Assembly (NCBI GenBank): GCA_044359815.1
Contig: JBIKLL010000001.1
Span: 1-64,000, forward strand
Direction of reading: 5' to 3'
Source: Pseudobdellovibrionaceae bacterium
Lineage (GTDB): Bacteria > Bdellovibrionota > Bdellovibrionia > Bdellovibrionales > Bdellovibrionaceae
DNA length: 64,000 nucleotides
Shown: positions 1 to 64,000 of the stretch, piece by piece
Position numbering within the stretch: position 1 is the first letter of the stretch
Layout of the letters: every line of letters starts with the position of its first letter
Notes under the pieces: generated by a model
What the model was told of the DNA's origin: nothing
Database searches by the model: none
What the model saw: only the letters and a program-made list of their open reading frames with translations
Position numbers and translations under genes: made by a program

Positions 1-488
1 AAGGTGGACAAACCAAAACTATTAAATATCTAATCTTATCGACAGATAATGAGCTTGAAAATACTTCTGATGATCCTGTTCGTTACAGCGCCGAAACTTT
101 AGAAGCTTCTGATCCAGCAACCGGTACTAATTTTAAGTTATACACCTACCAACCCAGCGATTTTATGTTTGCACCAAAATTTGGGGATTCAATGATGATG
201 CTTTTGATTGCTTACAATCCCACGATGCGAAAAAAACAATTTGGGGGTAACCGCGTTTTTAAAAGCATTCGTGTTAGCAAAATCCGATACGAAGATGTTG
301 CTGATGTCAGCACCGTTTGTCCAGGTATTGACCCAGTTCCTGCAACTGTTGGACAAATGGAAATCAATGTTACCGTGTCTCAAAAAGTCGCAGATATTGT
401 TGACAAAAACAGCCCACGTTTAAACAAGTTCCGATCGGGCTTGGTATTCACTATTCCCTACGGTAACAACGAGGTCTTAGCATATTGA
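1..488 (+). CDS. hypothetical protein, 5'-truncated by window edge
   Basis: The frame of ORF 165..488 is open from base 3 (GGQTKTIKYLILSTDNE...) to TGA at 488. Confidence 0.7.
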   Translation, partial: GGQTKTIKYLILSTDNELENTSDDPVRYSAETLEASDPATGTNFKLYTYQPSDFMFAPKFGDSMMMLLIAYNPTMRKKQFGGNRVFKSIRVSKIRYEDVADVSTVCPGIDPVPATVGQMEINVTVSQKVADIVDKNSPRLNKFRSGLVFTIPYGNNEVLAY

Positions 489-528
489 TGCTTTGTCTTG
501 CTGGCACAGGCCAGCTATTGTGGGTATT

Positions 529-1134
529 TTATCTTGGTACAGGCACTGAGTCTGTATTAGCCCAGCTCGGGTGATCTTTATAAAAATCAGCGCGGTAAAC
601 AACAGTGTCATCGCCTTGAATCACTCCAGACACTGTATACGCCGAATCACCTGATTTTGTTGAATCAAAACTAACCCTCAGCGAAGTGTATTTGTAAGTC
701 ACTCCAGGTTCTTCGTAATTGATCATACTGGCCTGACCGAGGGCGACCCAGTCCAATGATTTAGGATTGGCGGCATCCAGCAGCAACCGGTACAGAGCAC
801 GGGCTTTAATGTTTTTAATTTTATCAACATCACCAAGTCTGAAAGTCAGTTTGTTTTTTGCATAGACTCGAATTTCGTAACTGGATTTATTGCGGCAGGG
901 AAACTGGCTCTCAGTTGGTTCAACTTCGTTCGGAACACAATGAGCATATAAATCTTCAAAGGCAAAAACATTAGCGGAAGTTTGTGGGATTTTTTGCGCC
1001 TTCATTTCCTGAAAAATAGTTTTCGCCAAGGACCCCTGAACTGCAACCTTGGTTGGCTTAAAATGGGCACCTTCAACAACATCAGAGTTTGCGAAAGAAA
1101 ACATTGATAAACTTAACAAAACTACCGAAAACAT
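529..1134 (-). CDS. secreted hypothetical protein
   Basis: 201 aa ORF with signal-peptide-like N-terminus and AAGGAG RBS upstream. Confidence 0.75.
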   Translation of the reverse strand: MFSVVLLSLSMFSFANSDVVEGAHFKPTKVAVQGSLAKTIFQEMKAQKIPQTSANVFAFEDLYAHCVPNEVEPTESQFPCRNKSSYEIRVYAKNKLTFRLGDVDKIKNIKARALYRLLLDAANPKSLDWVALGQASMINYEEPGVTYKYTSLRVSFDSTKSGDSAYTVSGVIQGDDTVVYRADFYKDHPSWANTDSVPVPR

Positions 1135-1292
1135 AACGGCTCCTTTAAAGGTTTTGCCTGTTTTGCCTTGAATCTATTTTAGGTTCAAGCACGAACCAGA
1201 AATCCGTTAAATTTTGAAAAGAATAAACTATCTCAGACACCCATGATTGCTTGTATTTGATTTGCCCTAGGCAGGATTTATACAGCTAAGAT

Positions 1293-1934
1293 TTAAACAA
1301 TTAATTTTCGAATCACTATAAAATGCAAAACGGCGGCAATCATTACCAACACGTGAAATACTTCGTGATAGCCAAATTTTTTCGGTGAAGGATTGGGAAA
1401 TTTCAAGGCGTAGACAAGGGCACCCACAGTGTACAGGATTCCACCGGCAAGGATCAGGCTGACTTTCCCCCACCCAAGTAAAAGAATAAATTGCGGAAGA
1501 TAAGGCACAATCATCCAGCCCATAACCACATAAAAAATGGCGGCAATCCATTTCGGAGCCTTGACCCAAAACAAAGTCTGCAAAAGCCCCATGCAGGCCA
1601 TGCCCCAGATCAGCCCAAGCGCTTCAAACACAGCTTCTGACGGCAGAGCGAAAACGCAAATCGGCGTGGCAGTTCCTGCAATTAATATAAAAATAGCGGC
1701 ATGATCAAGACGTCGCATCCACCGACGCGATTTTTCCGACCAATTGGCTCGGTGATAAAGTGAGCTCACCCCAAACATTCCACACAGACTGATCGAGTAA
1801 ACCAAGGACGAAACCAGTGCGCGAGCATCTGTTGATTGAAACACCAACATTAAACAGGCACCTAATGCCAAAAAAAATCCGGCCTGGTGAAAATGCCCGC
1901 GAAGGAATGGTTTTTCAATTTTTTCCGTCATCAA
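1293..1934 (-). CDS. hemolysin III / PAQR family membrane protein
   Basis: SSLYH, RRLDHAAIFILIAGTATP and GYHEVFH motifs; about 7 TM segments. Confidence 0.92.
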   Translation of the reverse strand: MMTEKIEKPFLRGHFHQAGFFLALGACLMLVFQSTDARALVSSLVYSISLCGMFGVSSLYHRANWSEKSRRWMRRLDHAAIFILIAGTATPICVFALPSEAVFEALGLIWGMACMGLLQTLFWVKAPKWIAAIFYVVMGWMIVPYLPQFILLLGWGKVSLILAGGILYTVGALVYALKFPNPSPKKFGYHEVFHVLVMIAAVLHFIVIRKLIV

Positions 1935-1947
1935 GCCATAGTCTACA

Positions 1948-2184
1948 CTAGTTTTTCAGTTCTGTTTTAATACTTTCGAACTTATCATCAGCTTTATTGG
2001 CAAAACGATCAAAGATATCTGAAACTTTTTTGCTATAGGAATCTTCAGTTTGGCCATATTTTTGTTGGATCAGGCCACTGATTGATTTCAAGTCACCCTT
2101 GGTTTTCTCCAAATCGTCATCTGTTAGCTTTCCCCAGGCTTTTTGAATGTCGCCTTTGATTTCGGTCCGCCCTAAACGTCTCAA
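1948..2184 (-). CDS. CsbD-family protein, N-terminus atypical (possibly degraded)
   Basis: TEIKGDIQKAWGKLTDDDL...GLIQQKYG is CsbD-like; TTG start with no clear RBS. Confidence 0.7.
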   Translation of the reverse strand: MRRLGRTEIKGDIQKAWGKLTDDDLEKTKGDLKSISGLIQQKYGQTEDSYSKKVSDIFDRFANKADDKFESIKTELKN

Positions 2185-2291
2185 CTTTTTCGATGCCAGA
2201 TCGGTCAGCTTTCAAACAACCGTCAACCAGTGAGATCATTGAAGACGCCTGGTCAACTTGACTCAAGTCTAAAATAGAATGCCCCAACACA

Positions 2292-2396
2292 ATTTGTGGA
2301 ATCTATAATGTAGAAGCACGATTTGCGGAATCTACAATGTAGCAACACGATTTGGGGAATTTAGAATGTAGCAATTAAATTTGCGGAATCTATAAC
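2292..2396. repeat. tandem repeat, 29-bp period, about 3.6 copies
   Basis: Units start at 2292, 2321, 2350 and 2379; consensus ATTTGCGGAATCTAYAATGTAGCAACACG. Confidence 0.9.
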
Positions 2397-3781
2397 GGCG
2401 CAATAAAGTTTGCAGGAGCAATGACCTTCCAACCCCGATTAATCAGCGTTCCGAATCCCGAACCTGTCATGTCAGTGTAGGGACTAGGTCCAAAAAATGA
2501 ATTGCTTCCGGCCACTCCGCACATAGAATCAGGCGCACTGTTAGAGGCACTGACCTTTTTCCACATCATCGTTAAAGCTATCTCGGTTCGAGGACCTTGG
2601 TAATATTTGATCTCCATAGCTACGCGAGAATTAGCATCCAAGTAAATCGCACCAGACGAACAACCCATTCGTGTTGAATGATCTCCGTCATTATTTATCA
2701 ATACCTGAGAACTGGCTCCGGGGCTTGGCGTGATTGAAATGACCGTTCCATCGTCTGACAGAGTCGCCAATTGATACCAACCAGCCTGATCGCTGGCAGT
2801 ATCCAGCTTCAGAACTGTTTTCATTTTGAATGCAAAATAATCAGTCAACACGTTACCGTTATTATCAACGATCAACTGGCCACCATTGGTCGGAAATCCT
2901 GAACTGAATGATCTGGTGGTCACAAACAGCTGATTTAAATTTAAGATAGCATTAACGATTGTTCCGTTAGAGTAAAAATAATCCACCGTTTTTGTACTCA
3001 GTGCCTGAAAGGCTGCCTGCTGAGTAGAATTTAAATAATAAATTTCACCGATCAAGCCACCTTTACATGCCGTGTCTGCACCGATAACAAAAGGATCACA
3101 AATAATGTTTTTTGCGGTCACTTGAAAGGTCACAGATTTTGTAGCTTCTGTTCCCGCTACGTCAGTGGCCTTAATGGTGAATGTATGTGTACCCACTGGC
3201 AGGGCGCCAAGCTCGACATTTGCTTCTTGCTGACATTCGGTTAAATCTGTCAATCCACATTTTACAGAGGCAATACCACTCAGAACGTCAGTCACTGTAA
3301 AATTGATGACGGCGCGATCACCTTGTTTGATTGTACCGGGAGCAGAAACTATATTGATTTCAGGTCCATTCAGATCAACCAGCCATGAATAGACTTGAAC
3401 CTCTGATACTAAGCCGGTGTCGTCTTTTGCACGAAATTTAAAATCATGTTTGCCTTCATATAAGCCAGTTAAACTAAACTGTGATTGACAGTCCTCAAAT
3501 GTCTTGGAATCTGTCATGCATTCAAAGCTGTAAAGCGGATTTCCATCTTTATCGCCCTTTAATCCAAACATAGCCTCGCCAGAATTACTGATAGATTTTG
3601 GAATGCTGGTAAAAGCTGCCGACAGTCTTGGCGAGCCTGGGTTAGTATCAATTTCTTTTTTAATTTCTGCAGAAGGATCTTCCAGATATCCTGGCGTCAC
3701 CTGTTGGCAATTTGAAAAAGCCAAAACCAACAATATTCCCAAAAGATAATACTTAATTTGTGAACGAAATTTTATTTTCAT
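2390..3781 (-). CDS. lipoprotein with Ig-like domains and C-terminal PA14-like domain
   Basis: Lipobox LAFSNC; Ig-like repeats (GKHDFKFRAKD, GTHTFTIKATDVAG); PA14-like LSDDG and NNDGDH motifs. Confidence 0.75.
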   Translation of the reverse strand: MKIKFRSQIKYYLLGILLVLAFSNCQQVTPGYLEDPSAEIKKEIDTNPGSPRLSAAFTSIPKSISNSGEAMFGLKGDKDGNPLYSFECMTDSKTFEDCQSQFSLTGLYEGKHDFKFRAKDDTGLVSEVQVYSWLVDLNGPEINIVSAPGTIKQGDRAVINFTVTDVLSGIASVKCGLTDLTECQQEANVELGALPVGTHTFTIKATDVAGTEATKSVTFQVTAKNIICDPFVIGADTACKGGLIGEIYYLNSTQQAAFQALSTKTVDYFYSNGTIVNAILNLNQLFVTTRSFSSGFPTNGGQLIVDNNGNVLTDYFAFKMKTVLKLDTASDQAGWYQLATLSDDGTVISITPSPGASSQVLINNDGDHSTRMGCSSGAIYLDANSRVAMEIKYYQGPRTEIALTMMWKKVSASNSAPDSMCGVAGSNSFFGPSPYTDMTGSGFGTLINRGWKVIAPANFIAPL

Positions 3782-3980
3782 ACTTTATTGATCAGCAAAA
3801 AGGATGCCCATAACCTGTCTCAATTTATATACCCCAAATCTTCCTGTTGGTTTTAATCGGATCATTTTGAAGCAATCTTAAATCGAAACGTCGATTCCCA
3901 GAATACCGCCCAAAAGCCAACCAGCCTTATGGTGGGCAGCTGCTCCTCGGAGGGCTACACCCTTTGAACCAGACAGCTAA

Positions 3981-5255
3981 CTAAAAATACAACCGAATTT
4001 CGGTAAATGCCGAAGAGACATCCTTAAGTCTGCCGAAAAAGGTCTGGCTGTTGCCATTGTAAAACTCGCCGCCCACAATAAATTTGGTGTGATCGTTGAA
4101 AGCGTAAGTCAATTTCGGTCTGATTAAATGATCCCCAAAATTAAACCAAACCACATAAGCAGTCTCTAGCTCAAAGGTGTCATTCCACATTTTATAACTG
4201 GGCCTCACCGAAAATCCATACTGATCCTCTGCCAATTGGCTGGATGTGACAGCCTGCTGTTGTGCCAACAATTTTGTCGTGGGATCGGTGACAGCATCTG
4301 GATCTGTGAATCCATAAATATGCCTGTATAAAACCTGCGCATTCAGACTGAAATTTTCGTTGATGGCAGTATCCGTCCCAAGCACATAAAACAAACTGGA
4401 ATTTTGCAAAAACAAATCTCTGCCGGTATCGTCAATTGTTTTAGTGTAAGCAATTTCTGATCGGACTCCAAAATCAGAAATTGTCATAGCCATATCGGCG
4501 CCGTAGACCTGAACTTTGTTGTAGGTTGCAGCCAGATTTATCTGTCCACCCGTAAAACTGACAAAACTGATATCAGGGGTTTTTGACAGACCCTCAAAAT
4601 AACTTATGGACCAATCAACAGCTCCACCGCTTTGATCGATTTTGAAACCATATTGCTCGCCCACATTTTTTGGCGAAACCTCGGTGATTTTCACAGAGCC
4701 TGAATCTGCTACCGGAAAGGTTGGCGATATCCACTCTGGTTCCCATAACCCAAAAATTCGCAGGCTGTCCAAATTGTAAACCAACTGGGTTGCAAACTTA
4801 CCGCGGCGTTGATCTTCGTCATCAGTGGAAAGCAATTTAAAATTTCTCACCGAAAAGCTGTCAGTGGGATTCACCTTATCAGCCCTACCCCACACATTAA
4901 TAAACCGCCCAATTTTGACATCTAGGTTTGAAAAGGTTCTGCTGACATAAAACTCTCGCAGTTCCCCATAGGACATATTATCTCTGGATAAATCCTGACC
5001 CTGCACATAAGCATCAAGGAAAATTTTTGTTTCTAAAATTTCCTTGGGTTGCAAAGTAAACCATGCGCCAGAAACCAAATAATTTTTGTTATCAGTAAAA
5101 GATTTGTCCCTGTCCCAGTGGGCCGCCCTGACAGAGCCCACTAATCCCAAATCTTCCTTGATTGAAAAACCAGCTGAACTGTTAAACCCCGCCAAAATAG
5201 CTATAGCAAAAAGACTATTTTTCCAGATAACGTGTGGTGAATTTATCATCTTCAA
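3981..5255 (-). CDS. outer membrane beta-barrel (DUF1302-like) of MMPL operon
   Basis: LREFYV, KIGRFINVWGRAD..NPTD; C-terminal aromatic beta-signal (IRLYF). Confidence 0.75.
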   Translation of the reverse strand: MKMINSPHVIWKNSLFAIAILAGFNSSAGFSIKEDLGLVGSVRAAHWDRDKSFTDNKNYLVSGAWFTLQPKEILETKIFLDAYVQGQDLSRDNMSYGELREFYVSRTFSNLDVKIGRFINVWGRADKVNPTDSFSVRNFKLLSTDDEDQRRGKFATQLVYNLDSLRIFGLWEPEWISPTFPVADSGSVKITEVSPKNVGEQYGFKIDQSGGAVDWSISYFEGLSKTPDISFVSFTGGQINLAATYNKVQVYGADMAMTISDFGVRSEIAYTKTIDDTGRDLFLQNSSLFYVLGTDTAINENFSLNAQVLYRHIYGFTDPDAVTDPTTKLLAQQQAVTSSQLAEDQYGFSVRPSYKMWNDTFELETAYVVWFNFGDHLIRPKLTYAFNDHTKFIVGGEFYNGNSQTFFGRLKDVSSAFTEIRLYF

Positions 5256-6000
5256 CTCCGGTGTTCGCCTTAAAATTCTTAAACTCTAATATTGTTTTGT
5301 GATTAGTCTGAACATTTTGAGCTTCTAGTTGCATTGGTTGCCATTTGTTTTCCTTGGCGTCGACTTTGGTTACGTTCCGGGCATAGAACTTTTTAAACAG
5401 CTGGCCGCTCAGATCGTAGCTTTCACCCTGAACAGCGATAAAGGATTCTTTATCAATCCAGGCAAGCCTTTTTGAATATCCTGAATTTTCAGAAATGCTA
5501 GGATTTTTTGGCGTGGATTCAATCATCCAACAATCTTTTCCATCAATTTTTTCTTCTTTCAGTATTTTATGATTCCAATCTTCTACTTTGTGCCCGATCA
5601 CATCACCGTATGAAAAATCAGTTCCCACAAAAGAATCTTTTTTATTGCTGGCCACCAGTCTTCTGACTTTTTTCAGTGCTGGTAAATAAATCCAAATATC
5701 GTCGTCACTGCCAGATTTTTCGATCAGCAAAGTTTTAGTCCCCTTTACGTCGGCAGGAGAATTAAAAGTCACCACACGCATATTGTTGGTTGTTCCTTTA
5801 ACTAACTTTGTTTGCCCGGTGGTTTCCCTGACCCGTTCTTGGCCTTTTGCATTTACCAATCTAAATGTTGAGTCACTGACAGAATCTGAAACCTTAGAGG
5901 CCAAAAAACTGCGCTTTGCGATTTCATCGGGACTCAGAGTCTCGGCGAAAACCGTTTGGGTGATTGCTATTGTTGTTAAAATTGTGAAAATAAATTTCAT
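5215..6000 (-). CDS. periplasmic LolA-like outer membrane lipoprotein-sorting protein
   Basis: Signal peptide; SPADVKGT, DDIWIYLPALKKVRR and SFVGTDFSYGD motifs. Confidence 0.88.
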   Translation of the reverse strand: MKFIFTILTTIAITQTVFAETLSPDEIAKRSFLASKVSDSVSDSTFRLVNAKGQERVRETTGQTKLVKGTTNNMRVVTFNSPADVKGTKTLLIEKSGSDDDIWIYLPALKKVRRLVASNKKDSFVGTDFSYGDVIGHKVEDWNHKILKEEKIDGKDCWMIESTPKNPSISENSGYSKRLAWIDKESFIAVQGESYDLSGQLFKKFYARNVTKVDAKENKWQPMQLEAQNVQTNHKTILEFKNFKANTGVEDDKFTTRYLEK

Positions 6001-8375
6001 TTTGAGGCTCCTTTGATTTGTGATGAAAACTTTAGTTCAGATTTAGCCTTAGCTCCAAATATAAATTGTGGACGCAGCGAAAAAATAAGTGCTGGGAACA
6101 ATGTCAACGCTGTCACCGAACTGACCAACATTGCCATGGCGATTAAAAAACCCATCCACACATGGATCATAAAACCCCATGAAAACATCAACACACCAAA
6201 TCCCCCGGCAACTGCTGTAGATACAAATATTGCAGCCTTACCAGCTGATTTAAATGCTTTTTCAATAGCCGCTTTTTCGTCAGGATTTTTTTGAAGCTCT
6301 TCCCGCATTCTGTAGCTCATATAAATGCCGTAGTCGGCACCAATGCCCACAGCCATTGCAGACACCAAGGCTGTTGCAATCTGTAAGGGTATCCCTAACA
6401 AACCCATAACGCCAAAATTAACAAACACCGCCGCAAACAATGGAACCAAAATCAAAAATCCTGCCAAAAAAGACCTGAATACCAACGACGAGACTATAAA
6501 AACTGCTGCCATGATTTGCATGATATTAAGTACTTTTTCCCGTATCATGATTTCGTTTAAAGCCACCCCACCCAGGCTTCCGCCGCCAATGGAAAACTCT
6601 ACCCCAGTGGGCTTTGTGCTGCTGGCGAAATCCCAAATTTGCTTTGTCAGACCTTCCATAAATTCGGAACTGTCAGATTTTGTGAACGCCGCGATCACAG
6701 CATTTTGATAGTTGTAATCCACATAGTTGTCAAAATCGCCGGGCTCACCAGAGTTCGAATACAATAACAAATACTGAGCCACTAAATCCTGACTTTCAGG
6801 AACTTTGAAAAATTCTGCCTTATCTGCATTCATTGATTGATTCATTTTCTTTAAAAAATCCACTATGGAAACTGTTTTTCCGACCTTGGGATTTTCTAAA
6901 AACTTATTCTGAATGGACTCCATCCAATTTAAAACATTAGGCCGTTTGATGGCGTCCTCGGAATCCCCCTTGACCATCAAATACAGGGGATTTGTGCCAG
7001 CCATCTTTTCATTCAAATGATCATCGGCAATGCGCTCTGGGATTTTACCGTAGAAATATCCTTTCTGACTGTTATTGACCTGAAGCCAATATCCGCCCAA
7101 TGAAAGCAATCCTACTATCAATCCCACTGACCAATACACCTTTGTACGTTGGTTCATCGCCAAATCAAAAAAGTAATTAATCAATCGGTCCCAAAAACTG
7201 ACTTCGCTTTCCCGTCGGATTTCCTTTTCACCCGGAGCTGGCAACATCACCCTGAGCGCAGGGATAAATGTAAGCTCTAAAATCAAAGCGCTGATGACTC
7301 CTGCACCCGTAAAAATCCCAAAGGTTCTGATCGATTTGATTTCAAATATCATCAACGAAAAAAATCCCAGAGCTGCTACCAAACAAGCCACCACCATAAC
7401 TGGACCCACTTTTGTCAGAGAGTTCAGCACAGCAAGCTCGCTCAGTGACTGTCGATCCCCTTTTGGGTTTTGCATCTTAGCCACTGCGAATTCTTCATAA
7501 TATCTTTTAAGAATCTGCACTGCGTGTCCAGCTGCAATGGCCAGTATTAAAATCGGTGTGGACGAGTTAAAAACATCAAAGGGCTCTCGCATCAATCCTA
7601 AAAAACCCATGGCCCAAGCCACAGCCAATAGCGCTGTCACTAGCGGCAGTATTAAGGCCTGCACTGTCCTGAATGCTTCGTAATGAATCAGACCGATTAT
7701 CAGAAGCGCAATGGGAAACAAAAATCCCATGCGCGCAGAATATTTTTCCAGCAATGCTAAAAACATCGTGATCCCTGCTTTATCAATAATCACAGTGTCA
7801 TCGCGTTCAGGGGCGATGGCAGCTTCTACCGCTTTTTCGATGGCTTGAAAGCCGCCTTCGGCTTTTGTGAATTCCGCAACAATCTGAGTGGTTTTTTGGT
7901 CTTTTGAAATTAAAAAATTCTCAAACACTGTGTTTTTGGCAATGGCAGTTTTGAGCGCCTGCATTTCAGCATCGGTCTGGGGGATTTTATCCATCAGGGG
8001 ACGGACTTCCATGCCTTCTTCTGTGCCAATAATATTTTTAGATTTCCTGGCAGACAGGCTGGAAATATTGCTCTTGATAACGAATGGGATATTCTGGATG
8101 CTATTGGTGATTCGCTGAACCTTTTCTAAAACAGGTTTTTGAAAAATATCGCCCTGTTTAGGCGTCACACCAACCACCACTGTAAACTTGTTGCCAAACA
8201 GTTTTTCAATCTGCAAACCGGTTGCAATATAAGGATGCGTTTGTGGCAGGGTCGTATCGGGATCTATTATAACAGTCAGGCTTCTTAATTGGATGAGCAG
8301 CCCCACAGTTGTTAATAGCGTAAACAGGATGACCCATTTTCTGTATTGAATGACCAGTTTGATCCACGTTTTCAT
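5997..8375 (-). CDS. MMPL/RND family transporter
   Basis: Two-repeat topology with about 12 TM segments; AMAVGIGADYGIY motif; ATG at 8375 follows GGGGAG RBS. Confidence 0.9.
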   Translation of the reverse strand: MKTWIKLVIQYRKWVILFTLLTTVGLLIQLRSLTVIIDPDTTLPQTHPYIATGLQIEKLFGNKFTVVVGVTPKQGDIFQKPVLEKVQRITNSIQNIPFVIKSNISSLSARKSKNIIGTEEGMEVRPLMDKIPQTDAEMQALKTAIAKNTVFENFLISKDQKTTQIVAEFTKAEGGFQAIEKAVEAAIAPERDDTVIIDKAGITMFLALLEKYSARMGFLFPIALLIIGLIHYEAFRTVQALILPLVTALLAVAWAMGFLGLMREPFDVFNSSTPILILAIAAGHAVQILKRYYEEFAVAKMQNPKGDRQSLSELAVLNSLTKVGPVMVVACLVAALGFFSLMIFEIKSIRTFGIFTGAGVISALILELTFIPALRVMLPAPGEKEIRRESEVSFWDRLINYFFDLAMNQRTKVYWSVGLIVGLLSLGGYWLQVNNSQKGYFYGKIPERIADDHLNEKMAGTNPLYLMVKGDSEDAIKRPNVLNWMESIQNKFLENPKVGKTVSIVDFLKKMNQSMNADKAEFFKVPESQDLVAQYLLLYSNSGEPGDFDNYVDYNYQNAVIAAFTKSDSSEFMEGLTKQIWDFASSTKPTGVEFSIGGGSLGGVALNEIMIREKVLNIMQIMAAVFIVSSLVFRSFLAGFLILVPLFAAVFVNFGVMGLLGIPLQIATALVSAMAVGIGADYGIYMSYRMREELQKNPDEKAAIEKAFKSAGKAAIFVSTAVAGGFGVLMFSWGFMIHVWMGFLIAMAMLVSSVTALTLFPALIFSLRPQFIFGAKAKSELKFSSQIKGASK

Positions 8376-8478
8376 TAATAAACTCCCCACCAGACAGTTT
8401 AAATTTATTCTTTAAACCGATTATTTTTAAAACAGACCATTTTATAAATTTTTAAAACTTTTTAACCTTTGCAATATT

Positions 8479-8519
8479 ATGTTATCAGTGATAACATTCT
8501 ATGTACTCACTGTCAACAT
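8479..8519. promoter_or_regulatory. tandem palindromic TetR-type operators overlapping divergent promoters
   Basis: ATGTTATCA-G-TGATAACAT (8479-8497) and imperfect copy ATGTACTCACTGTCAACAT (8501-8519). TTGCAA-17-TAACAT on + (8469-8497) and TTGACA on - (8516-8511). Confidence 0.7.
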
Positions 8520-9291
8520 TGGTTTTAATTTTTTGGAAAGGTGTTTTGATCTGAGTCAAAGTTCTAAGAAAAAGCAAAAAACAAAACGCAATCATAACAT
8601 TGGCTATCACCATGGGGATCTTAGGTCTAGCTTGATAGACAAAGCCATAGAAATGCTGAATGACTGTTCGCCTGAGGATTTATCATTGCGCGAGCTCGCC
8701 AGATTGGCAGGCGTCAGCCAAGCAGCCCCTTATCGGCACTTCAAGGACAAGGAAGATCTGTTTGCCAGCATTGCACAACAAGGGTTCGAAATAAAATTAA
8801 AGTATATGTTGTCAGCCATGGAGAAATTTAAAGACGATCCCAATGAATTGTTTTTTCAGTGTGGATTATCGTATTTTAAAATGGGTCAGAAGCATCCCCA
8901 ACACTTTAAATTAATGTTTGGCTCAAACGTGGCCCCAAACCTGAACCATCCTGAACTGATGAAGGCTGCGTGCGCGACCTTTGTTTGCCTGAAAGAAATG
9001 ATTGTGATGGGACAGTCGGCAGGGTTGATTGGGTCCGGTGATCCGTTTCACAAGGCTATGAATTGCTGGTCGGTGGTTCATGGATTTACGATGCTTTATT
9101 GCAATCAAAGGCTGACTTGGCTTGGTATCAGCACCAAAAATTGCGAAAGCGCACTGCGAGTTTTGCTTTCTCAACATTTGCTAGGCAGCAAAACAGAAAT
9201 TCTGTCTGATGTTTTTTCTGTTCAGCTTTTTCAGACCAAAGAATCCTTAGCCATTTACGAACAAATTAAAGATCTCAAGATTTTAAAATAG
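8479..9291 (+). CDS. TetR/AcrR family regulator (true start probably downstream, e.g. CTG 8551)
   Basis: YHHGDLR...LSLRELARLAGVSQAAPYRHFKDK helix-turn-helix; WSVVHG (WHG-type) C-terminal domain. Confidence 0.92.
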   Translation: MLSVITFYVLTVNIGFNFLERCFDLSQSSKKKQKTKRNHNIGYHHGDLRSSLIDKAIEMLNDCSPEDLSLRELARLAGVSQAAPYRHFKDKEDLFASIAQQGFEIKLKYMLSAMEKFKDDPNELFFQCGLSYFKMGQKHPQHFKLMFGSNVAPNLNHPELMKAACATFVCLKEMIVMGQSAGLIGSGDPFHKAMNCWSVVHGFTMLYCNQRLTWLGISTKNCESALRVLLSQHLLGSKTEILSDVFSVQLFQTKESLAIYEQIKDLKILK

Positions 9292-9419
9292 CTATTTGAA
9301 CTTTGATGATTCAAATTCAATTGAATCACTTTAATTTTCTATCTTGAACAAGTTTCTACAACAGCAGGTAGTTCCTTGGGTCTGTAGAATAGATTTGTAG
9401 TTTAAAAAACTGCTGGCAA

Positions 9420-9671
9420 CTACTGCGCTGGTTTTTCTTCTGTCTTAGCAGCTCTTTTAGAAGTGTCTTTGACTAATTTAGCTTCCACCAAAATGCTGGC
9501 TTTTTGATCACCATTTAAATTTTTGCCTTTTGAATCAACGACTTCATATCGACCAGAGTTTTTGCGAGTGATTGTATAGTCTTTGATTTTAACAGGTGAA
9601 AATACGCCTTCAGGTTTTGGTCTTTTTGCCTTAGTTTCCTTTGAGTCTTTTGATCCCTTTGCATCAGCCAT
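9420..9671 (-). CDS. small basic hypothetical protein
   Basis: 83 aa, Lys-rich, strong GGAGG RBS. Confidence 0.8.
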   Translation of the reverse strand: MADAKGSKDSKETKAKRPKPEGVFSPVKIKDYTITRKNSGRYEVVDSKGKNLNGDQKASILVEAKLVKDTSKRAAKTEEKPAQ

Positions 9672-9863
9672 TATGGCCTCCTTTTTAGTTTTTAACAGTG
9701 CCTAAGGTTCTAAGTTACGGGCAGATGAATTGCAATTCAATTGCTACCCTTCAGTGCGATTTAATTTGGCTTTTATGATCTTTTGTTATCAGTCCAACGG
9801 GATTACAGCGTTGTCAGATTTATCCCGCTGCTTTATATTTATGGGATAAAAACAGGAGCAACA

Positions 9864-10673
9864 ATGATCAAAGCCTTTGGTATTCTGGGATTGCTGGTTT
9901 TAAGCTTTTTAATTTCAGGATGTGCCAATTGGGCGTTGAAAGAACGTTGTGAAAAAACAAATTGGTTTGAATATGCCAGAGACGTAGCCAATGGCGGCAA
10001 TTACCTAGAGGAAGATGCTTTTATAAAAGAATGTAAAGGCCTGGATCGAATAAATTCCCAACAAATCGATATCGGTTTTAAATTGGGCCGCGAAAAAATG
10101 TGCAGCTATGACGAAATTTATACACGAGGAAAATCAGGCACCCCAGTTTTTTTTAAATTTTGTGATGGCCTCCAACCTCAAATAATGAAATCAAAACACG
10201 AAGAAGGTCTCAGAATCTTTTGTCGCAAAGAAAACGGATACCCCGTTGGAAAATCAGGATCTATTTACCAAAACCTTTGCAAACCACAGGAAGACAAAAC
10301 CTTTGTTCCTGAATACCTTAGGGGCCGAAAAGACTATTTGACAGGTATGATCGCAAGCCTTGAAAGCAGAGTTGCACAATTAAGAGCAGATCAGAATACT
10401 ATGTTGATCAGAGAATCCGAAAACTCAGCCAATCTAAATAAAATCCCAGACCTTTTAGACTGCCAAAACAAATCCGTTTATGATGAATCCTCAAAAAAAG
10501 AAGTCAGCAAACTGGTTTGCCAAGAACCCTACTACATTAAAACTCAAAGGGGCGAATTGATTGATCAGCTCAATGAAATCAGGCAAAGTTTAAGGCAGAC
10601 CCAAATCAATCTAAATGCCACAGAGCTGCAGCTGTCCCACACTCAACAAGAACTTACCAAACTGCCACAGTAA
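9864..10673 (+). CDS. DUF2799-like lipoprotein with C-terminal coiled coil
   Basis: AGGAG RBS; lipobox ISGC; C...W...G Cys pattern. Confidence 0.7.
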   Translation: MIKAFGILGLLVLSFLISGCANWALKERCEKTNWFEYARDVANGGNYLEEDAFIKECKGLDRINSQQIDIGFKLGREKMCSYDEIYTRGKSGTPVFFKFCDGLQPQIMKSKHEEGLRIFCRKENGYPVGKSGSIYQNLCKPQEDKTFVPEYLRGRKDYLTGMIASLESRVAQLRADQNTMLIRESENSANLNKIPDLLDCQNKSVYDESSKKEVSKLVCQEPYYIKTQRGELIDQLNEIRQSLRQTQINLNATELQLSHTQQELTKLPQ

Positions 10674-10844
10674 AATTGGGGCAGAAGCTCTACCTGGTGC
10701 TGACTTGATGTTTGTGGGAACTTTCATTTAAATAAACTTAGATTTTTGGTTTCTTTTCCCAAAACCGCATTGACCTTGGAAATTATTAAGCGACGTGTTA
10801 GTTTGCCGACACAGAAGGTCACCCAGAGCTTCTGACAACCCCTA

Positions 10845-12512
10845 ATGAATGGCCTAAAAGTGAATGATTTCAACAGTCTAAATATAGATGCTCAGATACT
10901 AAAAGCAATTAACGAACTGGGTTACACAACTCCAAGCCCCATCCAAACCTTGGCAATCCCCGTTTTGTTGGGCGAACCCAATGACTTTATTGGGCTGGCA
11001 GCCACAGGTACCGGCAAAACGGCTGCATTTAGCATCCCCCTGTTGAACCAAATCCCCGATGACACTAAATCGGTCAGCGGATTAGTGCTTTGCCCCACAC
11101 GCGAATTGGCCCAGCAAGTTTCAAATCAAATCACATTATTAGGTAAATTTAAAAACATCAGCGCCCTTTGCATTTATGGCGGAGGCAGTTATTCGGATCA
11201 AATGCGCGGCTTAAAAATGGGCGCAAAAGTCGTCGTTGGAACTCCTGGCAGAATCATCGATCATATTAAAAGAGGCACATTAAAATTAGATCAATTGAAA
11301 ACCATCGTTTTAGATGAAGCCGACGAAATGGTTTCCATGGGATTTAAAGAAGAGCTTGAAGAAATTCTGGAAGCTTCAAAAGACTCCAGCAGAAACATCT
11401 GGTTGTTTTCGGCAACCATGAGCCCCGGAGTTCGCAAAATTGCAGATGGATTTTTAAAATCACCAGAATTTATTCAGGTAAATAAAAAAGAAGTCCTGTC
11501 TGAAAACATCACCCAGTTGTTTTATCCCGTTCGCGAATCCGACAAACCAGACATATTGTGCAAGGTTTTAGAAACCACAGATGATTTTTATGGATTAGTG
11601 TTTTGCCAAACCAAGGCCTTAGTTTCGGATTTAACTCAAACCTTGCAGTCACGCGGTTATAAGGTCGATTGCCTGCACGGTGACAAATCCCAGGGCGAAC
11701 GCGAACGCACGATGAAGGCCTTTAGAGACCGAAAAATCACAATCTTGGTTTGTACTGATGTGGCTTCGCGTGGAATTGACGTAAAAGATTTAACCCATGT
11801 CATAAATTACTCTGTCCCCCGCGAGCTTGATGTTTACATCCACCGTATTGGCAGAACTGCCAGAAGCGGAAAGTCTGGCACGGCCATAAGCTTAATCACA
11901 CCGGCACAGCGTGGGTTATTGGCCCGAATCGAATCCAGGACAAAAAGCAAAATCCCTGAAGGCAAAATCCCTTCTCGCAAAGAAGTGGGCATTAAAAAAA
12001 CCTCTAAAATCTTGGCCAAGTTTCAAAACCAGAAAAACCACCAATTGGCCATTGAACTATTGGATGACAGTTGGAAAGAATCCATTGCCAACATGACAAA
12101 CCAAGAAATCGTTGGCAGATTTTTAAATATGTTGGCACCTGACATATTTGAATTGCCACCTGAACGCCCCTTTCAACAAAGACCTTTTAACCGTGAACAT
12201 TCGGGCTCAGACAGACGTTTTGACAGACGACCAGACAGAAGATCTGGAAGCTTTGGCGAACGCAGGTACCGTGACAACTCTGAACGCTCAGACAGACGCC
12301 CATCAGGAGATCGCCCTGATCGTAGAAATGAATCTTCAGAAGGCCGCAGTGATTTCAGAAACCCACGCCGTGATGAATCGTCAGAAGGTCGCAGTGATTT
12401 CAAACGACCTCGCCGAGAAGACTCACCTAAAAGGGGTGGCGATTTCAGGGGCCCACGTCGTGATGATAACGAAAAATCAATCAGGGAACGACATTTTAGC
12501 CGACGCAAATAA
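10845..12512 (+). CDS. DEAD-box RNA helicase
   Basis: ATGTGKT, PTRELA, TPGR, DEAD, SAT and HRIGRTAR motifs; R/D-rich tail. Confidence 0.96.
   Translation: MNGLKVNDFNSLNIDAQILKAINELGYTTPSPIQTLAIPVLLGEPNDFIGLAATGTGKTAAFSIPLLNQIPDDTKSVSGLVLCPTRELAQQVSNQITLLGKFKNISALCIYGGGSYSDQMRGLKMGAKVVVGTPGRIIDHIKRGTLKLDQLKTIVLDEADEMVSMGFKEELEEILEASKDSSRNIWLFSATMSPGVRKIADGFLKSPEFIQVNKKEVLSENITQLFYPVRESDKPDILCKVLETTDDFYGLVFCQTKALVSDLTQTLQSRGYKVDCLHGDKSQGERERTMKAFRDRKITILVCTDVASRGIDVKDLTHVINYSVPRELDVYIHRIGRTARSGKSGTAISLITPAQRGLLARIESRTKSKIPEGKIPSRKEVGIKKTSKILAKFQNQKNHQLAIELLDDSWKESIANMTNQEIVGRFLNMLAPDIFELPPERPFQQRPFNREHSGSDRRFDRRPDRRSGSFGERRYRDNSERSDRRPSGDRPDRRNESSEGRSDFRNPRRDESSEGRSDFKRPRREDSPKRGGDFRGPRRDDNEKSIRERHFSRRK
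12330..12464 (+). repeat. intragenic 45-bp tandem repeat x3 (15 aa unit)
   Basis: Units at 12330, 12375 and 12420 encode ESSEGRSDFRNPRRD-like peptides. Confidence 0.85.
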
Positions 12513-12514
12513 GT

Positions 12515-13162
12515 ATGAGCAGCACTGTCATATTTAAAAACTCTGACATACTGGTTGTGGACAAACCCCCTGGGGTTTCAGTTCACAATAACGAAGATCC
12601 TGAAAATCTGATGGATGTTCTGCAAAAACAATTATCCTTAAACAAACTGTTTCCCGTTCACCGTCTGGACAAAGAAACCAGTGGGATTCAGATTTTTGCA
12701 ATCAACGCTGATGCTGCCAGCGTTTACAGTCAACTTTTTCAGCAAAACCAAGTTCAAAAAATTTATCAGGGCATCCTAAGGGGACAACTGAAACACTCAG
12801 AACCATGGAATCAGTCTTTGACTGATAAATCCGAAGGCCGGGTTAATCCGGCGGGAGTTTCTAAAAACAGAGTTCCCTGTCTGACTGAATTTAAGATTTT
12901 GCAAAAAAATAATTATTTTACGTTTTGTGAATTTGATTTGAAAACCGGCAGGCAGCATCAGATCAGAAAACACTCGGCCCTGTCCAATCATCCTATTGTT
13001 GGTGACAGCCGCTATGGGGATTCTAAATACAATAATAAAATTTTTGGAATCTATAATGTGAACAGAATGTTTTTACACTGCACTCAGATAACCATAAATA
13101 ATCAAACCTTTGAAAGCCCACTACCAGCAGAGTTTCATAATATTATCACTCAGATAAAATAG
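12515..13162 (+). CDS. RluA-family RNA pseudouridine synthase
   Basis: DKPPG, VHRLDKETSG, TGRQHQIR and IVGDSRYG motifs. Confidence 0.93.
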   Translation: MSSTVIFKNSDILVVDKPPGVSVHNNEDPENLMDVLQKQLSLNKLFPVHRLDKETSGIQIFAINADAASVYSQLFQQNQVQKIYQGILRGQLKHSEPWNQSLTDKSEGRVNPAGVSKNRVPCLTEFKILQKNNYFTFCEFDLKTGRQHQIRKHSALSNHPIVGDSRYGDSKYNNKIFGIYNVNRMFLHCTQITINNQTFESPLPAEFHNIITQIK

Positions 13163-13278
13163 TTTTTTTGGTCTGAGCAATTAATCCCATTATCGAGCTG
13201 ACATTTTCTCTGACGACGAGTGCTAACATGTAGACCCATGCGGGAAAAAAGACTTACTCTGTTATTGAGGATTTAAAT

Positions 13279-13938
13279 TTGCAAGACATTACACTGATCA
13301 GGTCGACAGTTAAATTACCACTTTTGAATTTGCCCGTTTGCTCACCTGTTGTGGATTTAAACGGTGTGAAAATTATTATTTCTCCTGGTTCCCAGGTCAG
13401 CGATCAAGACTATCAAAAGCTGGATGGAATTACGGACCTGATTGCCCCCAATTTGCTGCATTCTGCAGGGATTAAAAAAGCTCTGGATAAATTTCCCGTA
13501 GCTAATGTCTGGGGAGCTCCTGGGATTAAAAAACTAAAACCTCATATCAATTGGCATTCAGAAATCGACACTAAAAATTGGCCCTTTAGTTCTGAATTAC
13601 AAGCCTATATGATCGAGGGAGCACCGGCTTTAAATGAAATTGTTTTTTATCATAAAAAATCAAAGACCCTCATAGTAACTGATCTGTGTTTTAATATGAC
13701 CCAAATCACAGGTCTTGGTGCCCTTGTGCTATTAAACATTTTTGGCACCTACAGGCGATTTGCGATCAGCAGATTGATGCATATGTTTGTTAAAGATCAG
13801 CAAGCATTCGGAGATTCAATCAGATCACTAATGAATTTAGATTTTGAAAATCTGATCGTTGGCCATGGTGAGCCTGTATTAAAAAATGCAAAATCCAGAT
13901 TGGCTGAAGCTTTTTTGGAACGTGGCTTTAAGCTTTGA
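13279..13938 (+). CDS. DUF4336 / metallo-beta-lactamase-like protein
   Basis: IAPNLLH, EIVFYHKKSKTLIVTD and IVGHG motifs. Confidence 0.8.
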   Translation: MQDITLIRSTVKLPLLNLPVCSPVVDLNGVKIIISPGSQVSDQDYQKLDGITDLIAPNLLHSAGIKKALDKFPVANVWGAPGIKKLKPHINWHSEIDTKNWPFSSELQAYMIEGAPALNEIVFYHKKSKTLIVTDLCFNMTQITGLGALVLLNIFGTYRRFAISRLMHMFVKDQQAFGDSIRSLMNLDFENLIVGHGEPVLKNAKSRLAEAFLERGFKL

Positions 13939-14004
13939 AAACGTTTTATATCAAATGCTCAAAAACTGTGAAAGCGACTCCTCTTTTTAAAAACTCCAGT
14001 GCCA

Positions 14005-14036
14005 TTGAACTTTAAAATTATAATTTTAAAGTTCAA
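14005..14036. repeat. 32-bp perfect palindrome
   Basis: TTGAACTTTAAAATTA|TAATTTTAAAGTTCAA; imperfect pairing extends to about 13986-14055. Confidence 0.9.
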
Positions 14037-14059
14037 AAAAATTGGAGCTTTTAAACAAA

Positions 14060-14087
14060 AAGCTCGATTGGGTTTCCAATCGAGCTT
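14060..14087. terminator. hairpin terminator between convergent genes
   Basis: AAGCTCGATTGG-GTTT-CCAATCGAGCTT, followed by a T-run on the - strand. Confidence 0.7.
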
Positions 14088-14122
14088 CCGTAAGAAATGT
14101 TTTTTTGGTTAGAAATTAAAAA

Positions 14123-15268
14123 CTACAGGTGTTCAGGGATGCTGACGCTCAGTGCATGAAATTCTGCAGGCGATAACCAGCTGTCGTTGGCCAAAAAGTT
14201 TGCCGCAGAAACTTCAGGCGACAGAGCTTGGCAAGAATTGTTAAACAAAACCTGTGCAGATCCCCGTTGCATGCAATATGGGTTTTCCAGTGAACCTAAA
14301 TGCGTAGCCACTGCTGAAGGAGTTGAACTGATCGCAGCTGCTAATGAAGCACATAGATCAGCATACTGAGTGCAAAATCCATTCAATCCAAAGTTTTCAA
14401 TCAATGCAGTGGAAACTTCAGTGCGCTTCATCAAATACATGGCAGCTTTTGCAGCCACTCTGTTGGCAACAAAATCAGTATAAATCACTAAAGCCGTGTC
14501 ATCAGTCGCAACAGTGTCGCAGGTTCTGGTAACACCAAATGCTGCCGCTGTTCCATTGTAAAACATGGACTGACCGCTCCACAGATTACCCTGTTTTCCG
14601 ACGTGCAATCTGATTTTTTCTGGGTCTTCAGGTTTATTCACATTGCATTTTAAATCTGTGATTGTGATTTCGCTGCTCCAATTGTTTTTATCAGCATAAT
14701 TAACCTTGATGTCCATTTTACCACCACGGCTATCGGATTTGTCCTTTTCCAATAATCCAATATCAAACTGCAAGGCATAGCTTTCAGGCTTGGCAGAAAC
14801 CAAACCCACAGGCTTTGAGTCTTTGATAACCAAAAAATCAAACTCATCGTAGCTTTTTTTAATGTATTCAATGGTCAGATTTTCTTCGGCTATCGTCACA
14901 GTTCCTGAAGAATTATCAGCAGCACCTCTTAAATCATAGGCCACCTTATTTACGATCTGGTGAGTGAATGACACAGCACCCTTACCCAACTGCAAATAAG
15001 CCCTGATTAATCGTGGCTGGCATTCGATAAAATCAACGCCCTTGCAAATATCATCATCGCTAGTTTTTGATGCTACCACTGCTGTCCCCACACCGGCACC
15101 AGTGTCAGTGATTGATTCAGGAACATAGTCTTGCTCTACTGTTTTCAAGTTCACTGCCATTGTCGTCACAGCATCGTCCCCGCCTCCTTGTTGTTTTTTA
15201 CCACAACCAATCAGCATAGTTGCTATGGTCAATGACAGGACGGAAAGTTTTAAATTCTGATAGTTCAT
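14123..15268 (-). CDS. Cys-rich lipoprotein of unknown function
   Basis: Lipobox LIGC; GGAGG RBS; divergent from the ECF operon. Confidence 0.8.
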   Translation of the reverse strand: MNYQNLKLSVLSLTIATMLIGCGKKQQGGGDDAVTTMAVNLKTVEQDYVPESITDTGAGVGTAVVASKTSDDDICKGVDFIECQPRLIRAYLQLGKGAVSFTHQIVNKVAYDLRGAADNSSGTVTIAEENLTIEYIKKSYDEFDFLVIKDSKPVGLVSAKPESYALQFDIGLLEKDKSDSRGGKMDIKVNYADKNNWSSEITITDLKCNVNKPEDPEKIRLHVGKQGNLWSGQSMFYNGTAAAFGVTRTCDTVATDDTALVIYTDFVANRVAAKAAMYLMKRTEVSTALIENFGLNGFCTQYADLCASLAAAISSTPSAVATHLGSLENPYCMQRGSAQVLFNNSCQALSPEVSAANFLANDSWLSPAEFHALSVSIPEHL

Positions 15269-15335
15269 TTGAACCTCCTAAAGGTTTAAATTTCTAATGC
15301 AGTTAATGATTCAATTTCGTTTGCTTTCAAACACT

Positions 15336-15364
15336 GAACGGCTGGTCCAGTTCTTTAGTGCCAA
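15336..15364 (-). promoter_or_regulatory. putative ECF-sigma promoter for the lipoprotein gene
   Basis: On the - strand: TTGGCAC-N17-CGTTC. Confidence 0.6.
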
Positions 15365-15431
15365 ATATTTTTGAGCTTCTAAATACTGGATTTACCTTTG
15401 TAAAATCCGTCTCAGAATAAGACAGATTTTT

Positions 15432-15460
15432 TTGGCACAAATTGCGATTCCTGGACGTTC
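15432..15460 (+). promoter_or_regulatory. putative autoregulatory ECF-sigma promoter
   Basis: On the + strand: TTGGCAC-N17-CGTTC, same boxes and spacing as the divergent copy. Confidence 0.6.
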
Positions 15461-15578
15461 TACAGTTGAAAAAAACACGATAATCCCAGGGTAAGCTACC
15501 AGAAAAAGCTAAGCCAATGGAGGCTGCCTGAGTGATTTAAATATTGATCAACCGATCGATTGCAAAGACGAAAGGACC

Positions 15579-16061
15579 GTGCAAATGCTTTATCAAAAGC
15601 TTGGTAGACCTGCATTGCTAAAAACTGCCGCCATCACTGGAACCAGTGTGGCCGAAGAAATTTTGCAAGAAGTGTTCACTAAGCTTTGGGAAAAGCAAAT
15701 GACCTTTCCCAATCTGAAAGCCGCATTTGCCTGGGTTTATCAATGTTGTACCAATGCAGCCATTGACCACATCCGAAATCACAATAACAAACACAGCTCA
15801 TTGGATTCTATCAGTGATTCTGAATCTGTGGGCATTGCAAACGAAACTGAAAACAAAACAGCGGCCAACCGTTCATGGCATCAATTGCTAAAAAAACTAA
15901 CAGATCAAGAGGCGCAATTGTTTGTGTATCGAAATCTTGAAGGCCTGAGCCAAGACGAAGCTTCAGAAGTCATGCAAATTTCCAGAAGGACTGTGAATCG
16001 ACTGCAAGAAAAACTGGAAGCCAAGCTTGAAAAATTCCGAGGACACAAGCATGTCGGATAA
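15579..16061 (+). CDS. ECF RNA polymerase sigma factor
   Basis: Region 2 AEEILQEVFTKLW...AWVY...NAAID and region 4 EGLSQDEASEVMQISRRTV. May start at CTG 15528. Confidence 0.88.
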   Translation: MQMLYQKLGRPALLKTAAITGTSVAEEILQEVFTKLWEKQMTFPNLKAAFAWVYQCCTNAAIDHIRNHNNKHSSLDSISDSESVGIANETENKTAANRSWHQLLKKLTDQEAQLFVYRNLEGLSQDEASEVMQISRRTVNRLQEKLEAKLEKFRGHKHVG

Positions 16062-16719
16062 ATCATTATTTTCAAAACAATGGAAATTGATTAGCTCCGA
16101 CCCGTCTGAGCTAAACCCCTCTGAACTCAAAGAACTGTCTCAGATAAATCAAGTCAGACTAAAACCATTGCAATTAAAAACCCCTTGGTACATTCAGTTT
16201 AAAAAACAAATCCAGATGGGCTTGACCGTGGCTGTGTCATGCAGTTTTGCTTTGTGGCTATTTACAAACAACCAAGAACATTTGACCGCGAAAGGTTCTG
16301 TTATGGTCAACGTGATTTGGGAACGACAGGGCAAGGTTCAACCCATTGGTTCTGAATCTGCATTGCAAGACGGAGACAAAGTTGGCGCCAGTGTTGTTGC
16401 TAGCCAGGATTCTTTTGCCTACTGGGTCATCACTGATAACCAAAATAAAGTCATCAGCGATTTAGGGGATATCGAATCCAGTAAAATAACTTTGCAAGCC
16501 GGTGTTAGTAAATCATTTGAATCCAGCTTCACACTGACAGCCCCCAATCAGGGCGAAAATTTAATTGTGGTTATCTGTCCTCAGGAAAAAATGCTTCAGC
16601 CCAAACAAGCTATGGATACAGTCTTTAACCAACAGTTTTTTGTGCAATTAATGTCTGAACAAAAAATCAACTCCAGCTCTTGTATTTTTGCTGGATACAG
16701 ATTGCGGAGCCTCAAATGA
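16051..16719 (+). CDS. putative anti-sigma: single-TM protein with extracytoplasmic domain (DUF4384-like)
   Basis: Overlaps the ECF stop; one TM segment (MGLTVAVSCSFALWLF), then TAKG...LQDGDKV. Confidence 0.6.
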   Translation: MSDKSLFSKQWKLISSDPSELNPSELKELSQINQVRLKPLQLKTPWYIQFKKQIQMGLTVAVSCSFALWLFTNNQEHLTAKGSVMVNVIWERQGKVQPIGSESALQDGDKVGASVVASQDSFAYWVITDNQNKVISDLGDIESSKITLQAGVSKSFESSFTLTAPNQGENLIVVICPQEKMLQPKQAMDTVFNQQFFVQLMSEQKINSSSCIFAGYRLRSLK

Positions 16720-18266
16720 AGTCAATTTTTCTGACCCCGCTATGGCTGATTTTAATATTTTTTAGTTTTACAGCATTAGGCCAAAGCAAAAATCCTAAGG
16801 CCATTTCGCAAAACTCAGCTGGCGGAGTATCAGACTTTCAAGTTCTTCTGGTTAGCGCCGATGATAGCTTTAAAGCCTCTGAAAAAAGCCTTGAGTTTGC
16901 ATCAATGGACGCTAACAGGTTGGCCAGGGCACTGACTCAGGTGTCTAAGGTTCCTGAAAGCAAAATCATCAATCTTAAAAATCCAACCCTGCAAGAATTT
17001 GATACTGTGCTGAGCGAGCTCTCAAAAACTTCAGCACAAAAATTTATGTTTTATTATTCAGGACACTCTGATGAAAACGGCCTGAATTTAAAAGACGGAC
17101 TTATCAATAAAGCAAAATTCCACGATCTGCTGGCTAAAATAACTTCAAAGGTCAAAATCGTGGTGTTGGACAGTTGCTTTTCGGGATCATTAAAAACCAA
17201 AGGTGTTACAAAATCAAAACCCATTGAACTGGTACAATACAACGTGGATGAACCTACTGGCAGTGTGATCTTGACCTCAAGCTCTGGCAAAGAACTTTCC
17301 TATGAAAGCGATAAACTAAAAGGCAGCATATTTACCTACCATCTGGTTTCAGGGCTGTACGGCCAAGCCGATAGCAACACTGATGGTTTAGTGACCATCG
17401 ACGAATTGTATCAGTACGTTTACGCTCAGACTAAATTTCAAAGCATGGTTTCAGGAGGCAAAGTCCAATCCCCCGAATTTGAATCAAAACTGACAGGTCA
17501 GGGTGCTTTGGTAGTGTCCTATCCCGCAAAAATCAATGGTCAGGTTGCATTGGCAGCCCCTGTTCAAGGTGAACTGACTTTGACGGCTGCGAAAGGCATA
17601 AACTTTTTTAAATTTTATAAAAACAAAGGTGAGGATCGCACGGTAAGCGTCCCCAAGGGCGTGTATGAAGTCACAGTGACTGAAGCTGACCGAGTGGGCA
17701 CTGGAACAATCACCGTCAACGAAAATCAAACCCAGCAATTAAATACCGAAAATCTGGTATGGGACAAACGCAATCTGCCACCCGTAAGGGCCAAGGGTCT
17801 GCAAAATAAATTCTTAGTTGGAGTTGCTGTGGCGATTCACCCATCATTTTATGAAAATGAAGAAGGATCCACCATGGGCGAACTGTTTTTAATGTCCCCG
17901 GCCAGCGAGGCCCTCAAAGGCATGTGGCGACTGACGGTTCACATTGGTGGCGAAACTCACAAGGTCAAAAACACAGATGCTAAATCAGAATACAACCGCA
18001 TGAGCATAGGTGGCGAGGGCAGTTACAACGGTTATAATAAATGGAACAACGAATGGTTGATTGGACTTAGGATTGGAACTTTCACTGCAAACAATGACAC
18101 TGTTAATCCCAGTAGCTCTTCATTGACTCACGCTTATATAGGCACCAGATTTTATCCCCGAGAATCCAGTATCAATATGGATTTTTTGTTAGGTGTCGAC
18201 ACAATCAGAAGCGGCAGTTTGCCTAGCAAAAGTGTTAATACATTTGGTGTAGCCCTGAACTATTGA
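16716..18266 (+). CDS. exported caspase-family (peptidase C14) protein with probable C-terminal beta-barrel
   Basis: Signal peptide; FYYSGHS and VLDSCFSG His-Cys dyad; SYESDKLKGSIFT; C-terminal amphipathic strands ending FGVALNY. Confidence 0.88.
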   Translation: MKSIFLTPLWLILIFFSFTALGQSKNPKAISQNSAGGVSDFQVLLVSADDSFKASEKSLEFASMDANRLARALTQVSKVPESKIINLKNPTLQEFDTVLSELSKTSAQKFMFYYSGHSDENGLNLKDGLINKAKFHDLLAKITSKVKIVVLDSCFSGSLKTKGVTKSKPIELVQYNVDEPTGSVILTSSSGKELSYESDKLKGSIFTYHLVSGLYGQADSNTDGLVTIDELYQYVYAQTKFQSMVSGGKVQSPEFESKLTGQGALVVSYPAKINGQVALAAPVQGELTLTAAKGINFFKFYKNKGEDRTVSVPKGVYEVTVTEADRVGTGTITVNENQTQQLNTENLVWDKRNLPPVRAKGLQNKFLVGVAVAIHPSFYENEEGSTMGELFLMSPASEALKGMWRLTVHIGGETHKVKNTDAKSEYNRMSIGGEGSYNGYNKWNNEWLIGLRIGTFTANNDTVNPSSSSLTHAYIGTRFYPRESSINMDFLLGVDTIRSGSLPSKSVNTFGVALNY

Positions 18267-18401
18267 TTTTTAATGACAGAATCAGATTGGTGTCTTTAAG
18301 TTCGTCGGTCTTATTTTGATACAACTGAAATTTTTGAAACTTAATAGCCATCTTCCTATGTTAAGATTTTACTATAGGTTAATGTTCTTTAGGGGATAGA
18401 C

Positions 18402-19553
18402 TTGGTTAGAATCTCAATAAAATTCATTGGTATTTGTTTTTTATTTGCCTGCTTGAATGTTTGGGCTCAGTTTCATCAAACTAATTTTTGGCGCAAATTA
18501 TATCCCCACAGTAAATCCACAATAGTCAACCAAGCTGATATTTTATTTGTGATTGATAACTCATTCAGCACGGACTCCTATCACAACAATTTAGACAGCC
18601 GACTCAGCAACTTTATTTCCCAACTCACTGGCATTGACTATCGAATTGCAGTCACAACGAGTGGTGTTTTATGCAACGGCGGAAGATATTTACTACCTGT
18701 GCCGCCTGCCTATAATAATCCACCTACAGCAGGTGATATGGTTTTAACAGATATTGGTGGTGGAAATGGAAGTAATTGTGTTTTTGATCCAGCTTACACT
18801 GCAGCAACAACTCCGAATTACTACAGCGTTCTAGGGACCAACGAATCCTATGGTCGGTACATTATGGATGGACTTATAATGCCTCTTAAAAATTCTCCGG
18901 GATTTTGGATTACAAACACCACCCCTTCGGCACAATTGGTTTTAGGTGACACTATCGTAGAAACGGGAGTTCAGGGGTCGTGGTCAGAACAATCCATTAA
19001 AGCTGTTTACAGAGCCGTATACCGCAGCCAATTGAATGATATTAATGGATACAATATTAACAATATTAATTTTTTCAGACCGTCGGCGTCTTTTATCGTC
19101 ATCATGTTGTCAGACGCCACAGAATCAGGAATTTTACCCGACAACCAAGCTGTGAATTTAAAAAACTATGTTGACTCTGTTTGGCCTCAAAAAAACTTTC
19201 ACTACCATTCAATTTATAATGCTAATTGGGATCAAAATCCTCCCTGCGAATCCCTCAGAGGATTGCTCGAATCCTGCACCTTAGGTCAATATACACAAAT
19301 AACAAATCTGACGAACGGAATTTTTTGGGACATTGATAACGGAAACTATACCACACCAATGTCAAATATGGGCGCCCAAGTCCGAGCCGCTTCAAGGGTC
19401 GTAAAGCTTGACTGTGTTCCTTATTCTGGAGTTACCGTGACAGGCCCCGGAGCCATCCCAACCTATACAGTTGCTGGAAATGTGGTTACTTTTGCAACCA
19501 ATTTTACAACGCCGGGATCCTACACTTTTAATTACAGATGCAGGACTCCTTAG
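18402..19553 (+). CDS. secreted vWA-like domain protein
   Basis: DILFVIDNSFS MIDAS-like motif; DYRIAVTT; FFRPSASFIVIMLSD. Confidence 0.75.
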   Translation: MVRISIKFIGICFLFACLNVWAQFHQTNFWRKLYPHSKSTIVNQADILFVIDNSFSTDSYHNNLDSRLSNFISQLTGIDYRIAVTTSGVLCNGGRYLLPVPPAYNNPPTAGDMVLTDIGGGNGSNCVFDPAYTAATTPNYYSVLGTNESYGRYIMDGLIMPLKNSPGFWITNTTPSAQLVLGDTIVETGVQGSWSEQSIKAVYRAVYRSQLNDINGYNINNINFFRPSASFIVIMLSDATESGILPDNQAVNLKNYVDSVWPQKNFHYHSIYNANWDQNPPCESLRGLLESCTLGQYTQITNLTNGIFWDIDNGNYTTPMSNMGAQVRAASRVVKLDCVPYSGVTVTGPGAIPTYTVAGNVVTFATNFTTPGSYTFNYRCRTP

Positions 19554-19676
19554 ATAAACTTTCGAAGTTATTTTTAAAATTCAAATTAGCTAAAGCGTAG
19601 CGGGCCAGCTAAAATCACTTCTATACTACCGGTGTGAGTTAGTGATTGCACAGGTCGACAAAAACGAGCATTCCGA

Positions 19677-21116
19677 TTAAAACGAGCCCTCGCATTTAGC
19701 TTTTTGCTGTTGATTCCATAGTTTTTGAAGGATTTTTTCTTGCGGAAAATAGGATCTTAAATAGGTTCTGTTTTTTAATTGATACTGAAAAGCCAACTCA
19801 GCTGCAGGGTAATAGATTAATAAAAAACCATTCACCAAGCTGACTTCGGGTTTGATAAAATCAATGTCTTTCAGGTAGGGAATTAAAAAATCCTCAGCAC
19901 CTTCTTTAGTGACTTTCACATTTCCATCGGAATCCATGGTGACCATATCCCCGCTTTTTGTCGCAAACAACAGCTGCGGCACCGGAAGGTTTGCCAAATA
20001 GAGATCATGCTTCTGCTTTTTAATCAGCTCTTCAGCGTCCCGTTCAAGGTTTTTTAATTCTATATCTTGATATTTGTCGTAGTCCCTCTTCCAATCAATC
20101 ATTTCAACAGAATGCAATTTTAGAACTTCTTTAAAAAACTGCATTTCTTTCTTTGCATTGAGCAACTCATCCAAAGTGTAATTTAACGGCAAGGCTTGAA
20201 TTTCACCTAGCAACTGAAGTGCTTGTTCTTTTGTTGAATTTGGATCCCTGTGAATTAACGAAGCAAAACTTAAAACCCTGGAAAGCCCCTTAAAACCAGG
20301 TTCCTGCCGGATAAGATTTAAAACTTTTTTCTCGAACGCGCCGATTGTTCTACGGCTTAATGCTTGTTCGAAATACATACCCAAAGCTCTGTCCAAAATC
20401 AAAACCTGCTCGCGGTTATTAAACAGCTTTGCTCCATCGTGCCATTCATAATTTTTAATAAAGGCATAGGCAAAAACTTCGAAAAACAATGGGTTTTTAT
20501 AATTTCCCGACATGCCTACAATCGATTTTTCTAATTGTTGCCTTAGTGTTGCCTGCGCTGGATCAATCTTCAGACTACGGTCTTTTGAATTAAAAAACAC
20601 AAAGGAGGAAAACTGAATTTCAGACAGCTCATGCAAGGCTTTGATAGCTGAACCCAGTTGCTGAAAATCATATATCGATTGATGAAACAACTTTCTTTCA
20701 GCCAGGGTGATGTCTTTGATTTGCAAAATCTTTTCATAACGGCTTTCCATAAGCTTTCTGTAATGATCCACTGAATCCATGACATCGGCCAGGGTCGCCA
20801 GTTCATTGATCTCATTTTCCAATAAAATTCTGGTTAAAAAATCTGTGCCATCCCAGGTAACATCCAAGTGCCACTGAACCTTAATCATATCGGTCAGCAC
20901 GTACTGAGTCAGCTTATCAACCTCAGCTGCGTGTTCGACAACCTGTGGCCTGATCCCTTCTGGATTTTGAGCCCTCAAAGAACTGATGGGAAAAATAATT
21001 GATAAACAAACGCAGTAACAGACCAACAACTTTGTTTTTGAAATTGAGAAAATCGAATAATTAGACTGTCGTTTCTGCCACAGAATGCGCACCTTTAAAT
21101 CCCCCTCAGAATCCAA
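19677..21116 (-). CDS. hypothetical protein, probably exported
   Basis: 479 aa helical-looking ORF with an N-terminal hydrophobic segment; start uncertain. Confidence 0.7.
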   Translation of the reverse strand: MDSEGDLKVRILWQKRQSNYSIFSISKTKLLVCYCVCLSIIFPISSLRAQNPEGIRPQVVEHAAEVDKLTQYVLTDMIKVQWHLDVTWDGTDFLTRILLENEINELATLADVMDSVDHYRKLMESRYEKILQIKDITLAERKLFHQSIYDFQQLGSAIKALHELSEIQFSSFVFFNSKDRSLKIDPAQATLRQQLEKSIVGMSGNYKNPLFFEVFAYAFIKNYEWHDGAKLFNNREQVLILDRALGMYFEQALSRRTIGAFEKKVLNLIRQEPGFKGLSRVLSFASLIHRDPNSTKEQALQLLGEIQALPLNYTLDELLNAKKEMQFFKEVLKLHSVEMIDWKRDYDKYQDIELKNLERDAEELIKKQKHDLYLANLPVPQLLFATKSGDMVTMDSDGNVKVTKEGAEDFLIPYLKDIDFIKPEVSLVNGFLLIYYPAAELAFQYQLKNRTYLRSYFPQEKILQKLWNQQQKAKCEGSF

Positions 21117-21164
21117 AACAAAACAGGAGGCGATCCTAATAAAGGAACTTTCAAAAAGCCAGAA

Positions 21165-21500
21165 TTATTCCAAGAACATTAAGCCCAGTTTTTGGACCCC
21201 ATCATCAAGCTCCACAGACCAGCGAATTTCGGCTAATAGAGGGCTAAGCTCCCCTACCTTTACTTTAACTTTATCGCCTGTCACAAACAGCAGAGCGTTA
21301 ACAATGACTAGCGAACAACCTTTAAAACTCTCGGTCACTACCAAGGCCCGAAACTCAGGGGCAAAATCTTTTTTCTTGGGGCGAATGTCGATCAATGCAA
21401 AAGTGCCGGGGTCAGAAAAAAATCTTATACCTTTTCGCTTATTTTTTGCGGATTTATTTTTTGAGTCTGATGAATTTTTTTGATTTGCGGTGATGGCCAT
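21165..21500 (-). CDS. PilZ-like domain protein
   Basis: RKGIRF (RxxxR) and ESFKGC (D/ExSxxG-like) motifs; C-terminal LGLMF. Confidence 0.65.
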   Translation of the reverse strand: MAITANQKNSSDSKNKSAKNKRKGIRFFSDPGTFALIDIRPKKKDFAPEFRALVVTESFKGCSLVIVNALLFVTGDKVKVKVGELSPLLAEIRWSVELDDGVQKLGLMFLE

Positions 21501-21752
21501 AAAAGCTCCTTGTAAATGTGATCATTTCATTGCAACAAACAGCTTAAAAATTGTCTAATTAATTATCAAAAAACGGACAGTTCAATTAGTCGCATCTGAA
21601 GCGCCCAAATTAGTCAGTAAATAACAAACATTTCTAAAAAGCCCCAACCGCAACGGCCTCAGAGGGGCTATAATACTGGTATGGGTCTGGCAGTGAAAGG
21701 ACTGGTAACTGATTTTAAAACGACCAAGACAGTTCTTTAAAAGGAGGACTTT

Positions 21753-21989
21753 ATGAAGAAAATCCTAACGTTGACGATCGCTGTGATTATGGTGTCAGCA
21801 GTAAGCTGCTCCAAAAAATCAACAGTGAAAACCGATGTTCCTGCTGATGCAGAAACAACAGCGGCTCAAACTATACCTGCAGAAGCCACTCAACCGGCTG
21901 AACAAACTCCTGTTGCTCAGGCATCGACTCAAACAGCTGCCACAAACATGAAATCATTGGGCGCAAGCTCCAGTGGTCTTGGACACTAA
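21753..21989 (+). CDS. small low-complexity lipoprotein
   Basis: GGAGG RBS; lipobox AVSC; A/T/Q/P-rich. Confidence 0.8.
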   Translation: MKKILTLTIAVIMVSAVSCSKKSTVKTDVPADAETTAAQTIPAEATQPAEQTPVAQASTQTAATNMKSLGASSSGLGH

Positions 21990-21997
21990 TCTGTTTA

Positions 21998-22849
21998 TCA
22001 GAAAAAATTGACGATTCGGGATCCCTTTAAGGGATCCTGTTCGTTTAACGCCTTGTTAAAATCATCTTCGCACTTTTCATCCAGCAGAGCTTCCACACTG
22101 CTGACCAAATTTTTAAAACTATCTGCCTGATACAATAAGTCCTTGGAAACAATAAATCCCAATCCCTTTTGAGCTTTTTTAAGTTCATCAATAAAATAGG
22201 TCTCAGAAACACAAGAAAACAATCCCAGCAATTTAAGCTGACCAGAACTTCTGGATGCGATCGATTCTGCCATGTGTTTCAATCCTTCCCTATTTTCTTT
22301 GTAGGGATCCATTTTGACCATATTGGTCTTTGACAGTATCGGTGGATGAAAATCAGGTCCTCCGCCACTTCTGGAATGCCCGTTGTAAAACACCACATCA
22401 GAATTCTGAAGCTCATGTTTAAATTGTTCTTTGACTCTGTCACTGATCCAAGACTGGTAATTGAACGACTGGTTTTTATCATCATCAGGGCTGACAGAAC
22501 TGGAGTGCACAGAGATCATCACATCAACCCAATAGCCGGCCTTGACCTTGATTCTTTTAGTATAAGATTCATTTTTAGGATCCCATTTAAAATCACAAAA
22601 TTTCTGCCCCAATCCACATTGTTTACCAATACGGTCGATAAGCTGCAGCTTTTCGTAAAAATCTGCAACAAACCGTGCTGGCCGCGCATCCTTGTAACCA
22701 AAAAATATAGACAGTTTTAACTTTCGATTTTTATATAGATCAGAGTATTTGTCAGAACAAAGGTGAAGCTTTAGGTCTTGAACTTTAAAATTATAAATCA
22801 GGGCTCCAACAAATAAAGCGACAACTAAAATCCCAAGAAGCTTTTTCAT
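21998..22849 (-). CDS. membrane-anchored protein, possible clan CD peptidase-like fold
   Basis: N-terminal TM segment; VVFYNGHS and LGLFSCVS. Confidence 0.6.
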   Translation of the reverse strand: MKKLLGILVVALFVGALIYNFKVQDLKLHLCSDKYSDLYKNRKLKLSIFFGYKDARPARFVADFYEKLQLIDRIGKQCGLGQKFCDFKWDPKNESYTKRIKVKAGYWVDVMISVHSSSVSPDDDKNQSFNYQSWISDRVKEQFKHELQNSDVVFYNGHSRSGGGPDFHPPILSKTNMVKMDPYKENREGLKHMAESIASRSSGQLKLLGLFSCVSETYFIDELKKAQKGLGFIVSKDLLYQADSFKNLVSSVEALLDEKCEDDFNKALNEQDPLKGSRIVNFF

Positions 22850-23586
22850 TTCTTTTGCTCCGTTGGCTTTTTAGTTGGATTTTCAAAAACAAAATATTTT
22901 TGGCAGTAATCAGACACTTGAGAATCTTTTTGGCAAACAAACTTAACCCAACGGCTTTCTGATTTTTTCAGTTTTCGTGACTGGGCTAATTCTAAAATTC
23001 TGGGTCTGTGCACAGGTTCAAGTTTAAAATAGCGTTTTTTAACACTCAGAAAATAGCTGTTCAGTTCTGGCTCCCCGATGCTTTCCAAATGAAACAGCAA
23101 CGATTGAAGTAAAAGCTGGTTTTTATTCTCCAGCAAAGTTAAAAAAAATTCTTCGGGCAGTGGTTTTCTAGCAATCGAAAAAAAATCCAGCATCACAACC
23201 AGATTTGTGATTGAATGCTTTTTTTTAAAATACGTCGGGATCAGCTTTAAATAGGCTTGTGATATAGTCTCATAGCTTTCAGGACTTAAAAAAGCATTTA
23301 CCGCTAAGGCCACAGAACCCGTTTCGTCATCACTGACTCGACTTAACAGCGGAGAAATAAAAATAGGATCGTTAAAGGCCACCATCACATCCAATGCCAA
23401 AGCCCGATTGACACCTTTTAGTTCAAAAACTAAATCCTTAGGGTTTTTAAAAATTTCTTTTAAATGGCTGACTGCTTCTGCCCTTGTTGACCTGGTTTCG
23501 CCAATTAATTCGCGGGCATAAAATGTCCAGTGCTCAGAGGCTAATGATGTGCCACTCATTAATATAAAACTAATGATCAAATGCAT
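22846..23586 (-). CDS. secreted helical hypothetical protein
   Basis: AGGAG RBS; signal peptide; ATGA overlap with the downstream gene. Confidence 0.75.
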   Translation of the reverse strand: MHLIISFILMSGTSLASEHWTFYARELIGETRSTRAEAVSHLKEIFKNPKDLVFELKGVNRALALDVMVAFNDPIFISPLLSRVSDDETGSVALAVNAFLSPESYETISQAYLKLIPTYFKKKHSITNLVVMLDFFSIARKPLPEEFFLTLLENKNQLLLQSLLFHLESIGEPELNSYFLSVKKRYFKLEPVHRPRILELAQSRKLKKSESRWVKFVCQKDSQVSDYCQKYFVFENPTKKPTEQKK

Positions 23587-23655
23587 TTGTGTGGAATGCT
23601 CCTATGAGCAAATATTCTTAAGTCTTAAAAGCGCTTTGCCAACAAAAACCTGAGC

Positions 23656-24354
23656 TTATTCAGCAATCCGCTTTTGTTTTGAGACATTGCGAGTGGATAG
23701 TTGCCAATCATTTTTGCATTTTTTGAGCATTTCGACAAAAAGCTTGTGGGTGCAGTTGATGGATTCATGGATTTTCATTAAGCGACCTGGGTCAACCATA
23801 TCCAAAACCTTCGTGATGTGTTCCGAATGGATTTTGCAAACTTGAGTGTGTGCAATTAAAAACGAACATGATATGGCTCCGTGGACCTTGACCAGTCGAC
23901 TTAAAATCTCTTTGCCGATCACAGAACTCATGGATTCAAAATACAAGGTATCCCCAATAAAACACAGGGGCTCGACTTCGTGGATAAAATAATACTGACT
24001 TCTGAAAATCTGTTTTGTCTCGTGAAACTGAGCCAATTTATCTGTGTAAAAACCAACCCTTTTTATGTCCTGAGAAATTTTGGCTTCTTGGTCAAACGCA
24101 TCCACGGCATGATTGATTATATACTGGTAAATGGCAGGATCTCGTCTGGCACATTTAGCTGCAGCCAATTTAAACATGGGCACTGTTTCCTCTACCAACA
24201 GGCGCATTTGCCCCAGCCATATGCCATAAAATTGGGGCGAATCCCACGGAAGCTCTCGGGTTAATACATTTAATTCAACGCTATGGCTGAGGATTGATTT
24301 TAGAATCGGTTCCATTTTTGACATGACAAAATCAGTGTGCCCGCGTTCAATCAA
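23656..24354 (-). CDS. heme-oxygenase-like fold protein, degenerate
   Basis: LPWD...FY..WL.Q, SQYYFI...P and SFL..H patterns of iron-containing redox enzyme-like proteins. Confidence 0.6.
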   Translation of the reverse strand: MIERGHTDFVMSKMEPILKSILSHSVELNVLTRELPWDSPQFYGIWLGQMRLLVEETVPMFKLAAAKCARRDPAIYQYIINHAVDAFDQEAKISQDIKRVGFYTDKLAQFHETKQIFRSQYYFIHEVEPLCFIGDTLYFESMSSVIGKEILSRLVKVHGAISCSFLIAHTQVCKIHSEHITKVLDMVDPGRLMKIHESINCTHKLFVEMLKKCKNDWQLSTRNVSKQKRIAE

Positions 24355-24733
24355 AATTGTAAATAAATTTTTGCTTATTATGCATAAGCCAAAATTAACT
24401 TATCATTCAGATTTAGGGGTATGTACTGGGATATTTTTGCACTAGTAAAATCTTGTCAAGTGACTCAAACACCGACTTTGCGGACTGAATTTGCGTCCCA
24501 CCGTGCATCTGTTCGGAATCAAACAAATAACTGCAAACAATCAGCAACAGCACCATTGCCTGGTTTTGACAACGGCAATTACAGTCAATAGTGGAATGAT
24601 ATTTTCTTGGGCAAAAGGCAGTGTGTCAGTAGCAGTCATTTATACCAATGACCTGTGTCGAGACTTGTAACCGGGTTTGATCCTGGGTCTGATGTTAACA
24701 CAATTTTTAGATTCTTAAAGGAGAGGGGAACCT

Positions 24734-25762
24734 ATGAAGAATTTGCTGCCAATGTTTGCTTTATCCATTGGATTATTAATTCCACAGGCTCAAGCCAAAA
24801 AGTTTTATCCAATATATATTAGTCCTTCTGATCTGGCGCTTGAGCCAGAGGTCACAGATATTTACGCAAAACTTAACGTTAAATTATCCGACGATCGTTG
24901 GAATTTTGTAACAGTCGGACGGCAGGACAAATATGTTCAAATCGAAAAAATTGTCGTCGATATGATGATGGATTTAAAAAAATCTGTATTAAATCAAACT
25001 CCAGCCTACGTGCCTGGCTCAGAACAACTGTTTAATCATTTTAACGCCTATAAACCTAATTATTCCTCATTGATAAAAATTGATGGAGTTCTGAATTTTA
25101 TCACGGGAGCCTTATTGTTAATGCCCCCAGGTCCAGGTTTTTTTATGACCGAGACAGGATCAAAACTACGAACAATCTTTTCGAAGTTAAGAAAAAATCC
25201 CACAGATAAAGCAAATCTTGAAAACTTAAATCACAACGAAAAAGAGTTGTTATCGGCCTATATGGGCGGATTGCTATGGAGACTCCGCGGCGGTGGTCTT
25301 TTAAAAAAGAGAGGCACTCAGCATATCAGAACATTTTATATCGGCTACGGTTTTCAGTCCCTCGGTAAGCTTGTGAATAAAAACATCGAAGAAATCACCC
25401 ACGCCTATCAATCCCAATTAGTTTATTATGGATGGGGAGAATTCTTTGATATCGGGTACAACCCAGCGCAAAGATCAGAAACCTATGACATGGTTAAAAT
25501 GACTGAACGAGGCCTGATCCAAGTTCGAACCTCGCTGCCCTATTTGAGGGATTTGAAAGGTCGCAGGGATACCCTGATTGCTTCAGGTTTACAGATGGGT
25601 CCTTGCTATTTTTGGTCTTGGCAAGAATTTAAGGGAGTTCAAGAATACCCCGAATTACAGCCGCCGTTTAGACCCTTTCTGCACGGATTCCCAACAAGCT
25701 GGGGTGAAGTCTGCACAGGCGCGGCCCTAGGCATCGGGCTTTACCGAACCTTCGCAAAATAA
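24734..25762 (+). CDS. secreted hypothetical protein
   Basis: GAGGGG RBS; signal peptide ending AQA. Confidence 0.8.
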   Translation: MKNLLPMFALSIGLLIPQAQAKKFYPIYISPSDLALEPEVTDIYAKLNVKLSDDRWNFVTVGRQDKYVQIEKIVVDMMMDLKKSVLNQTPAYVPGSEQLFNHFNAYKPNYSSLIKIDGVLNFITGALLLMPPGPGFFMTETGSKLRTIFSKLRKNPTDKANLENLNHNEKELLSAYMGGLLWRLRGGGLLKKRGTQHIRTFYIGYGFQSLGKLVNKNIEEITHAYQSQLVYYGWGEFFDIGYNPAQRSETYDMVKMTERGLIQVRTSLPYLRDLKGRRDTLIASGLQMGPCYFWSWQEFKGVQEYPELQPPFRPFLHGFPTSWGEVCTGAALGIGLYRTFAK

Positions 25763-25807
25763 AACACAACTGCGGAAAAGCAAGAGCGCAAAACGGACGA
25801 TTAAAAC

Positions 25808-26197
25808 CAACGGCATTTAGATTTTATATTTTTAAATATTTCTTTGTTTCTATACCTTTTGAATACTTGCTAACGGCCGCAAGCTCATCTCTCGTATTGC
25901 ATAAATGCAAAGACAATTTGTTTTTACTGTTTTTAGACACATGCAGCGAGCGCGCGGGGCATATCTGGTGTTGAGTCATTTAGATTAATCAGTTTTATGA
26001 TAATTTATTAATCGTATTACTGATTAATCTAAATGACTCAATACGAGAGATGAGCCCGCGGCCGTTAGCGAGTGTCTAAAAATAGTGAAAAAAATTATCT
26101 TTGCATTTACGCAACACCAGATATGCCATGCGCGTCCGCAAATGTATTCAAAAGGTATAGAAACAAAGAAATATTTTTTAAAATCTAAATGCCGTTG
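25808..26197. repeat. about 390-bp nested inverted-repeat (rod-like) element E1 with two type-B bipartite cores
   Basis: Perfect stems 25808-25826/26179-26197, 25834-25866/26144-26176 and 25971-25993/26019-26041; near-perfect stem 25897-25940/26072-26114. Confidence 0.92.
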
Positions 26198-27154
26198 TTA
26201 GGCGCCGTCGGTTTTAAGATCGCAGTGGTACTGGTTGCCAACCTCGATCTGCACGGTTGAATGGTGAATGTGGTATTTTTGATTCATGGTCTGGGTGATA
26301 GCCTGGATCACTTTGTTTTCGGGATCAGCCTGTTTGATCACAACGTGGGCCGATAACGCCACATCATTGGAACTCATTGCCCAGATGTGCAGATCATGAA
26401 CCTCAACAACTGAGGGTATTTCACTGATGGATTGTTTCACTTTTAATGGATCAATATGGCTTGGCACTGCATTCATCACAAGTTTAAGTGATTCTTTAAG
26501 TAAACCCCATGAACCCCATAAAATCACGGCACAGATAACCAAGCTGACTGCTGGATCGATCCAATTCACCCCGGTAAAATGGATCAGAACTCCTGCTGCT
26601 ACTACACCCGCTGAAACCAAGGCATCTGCCAGCATATGCCAAAAGGCTCCCTTTAAATTGAGATCTTTGTGGGCATCCCTTGAAAATAAAAATGCAGTGA
26701 AGGCGTTGACCACGATTCCGATTGCAGCCACCCAAATCATTAACTCAGTCTGTACAGGGGTTGGGTTTAGTAAACGCTGAAAGGCTTGCAGCAATAAGGC
26801 CCCTGTTAGCACCGAAAGCGTCAGTCCATTGATGAGTGCCGAAATGATAGAGGATTTTTTAAATCCAAAGGTGAATCTGGAACTGGCTTTACGATTTGAA
26901 AGCCAAAAGGCCCCCCAAGCCAAAATCAAACTGCCCACGTCACCCAAATTGTGACTGGCGTCTGAAATCAAAGCCAGAGAATCAGAACTGAATCCAGCGA
27001 TGAATTCTATGATTACAAAACTTAGGTTTAATAAAATCCCCGTAAAAAACAAGGCATTGTAGTTACTGACTTGGTGATGGTGATGACCGTGATGACTGTG
27101 GTGATGGTCATGGCTATGGCTATGATTATGATCGTCTTTGTGCTTTACCGGCAT
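26198..27154 (-). CDS. cation diffusion facilitator (CzcD/ZitB-like metal exporter)
   Basis: His-rich N-terminus; SLALISDASHNLGD, HMLAD and VHDLHIW motifs. Confidence 0.94.
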   Translation of the reverse strand: MPVKHKDDHNHSHSHDHHHSHHGHHHHQVSNYNALFFTGILLNLSFVIIEFIAGFSSDSLALISDASHNLGDVGSLILAWGAFWLSNRKASSRFTFGFKKSSIISALINGLTLSVLTGALLLQAFQRLLNPTPVQTELMIWVAAIGIVVNAFTAFLFSRDAHKDLNLKGAFWHMLADALVSAGVVAAGVLIHFTGVNWIDPAVSLVICAVILWGSWGLLKESLKLVMNAVPSHIDPLKVKQSISEIPSVVEVHDLHIWAMSSNDVALSAHVVIKQADPENKVIQAITQTMNQKYHIHHSTVQIEVGNQYHCDLKTDGA

Positions 27155-27786
27155 TTAATGAGTATATAGGGAAGCTCCTCAGACTGGGTAGACCCATCTT
27201 TAAATTGATAACCTAAATCCCTAACAACCATTAATGATGAACCGGTAATCAATCCCACACCATTGTAGTTTTCAGTGATAAAATCATCTTCGTTAGCAGA
27301 GCACGAAACATAAAAAAATCCTGATCTGCTAATCCCTGATTTTTGAGTTCCCACGTAAACCGCGATGGGCTCAACCCGTGAAGTGCTCAGTTCAATCGTT
27401 TCAATTAAATTCGCATCCATTGATTGAATGGGGTCAGCGTTGCTGTTGCAAACAACCCGGGTGTACGGCTTTTGCTGTATCTGCATGGGGTCCATTTGGT
27501 TTTTTACTATAACTTTTGATCCTGGCATTAAACCAACCCCTGTGTTTTCATCCACAGTTAAAGTTTCACTTAAACATGTTATTTTAGATTGAATGAATTT
27601 TTCAGGAACTGTCAGCCTGGGATTGTACTGCATGGTCACCAGGGTATCTGAACCCTTATCTAGGGACTGTGTTAAAATGTTATTTTCATTCACCAGCACA
27701 TTACCCGCTTGTGGGTCATCAGATGATTTTGAGCATCCAACTACTACAACTGCTGTCATTAATGGGATTAAAATTCTGAACTTCAT
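27145..27786 (-). CDS. lipoprotein of unknown function
   Basis: GGAGG RBS; lipobox VVGC. Confidence 0.8.
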   Translation of the reverse strand: MKFRILIPLMTAVVVVGCSKSSDDPQAGNVLVNENNILTQSLDKGSDTLVTMQYNPRLTVPEKFIQSKITCLSETLTVDENTGVGLMPGSKVIVKNQMDPMQIQQKPYTRVVCNSNADPIQSMDANLIETIELSTSRVEPIAVYVGTQKSGISRSGFFYVSCSANEDDFITENYNGVGLITGSSLMVVRDLGYQFKDGSTQSEELPYILIKCR

Positions 27787-27947
27787 CCGGCCTCCAAAAT
27801 GGTTTTTTCGGGGTAATTACTGCAATCCTGTGGGTACAAATTATCTAAAAATAATCGCAGGTCTTAACCAATGCGATCTGCCACTGGACTCTGGATATAC
27901 AGCAATAGGGATGCCAAACGACCACTGATTAAACAGCTATAGGTAGC

Positions 27948-28556
27948 CTATTTGGATTTGTTTTGTTTTTGGTAATCTTTGACCTTAACAGGGTCTGGGG
28001 CCAACAGCAAAGTGGCTTGCTTGCCTTCCATTCTAGGAGGAGATTCGGCCAAAGAGACATTGCTTAGGGTCTCTACCACCTTATGCATTAGTGCCATTCC
28101 CAATTCCAGATGTGCTAATTCACGTCCCAAAAATCTCATGCTGACTTTGACCTTATCGCCTTCCAGGATAAATTCGCGAGCATGGCGCATTTTGGTTTCA
28201 AAATCGTGAACGTCGGTTCGAGGCCTCAGCTGAACTTCCTTAACCTGGACGATGACTTGTTTTTTGCGGGCCGCAGTGGCCTTTTTTTTGTTTTCGTATT
28301 TGTACTTGCCGTAATCCATGATTTTACAAGTAGGCGGAGTTGCCGTGGGAGCGATTTCAATTAAATCCAATCCCTTTTCCTCTGCCAATCGAACCCCTTC
28401 AGGAACAGTCATCACACCCAACATTTTACCTTCATCATCAATCACCCGAATTTGTGCCGCTCTGATTTCACGATTTACCCGCAGGCCATCGTCTTTTTTA
28501 TTTTTTCTGGGTCCAAAGTCTTTGCCTTTAATGTTTTTTTCAAATGGTTGATTGAT
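27948..28556 (-). CDS. infC: translation initiation factor IF-3 (ATC start)
   Basis: IF3 motifs PPTCKIMDYGKYKY and VKEVQLRP; frame is open upstream to ATC at 28556, 6 nt after GGAGG. Confidence 0.96.
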   Translation of the reverse strand: MNQPFEKNIKGKDFGPRKNKKDDGLRVNREIRAAQIRVIDDEGKMLGVMTVPEGVRLAEEKGLDLIEIAPTATPPTCKIMDYGKYKYENKKKATAARKKQVIVQVKEVQLRPRTDVHDFETKMRHAREFILEGDKVKVSMRFLGRELAHLELGMALMHKVVETLSNVSLAESPPRMEGKQATLLLAPDPVKVKDYQKQNKSK

Positions 28557-28578
28557 ACAATACCTCCTAAGAGTATTT

Positions 28579-30522
28579 TTAAAATGTTGTTTTAAAACTT
28601 CTGGTTTTAATTTCGTTATTTAGTTTTTCAATAAACTGATTGGCCGTTTGTGGGTTCAACTGACGTCCATCATTTGTTCTGACCGACACCATTCCTGATT
28701 CGGCTTCTTTATCCCCGACCACTATCATATATGGGATTTTTTGAATCTGAGCTTCACGGATTTTGTAATTTAATTTTTCGCTCCTACGGTCAAACTGGGC
28801 CCTAATGCGATTTTGTCTGAGTAATTTTAATAAATCTTCGCAGTAGGGATTTACACGGTCTGTGACATTTAAAATAGTCGCCTGCACAGGCGCCAGCCAT
28901 GTTGGCAAATGCCCACCCACGTGCTCCAGGTAAACTCCGATAAATCTTTCCAAGGATCCTAAAATCGCTCTATGTAAAATCACTGGTCTGTGTTCTTTGT
29001 TGTCCTCACCCACAAAACTCAAATCAAAAGCATTGGGCAGATTAAAATCACACTGCAAAGTACCCACCTGCCAAGATCTATTAAGAGCATCAACAAAATG
29101 AATTTCTAATTTAGGGCCATAAAAAGCACCTTCACCAGGGCTGAAATCAAATGGGATATCCATGGCCTTCATGCCATCAGCCAAGGTCTTTTCAGCCCTG
29201 TCCCACAGCTCATCAGAACCCATGCGCTTTTCAGGACGAGTGGCTAACAGTACTTTGTACTTTGGCATTCCCAAGGTGGAATACACTTTATCCAGCAAAG
29301 CCATAAAGCTTTCAATTTCACCTTGCAATTGATCCATTGAACAAAAAATATGAGCGTCGTCTTGGCAAAAACTTCTGACCCTAGTGATTCCATGAATCAC
29401 TCCGCTTTTTTCGTATCTGTGCAGTCTTCCAAAATCCGCCATACGGATAGGAAGCTCTTTGTAGGAATGTTTTTCCGAAGCAAAAATCAAACAGTGGCTC
29501 GGGCAATTCATAGCCTTGCAGGCAAAGTCCCTTTCATCCACCTTGGTAAAATACATGTTTTCACGATAATTGGCGTAATGCCCCGATTGATGAAACAAAT
29601 CCACATCAAAAATAATGGGAGTGATGACTTCTTGATAGCCATAATCAAAATAAAGATCCCTCATGTACTGAATCAGTTCATTGTAAATCACGCTGCCTTT
29701 GCCAGTAAAAAATGGCGCTGCTGGTGAAGTCTGGTGCAAAATAAATAAGCCCATGTCTTTACCCAGTCTGCGGTGATCACGTTTTTTAGCTTCTTCCAGA
29801 TTGTGAAGATATTCGTCTAATTCTTTCTTATCGCCAAAAGCAGTGGCGTAGATTCTTTGAAGCATGGGGTTTTTCTCATCACCCCTCCAATAAGCTCCAG
29901 CTACAGACAGCAATTTGAAAGCTTTGATTTGTCCTGTGCTCTGCACATGGGGTCCCCTGCACAGATCAAACCAGTTTTTACCTTGATGATAGATTCCGAC
30001 TTTGGTTTCGCCCTTGGATTTTAGATCCTGAATCAGCTCAACCTTAAATCGTTCTTTCATTTTGGTAAACGTAGCTATGGCCTCATCCACAGGAATATCA
30101 GTTCGGGCCAGCGGCAAATCCTGTTTAACAATTTCTGCCATTTTGTTTTCAATTTTTGCCAGGTCGTCATCACTAAAAGTTTTTTCAGAATCAAAATCAT
30201 AGAAAAATCCTGAATCAATCACAGGACCTATGGTGACTTTGATATCGGGCCATAATTCCTGAACCGCTTGGGCCATCACATGAGCTGCCGTATGCCTGAT
30301 GACCTCAATACTTTGAGGAGATTTTACTGTGATGATTTCAAGCTGGGTTCCATCTTTTAGCGGAGTTCTAAAGTCTATAATTTCTTTTTGTCCATTGATT
30401 CTGGCACCCAAGGTATCCTTGGCAAGCCTAGGACCAATACTTTGAGCGACCTCCAGGGTCGTGGGCTCGTGATCGAAATTTTTTACTGATTTATCAGGTA
30501 AAATAATGCGGATTTCAGACAT
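28579..30522 (-). CDS. thrS: threonyl-tRNA synthetase
   Basis: TGS domain; DLCRGPHV, RDHRRLG, MNCPSH, GEGAFYGPK and HRAILGSLERF motifs. Confidence 0.98.
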   Translation of the reverse strand: MSEIRIILPDKSVKNFDHEPTTLEVAQSIGPRLAKDTLGARINGQKEIIDFRTPLKDGTQLEIITVKSPQSIEVIRHTAAHVMAQAVQELWPDIKVTIGPVIDSGFFYDFDSEKTFSDDDLAKIENKMAEIVKQDLPLARTDIPVDEAIATFTKMKERFKVELIQDLKSKGETKVGIYHQGKNWFDLCRGPHVQSTGQIKAFKLLSVAGAYWRGDEKNPMLQRIYATAFGDKKELDEYLHNLEEAKKRDHRRLGKDMGLFILHQTSPAAPFFTGKGSVIYNELIQYMRDLYFDYGYQEVITPIIFDVDLFHQSGHYANYRENMYFTKVDERDFACKAMNCPSHCLIFASEKHSYKELPIRMADFGRLHRYEKSGVIHGITRVRSFCQDDAHIFCSMDQLQGEIESFMALLDKVYSTLGMPKYKVLLATRPEKRMGSDELWDRAEKTLADGMKAMDIPFDFSPGEGAFYGPKLEIHFVDALNRSWQVGTLQCDFNLPNAFDLSFVGEDNKEHRPVILHRAILGSLERFIGVYLEHVGGHLPTWLAPVQATILNVTDRVNPYCEDLLKLLRQNRIRAQFDRRSEKLNYKIREAQIQKIPYMIVVGDKEAESGMVSVRTNDGRQLNPQTANQFIEKLNNEIKTRSFKTTF

Positions 30523-30645
30523 TTGAATTGGGATTAAAATTGAATTGTTTGGCTGAAACGCATAGGGTCACGTTAGTCCAAGGCCCCAGCCAGGTCAACA
30601 GCAAATTGATTAAATCCGCTCTCAGCAAGACAATGGGGCTAACCG

Positions 30646-31836
30646 TTAGTAGGTCACGTGATGGGACAAAGATTCATGAAGCCTGGGATCTTTGATCGCC
30701 ACCAAGTTGTTCTTTTGGAAAAAACGAGTGAGGGTAAACAAAAACAGTCCCATAAATAGTAACAACATTGTGACTTCGTAAAATCCAAATACCAAATAAT
30801 TACTGTTAAAGTTTGGATAAACTAACCAGTAAACATCCACATACTGCATAACCAGTATCAGGCAACAAACTGCCGTTAAATGTGCTGGATTTCGCTTGGC
30901 TCCCCTAGGCAATAAAGCCAAAAATGGAACAACAAATTTAAACACCAAAAGTGCTAAAGAAATTCTCATCCAGCCATTTTGTGACCTCATCAAGAAAAAC
31001 TCAGTTTCCTCGGGGATATTGGCGTACCAAATCAACATAAACTGGCAAAACGCAATATAAGCCCAAAATACCGTGAAGGCCTTCAGATATTTGGCTACGT
31101 CATGTATGTGTTCGATCGAATAATAGCCTTCCACCAATTTATTGTTTTTTACGTAAAGCATGATCAGCATTAAAAACGCTAAGCTGCTTTGAAATAATCC
31201 AGCAAAGCAGTAAATACCAAAAATGGTGCTGTACCAAGTTGGCAACAGTGTCATCAACAAATCCACGCTGAAAAGCGAAAATGAAATCGCAAAAAACAAA
31301 ATAAAGGCAATGCCAAACCGACGATTACTGTGGGTCAATTCTTCGTTGCCCGTAGTATCTTGATTGATTGAGTTTCCAACAATTTTGTAACCAAAATAAA
31401 TACTGCCTAAAGCAAATACTAATAATCTGATCACTAAAAACGGAACATTTAAATAGGCTGTCTTGGCTTGAACTAAAGCGCTTTGAGCAACGTAGACGGG
31501 GTCAGCCCATGGGTACAATTTTTTAACACCAACCAATAAAACCAAACATCCAACCAGTGTGATAGGCAAAAAAGATGACATGCCTTCAGCTAGTCTGCGG
31601 ATCCCTGAACTCCAGCCTGCATTGGTCACAAAATTAATCGCGGAAAAAAACAACCCGCCAAGCCCCAAACAGGTCACAAAGAAAAATGCGGTCAAATACG
31701 CAGTCCATAATCTGTCGGGATCTTTCATCAACCCCATGGCAAAACCTATTAATCCTATCAGGATAAATGCGTAGGTAATCGATTTCAAAGCTGAACTGGG
31801 TTCAAATTTTTTCAAGTTAGTTGCGTGCGCTGCCAT
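30646..31836 (-). CDS. actF: alternative complex III membrane subunit ActF
   Basis: Multi-TM; WYSTIFG and QFMLIWYANIPEET motifs; operon position. Confidence 0.88.
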   Translation of the reverse strand: MAAHATNLKKFEPSSALKSITYAFILIGLIGFAMGLMKDPDRLWTAYLTAFFFVTCLGLGGLFFSAINFVTNAGWSSGIRRLAEGMSSFLPITLVGCLVLLVGVKKLYPWADPVYVAQSALVQAKTAYLNVPFLVIRLLVFALGSIYFGYKIVGNSINQDTTGNEELTHSNRRFGIAFILFFAISFSLFSVDLLMTLLPTWYSTIFGIYCFAGLFQSSLAFLMLIMLYVKNNKLVEGYYSIEHIHDVAKYLKAFTVFWAYIAFCQFMLIWYANIPEETEFFLMRSQNGWMRISLALLVFKFVVPFLALLPRGAKRNPAHLTAVCCLILVMQYVDVYWLVYPNFNSNYLVFGFYEVTMLLLFMGLFLFTLTRFFQKNNLVAIKDPRLHESLSHHVTY

Positions 31837-31847
31837 TTTTTATGACC

Positions 31848-32381
31848 TCATTGTTTTTGTAAGTAACGAATATAATTGACGACCTGCCATCGGTATTTTT
31901 GTGGAACATGCGAAGCATAGGGACCCATCACACCTTGGCCCACAGTGATCACATGATAAATCTGACCGTCTGTCCAATTTCTGATCTTATCTGAATTTAA
32001 AGGTGGCGGCTTGATAGGCATTTTTTCAACTGCTGAGCCGTCACCCTTTAATCCATCACCGTGGCAAAGCGCGCAGTGAGTAACGTAGTATTTTTGCCCA
32101 GCCATTAAAGTTTCAGGATCCATGTTTCCAGCCATGGGATTTGGATTGGCTTTCGCGCCTTCAATGTCTTTTGCAAAACGATAGGGCTTAAATCCCACAG
32201 GTACTGTGTGAGCCGGTGGAACCCGTGACCCGTTGTTGTCTGAAAAAGTTGCATCAAATTCTTGCGGCTTAACAGTGTCTTGTTCCATCATATCCTGAAT
32301 CAATTCGATGTTTGGTTCTTTTTTGCTGGAGCATCCAACAACTAAAACCATGGCACTTAAAACAAATAAAAACTTACTCAT
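31848..32381 (-). CDS. actE: alternative complex III monoheme cytochrome c lipoprotein ActE
   Basis: Lipobox VVGC; CALCH; distal Met region GVMGPY. Confidence 0.87.
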   Translation of the reverse strand: MSKFLFVLSAMVLVVGCSSKKEPNIELIQDMMEQDTVKPQEFDATFSDNNGSRVPPAHTVPVGFKPYRFAKDIEGAKANPNPMAGNMDPETLMAGQKYYVTHCALCHGDGLKGDGSAVEKMPIKPPPLNSDKIRNWTDGQIYHVITVGQGVMGPYASHVPQKYRWQVVNYIRYLQKQ

Positions 32382-32382
32382 G

Positions 32383-32901
32383 CTAAAACTCCGTCCTTTT
32401 GACTTCGCTCGCACCAGAAGACTTAAATACGTCCTCGATCTTTTTTTCGTCGTAGCCTTTGTCATCACTGGGGACAAAGATCGCAAACTTTGAGCAAGTC
32501 AGATCAGGATGAATCACCGGCGGATCAACCTTGGGAAGTCCACAGGCACCTATCATTGCACCCACCGAAAAGAGTGCGGCAAATAAAATCGTGCATTCGA
32601 AAATGATAGGAACAAATGCTGGCAAACTGAAAAACGGTTTACCGCCAACGTTGATGGGCCAATTGACAGCTGAAGTCCACCAAGTCAGCCAAAGGCCTCC
32701 TGACAAACCAGCTAATCCTGCAAAAAAAGTTACGTAAGGAATCCAAGATCTTTTAATACCACAGGCTTCTTCCATCCCGTGCACCGGGTAAGGTGTGATG
32801 GCATCAAATTTTACAAATCCCATTTCACGAATTTTTCGTGCTGCTTTTAAAGTTTCTTCCTCGCTAGTAAAAATACCAGCTATTCCTTTTTTGTAAGCCA
32901 T
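32383..32901 (-). CDS. actD: alternative complex III subunit ActD (DUF3341)
   Basis: TPYPVHG and NVGGKPFFSLPAFVPIIFE motifs. Confidence 0.9.
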   Translation of the reverse strand: MAYKKGIAGIFTSEEETLKAARKIREMGFVKFDAITPYPVHGMEEACGIKRSWIPYVTFFAGLAGLSGGLWLTWWTSAVNWPINVGGKPFFSLPAFVPIIFECTILFAALFSVGAMIGACGLPKVDPPVIHPDLTCSKFAIFVPSDDKGYDEKKIEDVFKSSGASEVKRTEF

Positions 32902-34253
32902 TAGTGTTTCCCCCCTTTACCAACATTCAATACGGGCTTCACCTCAGCAATAGAAATTGCTGGGAACACTCGCAAGTAAAGTAAGAACAAAGTTAAGAAC
33001 ATTCCAAAGCTTCCCAACAACACTCCGGTATCAAAAAAGCTCCAGGCGTAATTTCCCCAGCTGGCTGGTAAAAAGTCATGATGCAAACTGGTTACCGTGA
33101 TCACAAAACGCTCAAACCACATACCGATATTCACGCAAATTGAAATTGCAAACATCCAAGGAATGCTTCTTCTGATTTTTTGAAACCAGAAAAGCTGTGG
33201 AATTAGCACATTACATGTAACCATAACCCAATAGGACCACCCGTAGTCACCAAGGGCTCTGTTAAAGAACACTTCGCGCTCATACAAATTGCCCGAATAC
33301 CAAGCTATAAAAAACTCAGCTCCATAAGCGTAACCAACCATCAGACCTGTAGCCATGATGATTTTGTTCATGACCTCCATATGATCCAAGGTGATGTATT
33401 TTTTAAACTCAGGAAAACCAATCCTGACCAAAGTCATCAAAGTGATCACCATTCCAAATCCAGAAAAGATCGCACCGGCAACGAAATACGGTGGAAAGAT
33501 TGTCGTATGCCAACCTGGTAAATTAGAAACCGCAAAGTCAAAACTAACGATGGTGTGAACTGATAAAACCAGAGGTGTCGATAGACCTGCCAAAATCATA
33601 TAAACCATTTCGTAATGGCTCCAATCCCTGGCTGAACCTCTCCAACCCAGGGACAAAATTCCATAAATGCTTCTGCGCAGTTTTGTTTTTGCGCGGTCTC
33701 TGATCGTTGCAAAATCTGGAACCATACCCACATACCAAAAAACTATAGATACAGTGGCGTAGGTTGAAACCGCAAACACGTCCCACAGAAGCGGTGATCT
33801 GAAATTCACCCACAATGGTCCCCTTTGGTTAGGATAAGGCAAAAGCCAAAAATCCAACCATGGTCTTCCTGTGTGAAGCAGTGGGAACAATCCAGCTGTC
33901 ATAACTGCAAAAACAGTCATGGCCTCAGCAGTTCTGGCCACACTGGTGCGCCATTTTTGTCTGAACAAAAACAAAATCGCAGAAATCAAGGTTCCTGCGT
34001 GACCGATACCAATCCAAAACACGAAGGTGATGATCATGGTTCCCCAACCATTTGGATGATTCACACCCAATAGCCCCATCCCCTGAGTGATCACACAGGC
34101 TAAAATTACCAAATAAAACAGCAGTAAAGTTTTTGCTGACAAAAACATCCCGATCCAACCTTTTGATGGAAAGGTCTCAACGGGCTGGCAGATATCATCG
34201 GTTACATCTTTTAAAGTTTTATTGCCTAAAACGAGCGGATTACGATTAATCAT
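32901..34253 (-). CDS. actC: alternative complex III quinol-binding NrfD-like subunit ActC
   Basis: [22 protein letters not shown] and [16 protein letters not shown] motifs. Confidence 0.93.
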
Positions 34254-37200
34254 GAGTGGCCACCCCCGTGTCCAGCTTCATTGCGGGTTGCTTGATTGTT
34301 ATTTCTGATTTTCGATAGGTACCGAACACTGGGTGCCGCATTGAATTCTTCGATCAATGCGTAGGCCCTTGGGTCTTCTTTAAATGCTTTCGCAACCTGA
34401 GATTCCGGATCATTTAAATCACCAAACACAATGGCGTCTGTTGGGCACACCTGCTGACAAGCTGTTTTAATATCGCCGTCTTTCAATGTTCGATTTTCGG
34501 ATTTAGCGTTGATTTTTTCGCCTTTGATTCTGTGTGTACAGAAGGTGCATTTTTCCATCACACCCCTCATACGTTGAGTCACATCAGGATTCAGAGCTAG
34601 GTGTAATGGTTTTTCAACCTTAGTTGCGTAATTAAACCAGTTAAATCTTCGAACTTTGTACGGGCAGTTGTTGGCACAGTATCTGGTTCCAACACATCTG
34701 TTGTAAACCATATCATTCAAGCCTTCAGAACTGTGAACCGTTGCCATAACTGGACAAACAGTTTCGCAAGGAGCGTTATCACAATGCTGACACATCACCG
34801 GTTGATAAACCGTTTCTGCATCCTGGGCATCGCCCACATAATACCGGTCAATGCGGATCCAATGCATTTCACGACCTTCTATCATATAGCGCTTGCCAAC
34901 AACAGGAATGTTGTTTTCAGATTGGCAGGCGATCACGCAGGCGTTGCAACCATTGCAAAGATTCAAATCAACTTTCATTCCCCACTTATGACCATTAAAA
35001 TTGTGTCCTGGCCACAGAGACCAGATGTGATGTTTGTGATTATTAGAGGCTGCGTCCTTTAAGTATTCTTGCAAAGTCGCTTCGACAACAATTTTGCGAC
35101 CCTGCATCGCATGTCCACCCTGAGGATTTGCTAGCGGGTATTTTTCAGAAGTCTTTTTTAAAGCCACTGAAACACCTGCTGCCACATTATTTTTAACTAA
35201 ACCAAATGCATTAAATCCAATTTTATTTCCAACTTTTCCTGCCCTTGTTCGACCATATCCAACAGGTATAGCAACCACTCCGTCATGCAGTCCCGGCTGA
35301 ACCTGTGCTGGCAATTTGATTTTCTGACCATCGATAGTCAGCTCCAGCACATCGCCCTCTTTAACCCCCAGCTTTTCAGCTGTAGCTAAAGAAATTGAGG
35401 CAAAGTTATCCCAAGCGATCTTACGAACCGGATCTGGCAATTCTTGCAGCCAAGAAATATTGGCATAGGTGCCATCCCCAAGAGCGATTGAAGAATAAAG
35501 TGCTAATTCGTATTCACTAGCGGCCACTGGTTTAACCAATGACAACGCATCTGATTTGAAACTTCTTTTTGATCCGCCACTACCCAGATCACCGGCCACT
35601 CCGTCTTGCAGAGCTTTTTCCCAAGCGTCTTCAAAGCCTTTTCCGCCACCGACTTTTGGTAACACTGATTCTTTCCAATAGCTTCGCACAACTTCATAAT
35701 TGTTTTCGCTAGATGAAATTTTCTTGCCTGCAATGTTTGACCATTTAATCAGACTGGTTTGAAAATCCCTAGTATCATACATGGGGCTGATCAAAGGTTG
35801 TTGTATAGAATAAACACCTTTTACAGCTTCCAAATCACCCCAGTTTTCCAATGGGTGATGATCGGGGGTTATGTAGTCTGCAAAAAATCCCGTTTCATCA
35901 TTTCTGTCACCAGTGTAAATCACCATTTCAGCTTTTTTCAATGCTTCGGTTAGCTGAGCTGTAGGAGCATTGTAAACAGGATTGGTTCTGTGAATCACAA
36001 CGGTTTTAATTTTACCGTCGTTCAAGTCTTTTGCCAAATCTGCCAAATCAGAATACCCAGACATCGATGTAAAGTAACTGTTGTGATCAACAGTGCTGCC
36101 ATCATTATCCAAAATCGAATTCAGGTAATTAACAGCAATCTGCAATCCCACTGCAGAACTGGTTTGCGTCGACAATCCACCTGCAACAACTAATGATTGG
36201 CCTTTGTTTTTCATCAAAGCTTCAGCAGCATCTGCAACTAATTTAGCTGCCGCTGGCTCCAAGGCTGCTGAACCTGAATTCATTTTGTTTCCAGAAATTT
36301 TTTCGATCAAAGCTTGAGCCACTGCCACCTGCTGGCTGGGTTTAATTTTTGCTCTTAGATCAGCGTTTGAACTGGTTAAAGAATAAGTTGAATCAAATGA
36401 TATTAACTGATTCATTTTGCTGGGGTCTTTGCGGCCCGAGCTAAATCCCCTGGCAAAAGCCGTCGGAGCTATCCAAGTCCCCAAAAAATCCGCATCAATA
36501 CTGACGATGACTTTTGCTTTATCAAATCTGTAATAAGGAACCACAGCTTCGCCGTAAGAAAGTTTTTGCCCTTGAGCAATGGCTTCATTGTTCAAAGGTT
36601 CATAGCTGTAATGTGTCCCAGACACAGCTTTGCAAAAATCGCTGATCAAGTTTTTTAAACTGGGGGATGAAACTCCACCAGTCAGCACAGCTACAGAGCC
36701 TTTTTTCAGTTGAGCGCCAATGGCCTCATCAGCCCGCTTCCAATCAGTGGAAATCGAATCATGATTTGATCTGGTTTTATTTTGCAAGTTTCTGATAGGG
36801 CCTTTGATTCTTTCAGGATCATACAATGATAAAATCGAAGCTTGGGCTCTGGCTGAGGTTGCCCCTTTGTTTAAAGGATGTTTGGGATTACCTTCGATTT
36901 TAATGGGTCTGCCGTCTTTTGATTTGACCAACAATCCCATGGGCTCGCTGCCATCAAAAAATGTTGAAGTGTAGTAATTGGCGATACCCAAAGTCACTTC
37001 TTCGGGTTGAGTATTATAAGGAACAATTTTTTGAACGGGCCTTCTGATACAGCCTGCTGTGGCCATCGCCAGTGATGCGCCCATCAGTTTCAAAAATTCT
37101 CGGCGTGCCCATCCCTCTTGCTGTGCGTTTTCAGCCCTAAGAGGAGATGTTTGAAATTCCTCTTCAGCTTTTTTGGCAAATTCAGGATCGTTTGACCATT

Positions 37201-37267
37201 GCTCTAAAGACAACCAATAGCGCGAATCCAGTTTTTCAGAGTTGGTAGTTGTTGTTTCATTTGTCAT
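34250..37267 (-). CDS. actB: alternative complex III subunit ActB (molybdopterin-like plus Fe-S domains)
   Basis: Tat-type [34 protein letters not shown] and EKCTFC Fe-S motifs. Confidence 0.93.
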
Positions 37268-37279
37268 CGTCTTTACCCT

Positions 37280-37825
37280 TTAGTGATGGCAGGTTGAACA
37301 GTTTAATGGTGCATTGTTTTCAGGTTGGCGGTGACAGTTCACACACCAGCCCATCGACAAATCAGAAAATTGTTCGACCACTTTCATGGTTTCAATTTGG
37401 CCGTGGCAAGTTTGGCAATTCACACCTTTATTAACGTGAGCCTGATGGGAAAATTTAACGTGTTCAGGCAGCATGTGAACCTTTACCCATTCAATAGATT
37501 TGCCGGCATCATAGGCTTCGCGCATTTTTTTGACATAAGGGCTGTCGGTTTTGACAGTTAAATGACAATTCATACAAGTGCTCAATGCAGGAATGATTGA
37601 GTGATTGGCTCGTTCAACCTGATTGTGACAATACTGACAATTTATTTTAAGTTGTCCTGCGTGCAGCGAATGATCGTAAGGAATAGGCTGTTCTGGCGCG
37701 TAGCCTTTATTGTAACCTATCCCATACTGAAATTTACAACCCGACAGAAAACTGATTGAGAAAAGGCCGGCGAACAAAACCAGAATCGCATTCTTTCGCA
37801 TAGCCAATCGCGGTGAAAATGACAT
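37280..37825 (-). CDS. actA: alternative complex III pentaheme cytochrome c ActA
   Basis: Five CxxCH motifs; PEQPIPYDHSLHAG. Confidence 0.9.
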   Translation of the reverse strand: MSFSPRLAMRKNAILVLFAGLFSISFLSGCKFQYGIGYNKGYAPEQPIPYDHSLHAGQLKINCQYCHNQVERANHSIIPALSTCMNCHLTVKTDSPYVKKMREAYDAGKSIEWVKVHMLPEHVKFSHQAHVNKGVNCQTCHGQIETMKVVEQFSDLSMGWCVNCHRQPENNAPLNCSTCHH

Positions 37826-37944
37826 GATGGTGCTCCAAAGATGTTAACTATTAATATCTCTAATAACTAATTTAAAAACCTTATTGAGCTACAAATCAAC
37901 TTTCTTTTTGAAATGTTTTTGATAATTGCTTTAGACAAAAAGCG

Positions 37945-39564
37945 TTAGGTTTTTGATTTTGATTCTCGATTTGCGATCACAACATACAAAACAAAAAGCA
38001 AATGTGCTGCCACAAATGTAGACACATACTCTACACCACCGGCGCCAAACCCGTAACTGTGAAGGCCTGCACCCAAAACAAAATTCACTCCATACCAAGC
38101 CATAATCACCAAAGAAAATGTCACAACAGCACTGGCCATCATGCCCAGATCCTTTATCAGTCCAACCATTCTTCCATGCAAAACTGCCAAATATCCCAGC
38201 AGCGCAATCAATGCCCAAGTTTCTTTCGGATCCCAGCCCCAAAATCTTCCCCAAGAATAATCCGCCCAAACGCCACCCAAAATTATTCCAGGTGCCAAAA
38301 GCGCAACTCCAATCTGAATTGATCGATAAATCGCAAGGACGATGGCTTTGTTTCTTTCAATGTTCATGTTTTTCTTTAAGTGTAAAATCAAACCAATATC
38401 GCCTAATACAAATGCCAGAACATGGACAGTTAACCACAGATTGCTTCGAAGCACAGGTTCCAGTGGAGTCAATGAGGCGTCCAAAACAGCCGGGGCTCTG
38501 TCGGCAATCGCCAGGCAAAACGCAGACACAATAGATCCTGCCAATAAAATAAACTTCCACCGATAAATGAGCTCTATGATGATGGCAAAAACCACGGCAC
38601 CAAATCCCACCCAAACAACGGTCTCATACATATTTGAAACTGGCGGACGCCCGGTTAAATACATTCTGTATCCAAAACCAACGAGATACAAAATCATCCC
38701 TATACCTGTAAAAAACCAGGCGGCTAAATACCCTTGGGGTTTATTAAAGATCCAAGAAATCATGACCCCTAAAGCCGACAAAATAAAAGCCCAACAAGCC
38801 CAACCAAAGGGGTGAAAAATATTGTAAGCCACCTCTGCATGAATCTGATTTTTAACATTATATAATTCTGCATTCTGAGCCTTTGCTAAGGCTCCAAAAC
38901 CCTCAACCTGTTCTTTAAGTCTGACGTTCACGCTGTTGATTTCTGCGGCTGGCTTGTTTTCCATTTTTGCCATCAATGATTCAACAAAGATTTTTGAAAT
39001 TTCTGAAAATTGAGTTTGAAACGTCTGATCCAAATCAGGCAATCCCAACCATTTGTCGCCTTCTTTGGGCGGCACAATCCTTATCAACCGGCCTGCAGCA
39101 ATTTCACGAAAAGTGAATAACTGATTTTCCAGCCTCTGAATTGATTGATAAAAAGGATCCAGCTTTTCTTTGCTTTCGCGCTTACTGCTCAGTTCTTGAA
39201 CCAGCAGCGGAAGTCTTTCATTACCCATAAGCTGATTAAACGAAAACAGGTTTTTACTGGCATCAAGCTTTAAAGCCTCTTTTAACTGCGAAAACTTAAC
39301 CTCAAAAAGATCTTTTTCTTGCCAAGCAGTTGGTTGCAAAATCCAAGTGAAAATAATTTCTGTGGCTGATTTTTTTTCGAAGGTCGGTTTTCCGTGAATC
39401 AAAAGCATAGACTCTCTGGCAAAACTTTGAAAGGGCTTAATACGGCCACCCTCTTGAATGGGCAGATAGTCTAGAGCATTTGATGATTCAAACAGAGCAT
39501 GCACTGCCAGAGGCGAAAAAATGCAAAAAAACAAAGCCACTACTTTTTGTTTCAATGATTTCAT
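37945..39564 (-). CDS. ccsA: system II cytochrome c synthase CcsA/ResC
   Basis: WADYSWGRFWGWDPKETW (WWD motif), GRPPVSNMYE and GLHSY. Confidence 0.93.
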   Translation of the reverse strand: MKSLKQKVVALFFCIFSPLAVHALFESSNALDYLPIQEGGRIKPFQSFARESMLLIHGKPTFEKKSATEIIFTWILQPTAWQEKDLFEVKFSQLKEALKLDASKNLFSFNQLMGNERLPLLVQELSSKRESKEKLDPFYQSIQRLENQLFTFREIAAGRLIRIVPPKEGDKWLGLPDLDQTFQTQFSEISKIFVESLMAKMENKPAAEINSVNVRLKEQVEGFGALAKAQNAELYNVKNQIHAEVAYNIFHPFGWACWAFILSALGVMISWIFNKPQGYLAAWFFTGIGMILYLVGFGYRMYLTGRPPVSNMYETVVWVGFGAVVFAIIIELIYRWKFILLAGSIVSAFCLAIADRAPAVLDASLTPLEPVLRSNLWLTVHVLAFVLGDIGLILHLKKNMNIERNKAIVLAIYRSIQIGVALLAPGIILGGVWADYSWGRFWGWDPKETWALIALLGYLAVLHGRMVGLIKDLGMMASAVVTFSLVIMAWYGVNFVLGAGLHSYGFGAGGVEYVSTFVAAHLLFVLYVVIANRESKSKT

Positions 39565-40967
39565 ATGCTGCCCACCTCAGGGGCCATTCTTCTGGTGATT
39601 TTTCGCTTGTTGTAAAACAATAGGATCACGCCAAGGGAAATCAAAAATGATCCTAAATATTTTAAAAATCTTCCGGGATCGTGATTGACCGACAAAATAG
39701 AACTTGTGGGATTTCCCATTTCATCTTCTTCAAAACTGGCTTGATAGAAAGTCAATCCTTTGTACTGCAAAGGTTCGTTCATCGAGATCAAATATTCTCC
39801 AATTTCCGGAACCTCCACCAAGCTTTGGTAGGACATGGCTCTATTGGTACCCTGGTATTTGCCAACTTCGAATTTTTTTAATTTTATAGGGACACCGATG
39901 TCGATTCTTTTGTTTCCGTAAGTTATTAAAAAAGCTGCCTGTTTTGAAAATATCTTCAGCACGTCATTTAACTGCATCCACAAAACTTGGTCCTGATAGG
40001 TAACCCTAATCGCACTCGTGGATAAAGGCGTTGGGTATTCCAAGGATTTAAAATCCCATTTTTCAGTGGCCTTATAAATATACCTTAAAATTTTGAGCTC
40101 AATATCCATCCAGTCGGTTTTGATTGCTTGACCTTCCTTTGCTCGCCCACTCAAAGTTTTTTTGTCCTGGTTTTTACTGAAAATAAAATACGAAAACTCT
40201 TTTTCATTGATGGGTTTAATGACAATTAAATTATCTTTAGGTTTTTCAGCGGGCGGTTCGCCAATCATAATAGTGGCAGGTCCCAGCTTTGTTTCAACGC
40301 TGTCAGTGTTTTTTCTTTGCAGCAGCCAATCGTTGGTGTTTACAAATTGATTGATCAATTGATATCTGACCGCCGCCCCCAGAGTCTCGTGCTGTCCTTC
40401 AACAATATTTCTTTGCGCAATCGCAAAAGGGATATAGTCATCAATTTTGATTTCCCCGTCATCCGTTGGAATAACTAGTGGTTTTTTATTAGGCGGATTT
40501 AGGTAAAAATCCACGTCTTTTTCAAAAACGGAAGCATACCGATCCCCTGTAAAAGTGGTCCAAACTTTTAATTCATTTTGAGGAATCACCACCAATTGAT
40601 TGGATTCGCCGTTTTTTAATCTCATAGTTCCATCGATGCCGGGTTCAATTTTAATTGAATCGGTTATTTTAAGACCATAACTGGTCAACAGAAACCCCAA
40701 AACCATGACGATGATTCCGATGTGGGCAAATATAAATGGAGCGTGCTTTTTTTGCCAAGGCCAGCGATCAACCATGACTGCTATCAAACTCAGGCACAAA
40801 ATACCAATAATCAGGGTCATAAACCAGGTCTTGTAAACAAGTTTGCCAGCTATCGAAGCATCATATTTTGCCTCTACAATAGTCCCCACTGCGGTCACAA
40901 TCGCCAAGGTGATTATTATAAATACAGCAAACTTGAGATTGGCAAAAAACTTAATCAATCGATTCAT
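39561..40967 (-). CDS. resB: cytochrome c biogenesis protein ResB/CcsB
   Basis: N-terminal TMs with AHIG; ISMNEPL..KG.TFYQAS and SVNHDPG. Confidence 0.85.
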   Translation of the reverse strand: MNRLIKFFANLKFAVFIIITLAIVTAVGTIVEAKYDASIAGKLVYKTWFMTLIIGILCLSLIAVMVDRWPWQKKHAPFIFAHIGIIVMVLGFLLTSYGLKITDSIKIEPGIDGTMRLKNGESNQLVVIPQNELKVWTTFTGDRYASVFEKDVDFYLNPPNKKPLVIPTDDGEIKIDDYIPFAIAQRNIVEGQHETLGAAVRYQLINQFVNTNDWLLQRKNTDSVETKLGPATIMIGEPPAEKPKDNLIVIKPINEKEFSYFIFSKNQDKKTLSGRAKEGQAIKTDWMDIELKILRYIYKATEKWDFKSLEYPTPLSTSAIRVTYQDQVLWMQLNDVLKIFSKQAAFLITYGNKRIDIGVPIKLKKFEVGKYQGTNRAMSYQSLVEVPEIGEYLISMNEPLQYKGLTFYQASFEEDEMGNPTSSILSVNHDPGRFLKYLGSFLISLGVILLFYNKRKITRRMAPEVGSI

Positions 40968-41065
40968 GTGAACAGTTTTGTAACCCGTTATTGACCATAA
41001 TTCTACGAAATCCTGACACAATTTGACGCATTATTTTAGTACAGTTGAGTTAAGCAGGAGGTCTT

Positions 41066-41938
41066 ATGATTGATTCATTAAAACTATTTGCAAACAAAAT
41101 TCACAAGTTTGAACCCACTGTTTTTATCAAAATAAACAGAGGTTCGTACACCCTGAAATCAGTGACCACTAAATCAGAGCTGGCAAAAGTGTTTAAGTTT
41201 CGAGCAGACTCCCAAGAAATTCAAATTTTATCAGGAAGCAGATCAGCACTGCGATCAAAATTATCAGAAATGCTTGTGGATAAATTTGATAAAGACGCAG
41301 ATCATTTGATAATCACTGACAACAAAACTCAAAAAATTGTTTGCTCTGTTCGGTTGCACAAATGCCAAAACGGCACTCAATTGACTTTCAATTCGAAATT
41401 CAAAACTCAGAATCTTTTTGCTGATTCAGGAACTGTGATCGAGATCAGTCGGCTTTGCTTGGCAAAAAACTTCCCCATAAGTTCGATTAAAACTTTGTTA
41501 TGGAGAGGTGTAGCCAGTTTTCTGATCGAGAAAAAAGCGCAAAGATTAGTCAGCAGTGCCAACATTCAAACTGACAGTCCCAAATTAGCCGCCATCATAT
41601 ACAAACACCTGCAAATGGAAAACCGCATTCAAGAGGGGCTTTTTTGCCCACCTTCGGTAAAATATTTAATGCCCCAAATGGATTCATGGATTAATTTTCT
41701 GCGCAGACAGCTGACTGTAGACGAAATTGGCTTAGCTAAAGAGTTAATGTCTGAATTTTGCCGGTCGATGTTTAGTTTAGGTGGACTATTTGGTGGTGAA
41801 CCAGCCTATAATCCAGATACTAAATGCATTGAATTCTTGACGATCTTACCTGTTGAGAACTTAAATAGTAATTTGTGGAATCGCTATCAGCAAAATCCTT
41901 ATCATTACTTACAAACAGCTCCCCTGAGCGCAAGTTAA
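41066..41938 (+). CDS. OlsB-like GNAT N-acyltransferase, divergent
   Basis: DKFDKDADHLII, IEISRLC, LLWRG and GEPAYNPD. Confidence 0.7.
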   Translation: MIDSLKLFANKIHKFEPTVFIKINRGSYTLKSVTTKSELAKVFKFRADSQEIQILSGSRSALRSKLSEMLVDKFDKDADHLIITDNKTQKIVCSVRLHKCQNGTQLTFNSKFKTQNLFADSGTVIEISRLCLAKNFPISSIKTLLWRGVASFLIEKKAQRLVSSANIQTDSPKLAAIIYKHLQMENRIQEGLFCPPSVKYLMPQMDSWINFLRRQLTVDEIGLAKELMSEFCRSMFSLGGLFGGEPAYNPDTKCIEFLTILPVENLNSNLWNRYQQNPYHYLQTAPLSAS

Positions 41939-42945
41939 TCGAGAGCAAAATTCCGGAATGGAAAAACCTTGAAAGGGTTTTTCAAGACCTTGCCCCGTTT
42001 GGGAAAATCCATCATTTAGGCGTGTCCGTTTACAGAGGCCAGGAATTACCTTTGCTCGCCATGAGTTTTGGCAGCACTGATCCCTCGGCCCCGGTTTTAG
42101 GTATGTTTGGTGGAGTTCATGGGCTGGAACGAATAGGCTCACAGGTAGTGCTGTCATTGATGAGATCATTTTCTGAGCTGATGCTTTGGGATGAGATCGT
42201 AAAGCACGCGCTAACTAAAATCAGGATCGTATTTTTACCCATGATAAATCCCTGGGGCTTTTATAATTTCACTCGTTGCAATCCCAATGGCGTGGATTTG
42301 ATGCGAAACGCCCCTGTCGATTCCCCGGAAACGTCAAAGTACTTTTTGCCAGGGGGTCACAAGATCAGCTCTAAGCTTCCCTGGTACCGGGGCCTGGAAT
42401 TGGAGCCCGAGTCCCTGGCCGTTTTAAATTTTTGCAAAGAAAGTTTTTTTAAATCTGATTGCGTGGTCACCATTGATTGTCATTCAGGATTTGGGGTGCA
42501 AGATCAATTGTGGTTTCCCTATGCTAAAACCAAAAAACCCTTTCACCACCTGCCGGAAGCCTTTGCCCTGTTTAATAATTTTCGAACAACCTTTCCCCAT
42601 CATTTTTATAAAATCGAACCCCAGGCCTACACCACCCATGGTGATTTGTGGGATTATATTTATGATCAATATGTGGAACAGCATAAGGGCGTTTACATAC
42701 CCCTTTGCCTAGAAATGGGCTCCTACATGTGGGTGCGCAAAAATCCTTTTCAGTTTTTTTACAGTTTAGGGCACTACAATCCCATAAAGCCGCACAGACA
42801 GAAAAGAGTTCTGAGGCGGCATTTGACGCTTTTTGATTTTTTAATCCGCTCTTTGATTGTTTCGGGTAAATGGTCCAATCCATCAGCCGAGCAACGATTT
42901 AAATATCTGACTCATGCTATGGAGCTTTGGTATGCCGACAAGTAA
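41875..42945 (+). CDS. M14-family zinc carboxypeptidase (DUF2817-like)
   Basis: GGVHGLE, RCNPNGVDLMRN and DCHSG motifs. Confidence 0.88.
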   Translation: MESLSAKSLSLLTNSSPERKLIESKIPEWKNLERVFQDLAPFGKIHHLGVSVYRGQELPLLAMSFGSTDPSAPVLGMFGGVHGLERIGSQVVLSLMRSFSELMLWDEIVKHALTKIRIVFLPMINPWGFYNFTRCNPNGVDLMRNAPVDSPETSKYFLPGGHKISSKLPWYRGLELEPESLAVLNFCKESFFKSDCVVTIDCHSGFGVQDQLWFPYAKTKKPFHHLPEAFALFNNFRTTFPHHFYKIEPQAYTTHGDLWDYIYDQYVEQHKGVYIPLCLEMGSYMWVRKNPFQFFYSLGHYNPIKPHRQKRVLRRHLTLFDFLIRSLIVSGKWSNPSAEQRFKYLTHAMELWYADK

Positions 42946-43672
42946 AAATTGGGTTTGGATCAGGGGACTAGGACGAGGGTCCGCCCATTGGGGTGAATTT
43001 GCATTGGAGTTTCCAAAACATTTTCCAAATGACACTGTCCAAATGATCGACTCTGCCGGCAATGGTGAGCGAACCCATGAACAAAGTTTTACTAGCATCA
43101 CCGAAACCCTGACTGATTTGCGCAGCCGCTGCCAGTTTGTAAAAGACAAAGTTCCTTTTAATCTGCTGTCAATTTCGCTGGGTGGAATGATCGCAGCTGA
43201 ATGGGCCCATCTGTTTCCCCAGGATTTAGCCTCGGTCACAATTATTAATTCAAGCGATGCGGGATCCAGCCATCCCTTTGAACGCATGCGCCCTTTGGCA
43301 TTAAGTTCCGTCCTAAAATTAGTGGCCATTGCTGACCCTTATCAACGCGAAAAAATTATTTTCGATCTGACTGTCAATTATCACCCCCGAAGGGACTATT
43401 GGATTGAAGAGTTCGCAAATCTGGAAGGAACCAGTAAAGCCAACTTATTGCGACAACTTTATAGCGCCGGAAAATACAGGTATCCGAAGATAAAACCGGA
43501 CGTCAAAATCTGTGTCGTAAATTCTATGGGGGATCGATTAGTGCATCCAGAGTGCAGTCTTAAAATCGCCAGCATGTGGGGGGTCCCGATATTTAGGACC
43601 GAACGCGAAGGTCACGATCTGCCCCAGGAAAACCCCATTTGGTTGTGCCAAACCCTTAAGAACTTTGTCTGA
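42932..43672 (+). CDS. alpha/beta hydrolase
   Basis: WIRGLGR..AHW, ISLGGM nucleophile elbow, DRLV and GHDLP. Confidence 0.88.
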   Translation: MPTSKNWVWIRGLGRGSAHWGEFALEFPKHFPNDTVQMIDSAGNGERTHEQSFTSITETLTDLRSRCQFVKDKVPFNLLSISLGGMIAAEWAHLFPQDLASVTIINSSDAGSSHPFERMRPLALSSVLKLVAIADPYQREKIIFDLTVNYHPRRDYWIEEFANLEGTSKANLLRQLYSAGKYRYPKIKPDVKICVVNSMGDRLVHPECSLKIASMWGVPIFRTEREGHDLPQENPIWLCQTLKNFV

Positions 43673-43750
43673 GCCGCTGATAAAAGCGCCGTTCTGGTAA
43701 ATCCGCAAAATACAGTTTTTTAAAATATATAAAATTATTTTTTATTTGCA

Positions 43751-43896
43751 GAATTATTTAGTTTTTAATTCTTTAACGTCTTGTGCAGCGAGCGCGCTTT
43801 GCGTATCGCAGGGGTGCGGCACCGCAGGTGAAGCGCTCCGCGAGACGAAATGCGGCCGTTAGCGAAAGACGTTAGAGAGTTAAAAATAGAAAATTC
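43751..43896. repeat. hairpin element E2b with type-B core
   Basis: Imperfect AT-rich arms enclose GCAGCGAGCGCGC (43785-43797) and GCGGCCGTTAGCGA (43852-43865), the same motifs as in E1. Confidence 0.85.
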
Positions 43897-43905
43897 AAAA
43901 AAACA

Positions 43906-44039
43906 GTTTTTTAAGTATCTAAATTTATTTTTACTTAAAAAGGTCCTCTGCGGAGCCTGGATGGCGGGGGCTTGCCCCGAGCAGAGAAGCAGGAGCTGTG
44001 ACCTTTTTAAGTAAAAATAAATTTAGATACTTAAAAAAC
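43906..44039. repeat. hairpin element E2a: 40-bp perfect arms with type-A core
   Basis: Arms 43906-43945/44000-44039; core 43946-43999 is a reverse-complement homologue of the cores at 47394 and 61333. Confidence 0.93.
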
Positions 44040-44053
44040 AGTTTACAGAGGAT

Positions 44054-44701
44054 TTACCAGAGCCAGCCGACTGACAGCAGAAAGCTCAGATCGTTCCGGG
44101 TCGATTTTTCGATGTCCTCTTGATCTGCGGCTGAATAAAATCCGTTTTCAAAAGTCACTTCAGGTTTTTTGCTATAGCTGCGATACCCCAGCTCGACGGC
44201 CCCCCAGATATTTTCAACAAACAAACCTGCTGCTCCAATGACCGGATTGACGGCAAGTCCCTTACCGATTTGATAATCAGCATCTTGCAGATTCGTGATT
44301 TTTTTAAGCTTGGCACCATTGGTGCTGATCAAGCTGGCTCCGCCGTATAATTTCAAATTAAATTCGTCCCCTAATGGTGCCACTTGCTGTGACCAAAAAT
44401 AAAAATTCCCCCCGATTGAACTGACGGATCCTATTGCTGAAAATCCCAGCGAAAAATGCAGATCCAGATTTTGCAAAATAAAGTACTTAGCGCCGGCTCC
44501 AAAAATCCCATAGCTGGTATTCGCACCACCGCCCAAATCTGTGACAAATCTTTTGGCAGTTTTAATTTCAACAGTTTCTTTTCGAGCCTCGGTTTCTTCA
44601 GGATCTTTGATATCCTGATACCCTGGCAATTGGCAAAAAGCTTTACCCGATGTGAGGGTCAATAATACTGGAACCAAATATAAAGATATTTTTTTAATCA
44701 T
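44054..44701 (-). CDS. putative small outer membrane beta-barrel protein
   Basis: Signal peptide; Gly/aromatic strands; ends SVGWLW. Confidence 0.7.
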   Translation of the reverse strand: MIKKISLYLVPVLLTLTSGKAFCQLPGYQDIKDPEETEARKETVEIKTAKRFVTDLGGGANTSYGIFGAGAKYFILQNLDLHFSLGFSAIGSVSSIGGNFYFWSQQVAPLGDEFNLKLYGGASLISTNGAKLKKITNLQDADYQIGKGLAVNPVIGAAGLFVENIWGAVELGYRSYSKKPEVTFENGFYSAADQEDIEKSTRNDLSFLLSVGWLW

Positions 44702-44777
44702 TTAAAAAGCATAGCGATTGCTCAGAAACTGCGTCAAGCTCCTTGAGTATTGAATTATAAAAAGCTAGTTTTATTAA

Positions 44778-45581
44778 ATGCTGATGATCACAATCCCACA
44801 TTCCGGCGAACAAATCCCAGAAAATGCCAATTGGCTTAAAAAACTGCCCGAAGAAATTTTGATGTGTGACGTGGACCGTTTCGTCGATAGGCTTTATGAA
44901 CCCACGATTCAAAAATTAAATATCCCCTACATCAAAACCCAATGGCACCGTTACGCAGGCGATTTAAATCGATTGGCCGAAGACGTAGATTGCGATTCAG
45001 TTATTGGTAATCCCAATCCCAGTGGCCAATTTTCACGTGGGTTTATTTGGGTCAAAACCACGTTAAATTATAAACTTTTGCCCCAACCGATTTCAGCGAC
45101 TGATCACCAGCAACTGAAAGCTCTGATTTTTGACCCCTTTCATGCACAGATCAAAACGGTGTCGGAAACTTTATCAAAATCCCACAAAAATATTTATCAT
45201 TTGGATTTGCACTCGATGCCATCGGTGGGAACTTCTGAACACCGTGATCCAGGTGAAAAGCGTGCCGATATTGTCGTTAGCGACAGCAAGGGTAAAAGCT
45301 CCTCAAAAGCTTTTGTGGATTTAGTCATTTCCAGTTACAAAAACCAAGGCTTCAACGTGGCATACAATTGGCCCTATTTCGGTGGCCGTTTGACCGAAGC
45401 CTACGGTAAACCAACCCAGGGACATCACACTGTTCAGGTAGAGCTCAACAGAGGCCTTTATATGGATGAAACCAGCAAAAAGTGGCTCGATGGTAAAGCC
45501 TTAGACACTCAAAGCCGGTTATCTAAAGCCTTATCCAGTGTTTATGATGGTTTGAGGATTGCAGATAAGGCCATCATATAG
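44778..45581 (+). CDS. N-formylglutamate amidohydrolase family protein
   Basis: IPHSG, DLNR, DLHSMPS, NWPYFGG and QVELNRGLY motifs. Confidence 0.92.
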   Translation: MLMITIPHSGEQIPENANWLKKLPEEILMCDVDRFVDRLYEPTIQKLNIPYIKTQWHRYAGDLNRLAEDVDCDSVIGNPNPSGQFSRGFIWVKTTLNYKLLPQPISATDHQQLKALIFDPFHAQIKTVSETLSKSHKNIYHLDLHSMPSVGTSEHRDPGEKRADIVVSDSKGKSSSKAFVDLVISSYKNQGFNVAYNWPYFGGRLTEAYGKPTQGHHTVQVELNRGLYMDETSKKWLDGKALDTQSRLSKALSSVYDGLRIADKAII

Positions 45582-45623
45582 AGGGACTTAACAACAAAAG
45601 GTCCCTTAAATAAAGGGATTTAA

Positions 45624-47327
45624 ATGAAGTTGATCTCTGTCCTGGTATTTTTATTAGCTATTCAAAGTGAGGCCAGATTTTTATCTGCAGCTGAGCAATC
45701 GCTATTAGTGTCAGCCGAAAAAGGCGACCTGCAGGGCGTGGTGGATGCTATTAATCAAAAGGCCTCAATAAATGCTGCTGATTTTCATGACCATACGGCA
45801 CTGATGAAGGCTTCAGCCAAGGGGCACCTGGAAATCGTAAAATTACTTATCGAAAAAAGAGCCAATCTGAATCTTAAGGGCCTTGAAAAAGGCGCTGAAT
45901 CAACGTCTCACAAAAGCGACTCAGCTTTAATGATGGCCATTGATAGTGAAAAATACGATGTCGTCAAAGCTTTAGTTTTAGCAGGCGCTAACGTGAACCA
46001 AAAAGACATTATGCAAAGAACAGCCTTAGTAAAACTGATAGACAATTCCACCAATTTAAAACTCAAGAAAAAGATCAGCAAAGAAAAGCTTCTAGAGCTG
46101 GCAAAACTATTTATTGAGCACGGTGCTGATCTGAATTTGGGACGCAAAGAAGTCGTTCGAACAGATAAAAAAGGCAGATCCAAGACCACCATTGAATCAG
46201 AAGTTGAAACACCTTTGATGTTTGCAGCTGAAGGTGGACAGGCTGATTTGGTAGAATATTTGTTATCTCAAGGCGCTGATCCATCAATCAATGTATTGGA
46301 TCCACAAAATAACGACGTTGAAAATGCGATTGAGCTTGCAAAAGAAGCCAGAAAAAATCCTGAAAATAAAAAGTGTAAAATAACCAACACCGAAGCACTT
46401 AATTATTGTGATTACAAAAGGGTTATCCAGCTTTTAAATGACCCATCTTCTGCTGTTGGTGTAATGACACCATTTTTTGATATTCAATTGCTAGAGGCTG
46501 CAGAAAAAGGCAATTTAGCTGATATCGAAAAAGCTCTTCAGCAAGGCGCAAAAATTAATGCCCTGGATGAAGACGACGAAACCGCTTTGTATAAAACAGT
46601 AAAGACAAAAAATCTGCCGGCTGTTAAATTTCTGATTTCAAAAGGCGCTGACGTTAATTTAAAAACCACTCAAAGCGAAACTGCACTGTCTGCAGCTGTG
46701 GTCACTCAAAACTACGATATCATTAAAGCCATTGTTCAAGCCGGCAGTATGGCTGATCTGAAGGATCTGCAATTTAAAACTGCATTGATTGATCTGATAG
46801 ATGACGTTAATAAAGACGGCTACCGTTCATCGACGTTGTCACGAATGAATCAGTTTAATCTGATTCAAATGCTGATCGCTAAGGGCTCTAACCCCGAATA
46901 CGGTGTTAAATCAAAAACCGAAAAGCAAAAGGCAACAGAAGTCGTGATTATGTATTCGACTTTGTATACTGGCTTGATAGCTGCGGCTGATTTAGGAAAT
47001 GCTGATTTAGTCAGATACTTGCTTGCTACTAAAAGCCCCACGGGTCCTGCATTGGCTAATCCTGATGTGATCATCACAGATGACAGTTTGGATGTCTATG
47101 GCAGGGCTCTAGAGGTTGCTAAATACGTGGCCACTGATCCCACTGCTAAGAAAAATTGTAATCCTGGCAAGGCCGTGGCAGCCGGGGTTCACCCTTTGAA
47201 CGATCCTGATAATCAAAAACAATCAGTCAAAAACTACTGTGATTACCAAACTACGATTGATTTGCTGACCCAGGTCACCAAGGGAAAACCATTAGTCAGC
47301 AAATCTATGGAAAACGTCGAAGAGTAG
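45624..47327 (+). CDS. secreted ankyrin-repeat protein
   Basis: Signal peptide; multiple TALM.A...G..EIVK.LI..GA..N repeats; two duplicated halves. Confidence 0.9.
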   Translation: MKLISVLVFLLAIQSEARFLSAAEQSLLVSAEKGDLQGVVDAINQKASINAADFHDHTALMKASAKGHLEIVKLLIEKRANLNLKGLEKGAESTSHKSDSALMMAIDSEKYDVVKALVLAGANVNQKDIMQRTALVKLIDNSTNLKLKKKISKEKLLELAKLFIEHGADLNLGRKEVVRTDKKGRSKTTIESEVETPLMFAAEGGQADLVEYLLSQGADPSINVLDPQNNDVENAIELAKEARKNPENKKCKITNTEALNYCDYKRVIQLLNDPSSAVGVMTPFFDIQLLEAAEKGNLADIEKALQQGAKINALDEDDETALYKTVKTKNLPAVKFLISKGADVNLKTTQSETALSAAVVTQNYDIIKAIVQAGSMADLKDLQFKTALIDLIDDVNKDGYRSSTLSRMNQFNLIQMLIAKGSNPEYGVKSKTEKQKATEVVIMYSTLYTGLIAAADLGNADLVRYLLATKSPTGPALANPDVIITDDSLDVYGRALEVAKYVATDPTAKKNCNPGKAVAAGVHPLNDPDNQKQSVKNYCDYQTTIDLLTQVTKGKPLVSKSMENVEE

Positions 47328-47330
47328 TCC

Positions 47331-47512
47331 GAAACAGCGCTACCCTAAAAATAATTTCTAAAATCTAAATATTTTAAAGTACTTTAAAAGGTTACAGCAT
47401 CCTGCTTCATCCGCTCGGGCAGAGCCCCCGCCATCCTAGCTCCGCGGAGAACCATTTAAAGCAATTTAAAATATTTAGATTTTAGAAATTATTTTTAGGG
47501 CAGCGCTGTTTC
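47331..47512. repeat. hairpin element E3: 63-bp arms with type-A core
   Basis: Arms 47331-47393/47450-47512 (59 of 63 complementary); core 47394-47449. Confidence 0.93.
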
Positions 47513-47535
47513 AAACTGCCCTATTCGACGTTACT

Positions 47536-47958
47536 TTAAAACGGGATGTCGTCGTTTTGCTCAAAGCTAGGCTCAGGCCCAAAATCCTGGCTGTAATCAC
47601 CACCAGATTGAGTGGACCTTTCTGAGTTCGCACTTCCTAAAAACTGAACATTGTTAGCAACTATTTCTGTAGAATATTTCTTAACGCCACTGGGATCATC
47701 CCAGCTTCGAGTCTGCAATCGACCCTCAACATAGACTTGTCGCCCCTTAGACAGATGTTTAGCGCAGTTCTCGGCCTGTTTGCCCCACACCACCACACGG
47801 TGCCATTCGGTTTTTTCCTGCTTCTGTCCATCTTTGCTCAACCAAGATTCACTGGTTGCCACTGATAAACGGGCCACAGATTGACCACTGCCGACACTTT
47901 TTAGCTCGGGATCCTGACCTAAACGACCAACGATAATTACTTTGTTAACTCCTGACAT
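47536..47958 (-). CDS. ssb: single-stranded DNA-binding protein
   Basis: [25 protein letters not shown] and C-terminal DDIPF. Confidence 0.97.
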
Positions 47959-48060
47959 AATGTCCTTTCCGCCCAACCACACACGGTTGAGTCGCTTTGT
48001 GTTTGTTAAACACTGTCGTGACATAATAAAAGTGTCAAAGGGAAAAAATGTATTTACTGG

Positions 48061-49035
48061 TTACTGCAAAGCCCCAAAATTAGGGACCGATTCCGGACCG
48101 CTGGCGGATAATTTAAACTTAAATCGCGCCCCATCAGCAACAGGTGTTTTGTGCTGTTCAATAAAACTTAAAAACAATTTAGCCCTGTCTTCGAAACTTT
48201 TTTTGACTGTTATGTCGATATCAAAGGAATAACTGCCAGGCATGGGCATAATCCGGCCACCTAAATTCTGAATTTGCATCGACATGCCGCCTTTGATTGT
48301 CCCGGTGATTTCGTCAGCGCCTTTGCCAATCAGCCCTTGTTCAATCTGAAATCTGCCGGCCGATAGACGGCCCTTTAGCTGCAAACTGGAAACTTTAAGT
48401 TCTGGCAGATTCATTGGCCCCATGGGGGTGTTAACATTGCTTGGGGGAATTTCAAATTTCTCGACCTTTAAATCCACTTCCACATCTGGTTGCTCTTTAA
48501 AAGCAAAATCCGCAACGGCTGTGCTTTTTAAATCTAAATTTCCGCGCAAGGGAACCGGCAGATTCAATAATTCTTGCAAATCTTTTAAGGACAATTTCTC
48601 AGCTTCGATGGTGATTTTATTTTTCTCGACTCCATTTTCAGATTTGCCCCCTGAAGACAAACTGATATCCACATTTCCCTTTAAAAAACCCTTAGCATAC
48701 AAAGACCCACCAGGCTTTTGATAAATCAATGCAGATATTGAAGGCGACACGCTGATTTCGCCCACCGTGATGGCAGGGAAAGCCCGAGTTTCGACTGACA
48801 GATTTTCCAGATGTAATCCCATAGGCAAAATATTTATATCCATATGGTCAAACTGAACGTAAACCTGATTCTGGGTCGCTTTTGAAACCTGACTGGCCAC
48901 CAGATCAGACAAATCATCAAAGGGAAACAGTAAAAATAAAAACAGCAGAGTCGACAACAACGCCAAAGCAAATTTGGATTTATTGGACAAACACCACCTG
49001 AGGCCTATTTTTACGTATTCTAAGACCTGAGCCAT
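48061..49035 (-). CDS. gspN: type II secretion protein GspN
   Basis: N-terminal TM then LFPFDDL; last gsp gene; beta-rich periplasmic domain. Confidence 0.75.
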   Translation of the reverse strand: MAQVLEYVKIGLRWCLSNKSKFALALLSTLLFLFLLFPFDDLSDLVASQVSKATQNQVYVQFDHMDINILPMGLHLENLSVETRAFPAITVGEISVSPSISALIYQKPGGSLYAKGFLKGNVDISLSSGGKSENGVEKNKITIEAEKLSLKDLQELLNLPVPLRGNLDLKSTAVADFAFKEQPDVEVDLKVEKFEIPPSNVNTPMGPMNLPELKVSSLQLKGRLSAGRFQIEQGLIGKGADEITGTIKGGMSMQIQNLGGRIMPMPGSYSFDIDITVKKSFEDRAKLFLSFIEQHKTPVADGARFKFKLSASGPESVPNFGALQ

Positions 49036-49694
49036 TATTTTTTACCCTTCTTGGGAGGCTCTGGTTCAGGCAAAGGCTCGATAATTTCTGGCACCTTTAA
49101 AACAATTAATCTGTAAATCACATCGTAATAACGTTCGTCCTCGCCGTTGGCGTTCATAATCATGTCTTTCATTTTCACCGAGGCACTGAGGGCCGTTAAC
49201 TGCTGACCCACGTCTATGATTTGCTTTAGGTTCAGTTTATTGACAACGACTTCAATGGTTCCATCAGACAACTCTTGCGGAAATAATCTTGAACCCAGTG
49301 GCACGGTCTCAACTGATTTTATCAAATCCTGCATGACCCGGCTGGCTTGCAGTTCAGTTTGAATCCGACTTTTCAGCGAATCAATAGGCGGAGGCATCGG
49401 AATTTCCGGGACCTCATTGGCTTCTTTGGCTGTTTTTAATAATTCCCTGATCAGACCTCGGCGTGATAAAAAATCTTCCACATTGGTCATAGACTGTGTC
49501 AGGTATCCCCATGGGGATGACAGAAAAATCAAAATAATCAAGACCACTGCAGAAATCGTCACAACTCTTTGCATGCTGGGACTTAAGTTTTCGTATTTGT
49601 CCTTCAGTTGCTGATAGGCTGCAGATTCTTCGGTTCGATCAACTAAAACCTTAAACTGTGATTGTAAATTATCGCGCAGATCTTGAAAATTCAT
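49035..49694 (-). CDS. gspM: type II secretion protein GspM-like
   Basis: YENLSPSMQR followed by a single TM; lies directly after gspL. Confidence 0.65.
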   Translation of the reverse strand: MNFQDLRDNLQSQFKVLVDRTEESAAYQQLKDKYENLSPSMQRVVTISAVVLIILIFLSSPWGYLTQSMTNVEDFLSRRGLIRELLKTAKEANEVPEIPMPPPIDSLKSRIQTELQASRVMQDLIKSVETVPLGSRLFPQELSDGTIEVVVNKLNLKQIIDVGQQLTALSASVKMKDMIMNANGEDERYYDVIYRLIVLKVPEIIEPLPEPEPPKKGKK

Positions 49695-51358
49695 AATTTC
49701 TTCCCGGTCTGAATGCCGCGATCAACTTTGAAACTCATCGAAAACGGAAAGGTATTAGGTGGTCCTTGTCTGGTAGTGGGCGCCGTATTGACTTTGCCAT
49801 TCAAAGCCACTGCGCCCAAGTTTCTTTGCAGAACATTGATATCAGTTAATTTCCCAACAACGCCTTCAATAAAAACTGAATCGTCTTCAACCCTCAACGT
49901 CTTCACGCTGATTTGCATTTGTTCCCTGGGCGGAGCCGAGTCACTGATTCTTTTAACGATTTCAATGGCTGAATTCATCTGCGTAATACCTGCCAAAACT
50001 TTTAAATCCTGAATTTGTTTTTTCTGATCCTTAATGTATTTTCTGACTCCAGCCTCGTTAGCCTGTTTGCCTGATAGTTTTGCCACTGATTTAGCCTGAG
50101 CTTTCAATGCATCAGTGGCTTTATCAGCCAGTTCCAGGGACGCCGATTCCCTGAACAAAGAAAAAAAGTAAAAAACTAAAAACATGGCTGCCGACAATTG
50201 AATTGTTGGCCCCCATTGTTTCCAAACATTTTGAAAGGAATTAGATTGCCGAGCAAATTCTTGTCTTAAAAAATTAATCGCAGGATTTCTGGGTTTTTTA
50301 AATCCCTCAATGGCTAAGCCCAAAGCTATGCCAATTTTAGATTCTACTAAAATGTTTTTCTCGAATGGCAAATGGCCGTAATTAACCAAGGGATCAAATC
50401 GATTGACTGGGATTTCAATCATCTGCGTCAGCAGAGCCGAGATATTTCTGATATTGGCCACACCACCGCTGATCTGTACATTTTCAACTTCCACATTCAG
50501 ATCAGCTTTTAGCTCCAGCAATGTGATTTGCAGTTCGCGGCCCAGTTCTTTTAAACATTTGCTAATCACATCTGAAAACACAATTTGATCGTAAGAAGCA
50601 TTTTCCTTGGTTGGCAGCACAAACCCTTTGGTGTTGACCTCTTTGATGGCCTCCACATAGGGGATTTCATATTTTTGGGCGATGGCATCTGCCACTAATT
50701 TTCCGCCCCACAAAATGGTTCTGACATCGATTAGTTTTTGATTTTCAAATGTGCATACGATGGTTTTTGTATGGCCCAAAATTAAATTAATCTTGGCATG
50801 TCTGAGCTCTTTTGTGGGCCCCTCTTCCAGATTATAATTCGGATCCACAGATGGCGCCGCCATCCAATTTTCAACACAATTTGCAAATGCCAAGCCTTCC
50901 GGGGATAAAATATTAAGTTCAATCCCTGAATCTTTAAAAACATTTAAAACTTCTTGAACCCTCAGTTTGGGAGTTGCCACTGTCAGTGTTTCAGTTAGCT
51001 TTCCCCGAATGCGAATGATTTTGTTATCAAAGGCTGCATCTTCAGTGGCAAAAGGAACTTCTTCTTCAAGTTCAAATGGCAAACTTTTTAAAATTTTTAT
51101 TTTGTCCGAAAAGGGAAATAACTTGGTCCTGACACTGACTCTGTCTTGGCGCAATCCACACACAAATTTAGTCTTAGTCCCAGCGTATCTGGCTGCGACT
51201 TTTCGCAAAACTTCCAGAATTTCGATTTGCGAATCAAAGGCAGGGTTCTGCCCTAAAGTGTGCTCAAAATAGTCAGTAATGTGAAAACCTTTATTACTGC
51301 CCGTCAGCTCCACAATCTTGATACTGCTGGAACCTATGTCTATACCGATTGACTTCAC
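49691..51358 (-). CDS. gspL: type II secretion protein GspL (PilM-like actin fold plus TM)
   Basis: IGIDIGSSSIK, ISGG and INFLR followed by TM. Confidence 0.8.
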   Translation of the reverse strand: MKSIGIDIGSSSIKIVELTGSNKGFHITDYFEHTLGQNPAFDSQIEILEVLRKVAARYAGTKTKFVCGLRQDRVSVRTKLFPFSDKIKILKSLPFELEEEVPFATEDAAFDNKIIRIRGKLTETLTVATPKLRVQEVLNVFKDSGIELNILSPEGLAFANCVENWMAAPSVDPNYNLEEGPTKELRHAKINLILGHTKTIVCTFENQKLIDVRTILWGGKLVADAIAQKYEIPYVEAIKEVNTKGFVLPTKENASYDQIVFSDVISKCLKELGRELQITLLELKADLNVEVENVQISGGVANIRNISALLTQMIEIPVNRFDPLVNYGHLPFEKNILVESKIGIALGLAIEGFKKPRNPAINFLRQEFARQSNSFQNVWKQWGPTIQLSAAMFLVFYFFSLFRESASLELADKATDALKAQAKSVAKLSGKQANEAGVRKYIKDQKKQIQDLKVLAGITQMNSAIEIVKRISDSAPPREQMQISVKTLRVEDDSVFIEGVVGKLTDINVLQRNLGAVALNGKVNTAPTTRQGPPNTFPFSMSFKVDRGIQTGKKL

Positions 51359-51376
51359 ATGAAATCCTTTTCAAGT

Positions 51377-52603
51377 TTATCGCTCGTTCCAGTATACGAT
51401 TCGGGGCGGTCCCTTGGGAAGAGGTTCCTGCGGTTGCCCTGTATTTCCCTGAGGATTTGTGGGCGATGGATTGACATTGCTTCCATCATTGGGTTTAGGA
51501 GTGGATTTTATAATTGATTTTGCAACAGCTGTGGCTACAGAGCTGACATCAAAAACCACGACTGTGATTTCTTTTATATTGTTAGCGAATTCTCCTCGAC
51601 TAACGACCCGAAAGTTAAGCGCGGCATCAAATGCCAATGGCAAAGTTTCTTGCACTTCAGGTGGCACGTTGCCTCTGGATTGCGCGACAAAGGACCAGAA
51701 ATCCTGTTCGTTTGTAAAGGGCCCTCCGTTATCGGGATTGTCTCTTCTTTGCAAAATTAAATTCACAACTTCATCAGTCATCGATTTATCGATGGATTTT
51801 AAAACCTCTGGCGACGCATAGTTTGGATTAATGGCTCTTTGACCATAAACCGTTATGCGATCCTTCAGCATATCAAAAACAGTTTCAGTCATCCCTGCCA
51901 CCAAACGGATTTCGCCCACAGTTCTAAAAGCCCGATTGGGTGGATATCTTTCAGTGGTTTCCCCCAAAGATTCATACAATCTTCTTTCGTCCCCACCGTT
52001 CAGACTTTCCACATCCCCATCGACCCAATCAATCATGTTGTTGATGACTTCTTCAAATTTTAAATCTTCATTTTCGCGAGCCCATTCCTCGTCATTGGCT
52101 TTTTTGTTTTCAAAAATCCCCACTAGCAGTTTTTTCGTAGAATCTGCTAAAGCTTTAGAGGGAGAGGCCAAGTCATTCACATCAATTTTTGAACCTTCGT
52201 CGTAAATTTGGACCGAATAGGTCGCATCCATTTTAGATTCTTTTAATTGCGCGTTTAAAATATCCTGGTCGACAGTCAATGTATCCTCACCCAATACAGG
52301 GGGCCACATAAATGGAAAGCTCCAAACCAGATCCAACATTTTCATAAACTTAGGATTGGTTTTTCCTGCCATTGTTCTGGCTAGCGAGGCATAAATTTTT
52401 ATCCGCAGTAGACTTAATTGCACACCTGATTTCGCCGCGTAATAGGCTTTCAACCGACTGATGCTCTGAGCATGGATTCCGTATTCGACTGAAGTTTCAT
52501 AGGTGATTTCTGTCACCAAAAACAAAATAATAACCACGGTGAACATTGCCAGGATTATTGCCACACCTCTTTGGTTATTAAGCGGATTCTTGTATGATTT
52601 CAT
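51377..52603 (-). CDS. gspK: minor pseudopilin GspK
   Basis: QRGVAIIL prepilin site; DEGSKIDVN, DWVD and INPNYAS. Confidence 0.9.
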   Translation of the reverse strand: MKSYKNPLNNQRGVAIILAMFTVVIILFLVTEITYETSVEYGIHAQSISRLKAYYAAKSGVQLSLLRIKIYASLARTMAGKTNPKFMKMLDLVWSFPFMWPPVLGEDTLTVDQDILNAQLKESKMDATYSVQIYDEGSKIDVNDLASPSKALADSTKKLLVGIFENKKANDEEWARENEDLKFEEVINNMIDWVDGDVESLNGGDERRLYESLGETTERYPPNRAFRTVGEIRLVAGMTETVFDMLKDRITVYGQRAINPNYASPEVLKSIDKSMTDEVVNLILQRRDNPDNGGPFTNEQDFWSFVAQSRGNVPPEVQETLPLAFDAALNFRVVSRGEFANNIKEITVVVFDVSSVATAVAKSIIKSTPKPNDGSNVNPSPTNPQGNTGQPQEPLPKGPPRIVYWNER

Positions 52604-53424
52604 TGAGTCGCCTTTTCTTCGGGGTTATTGACAAACCGAATGGGCACAACAATTTGCATGGAAACTTTTTTCTTGCGCTCTTTTTCCCCCTGAGCAACAG
52701 TCAGCGAAATCTCTACTGCGTCAGGAAATTTTGCTTTGGGGTCTTTGATATTGAAAGCCCAATCATTGCTCCAATCCTGCTTGCCAATTCCGTAATACCG
52801 CAGTTTAAATTCTTCAATGCCGTCTAACAAAATCACTTCTTCTCCGCCCTTACCCACTTCACCCTCAGCCACTAAAGCCTCACGTCTGAGCAAACAGTTG
52901 GATGATCCCGATTCTTTCCCAGGTCTTTTGCAGCCCCTGACACTGTAACCGACTTTTACAAAATCAGCCTGCGAGGCTCCTTCTGTAACCCTGCTGGTGT
53001 TGAGTGTGACAAAAGCAATTTCATCTTCTTTTCCCAAAAAGCCTGTGACCGGACTGATTCGATTGGTCTTTTTCAGACACAAAGGATCGGCAGTGCCCTC
53101 GGGGCAAGGATAAGGGGCATTAGGATTGACGACGGGTTGTCCAGGTACAGAACTAGATGGTTTTGATAGTTGCAATTTCTTTTTTTTAATCAACTCAAAC
53201 ATTTCAACTTCTATATCTTGATAATGCATAATCAAATTTATATCTTTTTCGATAATTTTTAATGCATCTCGGACCTGCGACATCTGATCATTAGTTGTTT
53301 GAATTTTTATTTTGCTGGCGATGCCCTGCTGGATTGATTGGCTGGATAAAACAGTCAATGCAGCCATTATCATCAATACAATTAAAACTTCTAAAAGCGT
53401 AAATCCTTTATTGGATCTAACCAC
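52600..53424 (-). CDS. gspJ: minor pseudopilin GspJ
   Basis: KGFTLLEVL prepilin motif; FPDAVEI; operon order; GTG start inferred. Confidence 0.82.
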   Translation of the reverse strand: MVRSNKGFTLLEVLIVLMIMAALTVLSSQSIQQGIASKIKIQTTNDQMSQVRDALKIIEKDINLIMHYQDIEVEMFELIKKKKLQLSKPSSSVPGQPVVNPNAPYPCPEGTADPLCLKKTNRISPVTGFLGKEDEIAFVTLNTSRVTEGASQADFVKVGYSVRGCKRPGKESGSSNCLLRREALVAEGEVGKGGEEVILLDGIEEFKLRYYGIGKQDWSNDWAFNIKDPKAKFPDAVEISLTVAQGEKERKKKVSMQIVVPIRFVNNPEEKATQ

Positions 53425-53920
53425 CGGGCATCCCCACTTTGACGTCCTTGCTATAATCCACAAAATATGTGGTCACCGAATTGGTGAGGGGCTTTCCTGA
53501 TGGTGGCGTGAAGATCACCGTCACTGTCATTTCCTTGACTGATTTTGCAATAGTGTCTGTCAGCTGCTTGATAATACTGAGGGTCATCTCGTCGGCACCA
53601 CCGTCCTTTGAGGTCAACACCGTTGTTAAATCAGGAAACTCCAGTTTTTTGGATGTTAGTTTCCAAGTGTACTGCGGGTATTCGCTACCAAAATCATCTG
53701 ACCTGTCCTCGGGAATTTCATCCAAGGATTTATTTCTGTACTCGATTTCTAATTCTGTAATCTTTCGCTCAAGCAATGCCGCAATCTCAAATGATGTCTG
53801 AGTTTTTCTGAGTCTTGAAAATGCTGATCCCCAAGAATTTGCCAGCAGCAACAAGGCCCCTGACAAAATCATCATTGCCACCATGACTTCTATCAGTGTG
53901 AATCCCTTTTTTTTACTCAA
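53417..53920 (-). CDS. gspI: minor pseudopilin GspI
   Basis: KGFTLIEVMVA motif; operon order. Confidence 0.82.
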   Translation of the reverse strand: MSKKKGFTLIEVMVAMMILSGALLLLANSWGSAFSRLRKTQTSFEIAALLERKITELEIEYRNKSLDEIPEDRSDDFGSEYPQYTWKLTSKKLEFPDLTTVLTSKDGGADEMTLSIIKQLTDTIAKSVKEMTVTVIFTPPSGKPLTNSVTTYFVDYSKDVKVGMPGG

Positions 53921-54566
53921 TCCTTAAATCCTTTAATCGGGTTTCTTTCTCGATCACATCTGTAAAACCAGTCAGCGGATTGATCACCAGGGTCCAATTG
54001 ACTTCTTTTTTATTGGTGATCAAAATGGCTGCTTTTTCAACCAAACCTTCTGGTGAAAAATAAACGTAGGCTTCGTTATCGCTATTCGCACCTGTACGCG
54101 ATGAGGTTTCAACAAAGCCAAAACTAAATCCATCAGGTAATTTTTTAACTCCTTTAAAAAATTTCTCGGATTTTGAAAAAGGATTTGAAGGAGCCTCGTC
54201 AGTGCCCACTGATTTGTCCTTTTCAGCTTTTATGGATTCATCGGTTTTTGCCAGTACATTTCCATTAGCGGCTTCAACCCAATAGCTGTAAGCACCGTCT
54301 TCCATTTTAAAAACTATTCTGTGGGTCATGTTTTTTACACGGGCTTCGTTTCGAACTTCTCGGGACAGAACCGATAAATGCCTAGCAACTGCTTTAACAT
54401 TATTTTGTGGGCTTTTTATCCTGGGGATCCCCAGCACAACAATGGTGCTCAGGATCGCCAGAACGATCATAATTTCTACTAAGGTAAATCCCTTAATACT
54501 ATTACTGTAATTCTTCAGCTGTGATGTCTTTGTTTTTACCATCACCGCCTTCTTTTCCATCAGCAC
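53913..54566 (-). CDS. gspH: minor pseudopilin GspH
   Basis: KGFTLVEIMIV, YFSPEG and INPLTG; start uncertain. Confidence 0.82.
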   Translation of the reverse strand: MLMEKKAVMVKTKTSQLKNYSNSIKGFTLVEIMIVLAILSTIVVLGIPRIKSPQNNVKAVARHLSVLSREVRNEARVKNMTHRIVFKMEDGAYSYWVEAANGNVLAKTDESIKAEKDKSVGTDEAPSNPFSKSEKFFKGVKKLPDGFSFGFVETSSRTGANSDNEAYVYFSPEGLVEKAAILITNKKEVNWTLVINPLTGFTDVIEKETRLKDLRIE

Positions 54567-54930
54567 CTAAACTCTTCAGGTTGTAAGTACCGCCGCTAGA
54601 TTCATAAACAAAACCATTTGACCATGCATCTGGTGGAACCTTTTTCATGTAAGGATCAGGTCCCCAGTTAGAACAAGCAGAATCAGCAGTGGATAACCCA
54701 TCTAAGCTGGGTGGGTATTTACCACAGTCGGTGTAATACAGATTTAGAGCTTGTGCGATTTGACCCATGATCAATTTAGTTTGGCTGAATTTTGATTTAT
54801 CCAATCGACTCATCACTGTTGGCAACAAAACTGCTGCCAGTCCACCGATAATCATCAACACGATCATGATTTCTAATAAGGTCATACCCTTTTGATTTAT
54901 TTTTTTTAAAGAACTGAAAATACCATTCAT
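54502..54930 (-). CDS. gspG: major pseudopilin GspG
   Basis: KGMTLLEIM, YP, DAWSN and SLGADGKEGG..D. Confidence 0.93.
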   Translation of the reverse strand: MNGIFSSLKKINQKGMTLLEIMIVLMIIGGLAAVLLPTVMSRLDKSKFSQTKLIMGQIAQALNLYYTDCGKYPPSLDGLSTADSACSNWGPDPYMKKVPPDAWSNGFVYESSGGTYNLKSLGADGKEGGDGKNKDITAEELQ

Positions 54931-54974
54931 AGTGAGTCCTCATTTCTGCAAAATGCTGATTAAGAAATCCTAGG

Positions 54975-56195
54975 CTAACCCGAAATATTTGTCATCTCAA
55001 ACATTGGAATCATTACGGCAAACACAATCATTCCAATGACAAATCCCATTATGACCATGACAACAGGACCCATAAGGCTTGTTAAACCCTCTACTTTATT
55101 TTTAACTTGAAAATCATAGGCATCTGATACTTGGATCAGCATGTTTTCCAAATCGCCTGTTTTTTCTCCAATGTTAACCATGTGAATCACCAGTGGTGGA
55201 AATTGTCCCGATTTTCTCAAGGGGCCAGCAATGGATTCCCCCTCTGAAATATTGCTTCTGGCGTCATCAATGGCTTTGGCGATCAATGCATTGTCCACAA
55301 CATTTCTGACAATCCCCATGGCGTTCAGCATAGGCACACCACCCGTCAACAATGTAGCCAGTGTTCTGGTAAATCTGGCCACGGCGACTAAGCGATTCAT
55401 GTCTCCAAAAAGAGGCATCTTCAGCGAAATGGCATCCCAGCTTTCTTTACCCGATGGAGTTCTTTTCCAATTCTGAAACAAAAAAAATGCTAACACCAAA
55501 ACACCTAAAATTATGTACCAGTAATTCACCATTATGGCGCTAAAATCAAAAACTATAGTCGTGTACCAAGGAAGCTTTAAATCCGGTCTGGATTCAAAAA
55601 TCGCTACCATTTTTGGAATCACAAAGACAAATAAAAATCCCAAAAGCCCCAGTGTCACCACCAGCATCAACACAGGGTATGTCAAAGCACTTTTGACTTT
55701 GGATTGCAGTTCATTTTGCGCTTCAGTAAATTCAGCTAACCTGATCAAAATAGTATCCAAGGTTCCCGACATTTCACCGGCTTCACACATAGTCACATAA
55801 ATGGGCGAAAAAATATTTGGATACCGGGACAAAGTTTTATAAAAGGGCGAGCCCTCATTGACCAGATTTTTACATTCGGCAACGACTTCTTTAAGGGTCG
55901 GATTTTCAACCTGTTCTGAAACCGCATTCAGAGCATCCACCAAGGGGATATTGGCTTTTAGCAATGTCGCCAGCTGACGAGTCATTAATGAAATGTCTTT
56001 AACACCAACCCGCTTTGAGCTTCCACCGCCCTTTTTCTTGGTGCCAGTGTCTACTCGTTTTTTGTCTTTCAAATCGACAACGTAAATCCCGTCTTTTTTC
56101 AATTTCACACGGGCTGCACGGATATTGTCAGCATCAATTATGCCTCTAGTATTTTTCCCATCCTTAGATAAACCTCGGTATTCAAATACAGGCAT
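54975..56195 (-). CDS. gspF: type II secretion inner-membrane platform GspF
   Basis: TRQLATLL, AGEMSGTL and IGEKTGDL. Confidence 0.95.
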   Translation of the reverse strand: MPVFEYRGLSKDGKNTRGIIDADNIRAARVKLKKDGIYVVDLKDKKRVDTGTKKKGGGSSKRVGVKDISLMTRQLATLLKANIPLVDALNAVSEQVENPTLKEVVAECKNLVNEGSPFYKTLSRYPNIFSPIYVTMCEAGEMSGTLDTILIRLAEFTEAQNELQSKVKSALTYPVLMLVVTLGLLGFLFVFVIPKMVAIFESRPDLKLPWYTTIVFDFSAIMVNYWYIILGVLVLAFFLFQNWKRTPSGKESWDAISLKMPLFGDMNRLVAVARFTRTLATLLTGGVPMLNAMGIVRNVVDNALIAKAIDDARSNISEGESIAGPLRKSGQFPPLVIHMVNIGEKTGDLENMLIQVSDAYDFQVKNKVEGLTSLMGPVVMVIMGFVIGMIVFAVMIPMFEMTNISG

Positions 56196-56198
56196 AAA

Positions 56199-57887
56199 TT
56201 ATTGATCCAATTGTGTGTTTGAAATCAGCTCTTCAAAAGTTGTGATACCGCTGAGCACCTTTTGTATACCATGGTCCCTAAATGTTTTCATGCCATTTGC
56301 GGCTGCCATTTTTCTGATTGTTGCACCGTCTTTACGCTGCATGATCAAGGACCTAATCTCCTCGTTCATCACCAATAATTCGGCGATCACAGTTCGACCT
56401 ATATAACCCTTTTGATTGCATTGACTGCATCCGATGGCTTGGTGAGTGTTTGCTTTTGCAACATCAGCTCGTGTTAACCCAAAAGCATTTAATTCAAAAT
56501 CAGAGGGGGTGTATTTAGCTTTGCAATGGGGACACAGAACTCGGATCAGACGCTGAGCCACCACACCTAAAATCGATGTCGCAATTAAAAAAGGTTCTGC
56601 TCCAATATCAATCAACCTTGGAAAAGCTCCTGAAGCATCGTTGGCGTGGATGGTTGACAGCACTAAGTGACCCGTCAACGAGGCATTGATGGCAAGCTCT
56701 GCTGTTTCCAAATCCCTGATCTCACCCACCATTATAATATCTGGATCTTGACGTAAGAAGGCTCTTAAACCTGCAGCAAAGGTCAGACCTATTTTGGAAT
56801 TCACTTGCACTTGGCCAACTCCGTGAATCCTTTGCTCGACGGGGTCTTCGACGGTCAAAATATTTTCGCCAGGTTTATTTAGTTTTTGCAAACATCCATA
56901 CAAGGTCGTTGATTTACCAGAACCAGTAGGACCTGTAACAATTAAAATTCCGTAAGATCGTTGAATCAATTCATAAAGGGTTTTTAAAATCTCATCGCCA
57001 AAACCTAATTGTTCAAGTTCCAAAACCACATTGGATCTGTCCTGCAAACGCATCACGATGCGCTCGCCATGGGACGTCGGCACTGTGTTCATACGAATAT
57101 CAATGTCTTTACCGCCGACCTTTAACGGAATCCTACCATCCTGAGGAAGTCTTTTTTCGGCGATATTTAAATTGGCCATGACTTTAAGTCTTGAAGTGAT
57201 TGAGTTCTGTAATTTCTTGGGCGGCTTAAAAACATCAAACAACACCCCGTCTATTCTAAATCTGACGGACATGTCTTTTTCATAAGGTTCAACGTGAATA
57301 TCAGAGGCTTTTTCTTTAACCGCTCTGAACAGCAAAGAATTCACTAATTTAATGACGGGAGCATCGTCTTCACCGGCTTCCAACAAATCCACAATAGGAT
57401 CATCCAGATCATAATCTTCTTCTTCAATTTCCTCTAAACCTGCCAAATTAGCCGTGGATTTTTCATAAACCCTGTTAATGGCATCCTGGATTTTTTGTTG
57501 AGTGGTCACCAGCGGTCTGATTTTTTTGCCAAACATCACGCGCAAATCATCTAGGACTTTTAAATTAATAGGATTGCTGGTCAATGTGACCAATTGATCG
57601 CCCTCTTCCTTGTAAGGCAATATCCCATTTGATTTTGCAAAATTAATCGAGATCCCTCTGACTAAATCTGGAGAAATATCATTAACAGGAATGTCCTTGA
57701 TAAAATCAAACCCCATTTCTTTGCACAGCTCATGAACCAGCTCTTCAGCTGAAGAAAAATCTTTGGCGGACAAATTCTCACCAACAGAAGTGATCCCGTT
57801 ATAGGATGCCGTCCCCAGCACAACCTTGATCTGATCTTCAGTCATGGTTGTGCTTTTTAAAAGTAAGGTTTGAATATCTGTCGCCAT
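56199..57887 (-). CDS. gspE: type II secretion ATPase GspE
   Basis: GPTGSGKST, EDPVE, LRQDPD, TGHLVLST and a tetracysteine motif. Confidence 0.96.
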   Translation of the reverse strand: MATDIQTLLLKSTTMTEDQIKVVLGTASYNGITSVGENLSAKDFSSAEELVHELCKEMGFDFIKDIPVNDISPDLVRGISINFAKSNGILPYKEEGDQLVTLTSNPINLKVLDDLRVMFGKKIRPLVTTQQKIQDAINRVYEKSTANLAGLEEIEEEDYDLDDPIVDLLEAGEDDAPVIKLVNSLLFRAVKEKASDIHVEPYEKDMSVRFRIDGVLFDVFKPPKKLQNSITSRLKVMANLNIAEKRLPQDGRIPLKVGGKDIDIRMNTVPTSHGERIVMRLQDRSNVVLELEQLGFGDEILKTLYELIQRSYGILIVTGPTGSGKSTTLYGCLQKLNKPGENILTVEDPVEQRIHGVGQVQVNSKIGLTFAAGLRAFLRQDPDIIMVGEIRDLETAELAINASLTGHLVLSTIHANDASGAFPRLIDIGAEPFLIATSILGVVAQRLIRVLCPHCKAKYTPSDFELNAFGLTRADVAKANTHQAIGCSQCNQKGYIGRTVIAELLVMNEEIRSLIMQRKDGATIRKMAAANGMKTFRDHGIQKVLSGITTFEELISNTQLDQ

Positions 57888-57902
57888 TTTTCCTATTCTA
57901 AT

Positions 57903-60251
57903 CTATCGCTGATTGGTTTCAACATTTCCCTCAGCTGGTGCAGTTTGTTGCGCCCTTAATTTGTCAGCCGTAGTACCAAATGGGTCTTTGCCGCCTGTCG
58001 CCTTTATATGATCAAGCCTGTCATCCAATTTTTTTGACAATAATTTATTAGCATCCTGCGAACTGCGGATGATTTTTGGAGTCAAAAATATTGTCATATT
58101 GGTTTTACTGACTCCCGTTTTTCTGGATTTAAACAGCCAACCAATAATGGGGATATCGCCCAGCAATGGCACCTTAAAAACATCTTCGGTTTGTTCGTCC
58201 TTCATCAATCCGCCCAGCACCGCGGTGTCACCATTGCGCACCACTATGTTGGTTTCAATCTTTCTGGTCGCCAGTGGTTGCACCTGAGTTTTAAAAGCTT
58301 CAACAGTCGTGATCTGACTGAGCTGCTTAACGCTGCTTTTTATTTCAAGCCTGATCGAATTCGACGTCGGACTGATAAATGGTTTTATCTTGAGCGAAAT
58401 ATTAGCATCTTCCAGTTGTGGTGTGACCACTGTCGCGGCTCCATTAACCCCAGGAGTCTGCGTAAAGCTTGTGGCAACCTTATCACCGACTTCGATCAAG
58501 GCCTCTTGATTATCTAGGGCCAAAATTTGTGGCGTCGATAAAATATTTGCGTTCGCGTTTTTCTTTAAGAAACTGATAAAACCCAGCAAACTGTTTATGG
58601 TTGTGGTCGTATTGTTGGTAGGATTTGTGATGGTAACTTTGTCATTGGAACCAAATCCCAACACTGTTCCTGTACCACCCTGAGGACTCATCAAATCTAA
58701 CAATGATGTGTTTAATCCATTGAATCCAACTTTGCCTGCACCTTCATTAAATTTGAAATACCCGATTTCATAGGCAAATGAATCCGTGGCTTTCATTTCC
58801 ATAATGATGGCTTCAACGTAAACTTGATCCCTTGGGATATCAATTTTTGCTAACAGATTTAACACCACTTCGTAATCTTGCTTGCTTGCCACAACAACAA
58901 GGGAATTTGTTCCTTTGTCAGCTGTGATTTTAACATCACCACCAAATATTTCCTGAGGCCCGGCAGCGACACCCGAAACCGGCGAAATAGCCGGCGGAGA
59001 TCCCGATGAACCTGATCCAGACGATCCTGTTGCTTTCGGACCAGCCTCTTTTGCGATTCCAGACAGAGTCTGAGCGATTTTTTCAGCGTCACCGTGTTTG
59101 ACGTAATACACGTACACGCCACCAGCATCCTCGGGTCTGATTCTGAAATCCAATTGCACTAATAATTTTCTGATTCTGGAAGTACCGGCTTTGTTACCAA
59201 CAACAATCAACGAATTCGTTCTGTCATCAGGAATAACCATATAATAGGCTGATCCCTGCGAACCTTGTGTTTGGTTTCTGGTGAATCTAGGCACTCCTGA
59301 AGAAAACGTACCACCCTGCCTGTTGTTGGTACTGTTTTGACCTTTGTTGACGATCTTATCAATCAGATCAGCAATGTCTTTTGCCTTTGCAAACTTGACC
59401 GGAATGACTTCCAATTGGTCTTCAAAACCAGGGATATCCAATTGGCTGATGATCTTCATGATGCGATCAATGTTCGAACCAAAATCTGAAATGATCAGTG
59501 AGTTGGTGGGTGAATAAATCGACATCTCACCATCTTTTGAAGTCAGAATCCTAAGCTCTTTGTTAATCAAATCGGCAGAAATATGCTTCAAATGAATGAT
59601 TCTGGTAATCATCTGATCGGCATTGGGATAATAGGTTCCCGAGTAAGTCTCAATGCTGTCACGTTGCGAATTTCTGGCAGATCTGATTTTCAAAAATCCA
59701 CCTGATGGAACAATGGCAAATCCATTGATCGCCAGTGCCGATAAAAAAGCTTTGTAGGCTTCTGCCACAGTGATTTTGCTGGGAGCTACAATCGTGATTT
59801 TACCCCTGACACCCTGATCGATGATAAAGTTTTTCCCGGTCAATTCACTGATGGCTTTCACGATGTCTGTGATATTAGCATCAACAAAATCAAAGCTTTC
59901 AATAATTTCAGGAAAATTATCATTGGTGATGTCTTCAATCCCAGCTTTAGCAAATTTGTCTTTTTGGGCTTTTGATAAAACTCCGCCCTCTTCCTTTTTG
60001 GCAGCAGGCCCTTGAGCGCTGTCAAAAGCACCTTGCGAATTTGAAAACCCACCCATTGAAGGCGGCGGCGGAGGTGGCGGCGGTGGGAAATTCCCACCTC
60101 GATTAAAATTACCCATCCCCGGTGGCGGCGGTGGATCCTCATCAAAATCATCAATCTGAGCAAAAACACTTTGCAGAACAAATAACTGCAACAGCAGCAT
60201 CAGCCCAAACATCCAGATCACTTTGCGAAAATTTTTAAAATTCATATCCAC
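57903..60251 (-). CDS. gspD: type II secretion secretin GspD
   Basis: N0-N3 domains; ANILSTP and KVPLLGDIPIIGWLF. Confidence 0.95.
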   Translation of the reverse strand: MDMNFKNFRKVIWMFGLMLLLQLFVLQSVFAQIDDFDEDPPPPPGMGNFNRGGNFPPPPPPPPPSMGGFSNSQGAFDSAQGPAAKKEEGGVLSKAQKDKFAKAGIEDITNDNFPEIIESFDFVDANITDIVKAISELTGKNFIIDQGVRGKITIVAPSKITVAEAYKAFLSALAINGFAIVPSGGFLKIRSARNSQRDSIETYSGTYYPNADQMITRIIHLKHISADLINKELRILTSKDGEMSIYSPTNSLIISDFGSNIDRIMKIISQLDIPGFEDQLEVIPVKFAKAKDIADLIDKIVNKGQNSTNNRQGGTFSSGVPRFTRNQTQGSQGSAYYMVIPDDRTNSLIVVGNKAGTSRIRKLLVQLDFRIRPEDAGGVYVYYVKHGDAEKIAQTLSGIAKEAGPKATGSSGSGSSGSPPAISPVSGVAAGPQEIFGGDVKITADKGTNSLVVVASKQDYEVVLNLLAKIDIPRDQVYVEAIIMEMKATDSFAYEIGYFKFNEGAGKVGFNGLNTSLLDLMSPQGGTGTVLGFGSNDKVTITNPTNNTTTTINSLLGFISFLKKNANANILSTPQILALDNQEALIEVGDKVATSFTQTPGVNGAATVVTPQLEDANISLKIKPFISPTSNSIRLEIKSSVKQLSQITTVEAFKTQVQPLATRKIETNIVVRNGDTAVLGGLMKDEQTEDVFKVPLLGDIPIIGWLFKSRKTGVSKTNMTIFLTPKIIRSSQDANKLLSKKLDDRLDHIKATGGKDPFGTTADKLRAQQTAPAEGNVETNQR

Positions 60252-60253
60252 CC

Positions 60254-61156
60254 CTACTTAATTTTATAATTGTAATCAATTTTTTGACCGTCTCGTTCAA
60301 AGCTCAGGCTCAGATTGTTTGTATTTTTTAGAGAACCATAAAGCTCCATGGCCTTGGCTGGACTGTCGATTTTTTCTCCGTTCACTCCGCTCAGACAATC
60401 ACCCACTTGAAACTTTAACTGGGTATAGATGCTTCCAGGCTGAATGTTCAGAAACTTGTAGCATTCAATTTCACCGTTGGCGTTGCGCTTAGGAGCCATC
60501 GCTGCCTGCTGCAGAACTTGAGCCATATTAGCCGTGTATTTTAAAATATCTGCTCGCTTAACTTCGAAAGTATTCGGAGCAGTTTCCCTGACTTCTGAAT
60601 CGCCACCGCCGCCTGCCGCAGGAGCTGCTTGAGCAAAAGATAATTTACTGCCTTGAGTCTTCATCTCGATGTATTCAAGCCTGTTGTTATTGGTGTTTTG
60701 GAAAATAATTTTCCCGCGAAGCACTTCCTGCAACAAAGCCATGCCCTCGATGTCTCGTCCGGGTGAAAACGGCAGAACCGTGTTTTTGCTTTTGATTTCG
60801 ACATTTGCGATAGATTTTTTAGGATTGGAATGCACAATGGTCCCCACCAAGGTCAACGGCAAGCTTGACGGTACTGGAACATCATTTCGCTCACTGCCTG
60901 GAACCTCACCCTTAGGGACAATGGCATCAGGGATTTTGCCGTCCCAATTAAAAATATTCCTGGTCACAATCGTGTTTAGATAGGATCTGGAAACAGTCTG
61001 AGAGGTCACTTGTTTTTTGGGCTTACTGGGTGGAGGTTGAGTCGGGATCATCAGGTCCCGATAATTCATAATCATCAGGTCAGCAATGCAGTAGCCGATA
61101 AACACAAACAGCAAGTAAGGTGCTAAAGTTTTTGCGAAATTTCGAAATTCATTCAC
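60254..61156 (-). CDS. gspC: type II secretion protein GspC (PDZ-containing)
   Basis: TM, RNIF, LTLVGT and a C-terminal PDZ-like domain. Confidence 0.88.
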   Translation of the reverse strand: MNEFRNFAKTLAPYLLFVFIGYCIADLMIMNYRDLMIPTQPPPSKPKKQVTSQTVSRSYLNTIVTRNIFNWDGKIPDAIVPKGEVPGSERNDVPVPSSLPLTLVGTIVHSNPKKSIANVEIKSKNTVLPFSPGRDIEGMALLQEVLRGKIIFQNTNNNRLEYIEMKTQGSKLSFAQAAPAAGGGGDSEVRETAPNTFEVKRADILKYTANMAQVLQQAAMAPKRNANGEIECYKFLNIQPGSIYTQLKFQVGDCLSGVNGEKIDSPAKAMELYGSLKNTNNLSLSFERDGQKIDYNYKIK

Positions 61157-61277
61157 GTCATCGTCCTTGATAACTGGTCCAGATAAAAATTCTACCTTTT
61201 GACGGAAGCCTAGTGTAGCTCAAACACCCGAACTCTACCTTAGGTCAGAGAGATTGAACCTAGCTGGCCCCTTTGCA

Positions 61278-61440
61278 AGTTGGTGAACTTAAAATTCAAA
61301 AAACTAAATCTATGATTTTACTAAAAAAGACCGCAGCTCCTGCTTCTCTGCTCGAGCAAGCTCCCGCCGTCCGGGCTCCGCAGAGGGTCTTTTTCAGTAA
61401 AATCATAGATTTAGTTTTTTGAATTTTAAGTTCACCAACT
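61278..61440. repeat. hairpin element E4: 55-bp arms with type-A core
   Basis: Arms 61278-61332/61386-61440 (54 of 55 complementary); core 61333-61385. Confidence 0.93.
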
Positions 61441-61482
61441 CACCATGGTATTAGAATCAAATTAATGGACTATGGTCTGTAA

Positions 61483-61986
61483 CTAGAGCGCTAGTTGGTT
61501 TAAATCTTTCCCGGTTAATCGGTAAACGGTCCATTCATCCATGGGTTTTGCTCCCAATGACTTGTAAAAAGCAATGGCTCTTTCGTTCCAATTCAAAACT
61601 GACCAATCCAAACGTGGGCATCCGCTCTGCACAGCAATTTGTGCCAATCTGGCAAACAGATGTTTTCCAATTCCTAGGCTTCGAAACTGCGGCAAGACAA
61701 ATAGGTCTTCCAAATACATCCCAGGCTTTCCCAAAAAAGTTGAAAAGCTATTGAAATAAAGCGCAAACCCAACGCTTTCACCATTTCTGCGCGCCATTAA
61801 AACCTTAGCAAATTTATTTTCACCAAATAAATTTTGCCGCAACTGATCTGGATCCAACTTGACTTCATTTTCTAATTTTTCAAACTCTGCCAATTTATTA
61901 ATAAACAGGATAATGGTGGATAAATCGCTTTCGCTCGCAAATTCAATATTTAAAAGGCTTTTGTCAGACAATTCGATTGGGTTCAT
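61483..61986 (-). CDS. GNAT acetyltransferase (diamine/SSAT-like)
   Basis: LAEFEK, FSTFLGKPGMYLEDLFV, RSLGIG and WSVLNWNERAIAFY. Confidence 0.9.
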   Translation of the reverse strand: MNPIELSDKSLLNIEFASESDLSTIILFINKLAEFEKLENEVKLDPDQLRQNLFGENKFAKVLMARRNGESVGFALYFNSFSTFLGKPGMYLEDLFVLPQFRSLGIGKHLFARLAQIAVQSGCPRLDWSVLNWNERAIAFYKSLGAKPMDEWTVYRLTGKDLNQLAL

Positions 61987-62076
61987 TACTAAGTCTATAC
62001 TGGACTTTCTAAAGACCCTGCAAGAAATTATTAATTTGTGATTCAATTCCTAACAAATTCATGGGAAGTTATTATT

Positions 62077-62673
62077 ATGAAAATCTACACAAAAACAGGC
62101 GATGATGGCAGCACCAGTTTATTAAGCGGAAAAAGAGTTTCCAAAGATCATTGGAGACTTCAGATTTACGGAGGCATTGATGAAATCAATAGCTTTCTGG
62201 GATTAGTCACAGCACTTCTGGAGGACAAAGGCCTATCCGCTGGCGGCTTGGAACGTCTTGAAAATTATGTTTATCGGATTCAAGGACAACTGTTTTGCTT
62301 GGGTTCCCATTTTGCTGCTGATGATATTAAAAAAGCTCTTGAACAAAAGATTTTACCTAAATTATCTGATCGTTGGATTACGGATATGGAAAAAGAAATC
62401 GATCTGATGCAAGAGGACCTGGAGCCCTTGAAAAATTTTGTACTGCCAGGGGGCAGCCGATCAGCCGGAGTTCTACATATGACCCGCAGTCTGTGCCGAC
62501 GTGTTGAGAGGGATTTAGTTGCAGCCAAAGACCAACTGGATCAGCAGTTGGATCTTTTTAATTTTTCGCAAAATTATTTAAATCGTCTGAGCGACCTGCT
62601 GTTTGTCGCGGCCAGATATTGCAATCACAAACAAGGCAAAAAAGATAAAATTTGGATCAAAGAAAAGGATTGA
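62077..62673 (+). CDS. PduO-type cob(I)alamin adenosyltransferase
   Basis: KIYTKTGDDGST, YGGIDEINS, FVLPGG, RRVER and YLNRLSD. Confidence 0.93.
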   Translation: MKIYTKTGDDGSTSLLSGKRVSKDHWRLQIYGGIDEINSFLGLVTALLEDKGLSAGGLERLENYVYRIQGQLFCLGSHFAADDIKKALEQKILPKLSDRWITDMEKEIDLMQEDLEPLKNFVLPGGSRSAGVLHMTRSLCRRVERDLVAAKDQLDQQLDLFNFSQNYLNRLSDLLFVAARYCNHKQGKKDKIWIKEKD

Positions 62674-62675
62674 AA

Positions 62676-63803
62676 ATGCGTCTTGAGCTGACCAGTGAAA
62701 AAGACAATTTTAATCTGTGCGAATTTTTCGCAGGCTTTGGCCAGTCAGGGCTAATCGATGTCAAATACCTCAGACATCCCGATTTTTTTGGTCCTTTTAA
62801 AACTTTGTCGGACGAGTATAAAACCTTTTGCTTGCGGGACAACAATGACGAAATCCGAGCCACGGCATCATTTGTATTTCGGAAAGCTTTGATCGATGGC
62901 AAAGTTAAAAAAATTGCGACGGCCACCGACCTGAGGGTGGGACACGACAGAGACGTGATCATTCAGTGGAGCAAGCATTTTTTACCAGTGATGAAAAGTG
63001 TTATGAATGAGCACAAAGTGGATTTTATTTTTTCATCCATCAATTTGTCAGATCCTTTGTTTATGTCGACTTTTGTTCGCCCCAGGACAGCTAAACGACC
63101 CATGCCCAGATATTTTTTGTACCGAAAATTTAATTTGGTTTCCATACATGGCAGATACCCCTTAGCAAATAAAAAACTGGCTTCGATAAAAGTCGAACAC
63201 GCTACTGATGCAACGCTGGGTGAGCTCGCCCAATATGTGAAAAAACGCAGCCAGTACCGTCCTTTTGCTTCCGTGTGGGACGAAGAAAGCCTGCGCCAGA
63301 AGATTTCCAGACTGCCAGGTATGAATATCGAAGACATGCTGATCGCCAGATCTTCACGCGGTGAAATCTTGGGCTGCTTGGGTTACTGGAATCCACTGAA
63401 TGTGCAAAGCATAGTTCCATTGTCTTATTCTTTGAGAGCTCATAATTTCAGACAGATACTAAAATTTCTTTGGATGTTTGGATACACTCGCAGACTGACA
63501 AAACCCGTGGCCTCAACAGGGGTTGAGCGCCCTTTGGAATTCAAATATGTCTTAAACCTGCATTCTGACAATGAAGACGTTTTTGAAAGCCTGCTGTTTG
63601 AAGCCTTTAATTCCATCAGCAAAAGGGAATTTTTGTTGTATGCCCACTGCGAACACGATTACAGATTGTTGCCCCCGCTTGGTTGGGTTTCCGCCAGCAT
63701 ACCTTATGCTATGTACACAGTGGTTGGACCCGATCAAGAAATGCCTGATTTTTTAAACCCATCGATCGCTGTAAATCCCGAAGTCGAATCTCTTTGGATT
63801 TAA
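62676..63803 (+). CDS. hypothetical protein, possible tandem GNAT-like fold
   Basis: 376 aa; R.PDFF and TDLRV patterns; starts 2 nt after the PduO stop. Confidence 0.65.
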   Translation: MRLELTSEKDNFNLCEFFAGFGQSGLIDVKYLRHPDFFGPFKTLSDEYKTFCLRDNNDEIRATASFVFRKALIDGKVKKIATATDLRVGHDRDVIIQWSKHFLPVMKSVMNEHKVDFIFSSINLSDPLFMSTFVRPRTAKRPMPRYFLYRKFNLVSIHGRYPLANKKLASIKVEHATDATLGELAQYVKKRSQYRPFASVWDEESLRQKISRLPGMNIEDMLIARSSRGEILGCLGYWNPLNVQSIVPLSYSLRAHNFRQILKFLWMFGYTRRLTKPVASTGVERPLEFKYVLNLHSDNEDVFESLLFEAFNSISKREFLLYAHCEHDYRLLPPLGWVSASIPYAMYTVVGPDQEMPDFLNPSIAVNPEVESLWI

Positions 63804-63829
63804 AAACTGCTATATGACCCACCTGGCTT

Positions 63830-64000
63830 CGGCTAATTTGAATTTTAAAAAAATATTTCTATGATTTCACATCTTGTGAATACATCCAGCGAGCGCGACG
63901 TTTAATTTACCGCCGCATATCTCGTGTTACGTAAATGCAAAGATAATTTTTTTCACTATTTTTAGACACTCGCTAACGGCCGCGGGCTCATCTCTCGTAT
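63830..64000. repeat. element E5: inverted second copy of E1, truncated by window end
   Basis: 63930-64000 is the exact reverse complement of 26041-26111; 63830-63929 is a diverged homologue of the reverse complement of 26112-26194. Confidence 0.92.

Follow-up and report, generated by a model that had tools for sequence, protein, structure and literature searches.

The Palindromic Locus and Its Flanking Genes

The window analysed here is a stretch of 64,000 nucleotides from a bacterium of the Pseudobdellovibrionaceae. Two of its genes are convergent, and the gap between them is filled by a long palindromic element. The left flanking gene (24734..25762, plus strand) encodes a protein of 342 aa with no family match, and the right one (26198..27154, minus strand) encodes a cation diffusion facilitator (CDF) transporter (TIGR01297, E 6e-79); both genes read towards the element. 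The right tip of the palindrome (26198-26215) provides this CDF transporter gene with its last five codons and its stop codon.

An initial annotation of this DNA had described a rod-like palindrome of 390 bp at 25808-26197. The palindrome is real, with an extent that is slightly longer (approximately 25790-26215). When the sequence is read to the base, the order announced for the plus strand, A-X-B-Y-C-loop-C'-X'-B'-Y'-A', is present, with X (25869-25899), Y (25941-25973), X' (26039-26069) and Y' (26112-26143) all matching the sequence. Folds of both strands also bear out that X faces Y' and Y faces X', and that neither faces its own complement. A search for inverted repeats pairs the arms A/A' (25834-25866 with 26144-26176) over 33 nt at 100% complementarity, X/X' over 43 nt at 86%, Y/Y' over 31 nt at 84%, B/B' over 38 nt at 84% plus 23 nt at 87%, and C/C' over 42 nt at 86%, the outermost inverted pair being 25790-25826 with 26179-26215 (37 nt, 78%). 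Folded as single-stranded DNA, each strand forms one rod, of -136.4 kcal/mol for the plus strand and -133.6 kcal/mol for the minus strand. The corresponding shuffle means are -44.1 (sd 4.2) and -43.2 (sd 4.4), that is, z = -21.9 and -20.4, and none of 100 shuffles folds as stably as the element on either strand.

A Family of Single and Nested Hairpin Units

The genome, a short-read bin of 2.95 Mb in 125 contigs (91% complete, no contig below 2.5 kb), contains 99 places that match the element, many of them at contig ends (81 matches in a both-strand search). Identity to the query is 80-95% in the query orientation and 70-80% for the same places on the other strand, a drop which indicates that the element has polarity. 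Scanning for the modules X, Y and B yielded 289 matches in 91 clusters. The order described by the initial annotation, X-B-Y..X'(-B')-Y', recurs in 37 clusters (12+10+8+7), and at contig ends about a dozen more have it in part. In 11 clusters the arrangement is a simple one, A-X-hairpin-Y'-A', 10 of them free-standing and the remaining one a composite fragment at a contig end; in this form X is followed by one hairpin and then by Y', and X pairs with Y'. The basic unit of the family measures approximately 235-285 bp and is composed of arm A, X, a variable hairpin, Y' and arm A'.

The units fall into two subfamilies, one in which an X with AAG goes with a Y' with ATG and another in which an X with GGG goes with a Y' with CCG (26/26 aligned units). 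Read on the minus strand, the segment 25900-26111 is collinear, arm to arm, with free-standing units of subfamily 2. The inner unit is of the GGG/CCG type in all 28 aligned composites, and the outer X is of the AAG type in 26 of these 28. The element in the window combines two units, one of subfamily 1 on the plus strand and, in the tip of its central hairpin, one of subfamily 2 on the minus strand; the opposite strands of the two units account for the swapped order of X and Y. A 'long' composite (4 complete and 3 partial copies) consists of a whole simple unit, its own A-type arms included, inverted inside the tip of another unit's central hairpin. The composite in the window is the same nesting with a shorter and more diverged inner unit. 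What had been taken for a single purpose-built bipartite device is, then, a pair of ordinary units from a family with about 100 copies, one nested inverted in the other; the free-standing single units and the second, independent kind of nested composite also count against one device.

The outer unit starts with the left arm A (25790..25868, plus strand), whose inner 33 nt pair perfectly with A' and whose outer part is more diverged, and continues with its GC-rich module X1 (25869..25899, plus strand), ending in the core CATCTCTCGTATTG, which occurs 119 times in the genome. The stretch B is made of two pieces. The proximal one (25900..25920, plus strand) is the left-hand stem of the central hairpin that belongs to the outer unit itself, as can be seen in copy C5, where this small hairpin has nothing inside and may be either an empty site or the result of a deletion. 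The distal piece (25921..25940, plus strand) is an arm of the inner unit and, from the alignment with free-standing units, a diverged counterpart of arm A. Then come Y2 (25941..25973, plus strand), the reverse complement of the Y' of the inner subfamily-2 unit, with the core CATATCTGGTGTTG (87 occurrences in the genome), the central 65-nt hairpin C/C' of the inner unit (25974..26038, neither strand), with a variable, covarying stem around a kept loop, and X2 (26039..26069, minus strand), which is the X' of the initial annotation and carries GGG in place of the AAG of X1. In B' (26070..26111, plus strand) the distal part forms the other arm of the inner unit, and the proximal part forms the right-hand stem of the hairpin at the centre of the outer unit. 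The outer unit is completed by Y1' (26112..26143, plus strand), identified from folds and alignment as the pairing partner of X1, and by the right arm A' (26144..26215, plus strand), whose tip overlaps the end of the CDF transporter gene. The composite is found once more, in the opposite orientation, at 63836..64000 (minus strand), where it is cut by the end of the window; on the contig it extends to approximately 64200.

Invariant Modules, Covarying Stems and the X:Y' Helix

Conservation along the composite is very uneven. Expressed as mean pairwise identity among the 28 full composites, it amounts to 0.986 in X1, 0.989 in X2' and 0.964 in Y2, to 1.00 and 0.989 in the distal B pieces and to 0.85 and 0.93 in the proximal ones; the segment 25916-25940, which contains the distal B, has no differences among the 28. 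The arms A reach 0.81 and 0.83, the central hairpin 0.58, and Y1' 0.76, this last module carrying, in roughly one copy in three, a mini-hairpin insert of 13 nt. Altogether, the X, Y and inner-arm modules are 96-100% identical across copies, and no two copies are identical, the closest pair reaching 96% in the variable parts. The 13-nt insert of Y1', which is capable of forming a mini-hairpin, stands in place of CATG in the GC-rich part (for instance in C106 63686-64064 and C9 2818-3197); the copy in the window is without it (approximately 26126).

The central hairpins come in length classes of 26, 42-43, 65 and 77-81 nt (59 units, 4 of them from metagenome contigs), and in the 65-nt class the loop is kept and the stem varies. 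Among 26 units of this class, 17 of the 49 stem pairs have changed on both sides, in a total of 87 cells. Related sequences can beat shuffles without any structure, a caveat for the 0 of 500 shuffles that reach this value, and the slid controls, with at most 6 pairs and 11 cells, argue against that effect here. One-sided changes of the G-U type are rare (4 cells versus the 87 cells of double changes). That the variable stems pair perfectly suggests selection for pairing. The distal B arms form an imperfect pair of which both partners are fixed, and this indicates that there is no automatic arm-to-arm correction in the modules.

The initial annotation had called for a comparison of the unpaired positions of the helix across the copies of the genome, and they turned out to be fixed: the mismatches C.T, C.C and A.C of the X:Y' helix (read on the X-to-Y' strand) recur in 26, 25 and 26 of the 26 aligned units, respectively. 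Each of the three involves one base, and they lie 3-4 bp apart, beside a poorly paired GC-rich region. In the same helix one pair covaries (T:A to C:G, in one unit) and another separates the subfamilies. X and Y' are not mirror copies of each other (12 of 17 positions alike in the shared part), and with the mismatched helix and the poorly paired junction this makes the two strands of a unit fold differently. The Y-to-X' strand folds better, with -48.9 versus -42.5 and -53.0 versus -43.4 kcal/mol. The other non-Watson-Crick cells of the stems, counted on the X-to-Y' strand, are A.C/C.A in 24 cases and G.T/T.G in 6, events which are not independent of each other, and these same cells would be tolerated wobbles on the Y-to-X' strand. 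That the X:Y' helix may be a recognition site for a single-strand enzyme of the attC or HUH type is a reasonable inference.

With regard to the loop of the central hairpin, it is flipped relative to X/Y' in 2 of the 13 aligned composites that have the 65-nt hairpin (C93 11059-11429 and C13 32655-33023), something that an occasional inversion between the stem arms would produce.

Placement of the Copies

The position of the copies was examined with crude ORF-based gene calls for the 53 module clusters located at least 400 nt from a contig end. Among these, 34 lie between convergent genes, 16 between tandem genes and 3 between divergent genes, and none lies inside an ORF; as a background, 402 of the 2488 intergenic gaps are convergent. 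With a strict pattern for the common arm end, 20 ends were caught; a gene runs into 13 of them, and in 10 of the 13 the stop codon ends 2-19 nt before the terminal motif. The orientation of the copies is associated neither with the local GC skew (17/14 vs 14/14, n=59) nor with the direction of flanking tandem genes (8 vs 7, one fragment omitted), so there is no sign of strand-specific insertion.

The elements end with a loose TA[GA][AC]TGGCCCAC-like motif, yet this is their least conserved part, and there is no empty site from which a target duplication could be defined. The idea that the outer arms are always local palindromes derived from the target was rejected, the flanks of the same locus pairing at 9.8 of 24 positions and those of different loci at 8.6. 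Pairing of the flanks beyond the family boundary exceeds the 95th percentile of cross-locus pairs at 8 of 42 loci, and palindromic arms derived from the target hold, at most, for a minority of loci, such as those on C104, C7 and C26. The copy on C26 (approximately 14880-15325) is truncated and lies within a locus-specific inverted repeat that is unique in the genome; the 16-nt exact core of this repeat is found at only those two places, and its flanks align over approximately 55 nt.

Distribution and Orthologous Loci

A sequence search of 60 relatives returned only two matches, of 24-27 nt and at chance level, and a covariance model of the unit found no match in 100 genomes of the same family. 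Exact-pattern scans gave none in a collection of species genomes and none in viral contigs, and no match to plasmids or phages was obtained with blastn. A known palindromic family or an Rfam family had been considered as a possible identity of the element, and none matches: the best Rfam score is 38.4 bits, the gathering score being 58.6, and the models below threshold are only generic ones of miRNA hairpins.

Eight short contigs carrying the element were recovered from one metagenome assembly. Their flanks are 87-96% identical to loci of the present genome, which identifies them as orthologous loci of a related organism, a lake bacterium, and the element is present at all 8 of the loci recovered. 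In one of them, L050, a complete composite of the same order is bridged to unique flanks on both sides. This arrangement is therefore not an artefact of one assembly, and the misassembly that the initial annotation had feared is contradicted by the recurrence of the order in an independent one.

Differences between the interiors of orthologues have to be read with care, since the invariant modules are about as long as a short read and an assembler may thread the wrong interior or orientation through them. With this caution, the interior is inverted and has a different central hairpin in L057 with respect to C49, L050 is a composite and C110 a short inverted form, and L055 and C6 are composites of the B type and the long type, respectively. 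In the pair L054 and C113 the central stem differs at 11 of 20 positions, fully compensated, and L052 and C87 differ in the presence or absence of the 13-nt insert. The column-wise comparison comprises 3 of the 8 pairs, the other five having been dropped because rearrangements make columns meaningless; in these three collinear pairs, 248 of 257 positions agree in the modules and 2382 of 2595 in the flanks.

Concerning the locus in the window, the sequencing runs that contain it are all labelled as lake-water metagenomes, with at least half of the locus words in 6 of them; no RNA run containing it is among the 24 public runs listed. The public contigs that map to the locus run from either flank into the arms with no difference from it, break off at 25863 and start again at 26150. 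None of them bridges the element or contains an empty-site joint, so that they neither confirm nor deny the interior. Since no empty site, excised form or identical copies were seen, nor any target duplication, and since all 8 orthologous loci are occupied, recent movement of the family is not shown.

Candidate Enzymes and Other Mobile Genes

The initial annotation had suggested a search for a tyrosine recombinase, an HUH enzyme or an IS110-type enzyme that co-occurs with the element. HUH/Y1 genes are present, none of them linked to the element, and no IS110 enzyme was found. The nine matches to PF01797 (Y1/HUH) are the only abundant candidate enzymes in the genome, in which the search found 0 IS110, 0 DDE_Tnp_1 and 0 TnpB. 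There is one rve match, on contig C40, which is without X or Y modules, and there are two tyrosine recombinases, the nearer at approximately 7 kb from a unit and the other on a contig without units.

Most of the Y1 matches belong to a 206-aa gene with 8 copies (C23 201-821, C48 48177-48797, C56 2969-3616, C47 11964-12584, C49 93331-93951, C100 633-1253, C125 2378-2998 and C8 23373-24056), whose proteins are 86-92% identical to that of the C23 copy. The conserved unit is formed by the gene and approximately 100 nt upstream, with no shared downstream ends. No X or Y motif is found near these copies and none of them adjoins a unit. The same gene is multi-copy in 33 of 60 relatives that are without the element, with up to 24 matches in one genome.

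The only RAYT-like gene of the genome (C8 9501-10136, 211 aa), which is one of the nine PF01797 matches, fits NF047646 at 72.5 bits, under the cut-off of 80. The only other multi-copy ORFs are HNH endonuclease/DUF222-like genes in two families of 3 and 4 copies (C19 532-1965, C48 29396-30406 and C8 4038-5252; also on C107, C17, C34 and C35); in the Pfam scan, one member of an HNH family has a weak DUF222-like N-terminal part. A link of these genes to the element was rejected: two of the 7 are within 800 nt of a copy, which was judged to be chance, as the copies follow gene ends. No ORFs lie between the X and Y' modules, and those enclosed by adjacent copies appear from their sequences to be ordinary host genes. 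It is important to note that a cognate gene between two repeats would assemble below the 2.5-kb floor of the bin, which makes the absence of an enzyme weak evidence.

Comparison with Known Repeat Systems

The palindromic units of BIMEs are of the Y and Z types. In enterobacteria, accounts of these elements describe mosaics of REP types with linkers (PMC3333891, PMC2817692). The family studied here resembles them in being a modular mosaic, with two types of palindromic unit facing each other, alternative linkers and several architectures. It differs in that BIME units alternate side by side, whereas here a whole unit lies within the hairpin tip of another, and there is no sequence similarity.

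REPINs, in the accounts that present them, are REP doublets which form hairpins and are accompanied by RAYT transposases (PMC3116915, PMC3337134); one of these accounts describes their ends as conserved, hairpin formation as the sole requirement on the spacer, and compensatory changes as frequent (PMC3116915). As far as those descriptions go, the likeness is considerable: two conserved inverted end modules, one long hairpin with a variable and compensating spacer, an extragenic location, about a hundred copies, and orthologous sites that are occupied in a related genome. There are also clear differences. X and Y' are distinct sequences and not mirror images, the units have extra arms of approximately 75 nt and they are nested. 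X, Y and their complements are without the GTAG or CGTC of REPs and could form local hairpins of only 4-5 bp, and the only RAYT-like gene of the genome is flanked by another repeat, of 34-40 nt. With both the REP tag or self-hairpin and a flanking RAYT missing, the family is filed here as REPIN/BIME-like and not as a member of either family.

Correia/CREE, ERIC and RUP are bacterial MITEs with the potential to form long hairpins. The present units are like them in size, non-coding nature, palindromic shape and location at gene ends, and unlike them in that no conserved terminal inverted repeats, target duplication or parent insertion sequence were found and that conservation peaks inside the element, not at its ends. 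To integron attC sites and to the end hairpins of IS200/IS605 the likeness is that of an imperfect hairpin with fixed irregularities which could mark the active folded strand. The family is, however, without the R/L boxes, the cassette array and the integrase of integrons, its units standing singly behind unrelated genes, and in comparison with IS200/IS605 its X:Y' helix is much longer and there is no transposase gene between the ends.

Origin and Role of the Element

The element is probably a nested composite of a lineage-restricted, non-coding, hairpin-forming and non-autonomous repeat, REPIN/BIME-like, which would have spread as a folded single strand with an enzyme provided in trans. As a selfish or semi-domesticated repeat it is of a familiar kind, and it forms a new family. 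With a subfamily-2 unit inverted at the hairpin tip of a subfamily-1 unit, the composite has multiplied as a whole. The units would spread as folded single strands; an enzyme acting in trans, most plausibly one of the HUH/Y1 type, would recognise their X:Y' helix and may tell the two strands apart by its mismatches, and in the stems only the ability to pair would matter. The copies may now serve as 3'-end hairpins of convergent genes, or be tolerated as such; such a two-way hairpin for the flanking genes is likely to be a side effect or a secondary role of the element.

Several points weigh against this reading of a spreading repeat. No enzyme is linked to the family, and the single RAYT lies between copies of another repeat; conservation is lowest at the termini, unlike in a classical transposon; all 8 shared loci are occupied and recent movement is not shown; and near-invariant modules in old copies could reflect selection for a host function or gene conversion. 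This last point leads to the strongest rival, a host-maintained element, namely a two-way hairpin at the 3' ends of genes (terminator or mRNA stabiliser) or a site bound by a host protein or with an architectural function, whose modules would be held by selection at each locus whatever their origin. The copies begin a few bases past stop codons and fill convergent gaps, and the intergenic gap in the window has no other terminator-like site, the single one in the scanned region (26287-26310) lying inside the CDF gene. The modules are near-invariant even though the closest copies differ by at least 4% elsewhere, and their agreement in the three collinear orthologous pairs is above that of the flanks, with all 8 loci occupied. 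Such preservation of the modules is too good for copies that are old and dead, unless gene conversion maintains their uniformity. Even so, we consider a host-maintained element unlikely. No T-run follows the stems, so that they are not canonical intrinsic terminators, and a fixed asymmetric sequence of approximately 100 nt is far beyond the needs of a terminator; the nesting and the several architectures point to a replicating entity; and, as it was found neither in the 60 relatives (by sequence) nor in the 100 genomes of the family (by covariance model), the role cannot be ancient.

The common occurrence of single units which have one helix and the same modules, and the fact that the two helices of the composite belong to two subfamilies that also occur separately, render the reading of the initial annotation distinctly unlikely, namely that of one designed element with two equivalent helices, working in both polarities for an attC, tyrosine or IS110-type recombinase. 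In favour of that reading, both strands of the composite show one unit in the Y-to-X' orientation, the one that folds better, and the mismatch positions are fixed; against it also stand the finding of no IS110 enzyme, the presence of just two tyrosine recombinases, neither of them adjoining a unit, and the dispersal of the units, with no cassette arrays. The strong covariation and the conserved loop would suit a gene family for a rod-like structured RNA, as would the surplus of mismatches that would be G.U on one strand. This explanation is nonetheless highly unlikely: no Rfam family matches at threshold, one-sided changes of the G.U type occupy 4 cells and double changes 87, the orientation is random with respect to flanking transcription (8 vs 7), and no promoter-like site rises above shuffles. 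Finally, a misassembled collapsed repeat can hardly be at the root of the structure, given that the same order is found in 37 clusters, that L050 bridges both flanks in an independent assembly and that the junctions X-B-Y, Y-C-X' and X'-B'-Y' are each 110-125 nt long. The genome is a short-read bin of 125 contigs, many of which end in the repeat, and the public contigs stop within the arms, which fits a misassembly; the assignment of a particular central hairpin and orientation to a particular locus cannot be guaranteed.

To return to the spreading repeat, a more specific version of it may be proposed, which we regard as rather doubtful. The X:Y' helix would be the strand-selective site of an enzyme acting on single-stranded DNA, the units would prefer hairpin tips as targets, and the family would be inherited vertically without an adjacent RAYT. 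Insertion into hairpin tips would produce both kinds of self-nesting, the preference for convergent gaps and the palindromic flanks at a minority of loci.

A seemingly designed device of two polarities can be explained as a hairpin repeat nested in another copy of the same repeat. The family is also a natural dataset on what a hairpin-reading enzyme or the host needs, with approximately 145 nt of asymmetric sequence fixed and the stems free as long as they pair. It adds a REPIN-like family for the Bdellovibrio-like predators, for which none was described in the literature searched.

It also illustrates how a single small genome may contain two hairpin-repeat families with no relation to each other, a RAYT being in view for only one of them. 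In the second family, the RAYT-like gene sits between inverted repeats of 34-40 nt starting GAAAAGAGACCGTACGAC (C8 9474-10291; locus L049 1175-1992). This repeat is separate from and unrelated to the one described above, and it has 64 matches, mostly as inverted pairs 100-330 nt apart which enclose variable interiors.

What the first reader, a model, noticed from the sequence alone, without database searches (positions are those of the whole stretch)
43906..61440. Dispersed hairpin family: conserved structured ~54-nt core inside long arms that differ between copies yet stay self-complementary (type A; 43906-44039, 47331-47512, 61278-61440)
Seen: three intergenic elements share a GC-rich core. 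Aligned, they read ACAGC-TCCTGCTTC-TCTGCTCGGGGCA-AGCCCCCGCCATCCAGGCTCCGCAGAG (E2a, - strand), ACAGCATCCTGCTTCATCCGCTC-GGGCAGAGCCCCCGCCATCCTAGCTCCGCGGAG (E3) and GCAGC-TCCTGCTTC-TCTGCTC-GAGCA-AGCTCCCGCCGTCCGGGCTCCGCAGAG (E4). The core shows compensatory changes (TCTGC/GCAGA vs TCCGC/GCGGA; GGGC/GCCC vs GAGC/GCTC). Arms pair 40/40, 59/63 and 54/55 within a copy but are only loosely similar between copies (shared CTAAAT and TACT-A-run). Known: REP doublets and MITEs conserve their inverted repeats and vary the interior, which is the reverse of this pattern. Inference: a single-stranded (RNA or ssDNA) structured element whose arms are kept matched by selection or arm-to-arm copying. It could be an uncharacterised non-autonomous mobile element or a 3'-UTR RNA module.
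Basis: partly seen in the sequence, partly recalled or inferred. Interest (0 to 1): 0.85.

Follow-up and report, generated by a model that had tools for sequence, protein, structure and literature searches.

The report
Mobile hairpin repeats with self-matching arms
The three sites are copies of a large family of non-coding hairpin repeats in a lake-water Bdellovibrio-like bacterium, in which a conserved GC-rich tip sits on long AT-rich arms that differ between copies yet always mirror each other, apparently because the DNA itself copies one arm from the other.

Summary
The draft genome (2.95 Mb) holds about 58 type A copies. At least four other core types share the same design, and together they account for most of the genome's 159 long inverted repeats. 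Within a copy the arms are 97.7% Watson-Crick complementary. Between copies they are only 30-61% identical. Substitutions and also indels are mirrored in both arms, and G-U pairs are almost absent. This points to DNA-level arm-to-arm copying, not stepwise RNA compensation. Copies lie mostly between convergent genes (32 of 50). They differ between related lake strains: present or absent, deletion remnants, or different members in one spacer. The core is old. Weaker but clear homologues occur in 39 of 150 related genomes. In one genus they sit at fixed loci (prpD-prpB, and beside SRP RNA), and the arms covary between species. My verdict is a new Bdellovibrionaceae variant of known kinds (REPIN/MITE-like hairpin repeats, TwoAYGGAY-like tip). 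The mobilising enzyme is unknown. This scan has noted similar architectures in other genomes (e1-3028483, e1-2864359, e1-1575332).

The parts
43901..43945 (.). E2a outer arm (left on the + strand)
   Evidence: Pairs with 44000-44044 at 44 of 45 positions
43946..43999 (-). The + strand reads as the GGA-loop (TwoAYGGAY-like) sense.
   Evidence: nhmmer 68.4 bits; R1 model 102.1 bits; fold
44000..44044 (.). E2a outer arm (right)
47321..47393 (.). E3 left arm. Its outermost bases overlap the last codons and the stop of ORF 45624-47327.
   Evidence: 73 nt at 89% with 47450-47522; strict 63 nt with 59 matches at 47331-47393
47394..47449 (+). E3 core, 56 nt (CATCCGC subfamily)
   Evidence: 85.7 bits
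47450..47522 (.). E3 right arm
61278..61332 (.). E4 left arm. It is preceded by CTGGCCCCTTT, the terminal motif shared with type B ends.
   Evidence: 54 of 55 with 61386-61440; motif
61333..61385 (+). E4 core, 53 nt, with the GAGC/GCTC variant of the central hairpin
61386..61440 (.). E4 right arm
42914..43672 (+). Flanking ORF (alpha/beta hydrolase-like), convergent with 44054-44701
44054..44701 (-). Flanking ORF with no Pfam match. It ends 9 nt from the E2a arm.
45624..47327 (+). Flanking ORF (ankyrin repeats), convergent with 47536-48024
47536..48024 (-). Flanking ORF (SSB)
60254..61156 (-). Flanking ORF (weak T2SS protein C match), in tandem with 61483-62046
61483..62046 (-). Flanking ORF (GNAT acetyltransferase)
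43760..43887 (.). Neighbouring element of another core type (type D: GTGCAGCGAGCGCGC...GCGGCCGTTAGCGA) with its own short AT-rich arms, 13 nt from E2a
   Evidence: Read; the same core is seen in 9 long inverted repeats

Best explanation
Type A elements are non-coding, hairpin-shaped repeats that behave like non-autonomous mobile DNA, in the manner of REPINs or MITEs. The conserved 53-58 nt GC-rich tip (three small hairpins closed by a CUCYGC/GCRGAG stem) is the part under sequence constraint. It is inherited across Bdellovibrionaceae. The long AT-rich basal stem is free to change in sequence. It is kept Watson-Crick complementary at the DNA level: when the element folds as a single-stranded hairpin, during replication or during transposition, one arm serves as template for the other. 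This is template switching, or fold-back repair, and it mirrors substitutions and indels alike and can replace a whole arm. What is shown: the family exists; the arms are symmetrical with mirrored indels; arm history and core history are decoupled; the copies sit at gene 3' ends; strains are polymorphic; the core is old. What is inferred: the templating mechanism, and mobilisation by an HUH/Y1 (RAYT-like) enzyme acting on single-stranded hairpins. Y1-type genes are the only transposase class found to be abundant in this genome.
For: (1) Scale. There are 65 core hits. Of 159 long inverted repeats, 55-58 are type A, 43 type B, 19 type C and 9 type D, all with AT-rich near-perfect arms around GC-rich cores.
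(2) Symmetry. In 56 copies, 3076 of 3150 arm positions pair. In 42 nearest-neighbour copy pairs the left arms differ by 333 substitutions and 71 internal gaps, and the right arms by 346 and 72. Each copy's own arms have 0-4 mismatches and no gap.
(3) Watson-Crick only. In the 45-copy alignment there are 145 double-change cells, against 37.3 +/- 6.4 in shuffles (0 of 500 shuffles reach it), and only 5 G-U cells out of 1299.
(4) Arms and cores are decoupled. Arm similarity and core similarity correlate at r = -0.01. Arms that are 92% alike carry different core modules (C30 and C49:34707).
(5) Perfect arms persist in the copies with the long first module, most of which have lost both GGA hairpins. 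Arm matching therefore does not depend on those loops.
(6) Strain comparisons. In L070 versus C85 one arm is replaced while the flank, the core and the other arm stay about 95% alike. In L068 versus C43 and in L074 versus C92, flanks and core are similar but the arms are unrelated, and each pair of arms is self-complementary. In L071 versus C14 the same spacer holds different members. C27:7162-7208 is a deletion remnant. There are two sites that are filled in one strain and empty in the other.
(7) Position. 32 of 50 copies lie between convergent ORFs and 1 between divergent ORFs. The background is 410 convergent out of 2502 intervals. REP/BIME-type repeats have the same bias (recalled).
(8) Enzymes. 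One RAYT-like gene is flanked by inverted REPs that also bracket type C elements. There are 8 paralogues of a second Y1-like gene. No DDE_Tnp_1 or IS110 match was found, and one rve match.
(9) Template switching is reported to homogenise and expand inverted-repeat arms and to create and maintain hairpins (PMC8794818, PMC5941160, PMC13100816; I saw only the search listing and the start of each abstract).
Against: No transposase is linked to type A. No complete copy lies within 3 kb of a Y1 gene; only a degenerate core at C8:22527 lies about 0.8 kb from one. The Y1 paralogue family and the core do not co-vary across 150 relatives.
No two copies in this genome have near-identical arms: the nearest-neighbour median is 0.78 and the maximum 0.93. 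Recent transposition within this genome is therefore not shown.
The polarity of the two 'empty' sites is open. Each could be an insertion with a short duplication plus an inverted copy of the flank, or a deletion between direct repeats.
Arm mismatches are asymmetric. A.C outnumbers G.T 30 to 15 in this genome and 22 to 8 cells at the prpD-prpB locus. These mismatches would be G-U pairs on the GGA-loop strand, which hints at RNA-level tolerance on that strand.
At that conserved locus a 3x3 internal loop persists across species. Symmetrisation is therefore not absolute, and selection acts too.
Short-read assembly can collapse near-identical inverted arms. It also cannot fix the orientation of the core when the arms are longer than k.
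Confidence: 0.5

Rival explanations
1. The element is mainly a structured RNA. It would be a Bdellovibrionaceae relative of the TwoAYGGAY motif, transcribed from the strand opposite to the reader's 'core'. Its GGA-containing loops would bind CsrA, or pair with ribosome-binding-site partners. The long basal stem would be kept by selection on RNA folding, and copy number would rise by duplication.
For: TwoAYGGAY (RF01731) is the recurrent sub-threshold Rfam hit, at 28.3-34.5 bits. It appears in 8 of 25 loci tested, always on the opposite strand and over the full model 1-168. The AUGGAU loop aligns to the model's AuGGAU.
One TCC (GGA on the opposite strand) loop and the CTCCGC stretch are invariant or nearly so in 45 copies.
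The genome has a csrA gene.
The core and its hairpins are conserved with covariation across genera and at fixed loci in one genus.
A.C mismatches, which are G-U on that strand, exceed G.T by 30 to 15 and by 22 to 8.
TwoAYGGAY is proposed as a Csr/Rsm sponge and is multi-copy and mobile-like (PMC4333381, passages; 10.64898/2026.09.22.753630, section 8 and discussion passages).
Against: G-U pairs are almost absent in the stems (5 of 1299 cells).
Mirrored indels are hard to obtain by stepwise RNA compensation.
About 13 of 45 short-core copies read TCGT, not TCCT, in the first loop. The long-core copies lack both GGA hairpins yet keep perfect arms.
Four other core types without this tip have the same kind of arms.
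Orientation relative to neighbouring genes is random, 8 to 9.
All scores are below Rfam's gathering threshold. No hit came from the two subfamily-1/long-core copies tested (L009, L051) or from the 10 loci of genus g9 tested.
Confidence: 0.22
2. The elements are domesticated bidirectional transcription terminators, or hairpins that protect mRNA 3' ends, placed between convergent genes. Only stem stability would be selected, which would explain the free arm sequence.
For: 32 of 50 copies lie between convergent ORFs, usually within tens of bases of both stop codons. The GC-rich tip is preceded by an A run and followed by a T run on both strands. The predicted folds are very stable on both strands.
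Against: The consensus terminator scan flags only one piece of one element (61373-61390). The region as a whole is not enriched: 18 sites found against 19.4 expected.
This reading does not explain the conserved tip sequence, the modular cores, the strain-level turnover, or the copies inside an operon and beside SRP RNA in relatives.
The same positional bias is expected for any insertion that must avoid promoters.
Confidence: 0.1
3. Only the core is mobile, and it inserts into the centre of pre-existing palindromes (older elements, REPINs, terminators). The 'arms' would then be host or older-element sequence, not part of the moving unit.
For: Nesting is common. Type C elements sit inside REP doublets: 12 of the 22 inverted REP pairs enclose one. 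The C43 copy lies inside a further 35-nt GC-rich inverted repeat. The C116 'empty' site lies inside an outer 22-nt inverted repeat. Arm similarity and core similarity are uncorrelated.
Against: Few palindromes without a core exist in the genome: only 6 long inverted repeats have spacers of 20 nt or less, and one remnant is clearly a deletion product. In the strain comparisons, arms and core are exchanged together. The arms share a family consensus.
Confidence: 0.1
4. The perfect arms are an artefact of short-read metagenome assembly.
For: Many contigs end inside these repeats. Logan contigs of four independent runs also break there. De Bruijn assemblers can merge near-identical inverted arms (own knowledge).
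Against: The same architecture appears in 12 contigs of other metagenomes and in complete single-contig genomes of relatives. Copies with 4-11% arm mismatches are assembled as such. Merging cannot create 40-60% divergence between copies.
Confidence: 0.03

Closest known systems
TwoAYGGAY RNA motif (Rfam RF01731; Weinberg 2010; Gardner & Eldai 2015; Li et al. 2026 preprint)
   Same: Both have small hairpins with (Y)GGAY loops on a long external stem of poorly conserved sequence. Both are multi-copy, with copy number that differs between strains, and both expand in a mobile-like way. The function of TwoAYGGAY is unknown (a Csr/Rsm sponge has been proposed). Subfamily-3 copies align to the whole model on the opposite strand, and the AUGGAU loop is matched.
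   Different: Scores of 28.3-34.5 bits are below the gathering score of 43, and only 8 of 25 tested loci hit. Here there are three hairpins: a variable central one stands between the two loops. The second loop is AGGA or UGGAG, not AYGGAY, and many copies lack one or both GGA loops. The phylum is not among those reported ('Bdellovibrio' occurs 0 times in the preprint). The preprint's supplements, including its figures on elongated stems in Bacillota, could not be read.
REPIN/RAYT systems (REP doublets mobilised by a Y1 transposase)
   Same: Both are extragenic hairpin-forming repeats present in tens of copies, vertically persistent, and presumably handled as single-stranded hairpins. This genome has a real REP/RAYT-like system.
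   Different: In REPINs the arms (the REPs) are conserved and the spacer varies. In type A the centre is conserved and the arms vary. No RAYT is flanked by type A sequence.
Bacterial MITEs and small palindromic repeats (Correia/NEMIS, ERIC, RUP, BIMEs)
   Same: Both are non-coding, carry inverted ends, lie between genes and vary by insertion between strains. Many type A arms descend from a terminal repeat shared with type B.
   Different: No autonomous partner was found and no clear target-site duplication. The arms are far longer than usual TIRs and are kept symmetric while diverging. The comparison with the named families rests on recall.
Quasipalindrome template-switch mutagenesis (a mechanism, not a family)
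   Same: It homogenises and lengthens the arms of an inverted repeat and makes multi-base 'compensatory' changes in one step. This is what the mirrored substitutions and indels look like (abstract starts).
   Different: It is known from single loci and from genome surveys. Here it would act on a whole repeat family and set the family's pattern of evolution. It has not been demonstrated for these elements.
Earlier notes of this scan (e1-3028483, e1-2864359, e1-1575332)
   Same: All describe a conserved GC-rich core at the tip of long, copy-specific, near-perfect arms. One is in another Bdellovibrio-like genome, and one proposes that the arms are regenerated by DNA copying.
   Different: The cores, genomes and copy numbers differ. 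These are unchecked AI notes and I used them only as leads.

Membership tests
TwoAYGGAY (RF01731) | Score at or above Rfam's gathering threshold (43 bits) | tested here: not met
   The window scan at gathering threshold gave 0 matches. With E-value thresholds, 8 of 25 loci scored 28.3-34.5 bits: L088, and L040, L045, L048, L050, L052, L054 and L056. The other 17 loci gave no hit.
TwoAYGGAY (RF01731) | [quoted passage not shown] | tested here: inconclusive
   On the opposite strand, subfamily 3 has one exact AUGGAU loop and one UGGAG loop. The window copies have UGGAU, UAGGAU or CGGAC plus AGGA. A third, variable hairpin stands between the two loops. The model's second hairpin was not aligned to ours.
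TwoAYGGAY (RF01731) | Long external stem, poorly conserved in sequence | tested here: met
   The arms are 39-81 nt, 97.7% paired within a copy and 30-61% alike between copies. The feature is as described in PMC4333381.
TwoAYGGAY (RF01731) | Multi-copy, with strain-level variation | tested here: met
   65 core hits; strain differences. The feature is as described in the 2026 preprint.
REPIN/RAYT | Two conserved REP sequences in inverted orientation around a variable spacer | tested here: not met
   In type A the centre is conserved and the arms vary.
REPIN/RAYT | A cognate RAYT gene flanked by the repeat | tested here: not met
   No long inverted-repeat element of any type lies within 3 kb of the 9 Y1-like genes. 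The RAYT-like gene is flanked by a different 24-nt REP.
MITE | Terminal inverted repeats shared by the family | tested here: met
   Many arms fit a consensus shared with type B ends, (C/A)TGGCCCACTTG..AATTTGAATTTT. Conservation is weak beyond 30 nt from the core.
MITE | Target-site duplication of fixed length | tested here: inconclusive
   The two filled/empty pairs show TTTAA and an imperfect direct repeat of about 10-12 nt. Both can also be read as deletion end points.
MITE | An autonomous element with the same ends and a transposase | tested here: not met
   All 47 arm pairs lie 83-292 nt apart and none encloses a gene. There is no DDE_Tnp_1 or IS110 match and one rve match. The genome is 91% complete and its repeats are under-assembled.
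Intrinsic terminator | GC-rich stem followed directly by a T run, and termination shown | tested here: inconclusive
   T runs follow the tip on both strands, but the simple scan flags only 61373-61390. Termination cannot be tested with these tools.

The most novel reading that the evidence does not exclude
These are self-templating hairpin replicators. Only one arm plus the tip would be the heritable unit. The second arm would be rebuilt by fold-back synthesis each time the element is copied or moved, perhaps by an HUH/Y1 enzyme acting on the single-stranded hairpin. This would be why whole arms can be swapped, why indels are mirrored, and why arms and cores have separate histories. The tip, a GGA-loop module related to TwoAYGGAY, would tie this replicator to a host RNA-binding regulator such as CsrA. 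That would give a mobile element a regulatory foothold across Bdellovibrionaceae.
Probability: 0.15. Interest if true: 0.85.

Novelty: new variant of a known kind. Interest (0 to 1): 0.6.

Why it matters
The elements account for about 130 of the genome's 159 long inverted repeats and explain much of why its assembly is fragmented.
They offer a natural data set of some 56 paralogous copies, plus orthologous copies in 14 species, in which apparent 'compensatory' evolution of a long stem is better explained by templated DNA copying than by RNA selection. That is a caution for covariation-based RNA discovery.
They extend a TwoAYGGAY-like tip to predatory bacteria, where fixed copies sit inside the prp operon and beside the SRP RNA gene. 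This gives cultured Bdellovibrio strains as a place to test what such tips do.
They also point to unstudied multi-copy Y1/HUH genes as candidate partners.

Tried and rejected
An exact core pattern found nothing in 185,579 species genomes or in viral contigs. The core in this exact form is therefore not found outside the lineage, although the model-based search finds diverged homologues.
Sequencing runs: no RNA holder is listed. Logan contigs of four lake-water runs laid on 43000-62000 break at the elements, and none bridges or skips them. The only joint is one opposite-strand joint at 61323/61396. This says nothing about excision or expression.
I looked for a link between the 206-aa Y1-like paralogues and type A and found none. 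The gene flanks share only about 90 nt upstream and no hairpin. The distribution across 150 relatives (103 with the protein, 39 with the core) shows no obvious tie. The G025 locus, with two cores near such a gene, shows ordinary genes between them.
The lenient gapped arm alignment over-extended into random sequence and I did not use it for element ends.
'Arms copied from the flank' (L073 versus C116) was my first reading. I downgraded it because a deletion between TTTAA repeats fits the data equally well.
The Rfam hits to plant and animal miRNA precursors are generic long-hairpin matches.
The CTGGYCC motif is not a general gene-end signal; it belongs to type B ends.
Earlier-findings look-up by sequence returned nothing.
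Full report
**Observation.** Inverted arms of 45, 73 (63 on the strict count) and 55 nt, at 98%, 89% and 98% complementarity, enclose 53-56 nt GC-rich cores that align with each other. Each element folds far below shuffled controls on both strands (z -11 to -16). Rfam at its gathering thresholds finds nothing in the window.

**Size of the family.** The window is contig C124 of a 2.95 Mb, 125-contig draft genome that is 91% complete. A profile of the three cores finds 65 hits. Nearly all complete hits carry 39-81 nt near-perfect arms. A core-blind search finds 159 inverted repeats with arms of at least 30 nt. Sorted by what lies between the arms, 55-58 are type A, 43 type B, 19 type C and 9 type D, and the rest are mixed. 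About 45 further type B half-copies sit at contig ends, so these repeats are a main cause of the fragmented assembly. All types share one design: AT-rich, near-perfect arms around a GC-rich core. The type A core is modular. It has a short or a long first module, and the GTCCAGGC hairpin is present or absent, in all four combinations.

**Arms.** In 56 complete copies, 3076 of 3150 arm positions pair (97.7%). Between copies, identity falls from 0.61 next to the core to 0.30 at 45-60 nt, close to shuffled controls. The arms are still not unrelated. Many fit a consensus shared with the better-conserved type B ends, (C/A)TGGCCCACTTG..AATTTGAATTTTAAAAAA... Arm similarity and core similarity are uncorrelated (r = -0.01). 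Arms that are 92% alike can carry different core modules. In 42 nearest-neighbour pairs the left arms differ by 333 substitutions and 71 internal gaps, and the right arms by 346 and 72, while each copy's own arms need no gap. Indels are therefore mirrored.

**Core structure.** In 45 short-core copies the structure I proposed is 95.8% paired. It has 145 double-change cells, against 37 in shuffles (0 of 500 shuffles reach this). The structure consists of the inner arms, a three-pair mini-hairpin, the CUCYGC/GCRGAG stem, the GGGC/GCCC hairpin and a GCC/GGC hairpin. Only 5 of 1299 cells are G-U. Arm mismatches number 74: 30 A.C, 15 G.T and 29 other.

**Position.** Using a crude ORF caller, 32 of 50 type A copies lie between convergent ORFs and 1 between divergent ORFs. 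The background is 410 convergent out of 2502 intervals. Types B, C and D show the same bias. Core orientation in tandem contexts is 8 same and 9 opposite. Two of the three window copies are between convergent genes.

**Turnover.** The exact core pattern is absent from the species-genome and viral collections, but it occurs in 12 metagenome contigs. Several of these are orthologous to G000 loci.
- Two sites are filled there and empty here (L067 versus C73, L073 versus C116). In both, the empty allele keeps the outer part of one arm. The pair can be read as an insertion with a short duplication and an inverted copy of the flank, or as a deletion between direct repeats.
- C27:7162-7208 is a clear deletion remnant.
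- In L070 versus C85 one arm has been replaced. In L068 versus C43 and in L074 versus C92 the flanks and core are similar, but the arms are unrelated and self-complementary in each strain.
- In L071 versus C14 one spacer holds different members.
- Lake-water runs hold the organism, but their contigs break at the elements.

**Age of the core.** A covariance model built from the 45 copies scores 80-107 bits in G000. It scores 33-61 bits in 39 of 150 genomes of the same family, 23 of them among the 32 genomes of one genus. These hits are true homologues, with the form CACGGCnTCCTGCCTC..GCT-[variable hairpin]-GGCCATCCAGGCCCCGCnGAGG. Each again sits at the tip of a long, copy-specific inverted repeat. 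In that genus the element sits at fixed loci: between prpD and prpB (14 genomes) and beside the SRP RNA gene upstream of dnaX (9 genomes). At the prp locus, 26 of 46 predicted pairs show double changes between species. A.C cells number 22 against 8 G-U cells, and a 3x3 internal loop is conserved.

**Closest known.** Rfam TwoAYGGAY is the recurrent sub-threshold hit (28.3-34.5 bits against a threshold of 43; 8 of 25 loci; full-length; always on that strand). That motif has a conserved tip on an external stem described as 'not well conserved', and it has been proposed to bind CsrA (PMC4333381, passages). A 2026 preprint reports that it is multi-copy and mobile-like (section 8 and discussion passages; supplements not readable). 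G000 has a csrA gene. Membership is not established. The score threshold fails, the second loop is not AYGGAY, and many copies lack one or both GGA loops. The genome also has a REP/RAYT-like system whose REPs bracket type C elements, and 8 paralogues of a second Y1-like gene. It has no IS4/5-type or IS110 match. I found nothing in print on such repeats in Bdellovibrio-like bacteria (searches; none of the 12 papers listed concerns them by title or abstract start, and none listed holds the word 'Bdellovibrio').

**Reading.** Four observations fit DNA-level arm-to-arm templating better than stepwise RNA compensation: mirrored indels, near absence of G-U pairs, replacement of whole arms, and the same arm behaviour around unrelated cores. 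Such templating is a published mechanism (abstract starts only). The excess of A.C over G.T and the conserved internal loop show that RNA-level or other selection on the GGA strand cannot be dismissed. The mobilising enzyme is inferred, not shown.

Noticed in passing
window 25834-26176 (also 63818 onward, running past the window end to C124:64218): Type B elements. They have better-conserved 55-70 nt ends, (C/A)TGGCCCACTTG..AATTTGAATTTT..GAATAC, around modular cores of 83-292 nt beginning TTGCTAACGGCCGC. There are 43-47 complete copies and about 45 half-copies at contig ends. The ends are homologous to many type A arms.
   Followed up: partly
window 43760-43887: A type D element (83-nt GC-rich core, short AT-rich arms) lies 13 nt from E2a in the same convergent spacer. 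Spacers often hold two or three elements of different types, for example C14:12451-13077.
   Followed up: partly
G000 C8:9476-10291 (locus L089): A RAYT-like Y1 transposase gene (NCBIfam REP_Tyr_transpos 72.5 bits, cut-off 80) is flanked by inverted copies of a 24-nt REP. The genome holds 54 such REPs in 22 inverted pairs, and 12 of those pairs enclose a type C hairpin element.
   Followed up: partly
G000 C23:201, C48:48177, C56:2996, C47:11964, C49:93331, C100:633, C125:2378, C8:23373 (loci L090-L097): Eight paralogues (86-92% identical) of a 206-aa distant Y1/HUH protein. Each is preceded by a different array of short tandem repeats (units such as CTAACTAT, GATTGATT, CCCGATT) and has no shared flanking hairpin. 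Relatives of the protein occur in 103 of 150 genomes of the family, with up to 22 matches per genome.
   Followed up: partly
L078, L080, L082, L083, L104-L108, L111, L116-L119 (prpD-prpB); L085, L087, L103, L112-L115, L120, L121 (beside SRP RNA/dnaX): In one genus of complete genomes the core homologue sits at fixed loci. One is inside the methylcitrate (prp) operon, and one is about 80 nt from the SRP RNA gene. The arms covary between species.
   Followed up: partly
G000 C39:5562-5778, C122:7125-7324, window 47321-47327: Convergent ORFs on both sides end inside the outermost arm bases at mirrored positions (-5/-5 and -3/-3). The arms therefore supply, or overwrite, the stop codons and the last codons of both genes.
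   Followed up: no
G000 C30:10166, C53:15511, C15:10436, C67:11911, C107:20277, C65:15056, C4:1040: In these long-core type A variants the first mini-hairpin is replaced by an AT-rich hairpin (GATTTC..GAAATC) and the GTCCAGGC hairpin is missing, so both GGA/TCC loops are lost while the arms stay perfect.
   Followed up: partly
window 13986-14055: A 35-nt inverted repeat with no spacer (83% complementary), one of the few palindromes in the genome without a core. I did not examine it.
   Followed up: no
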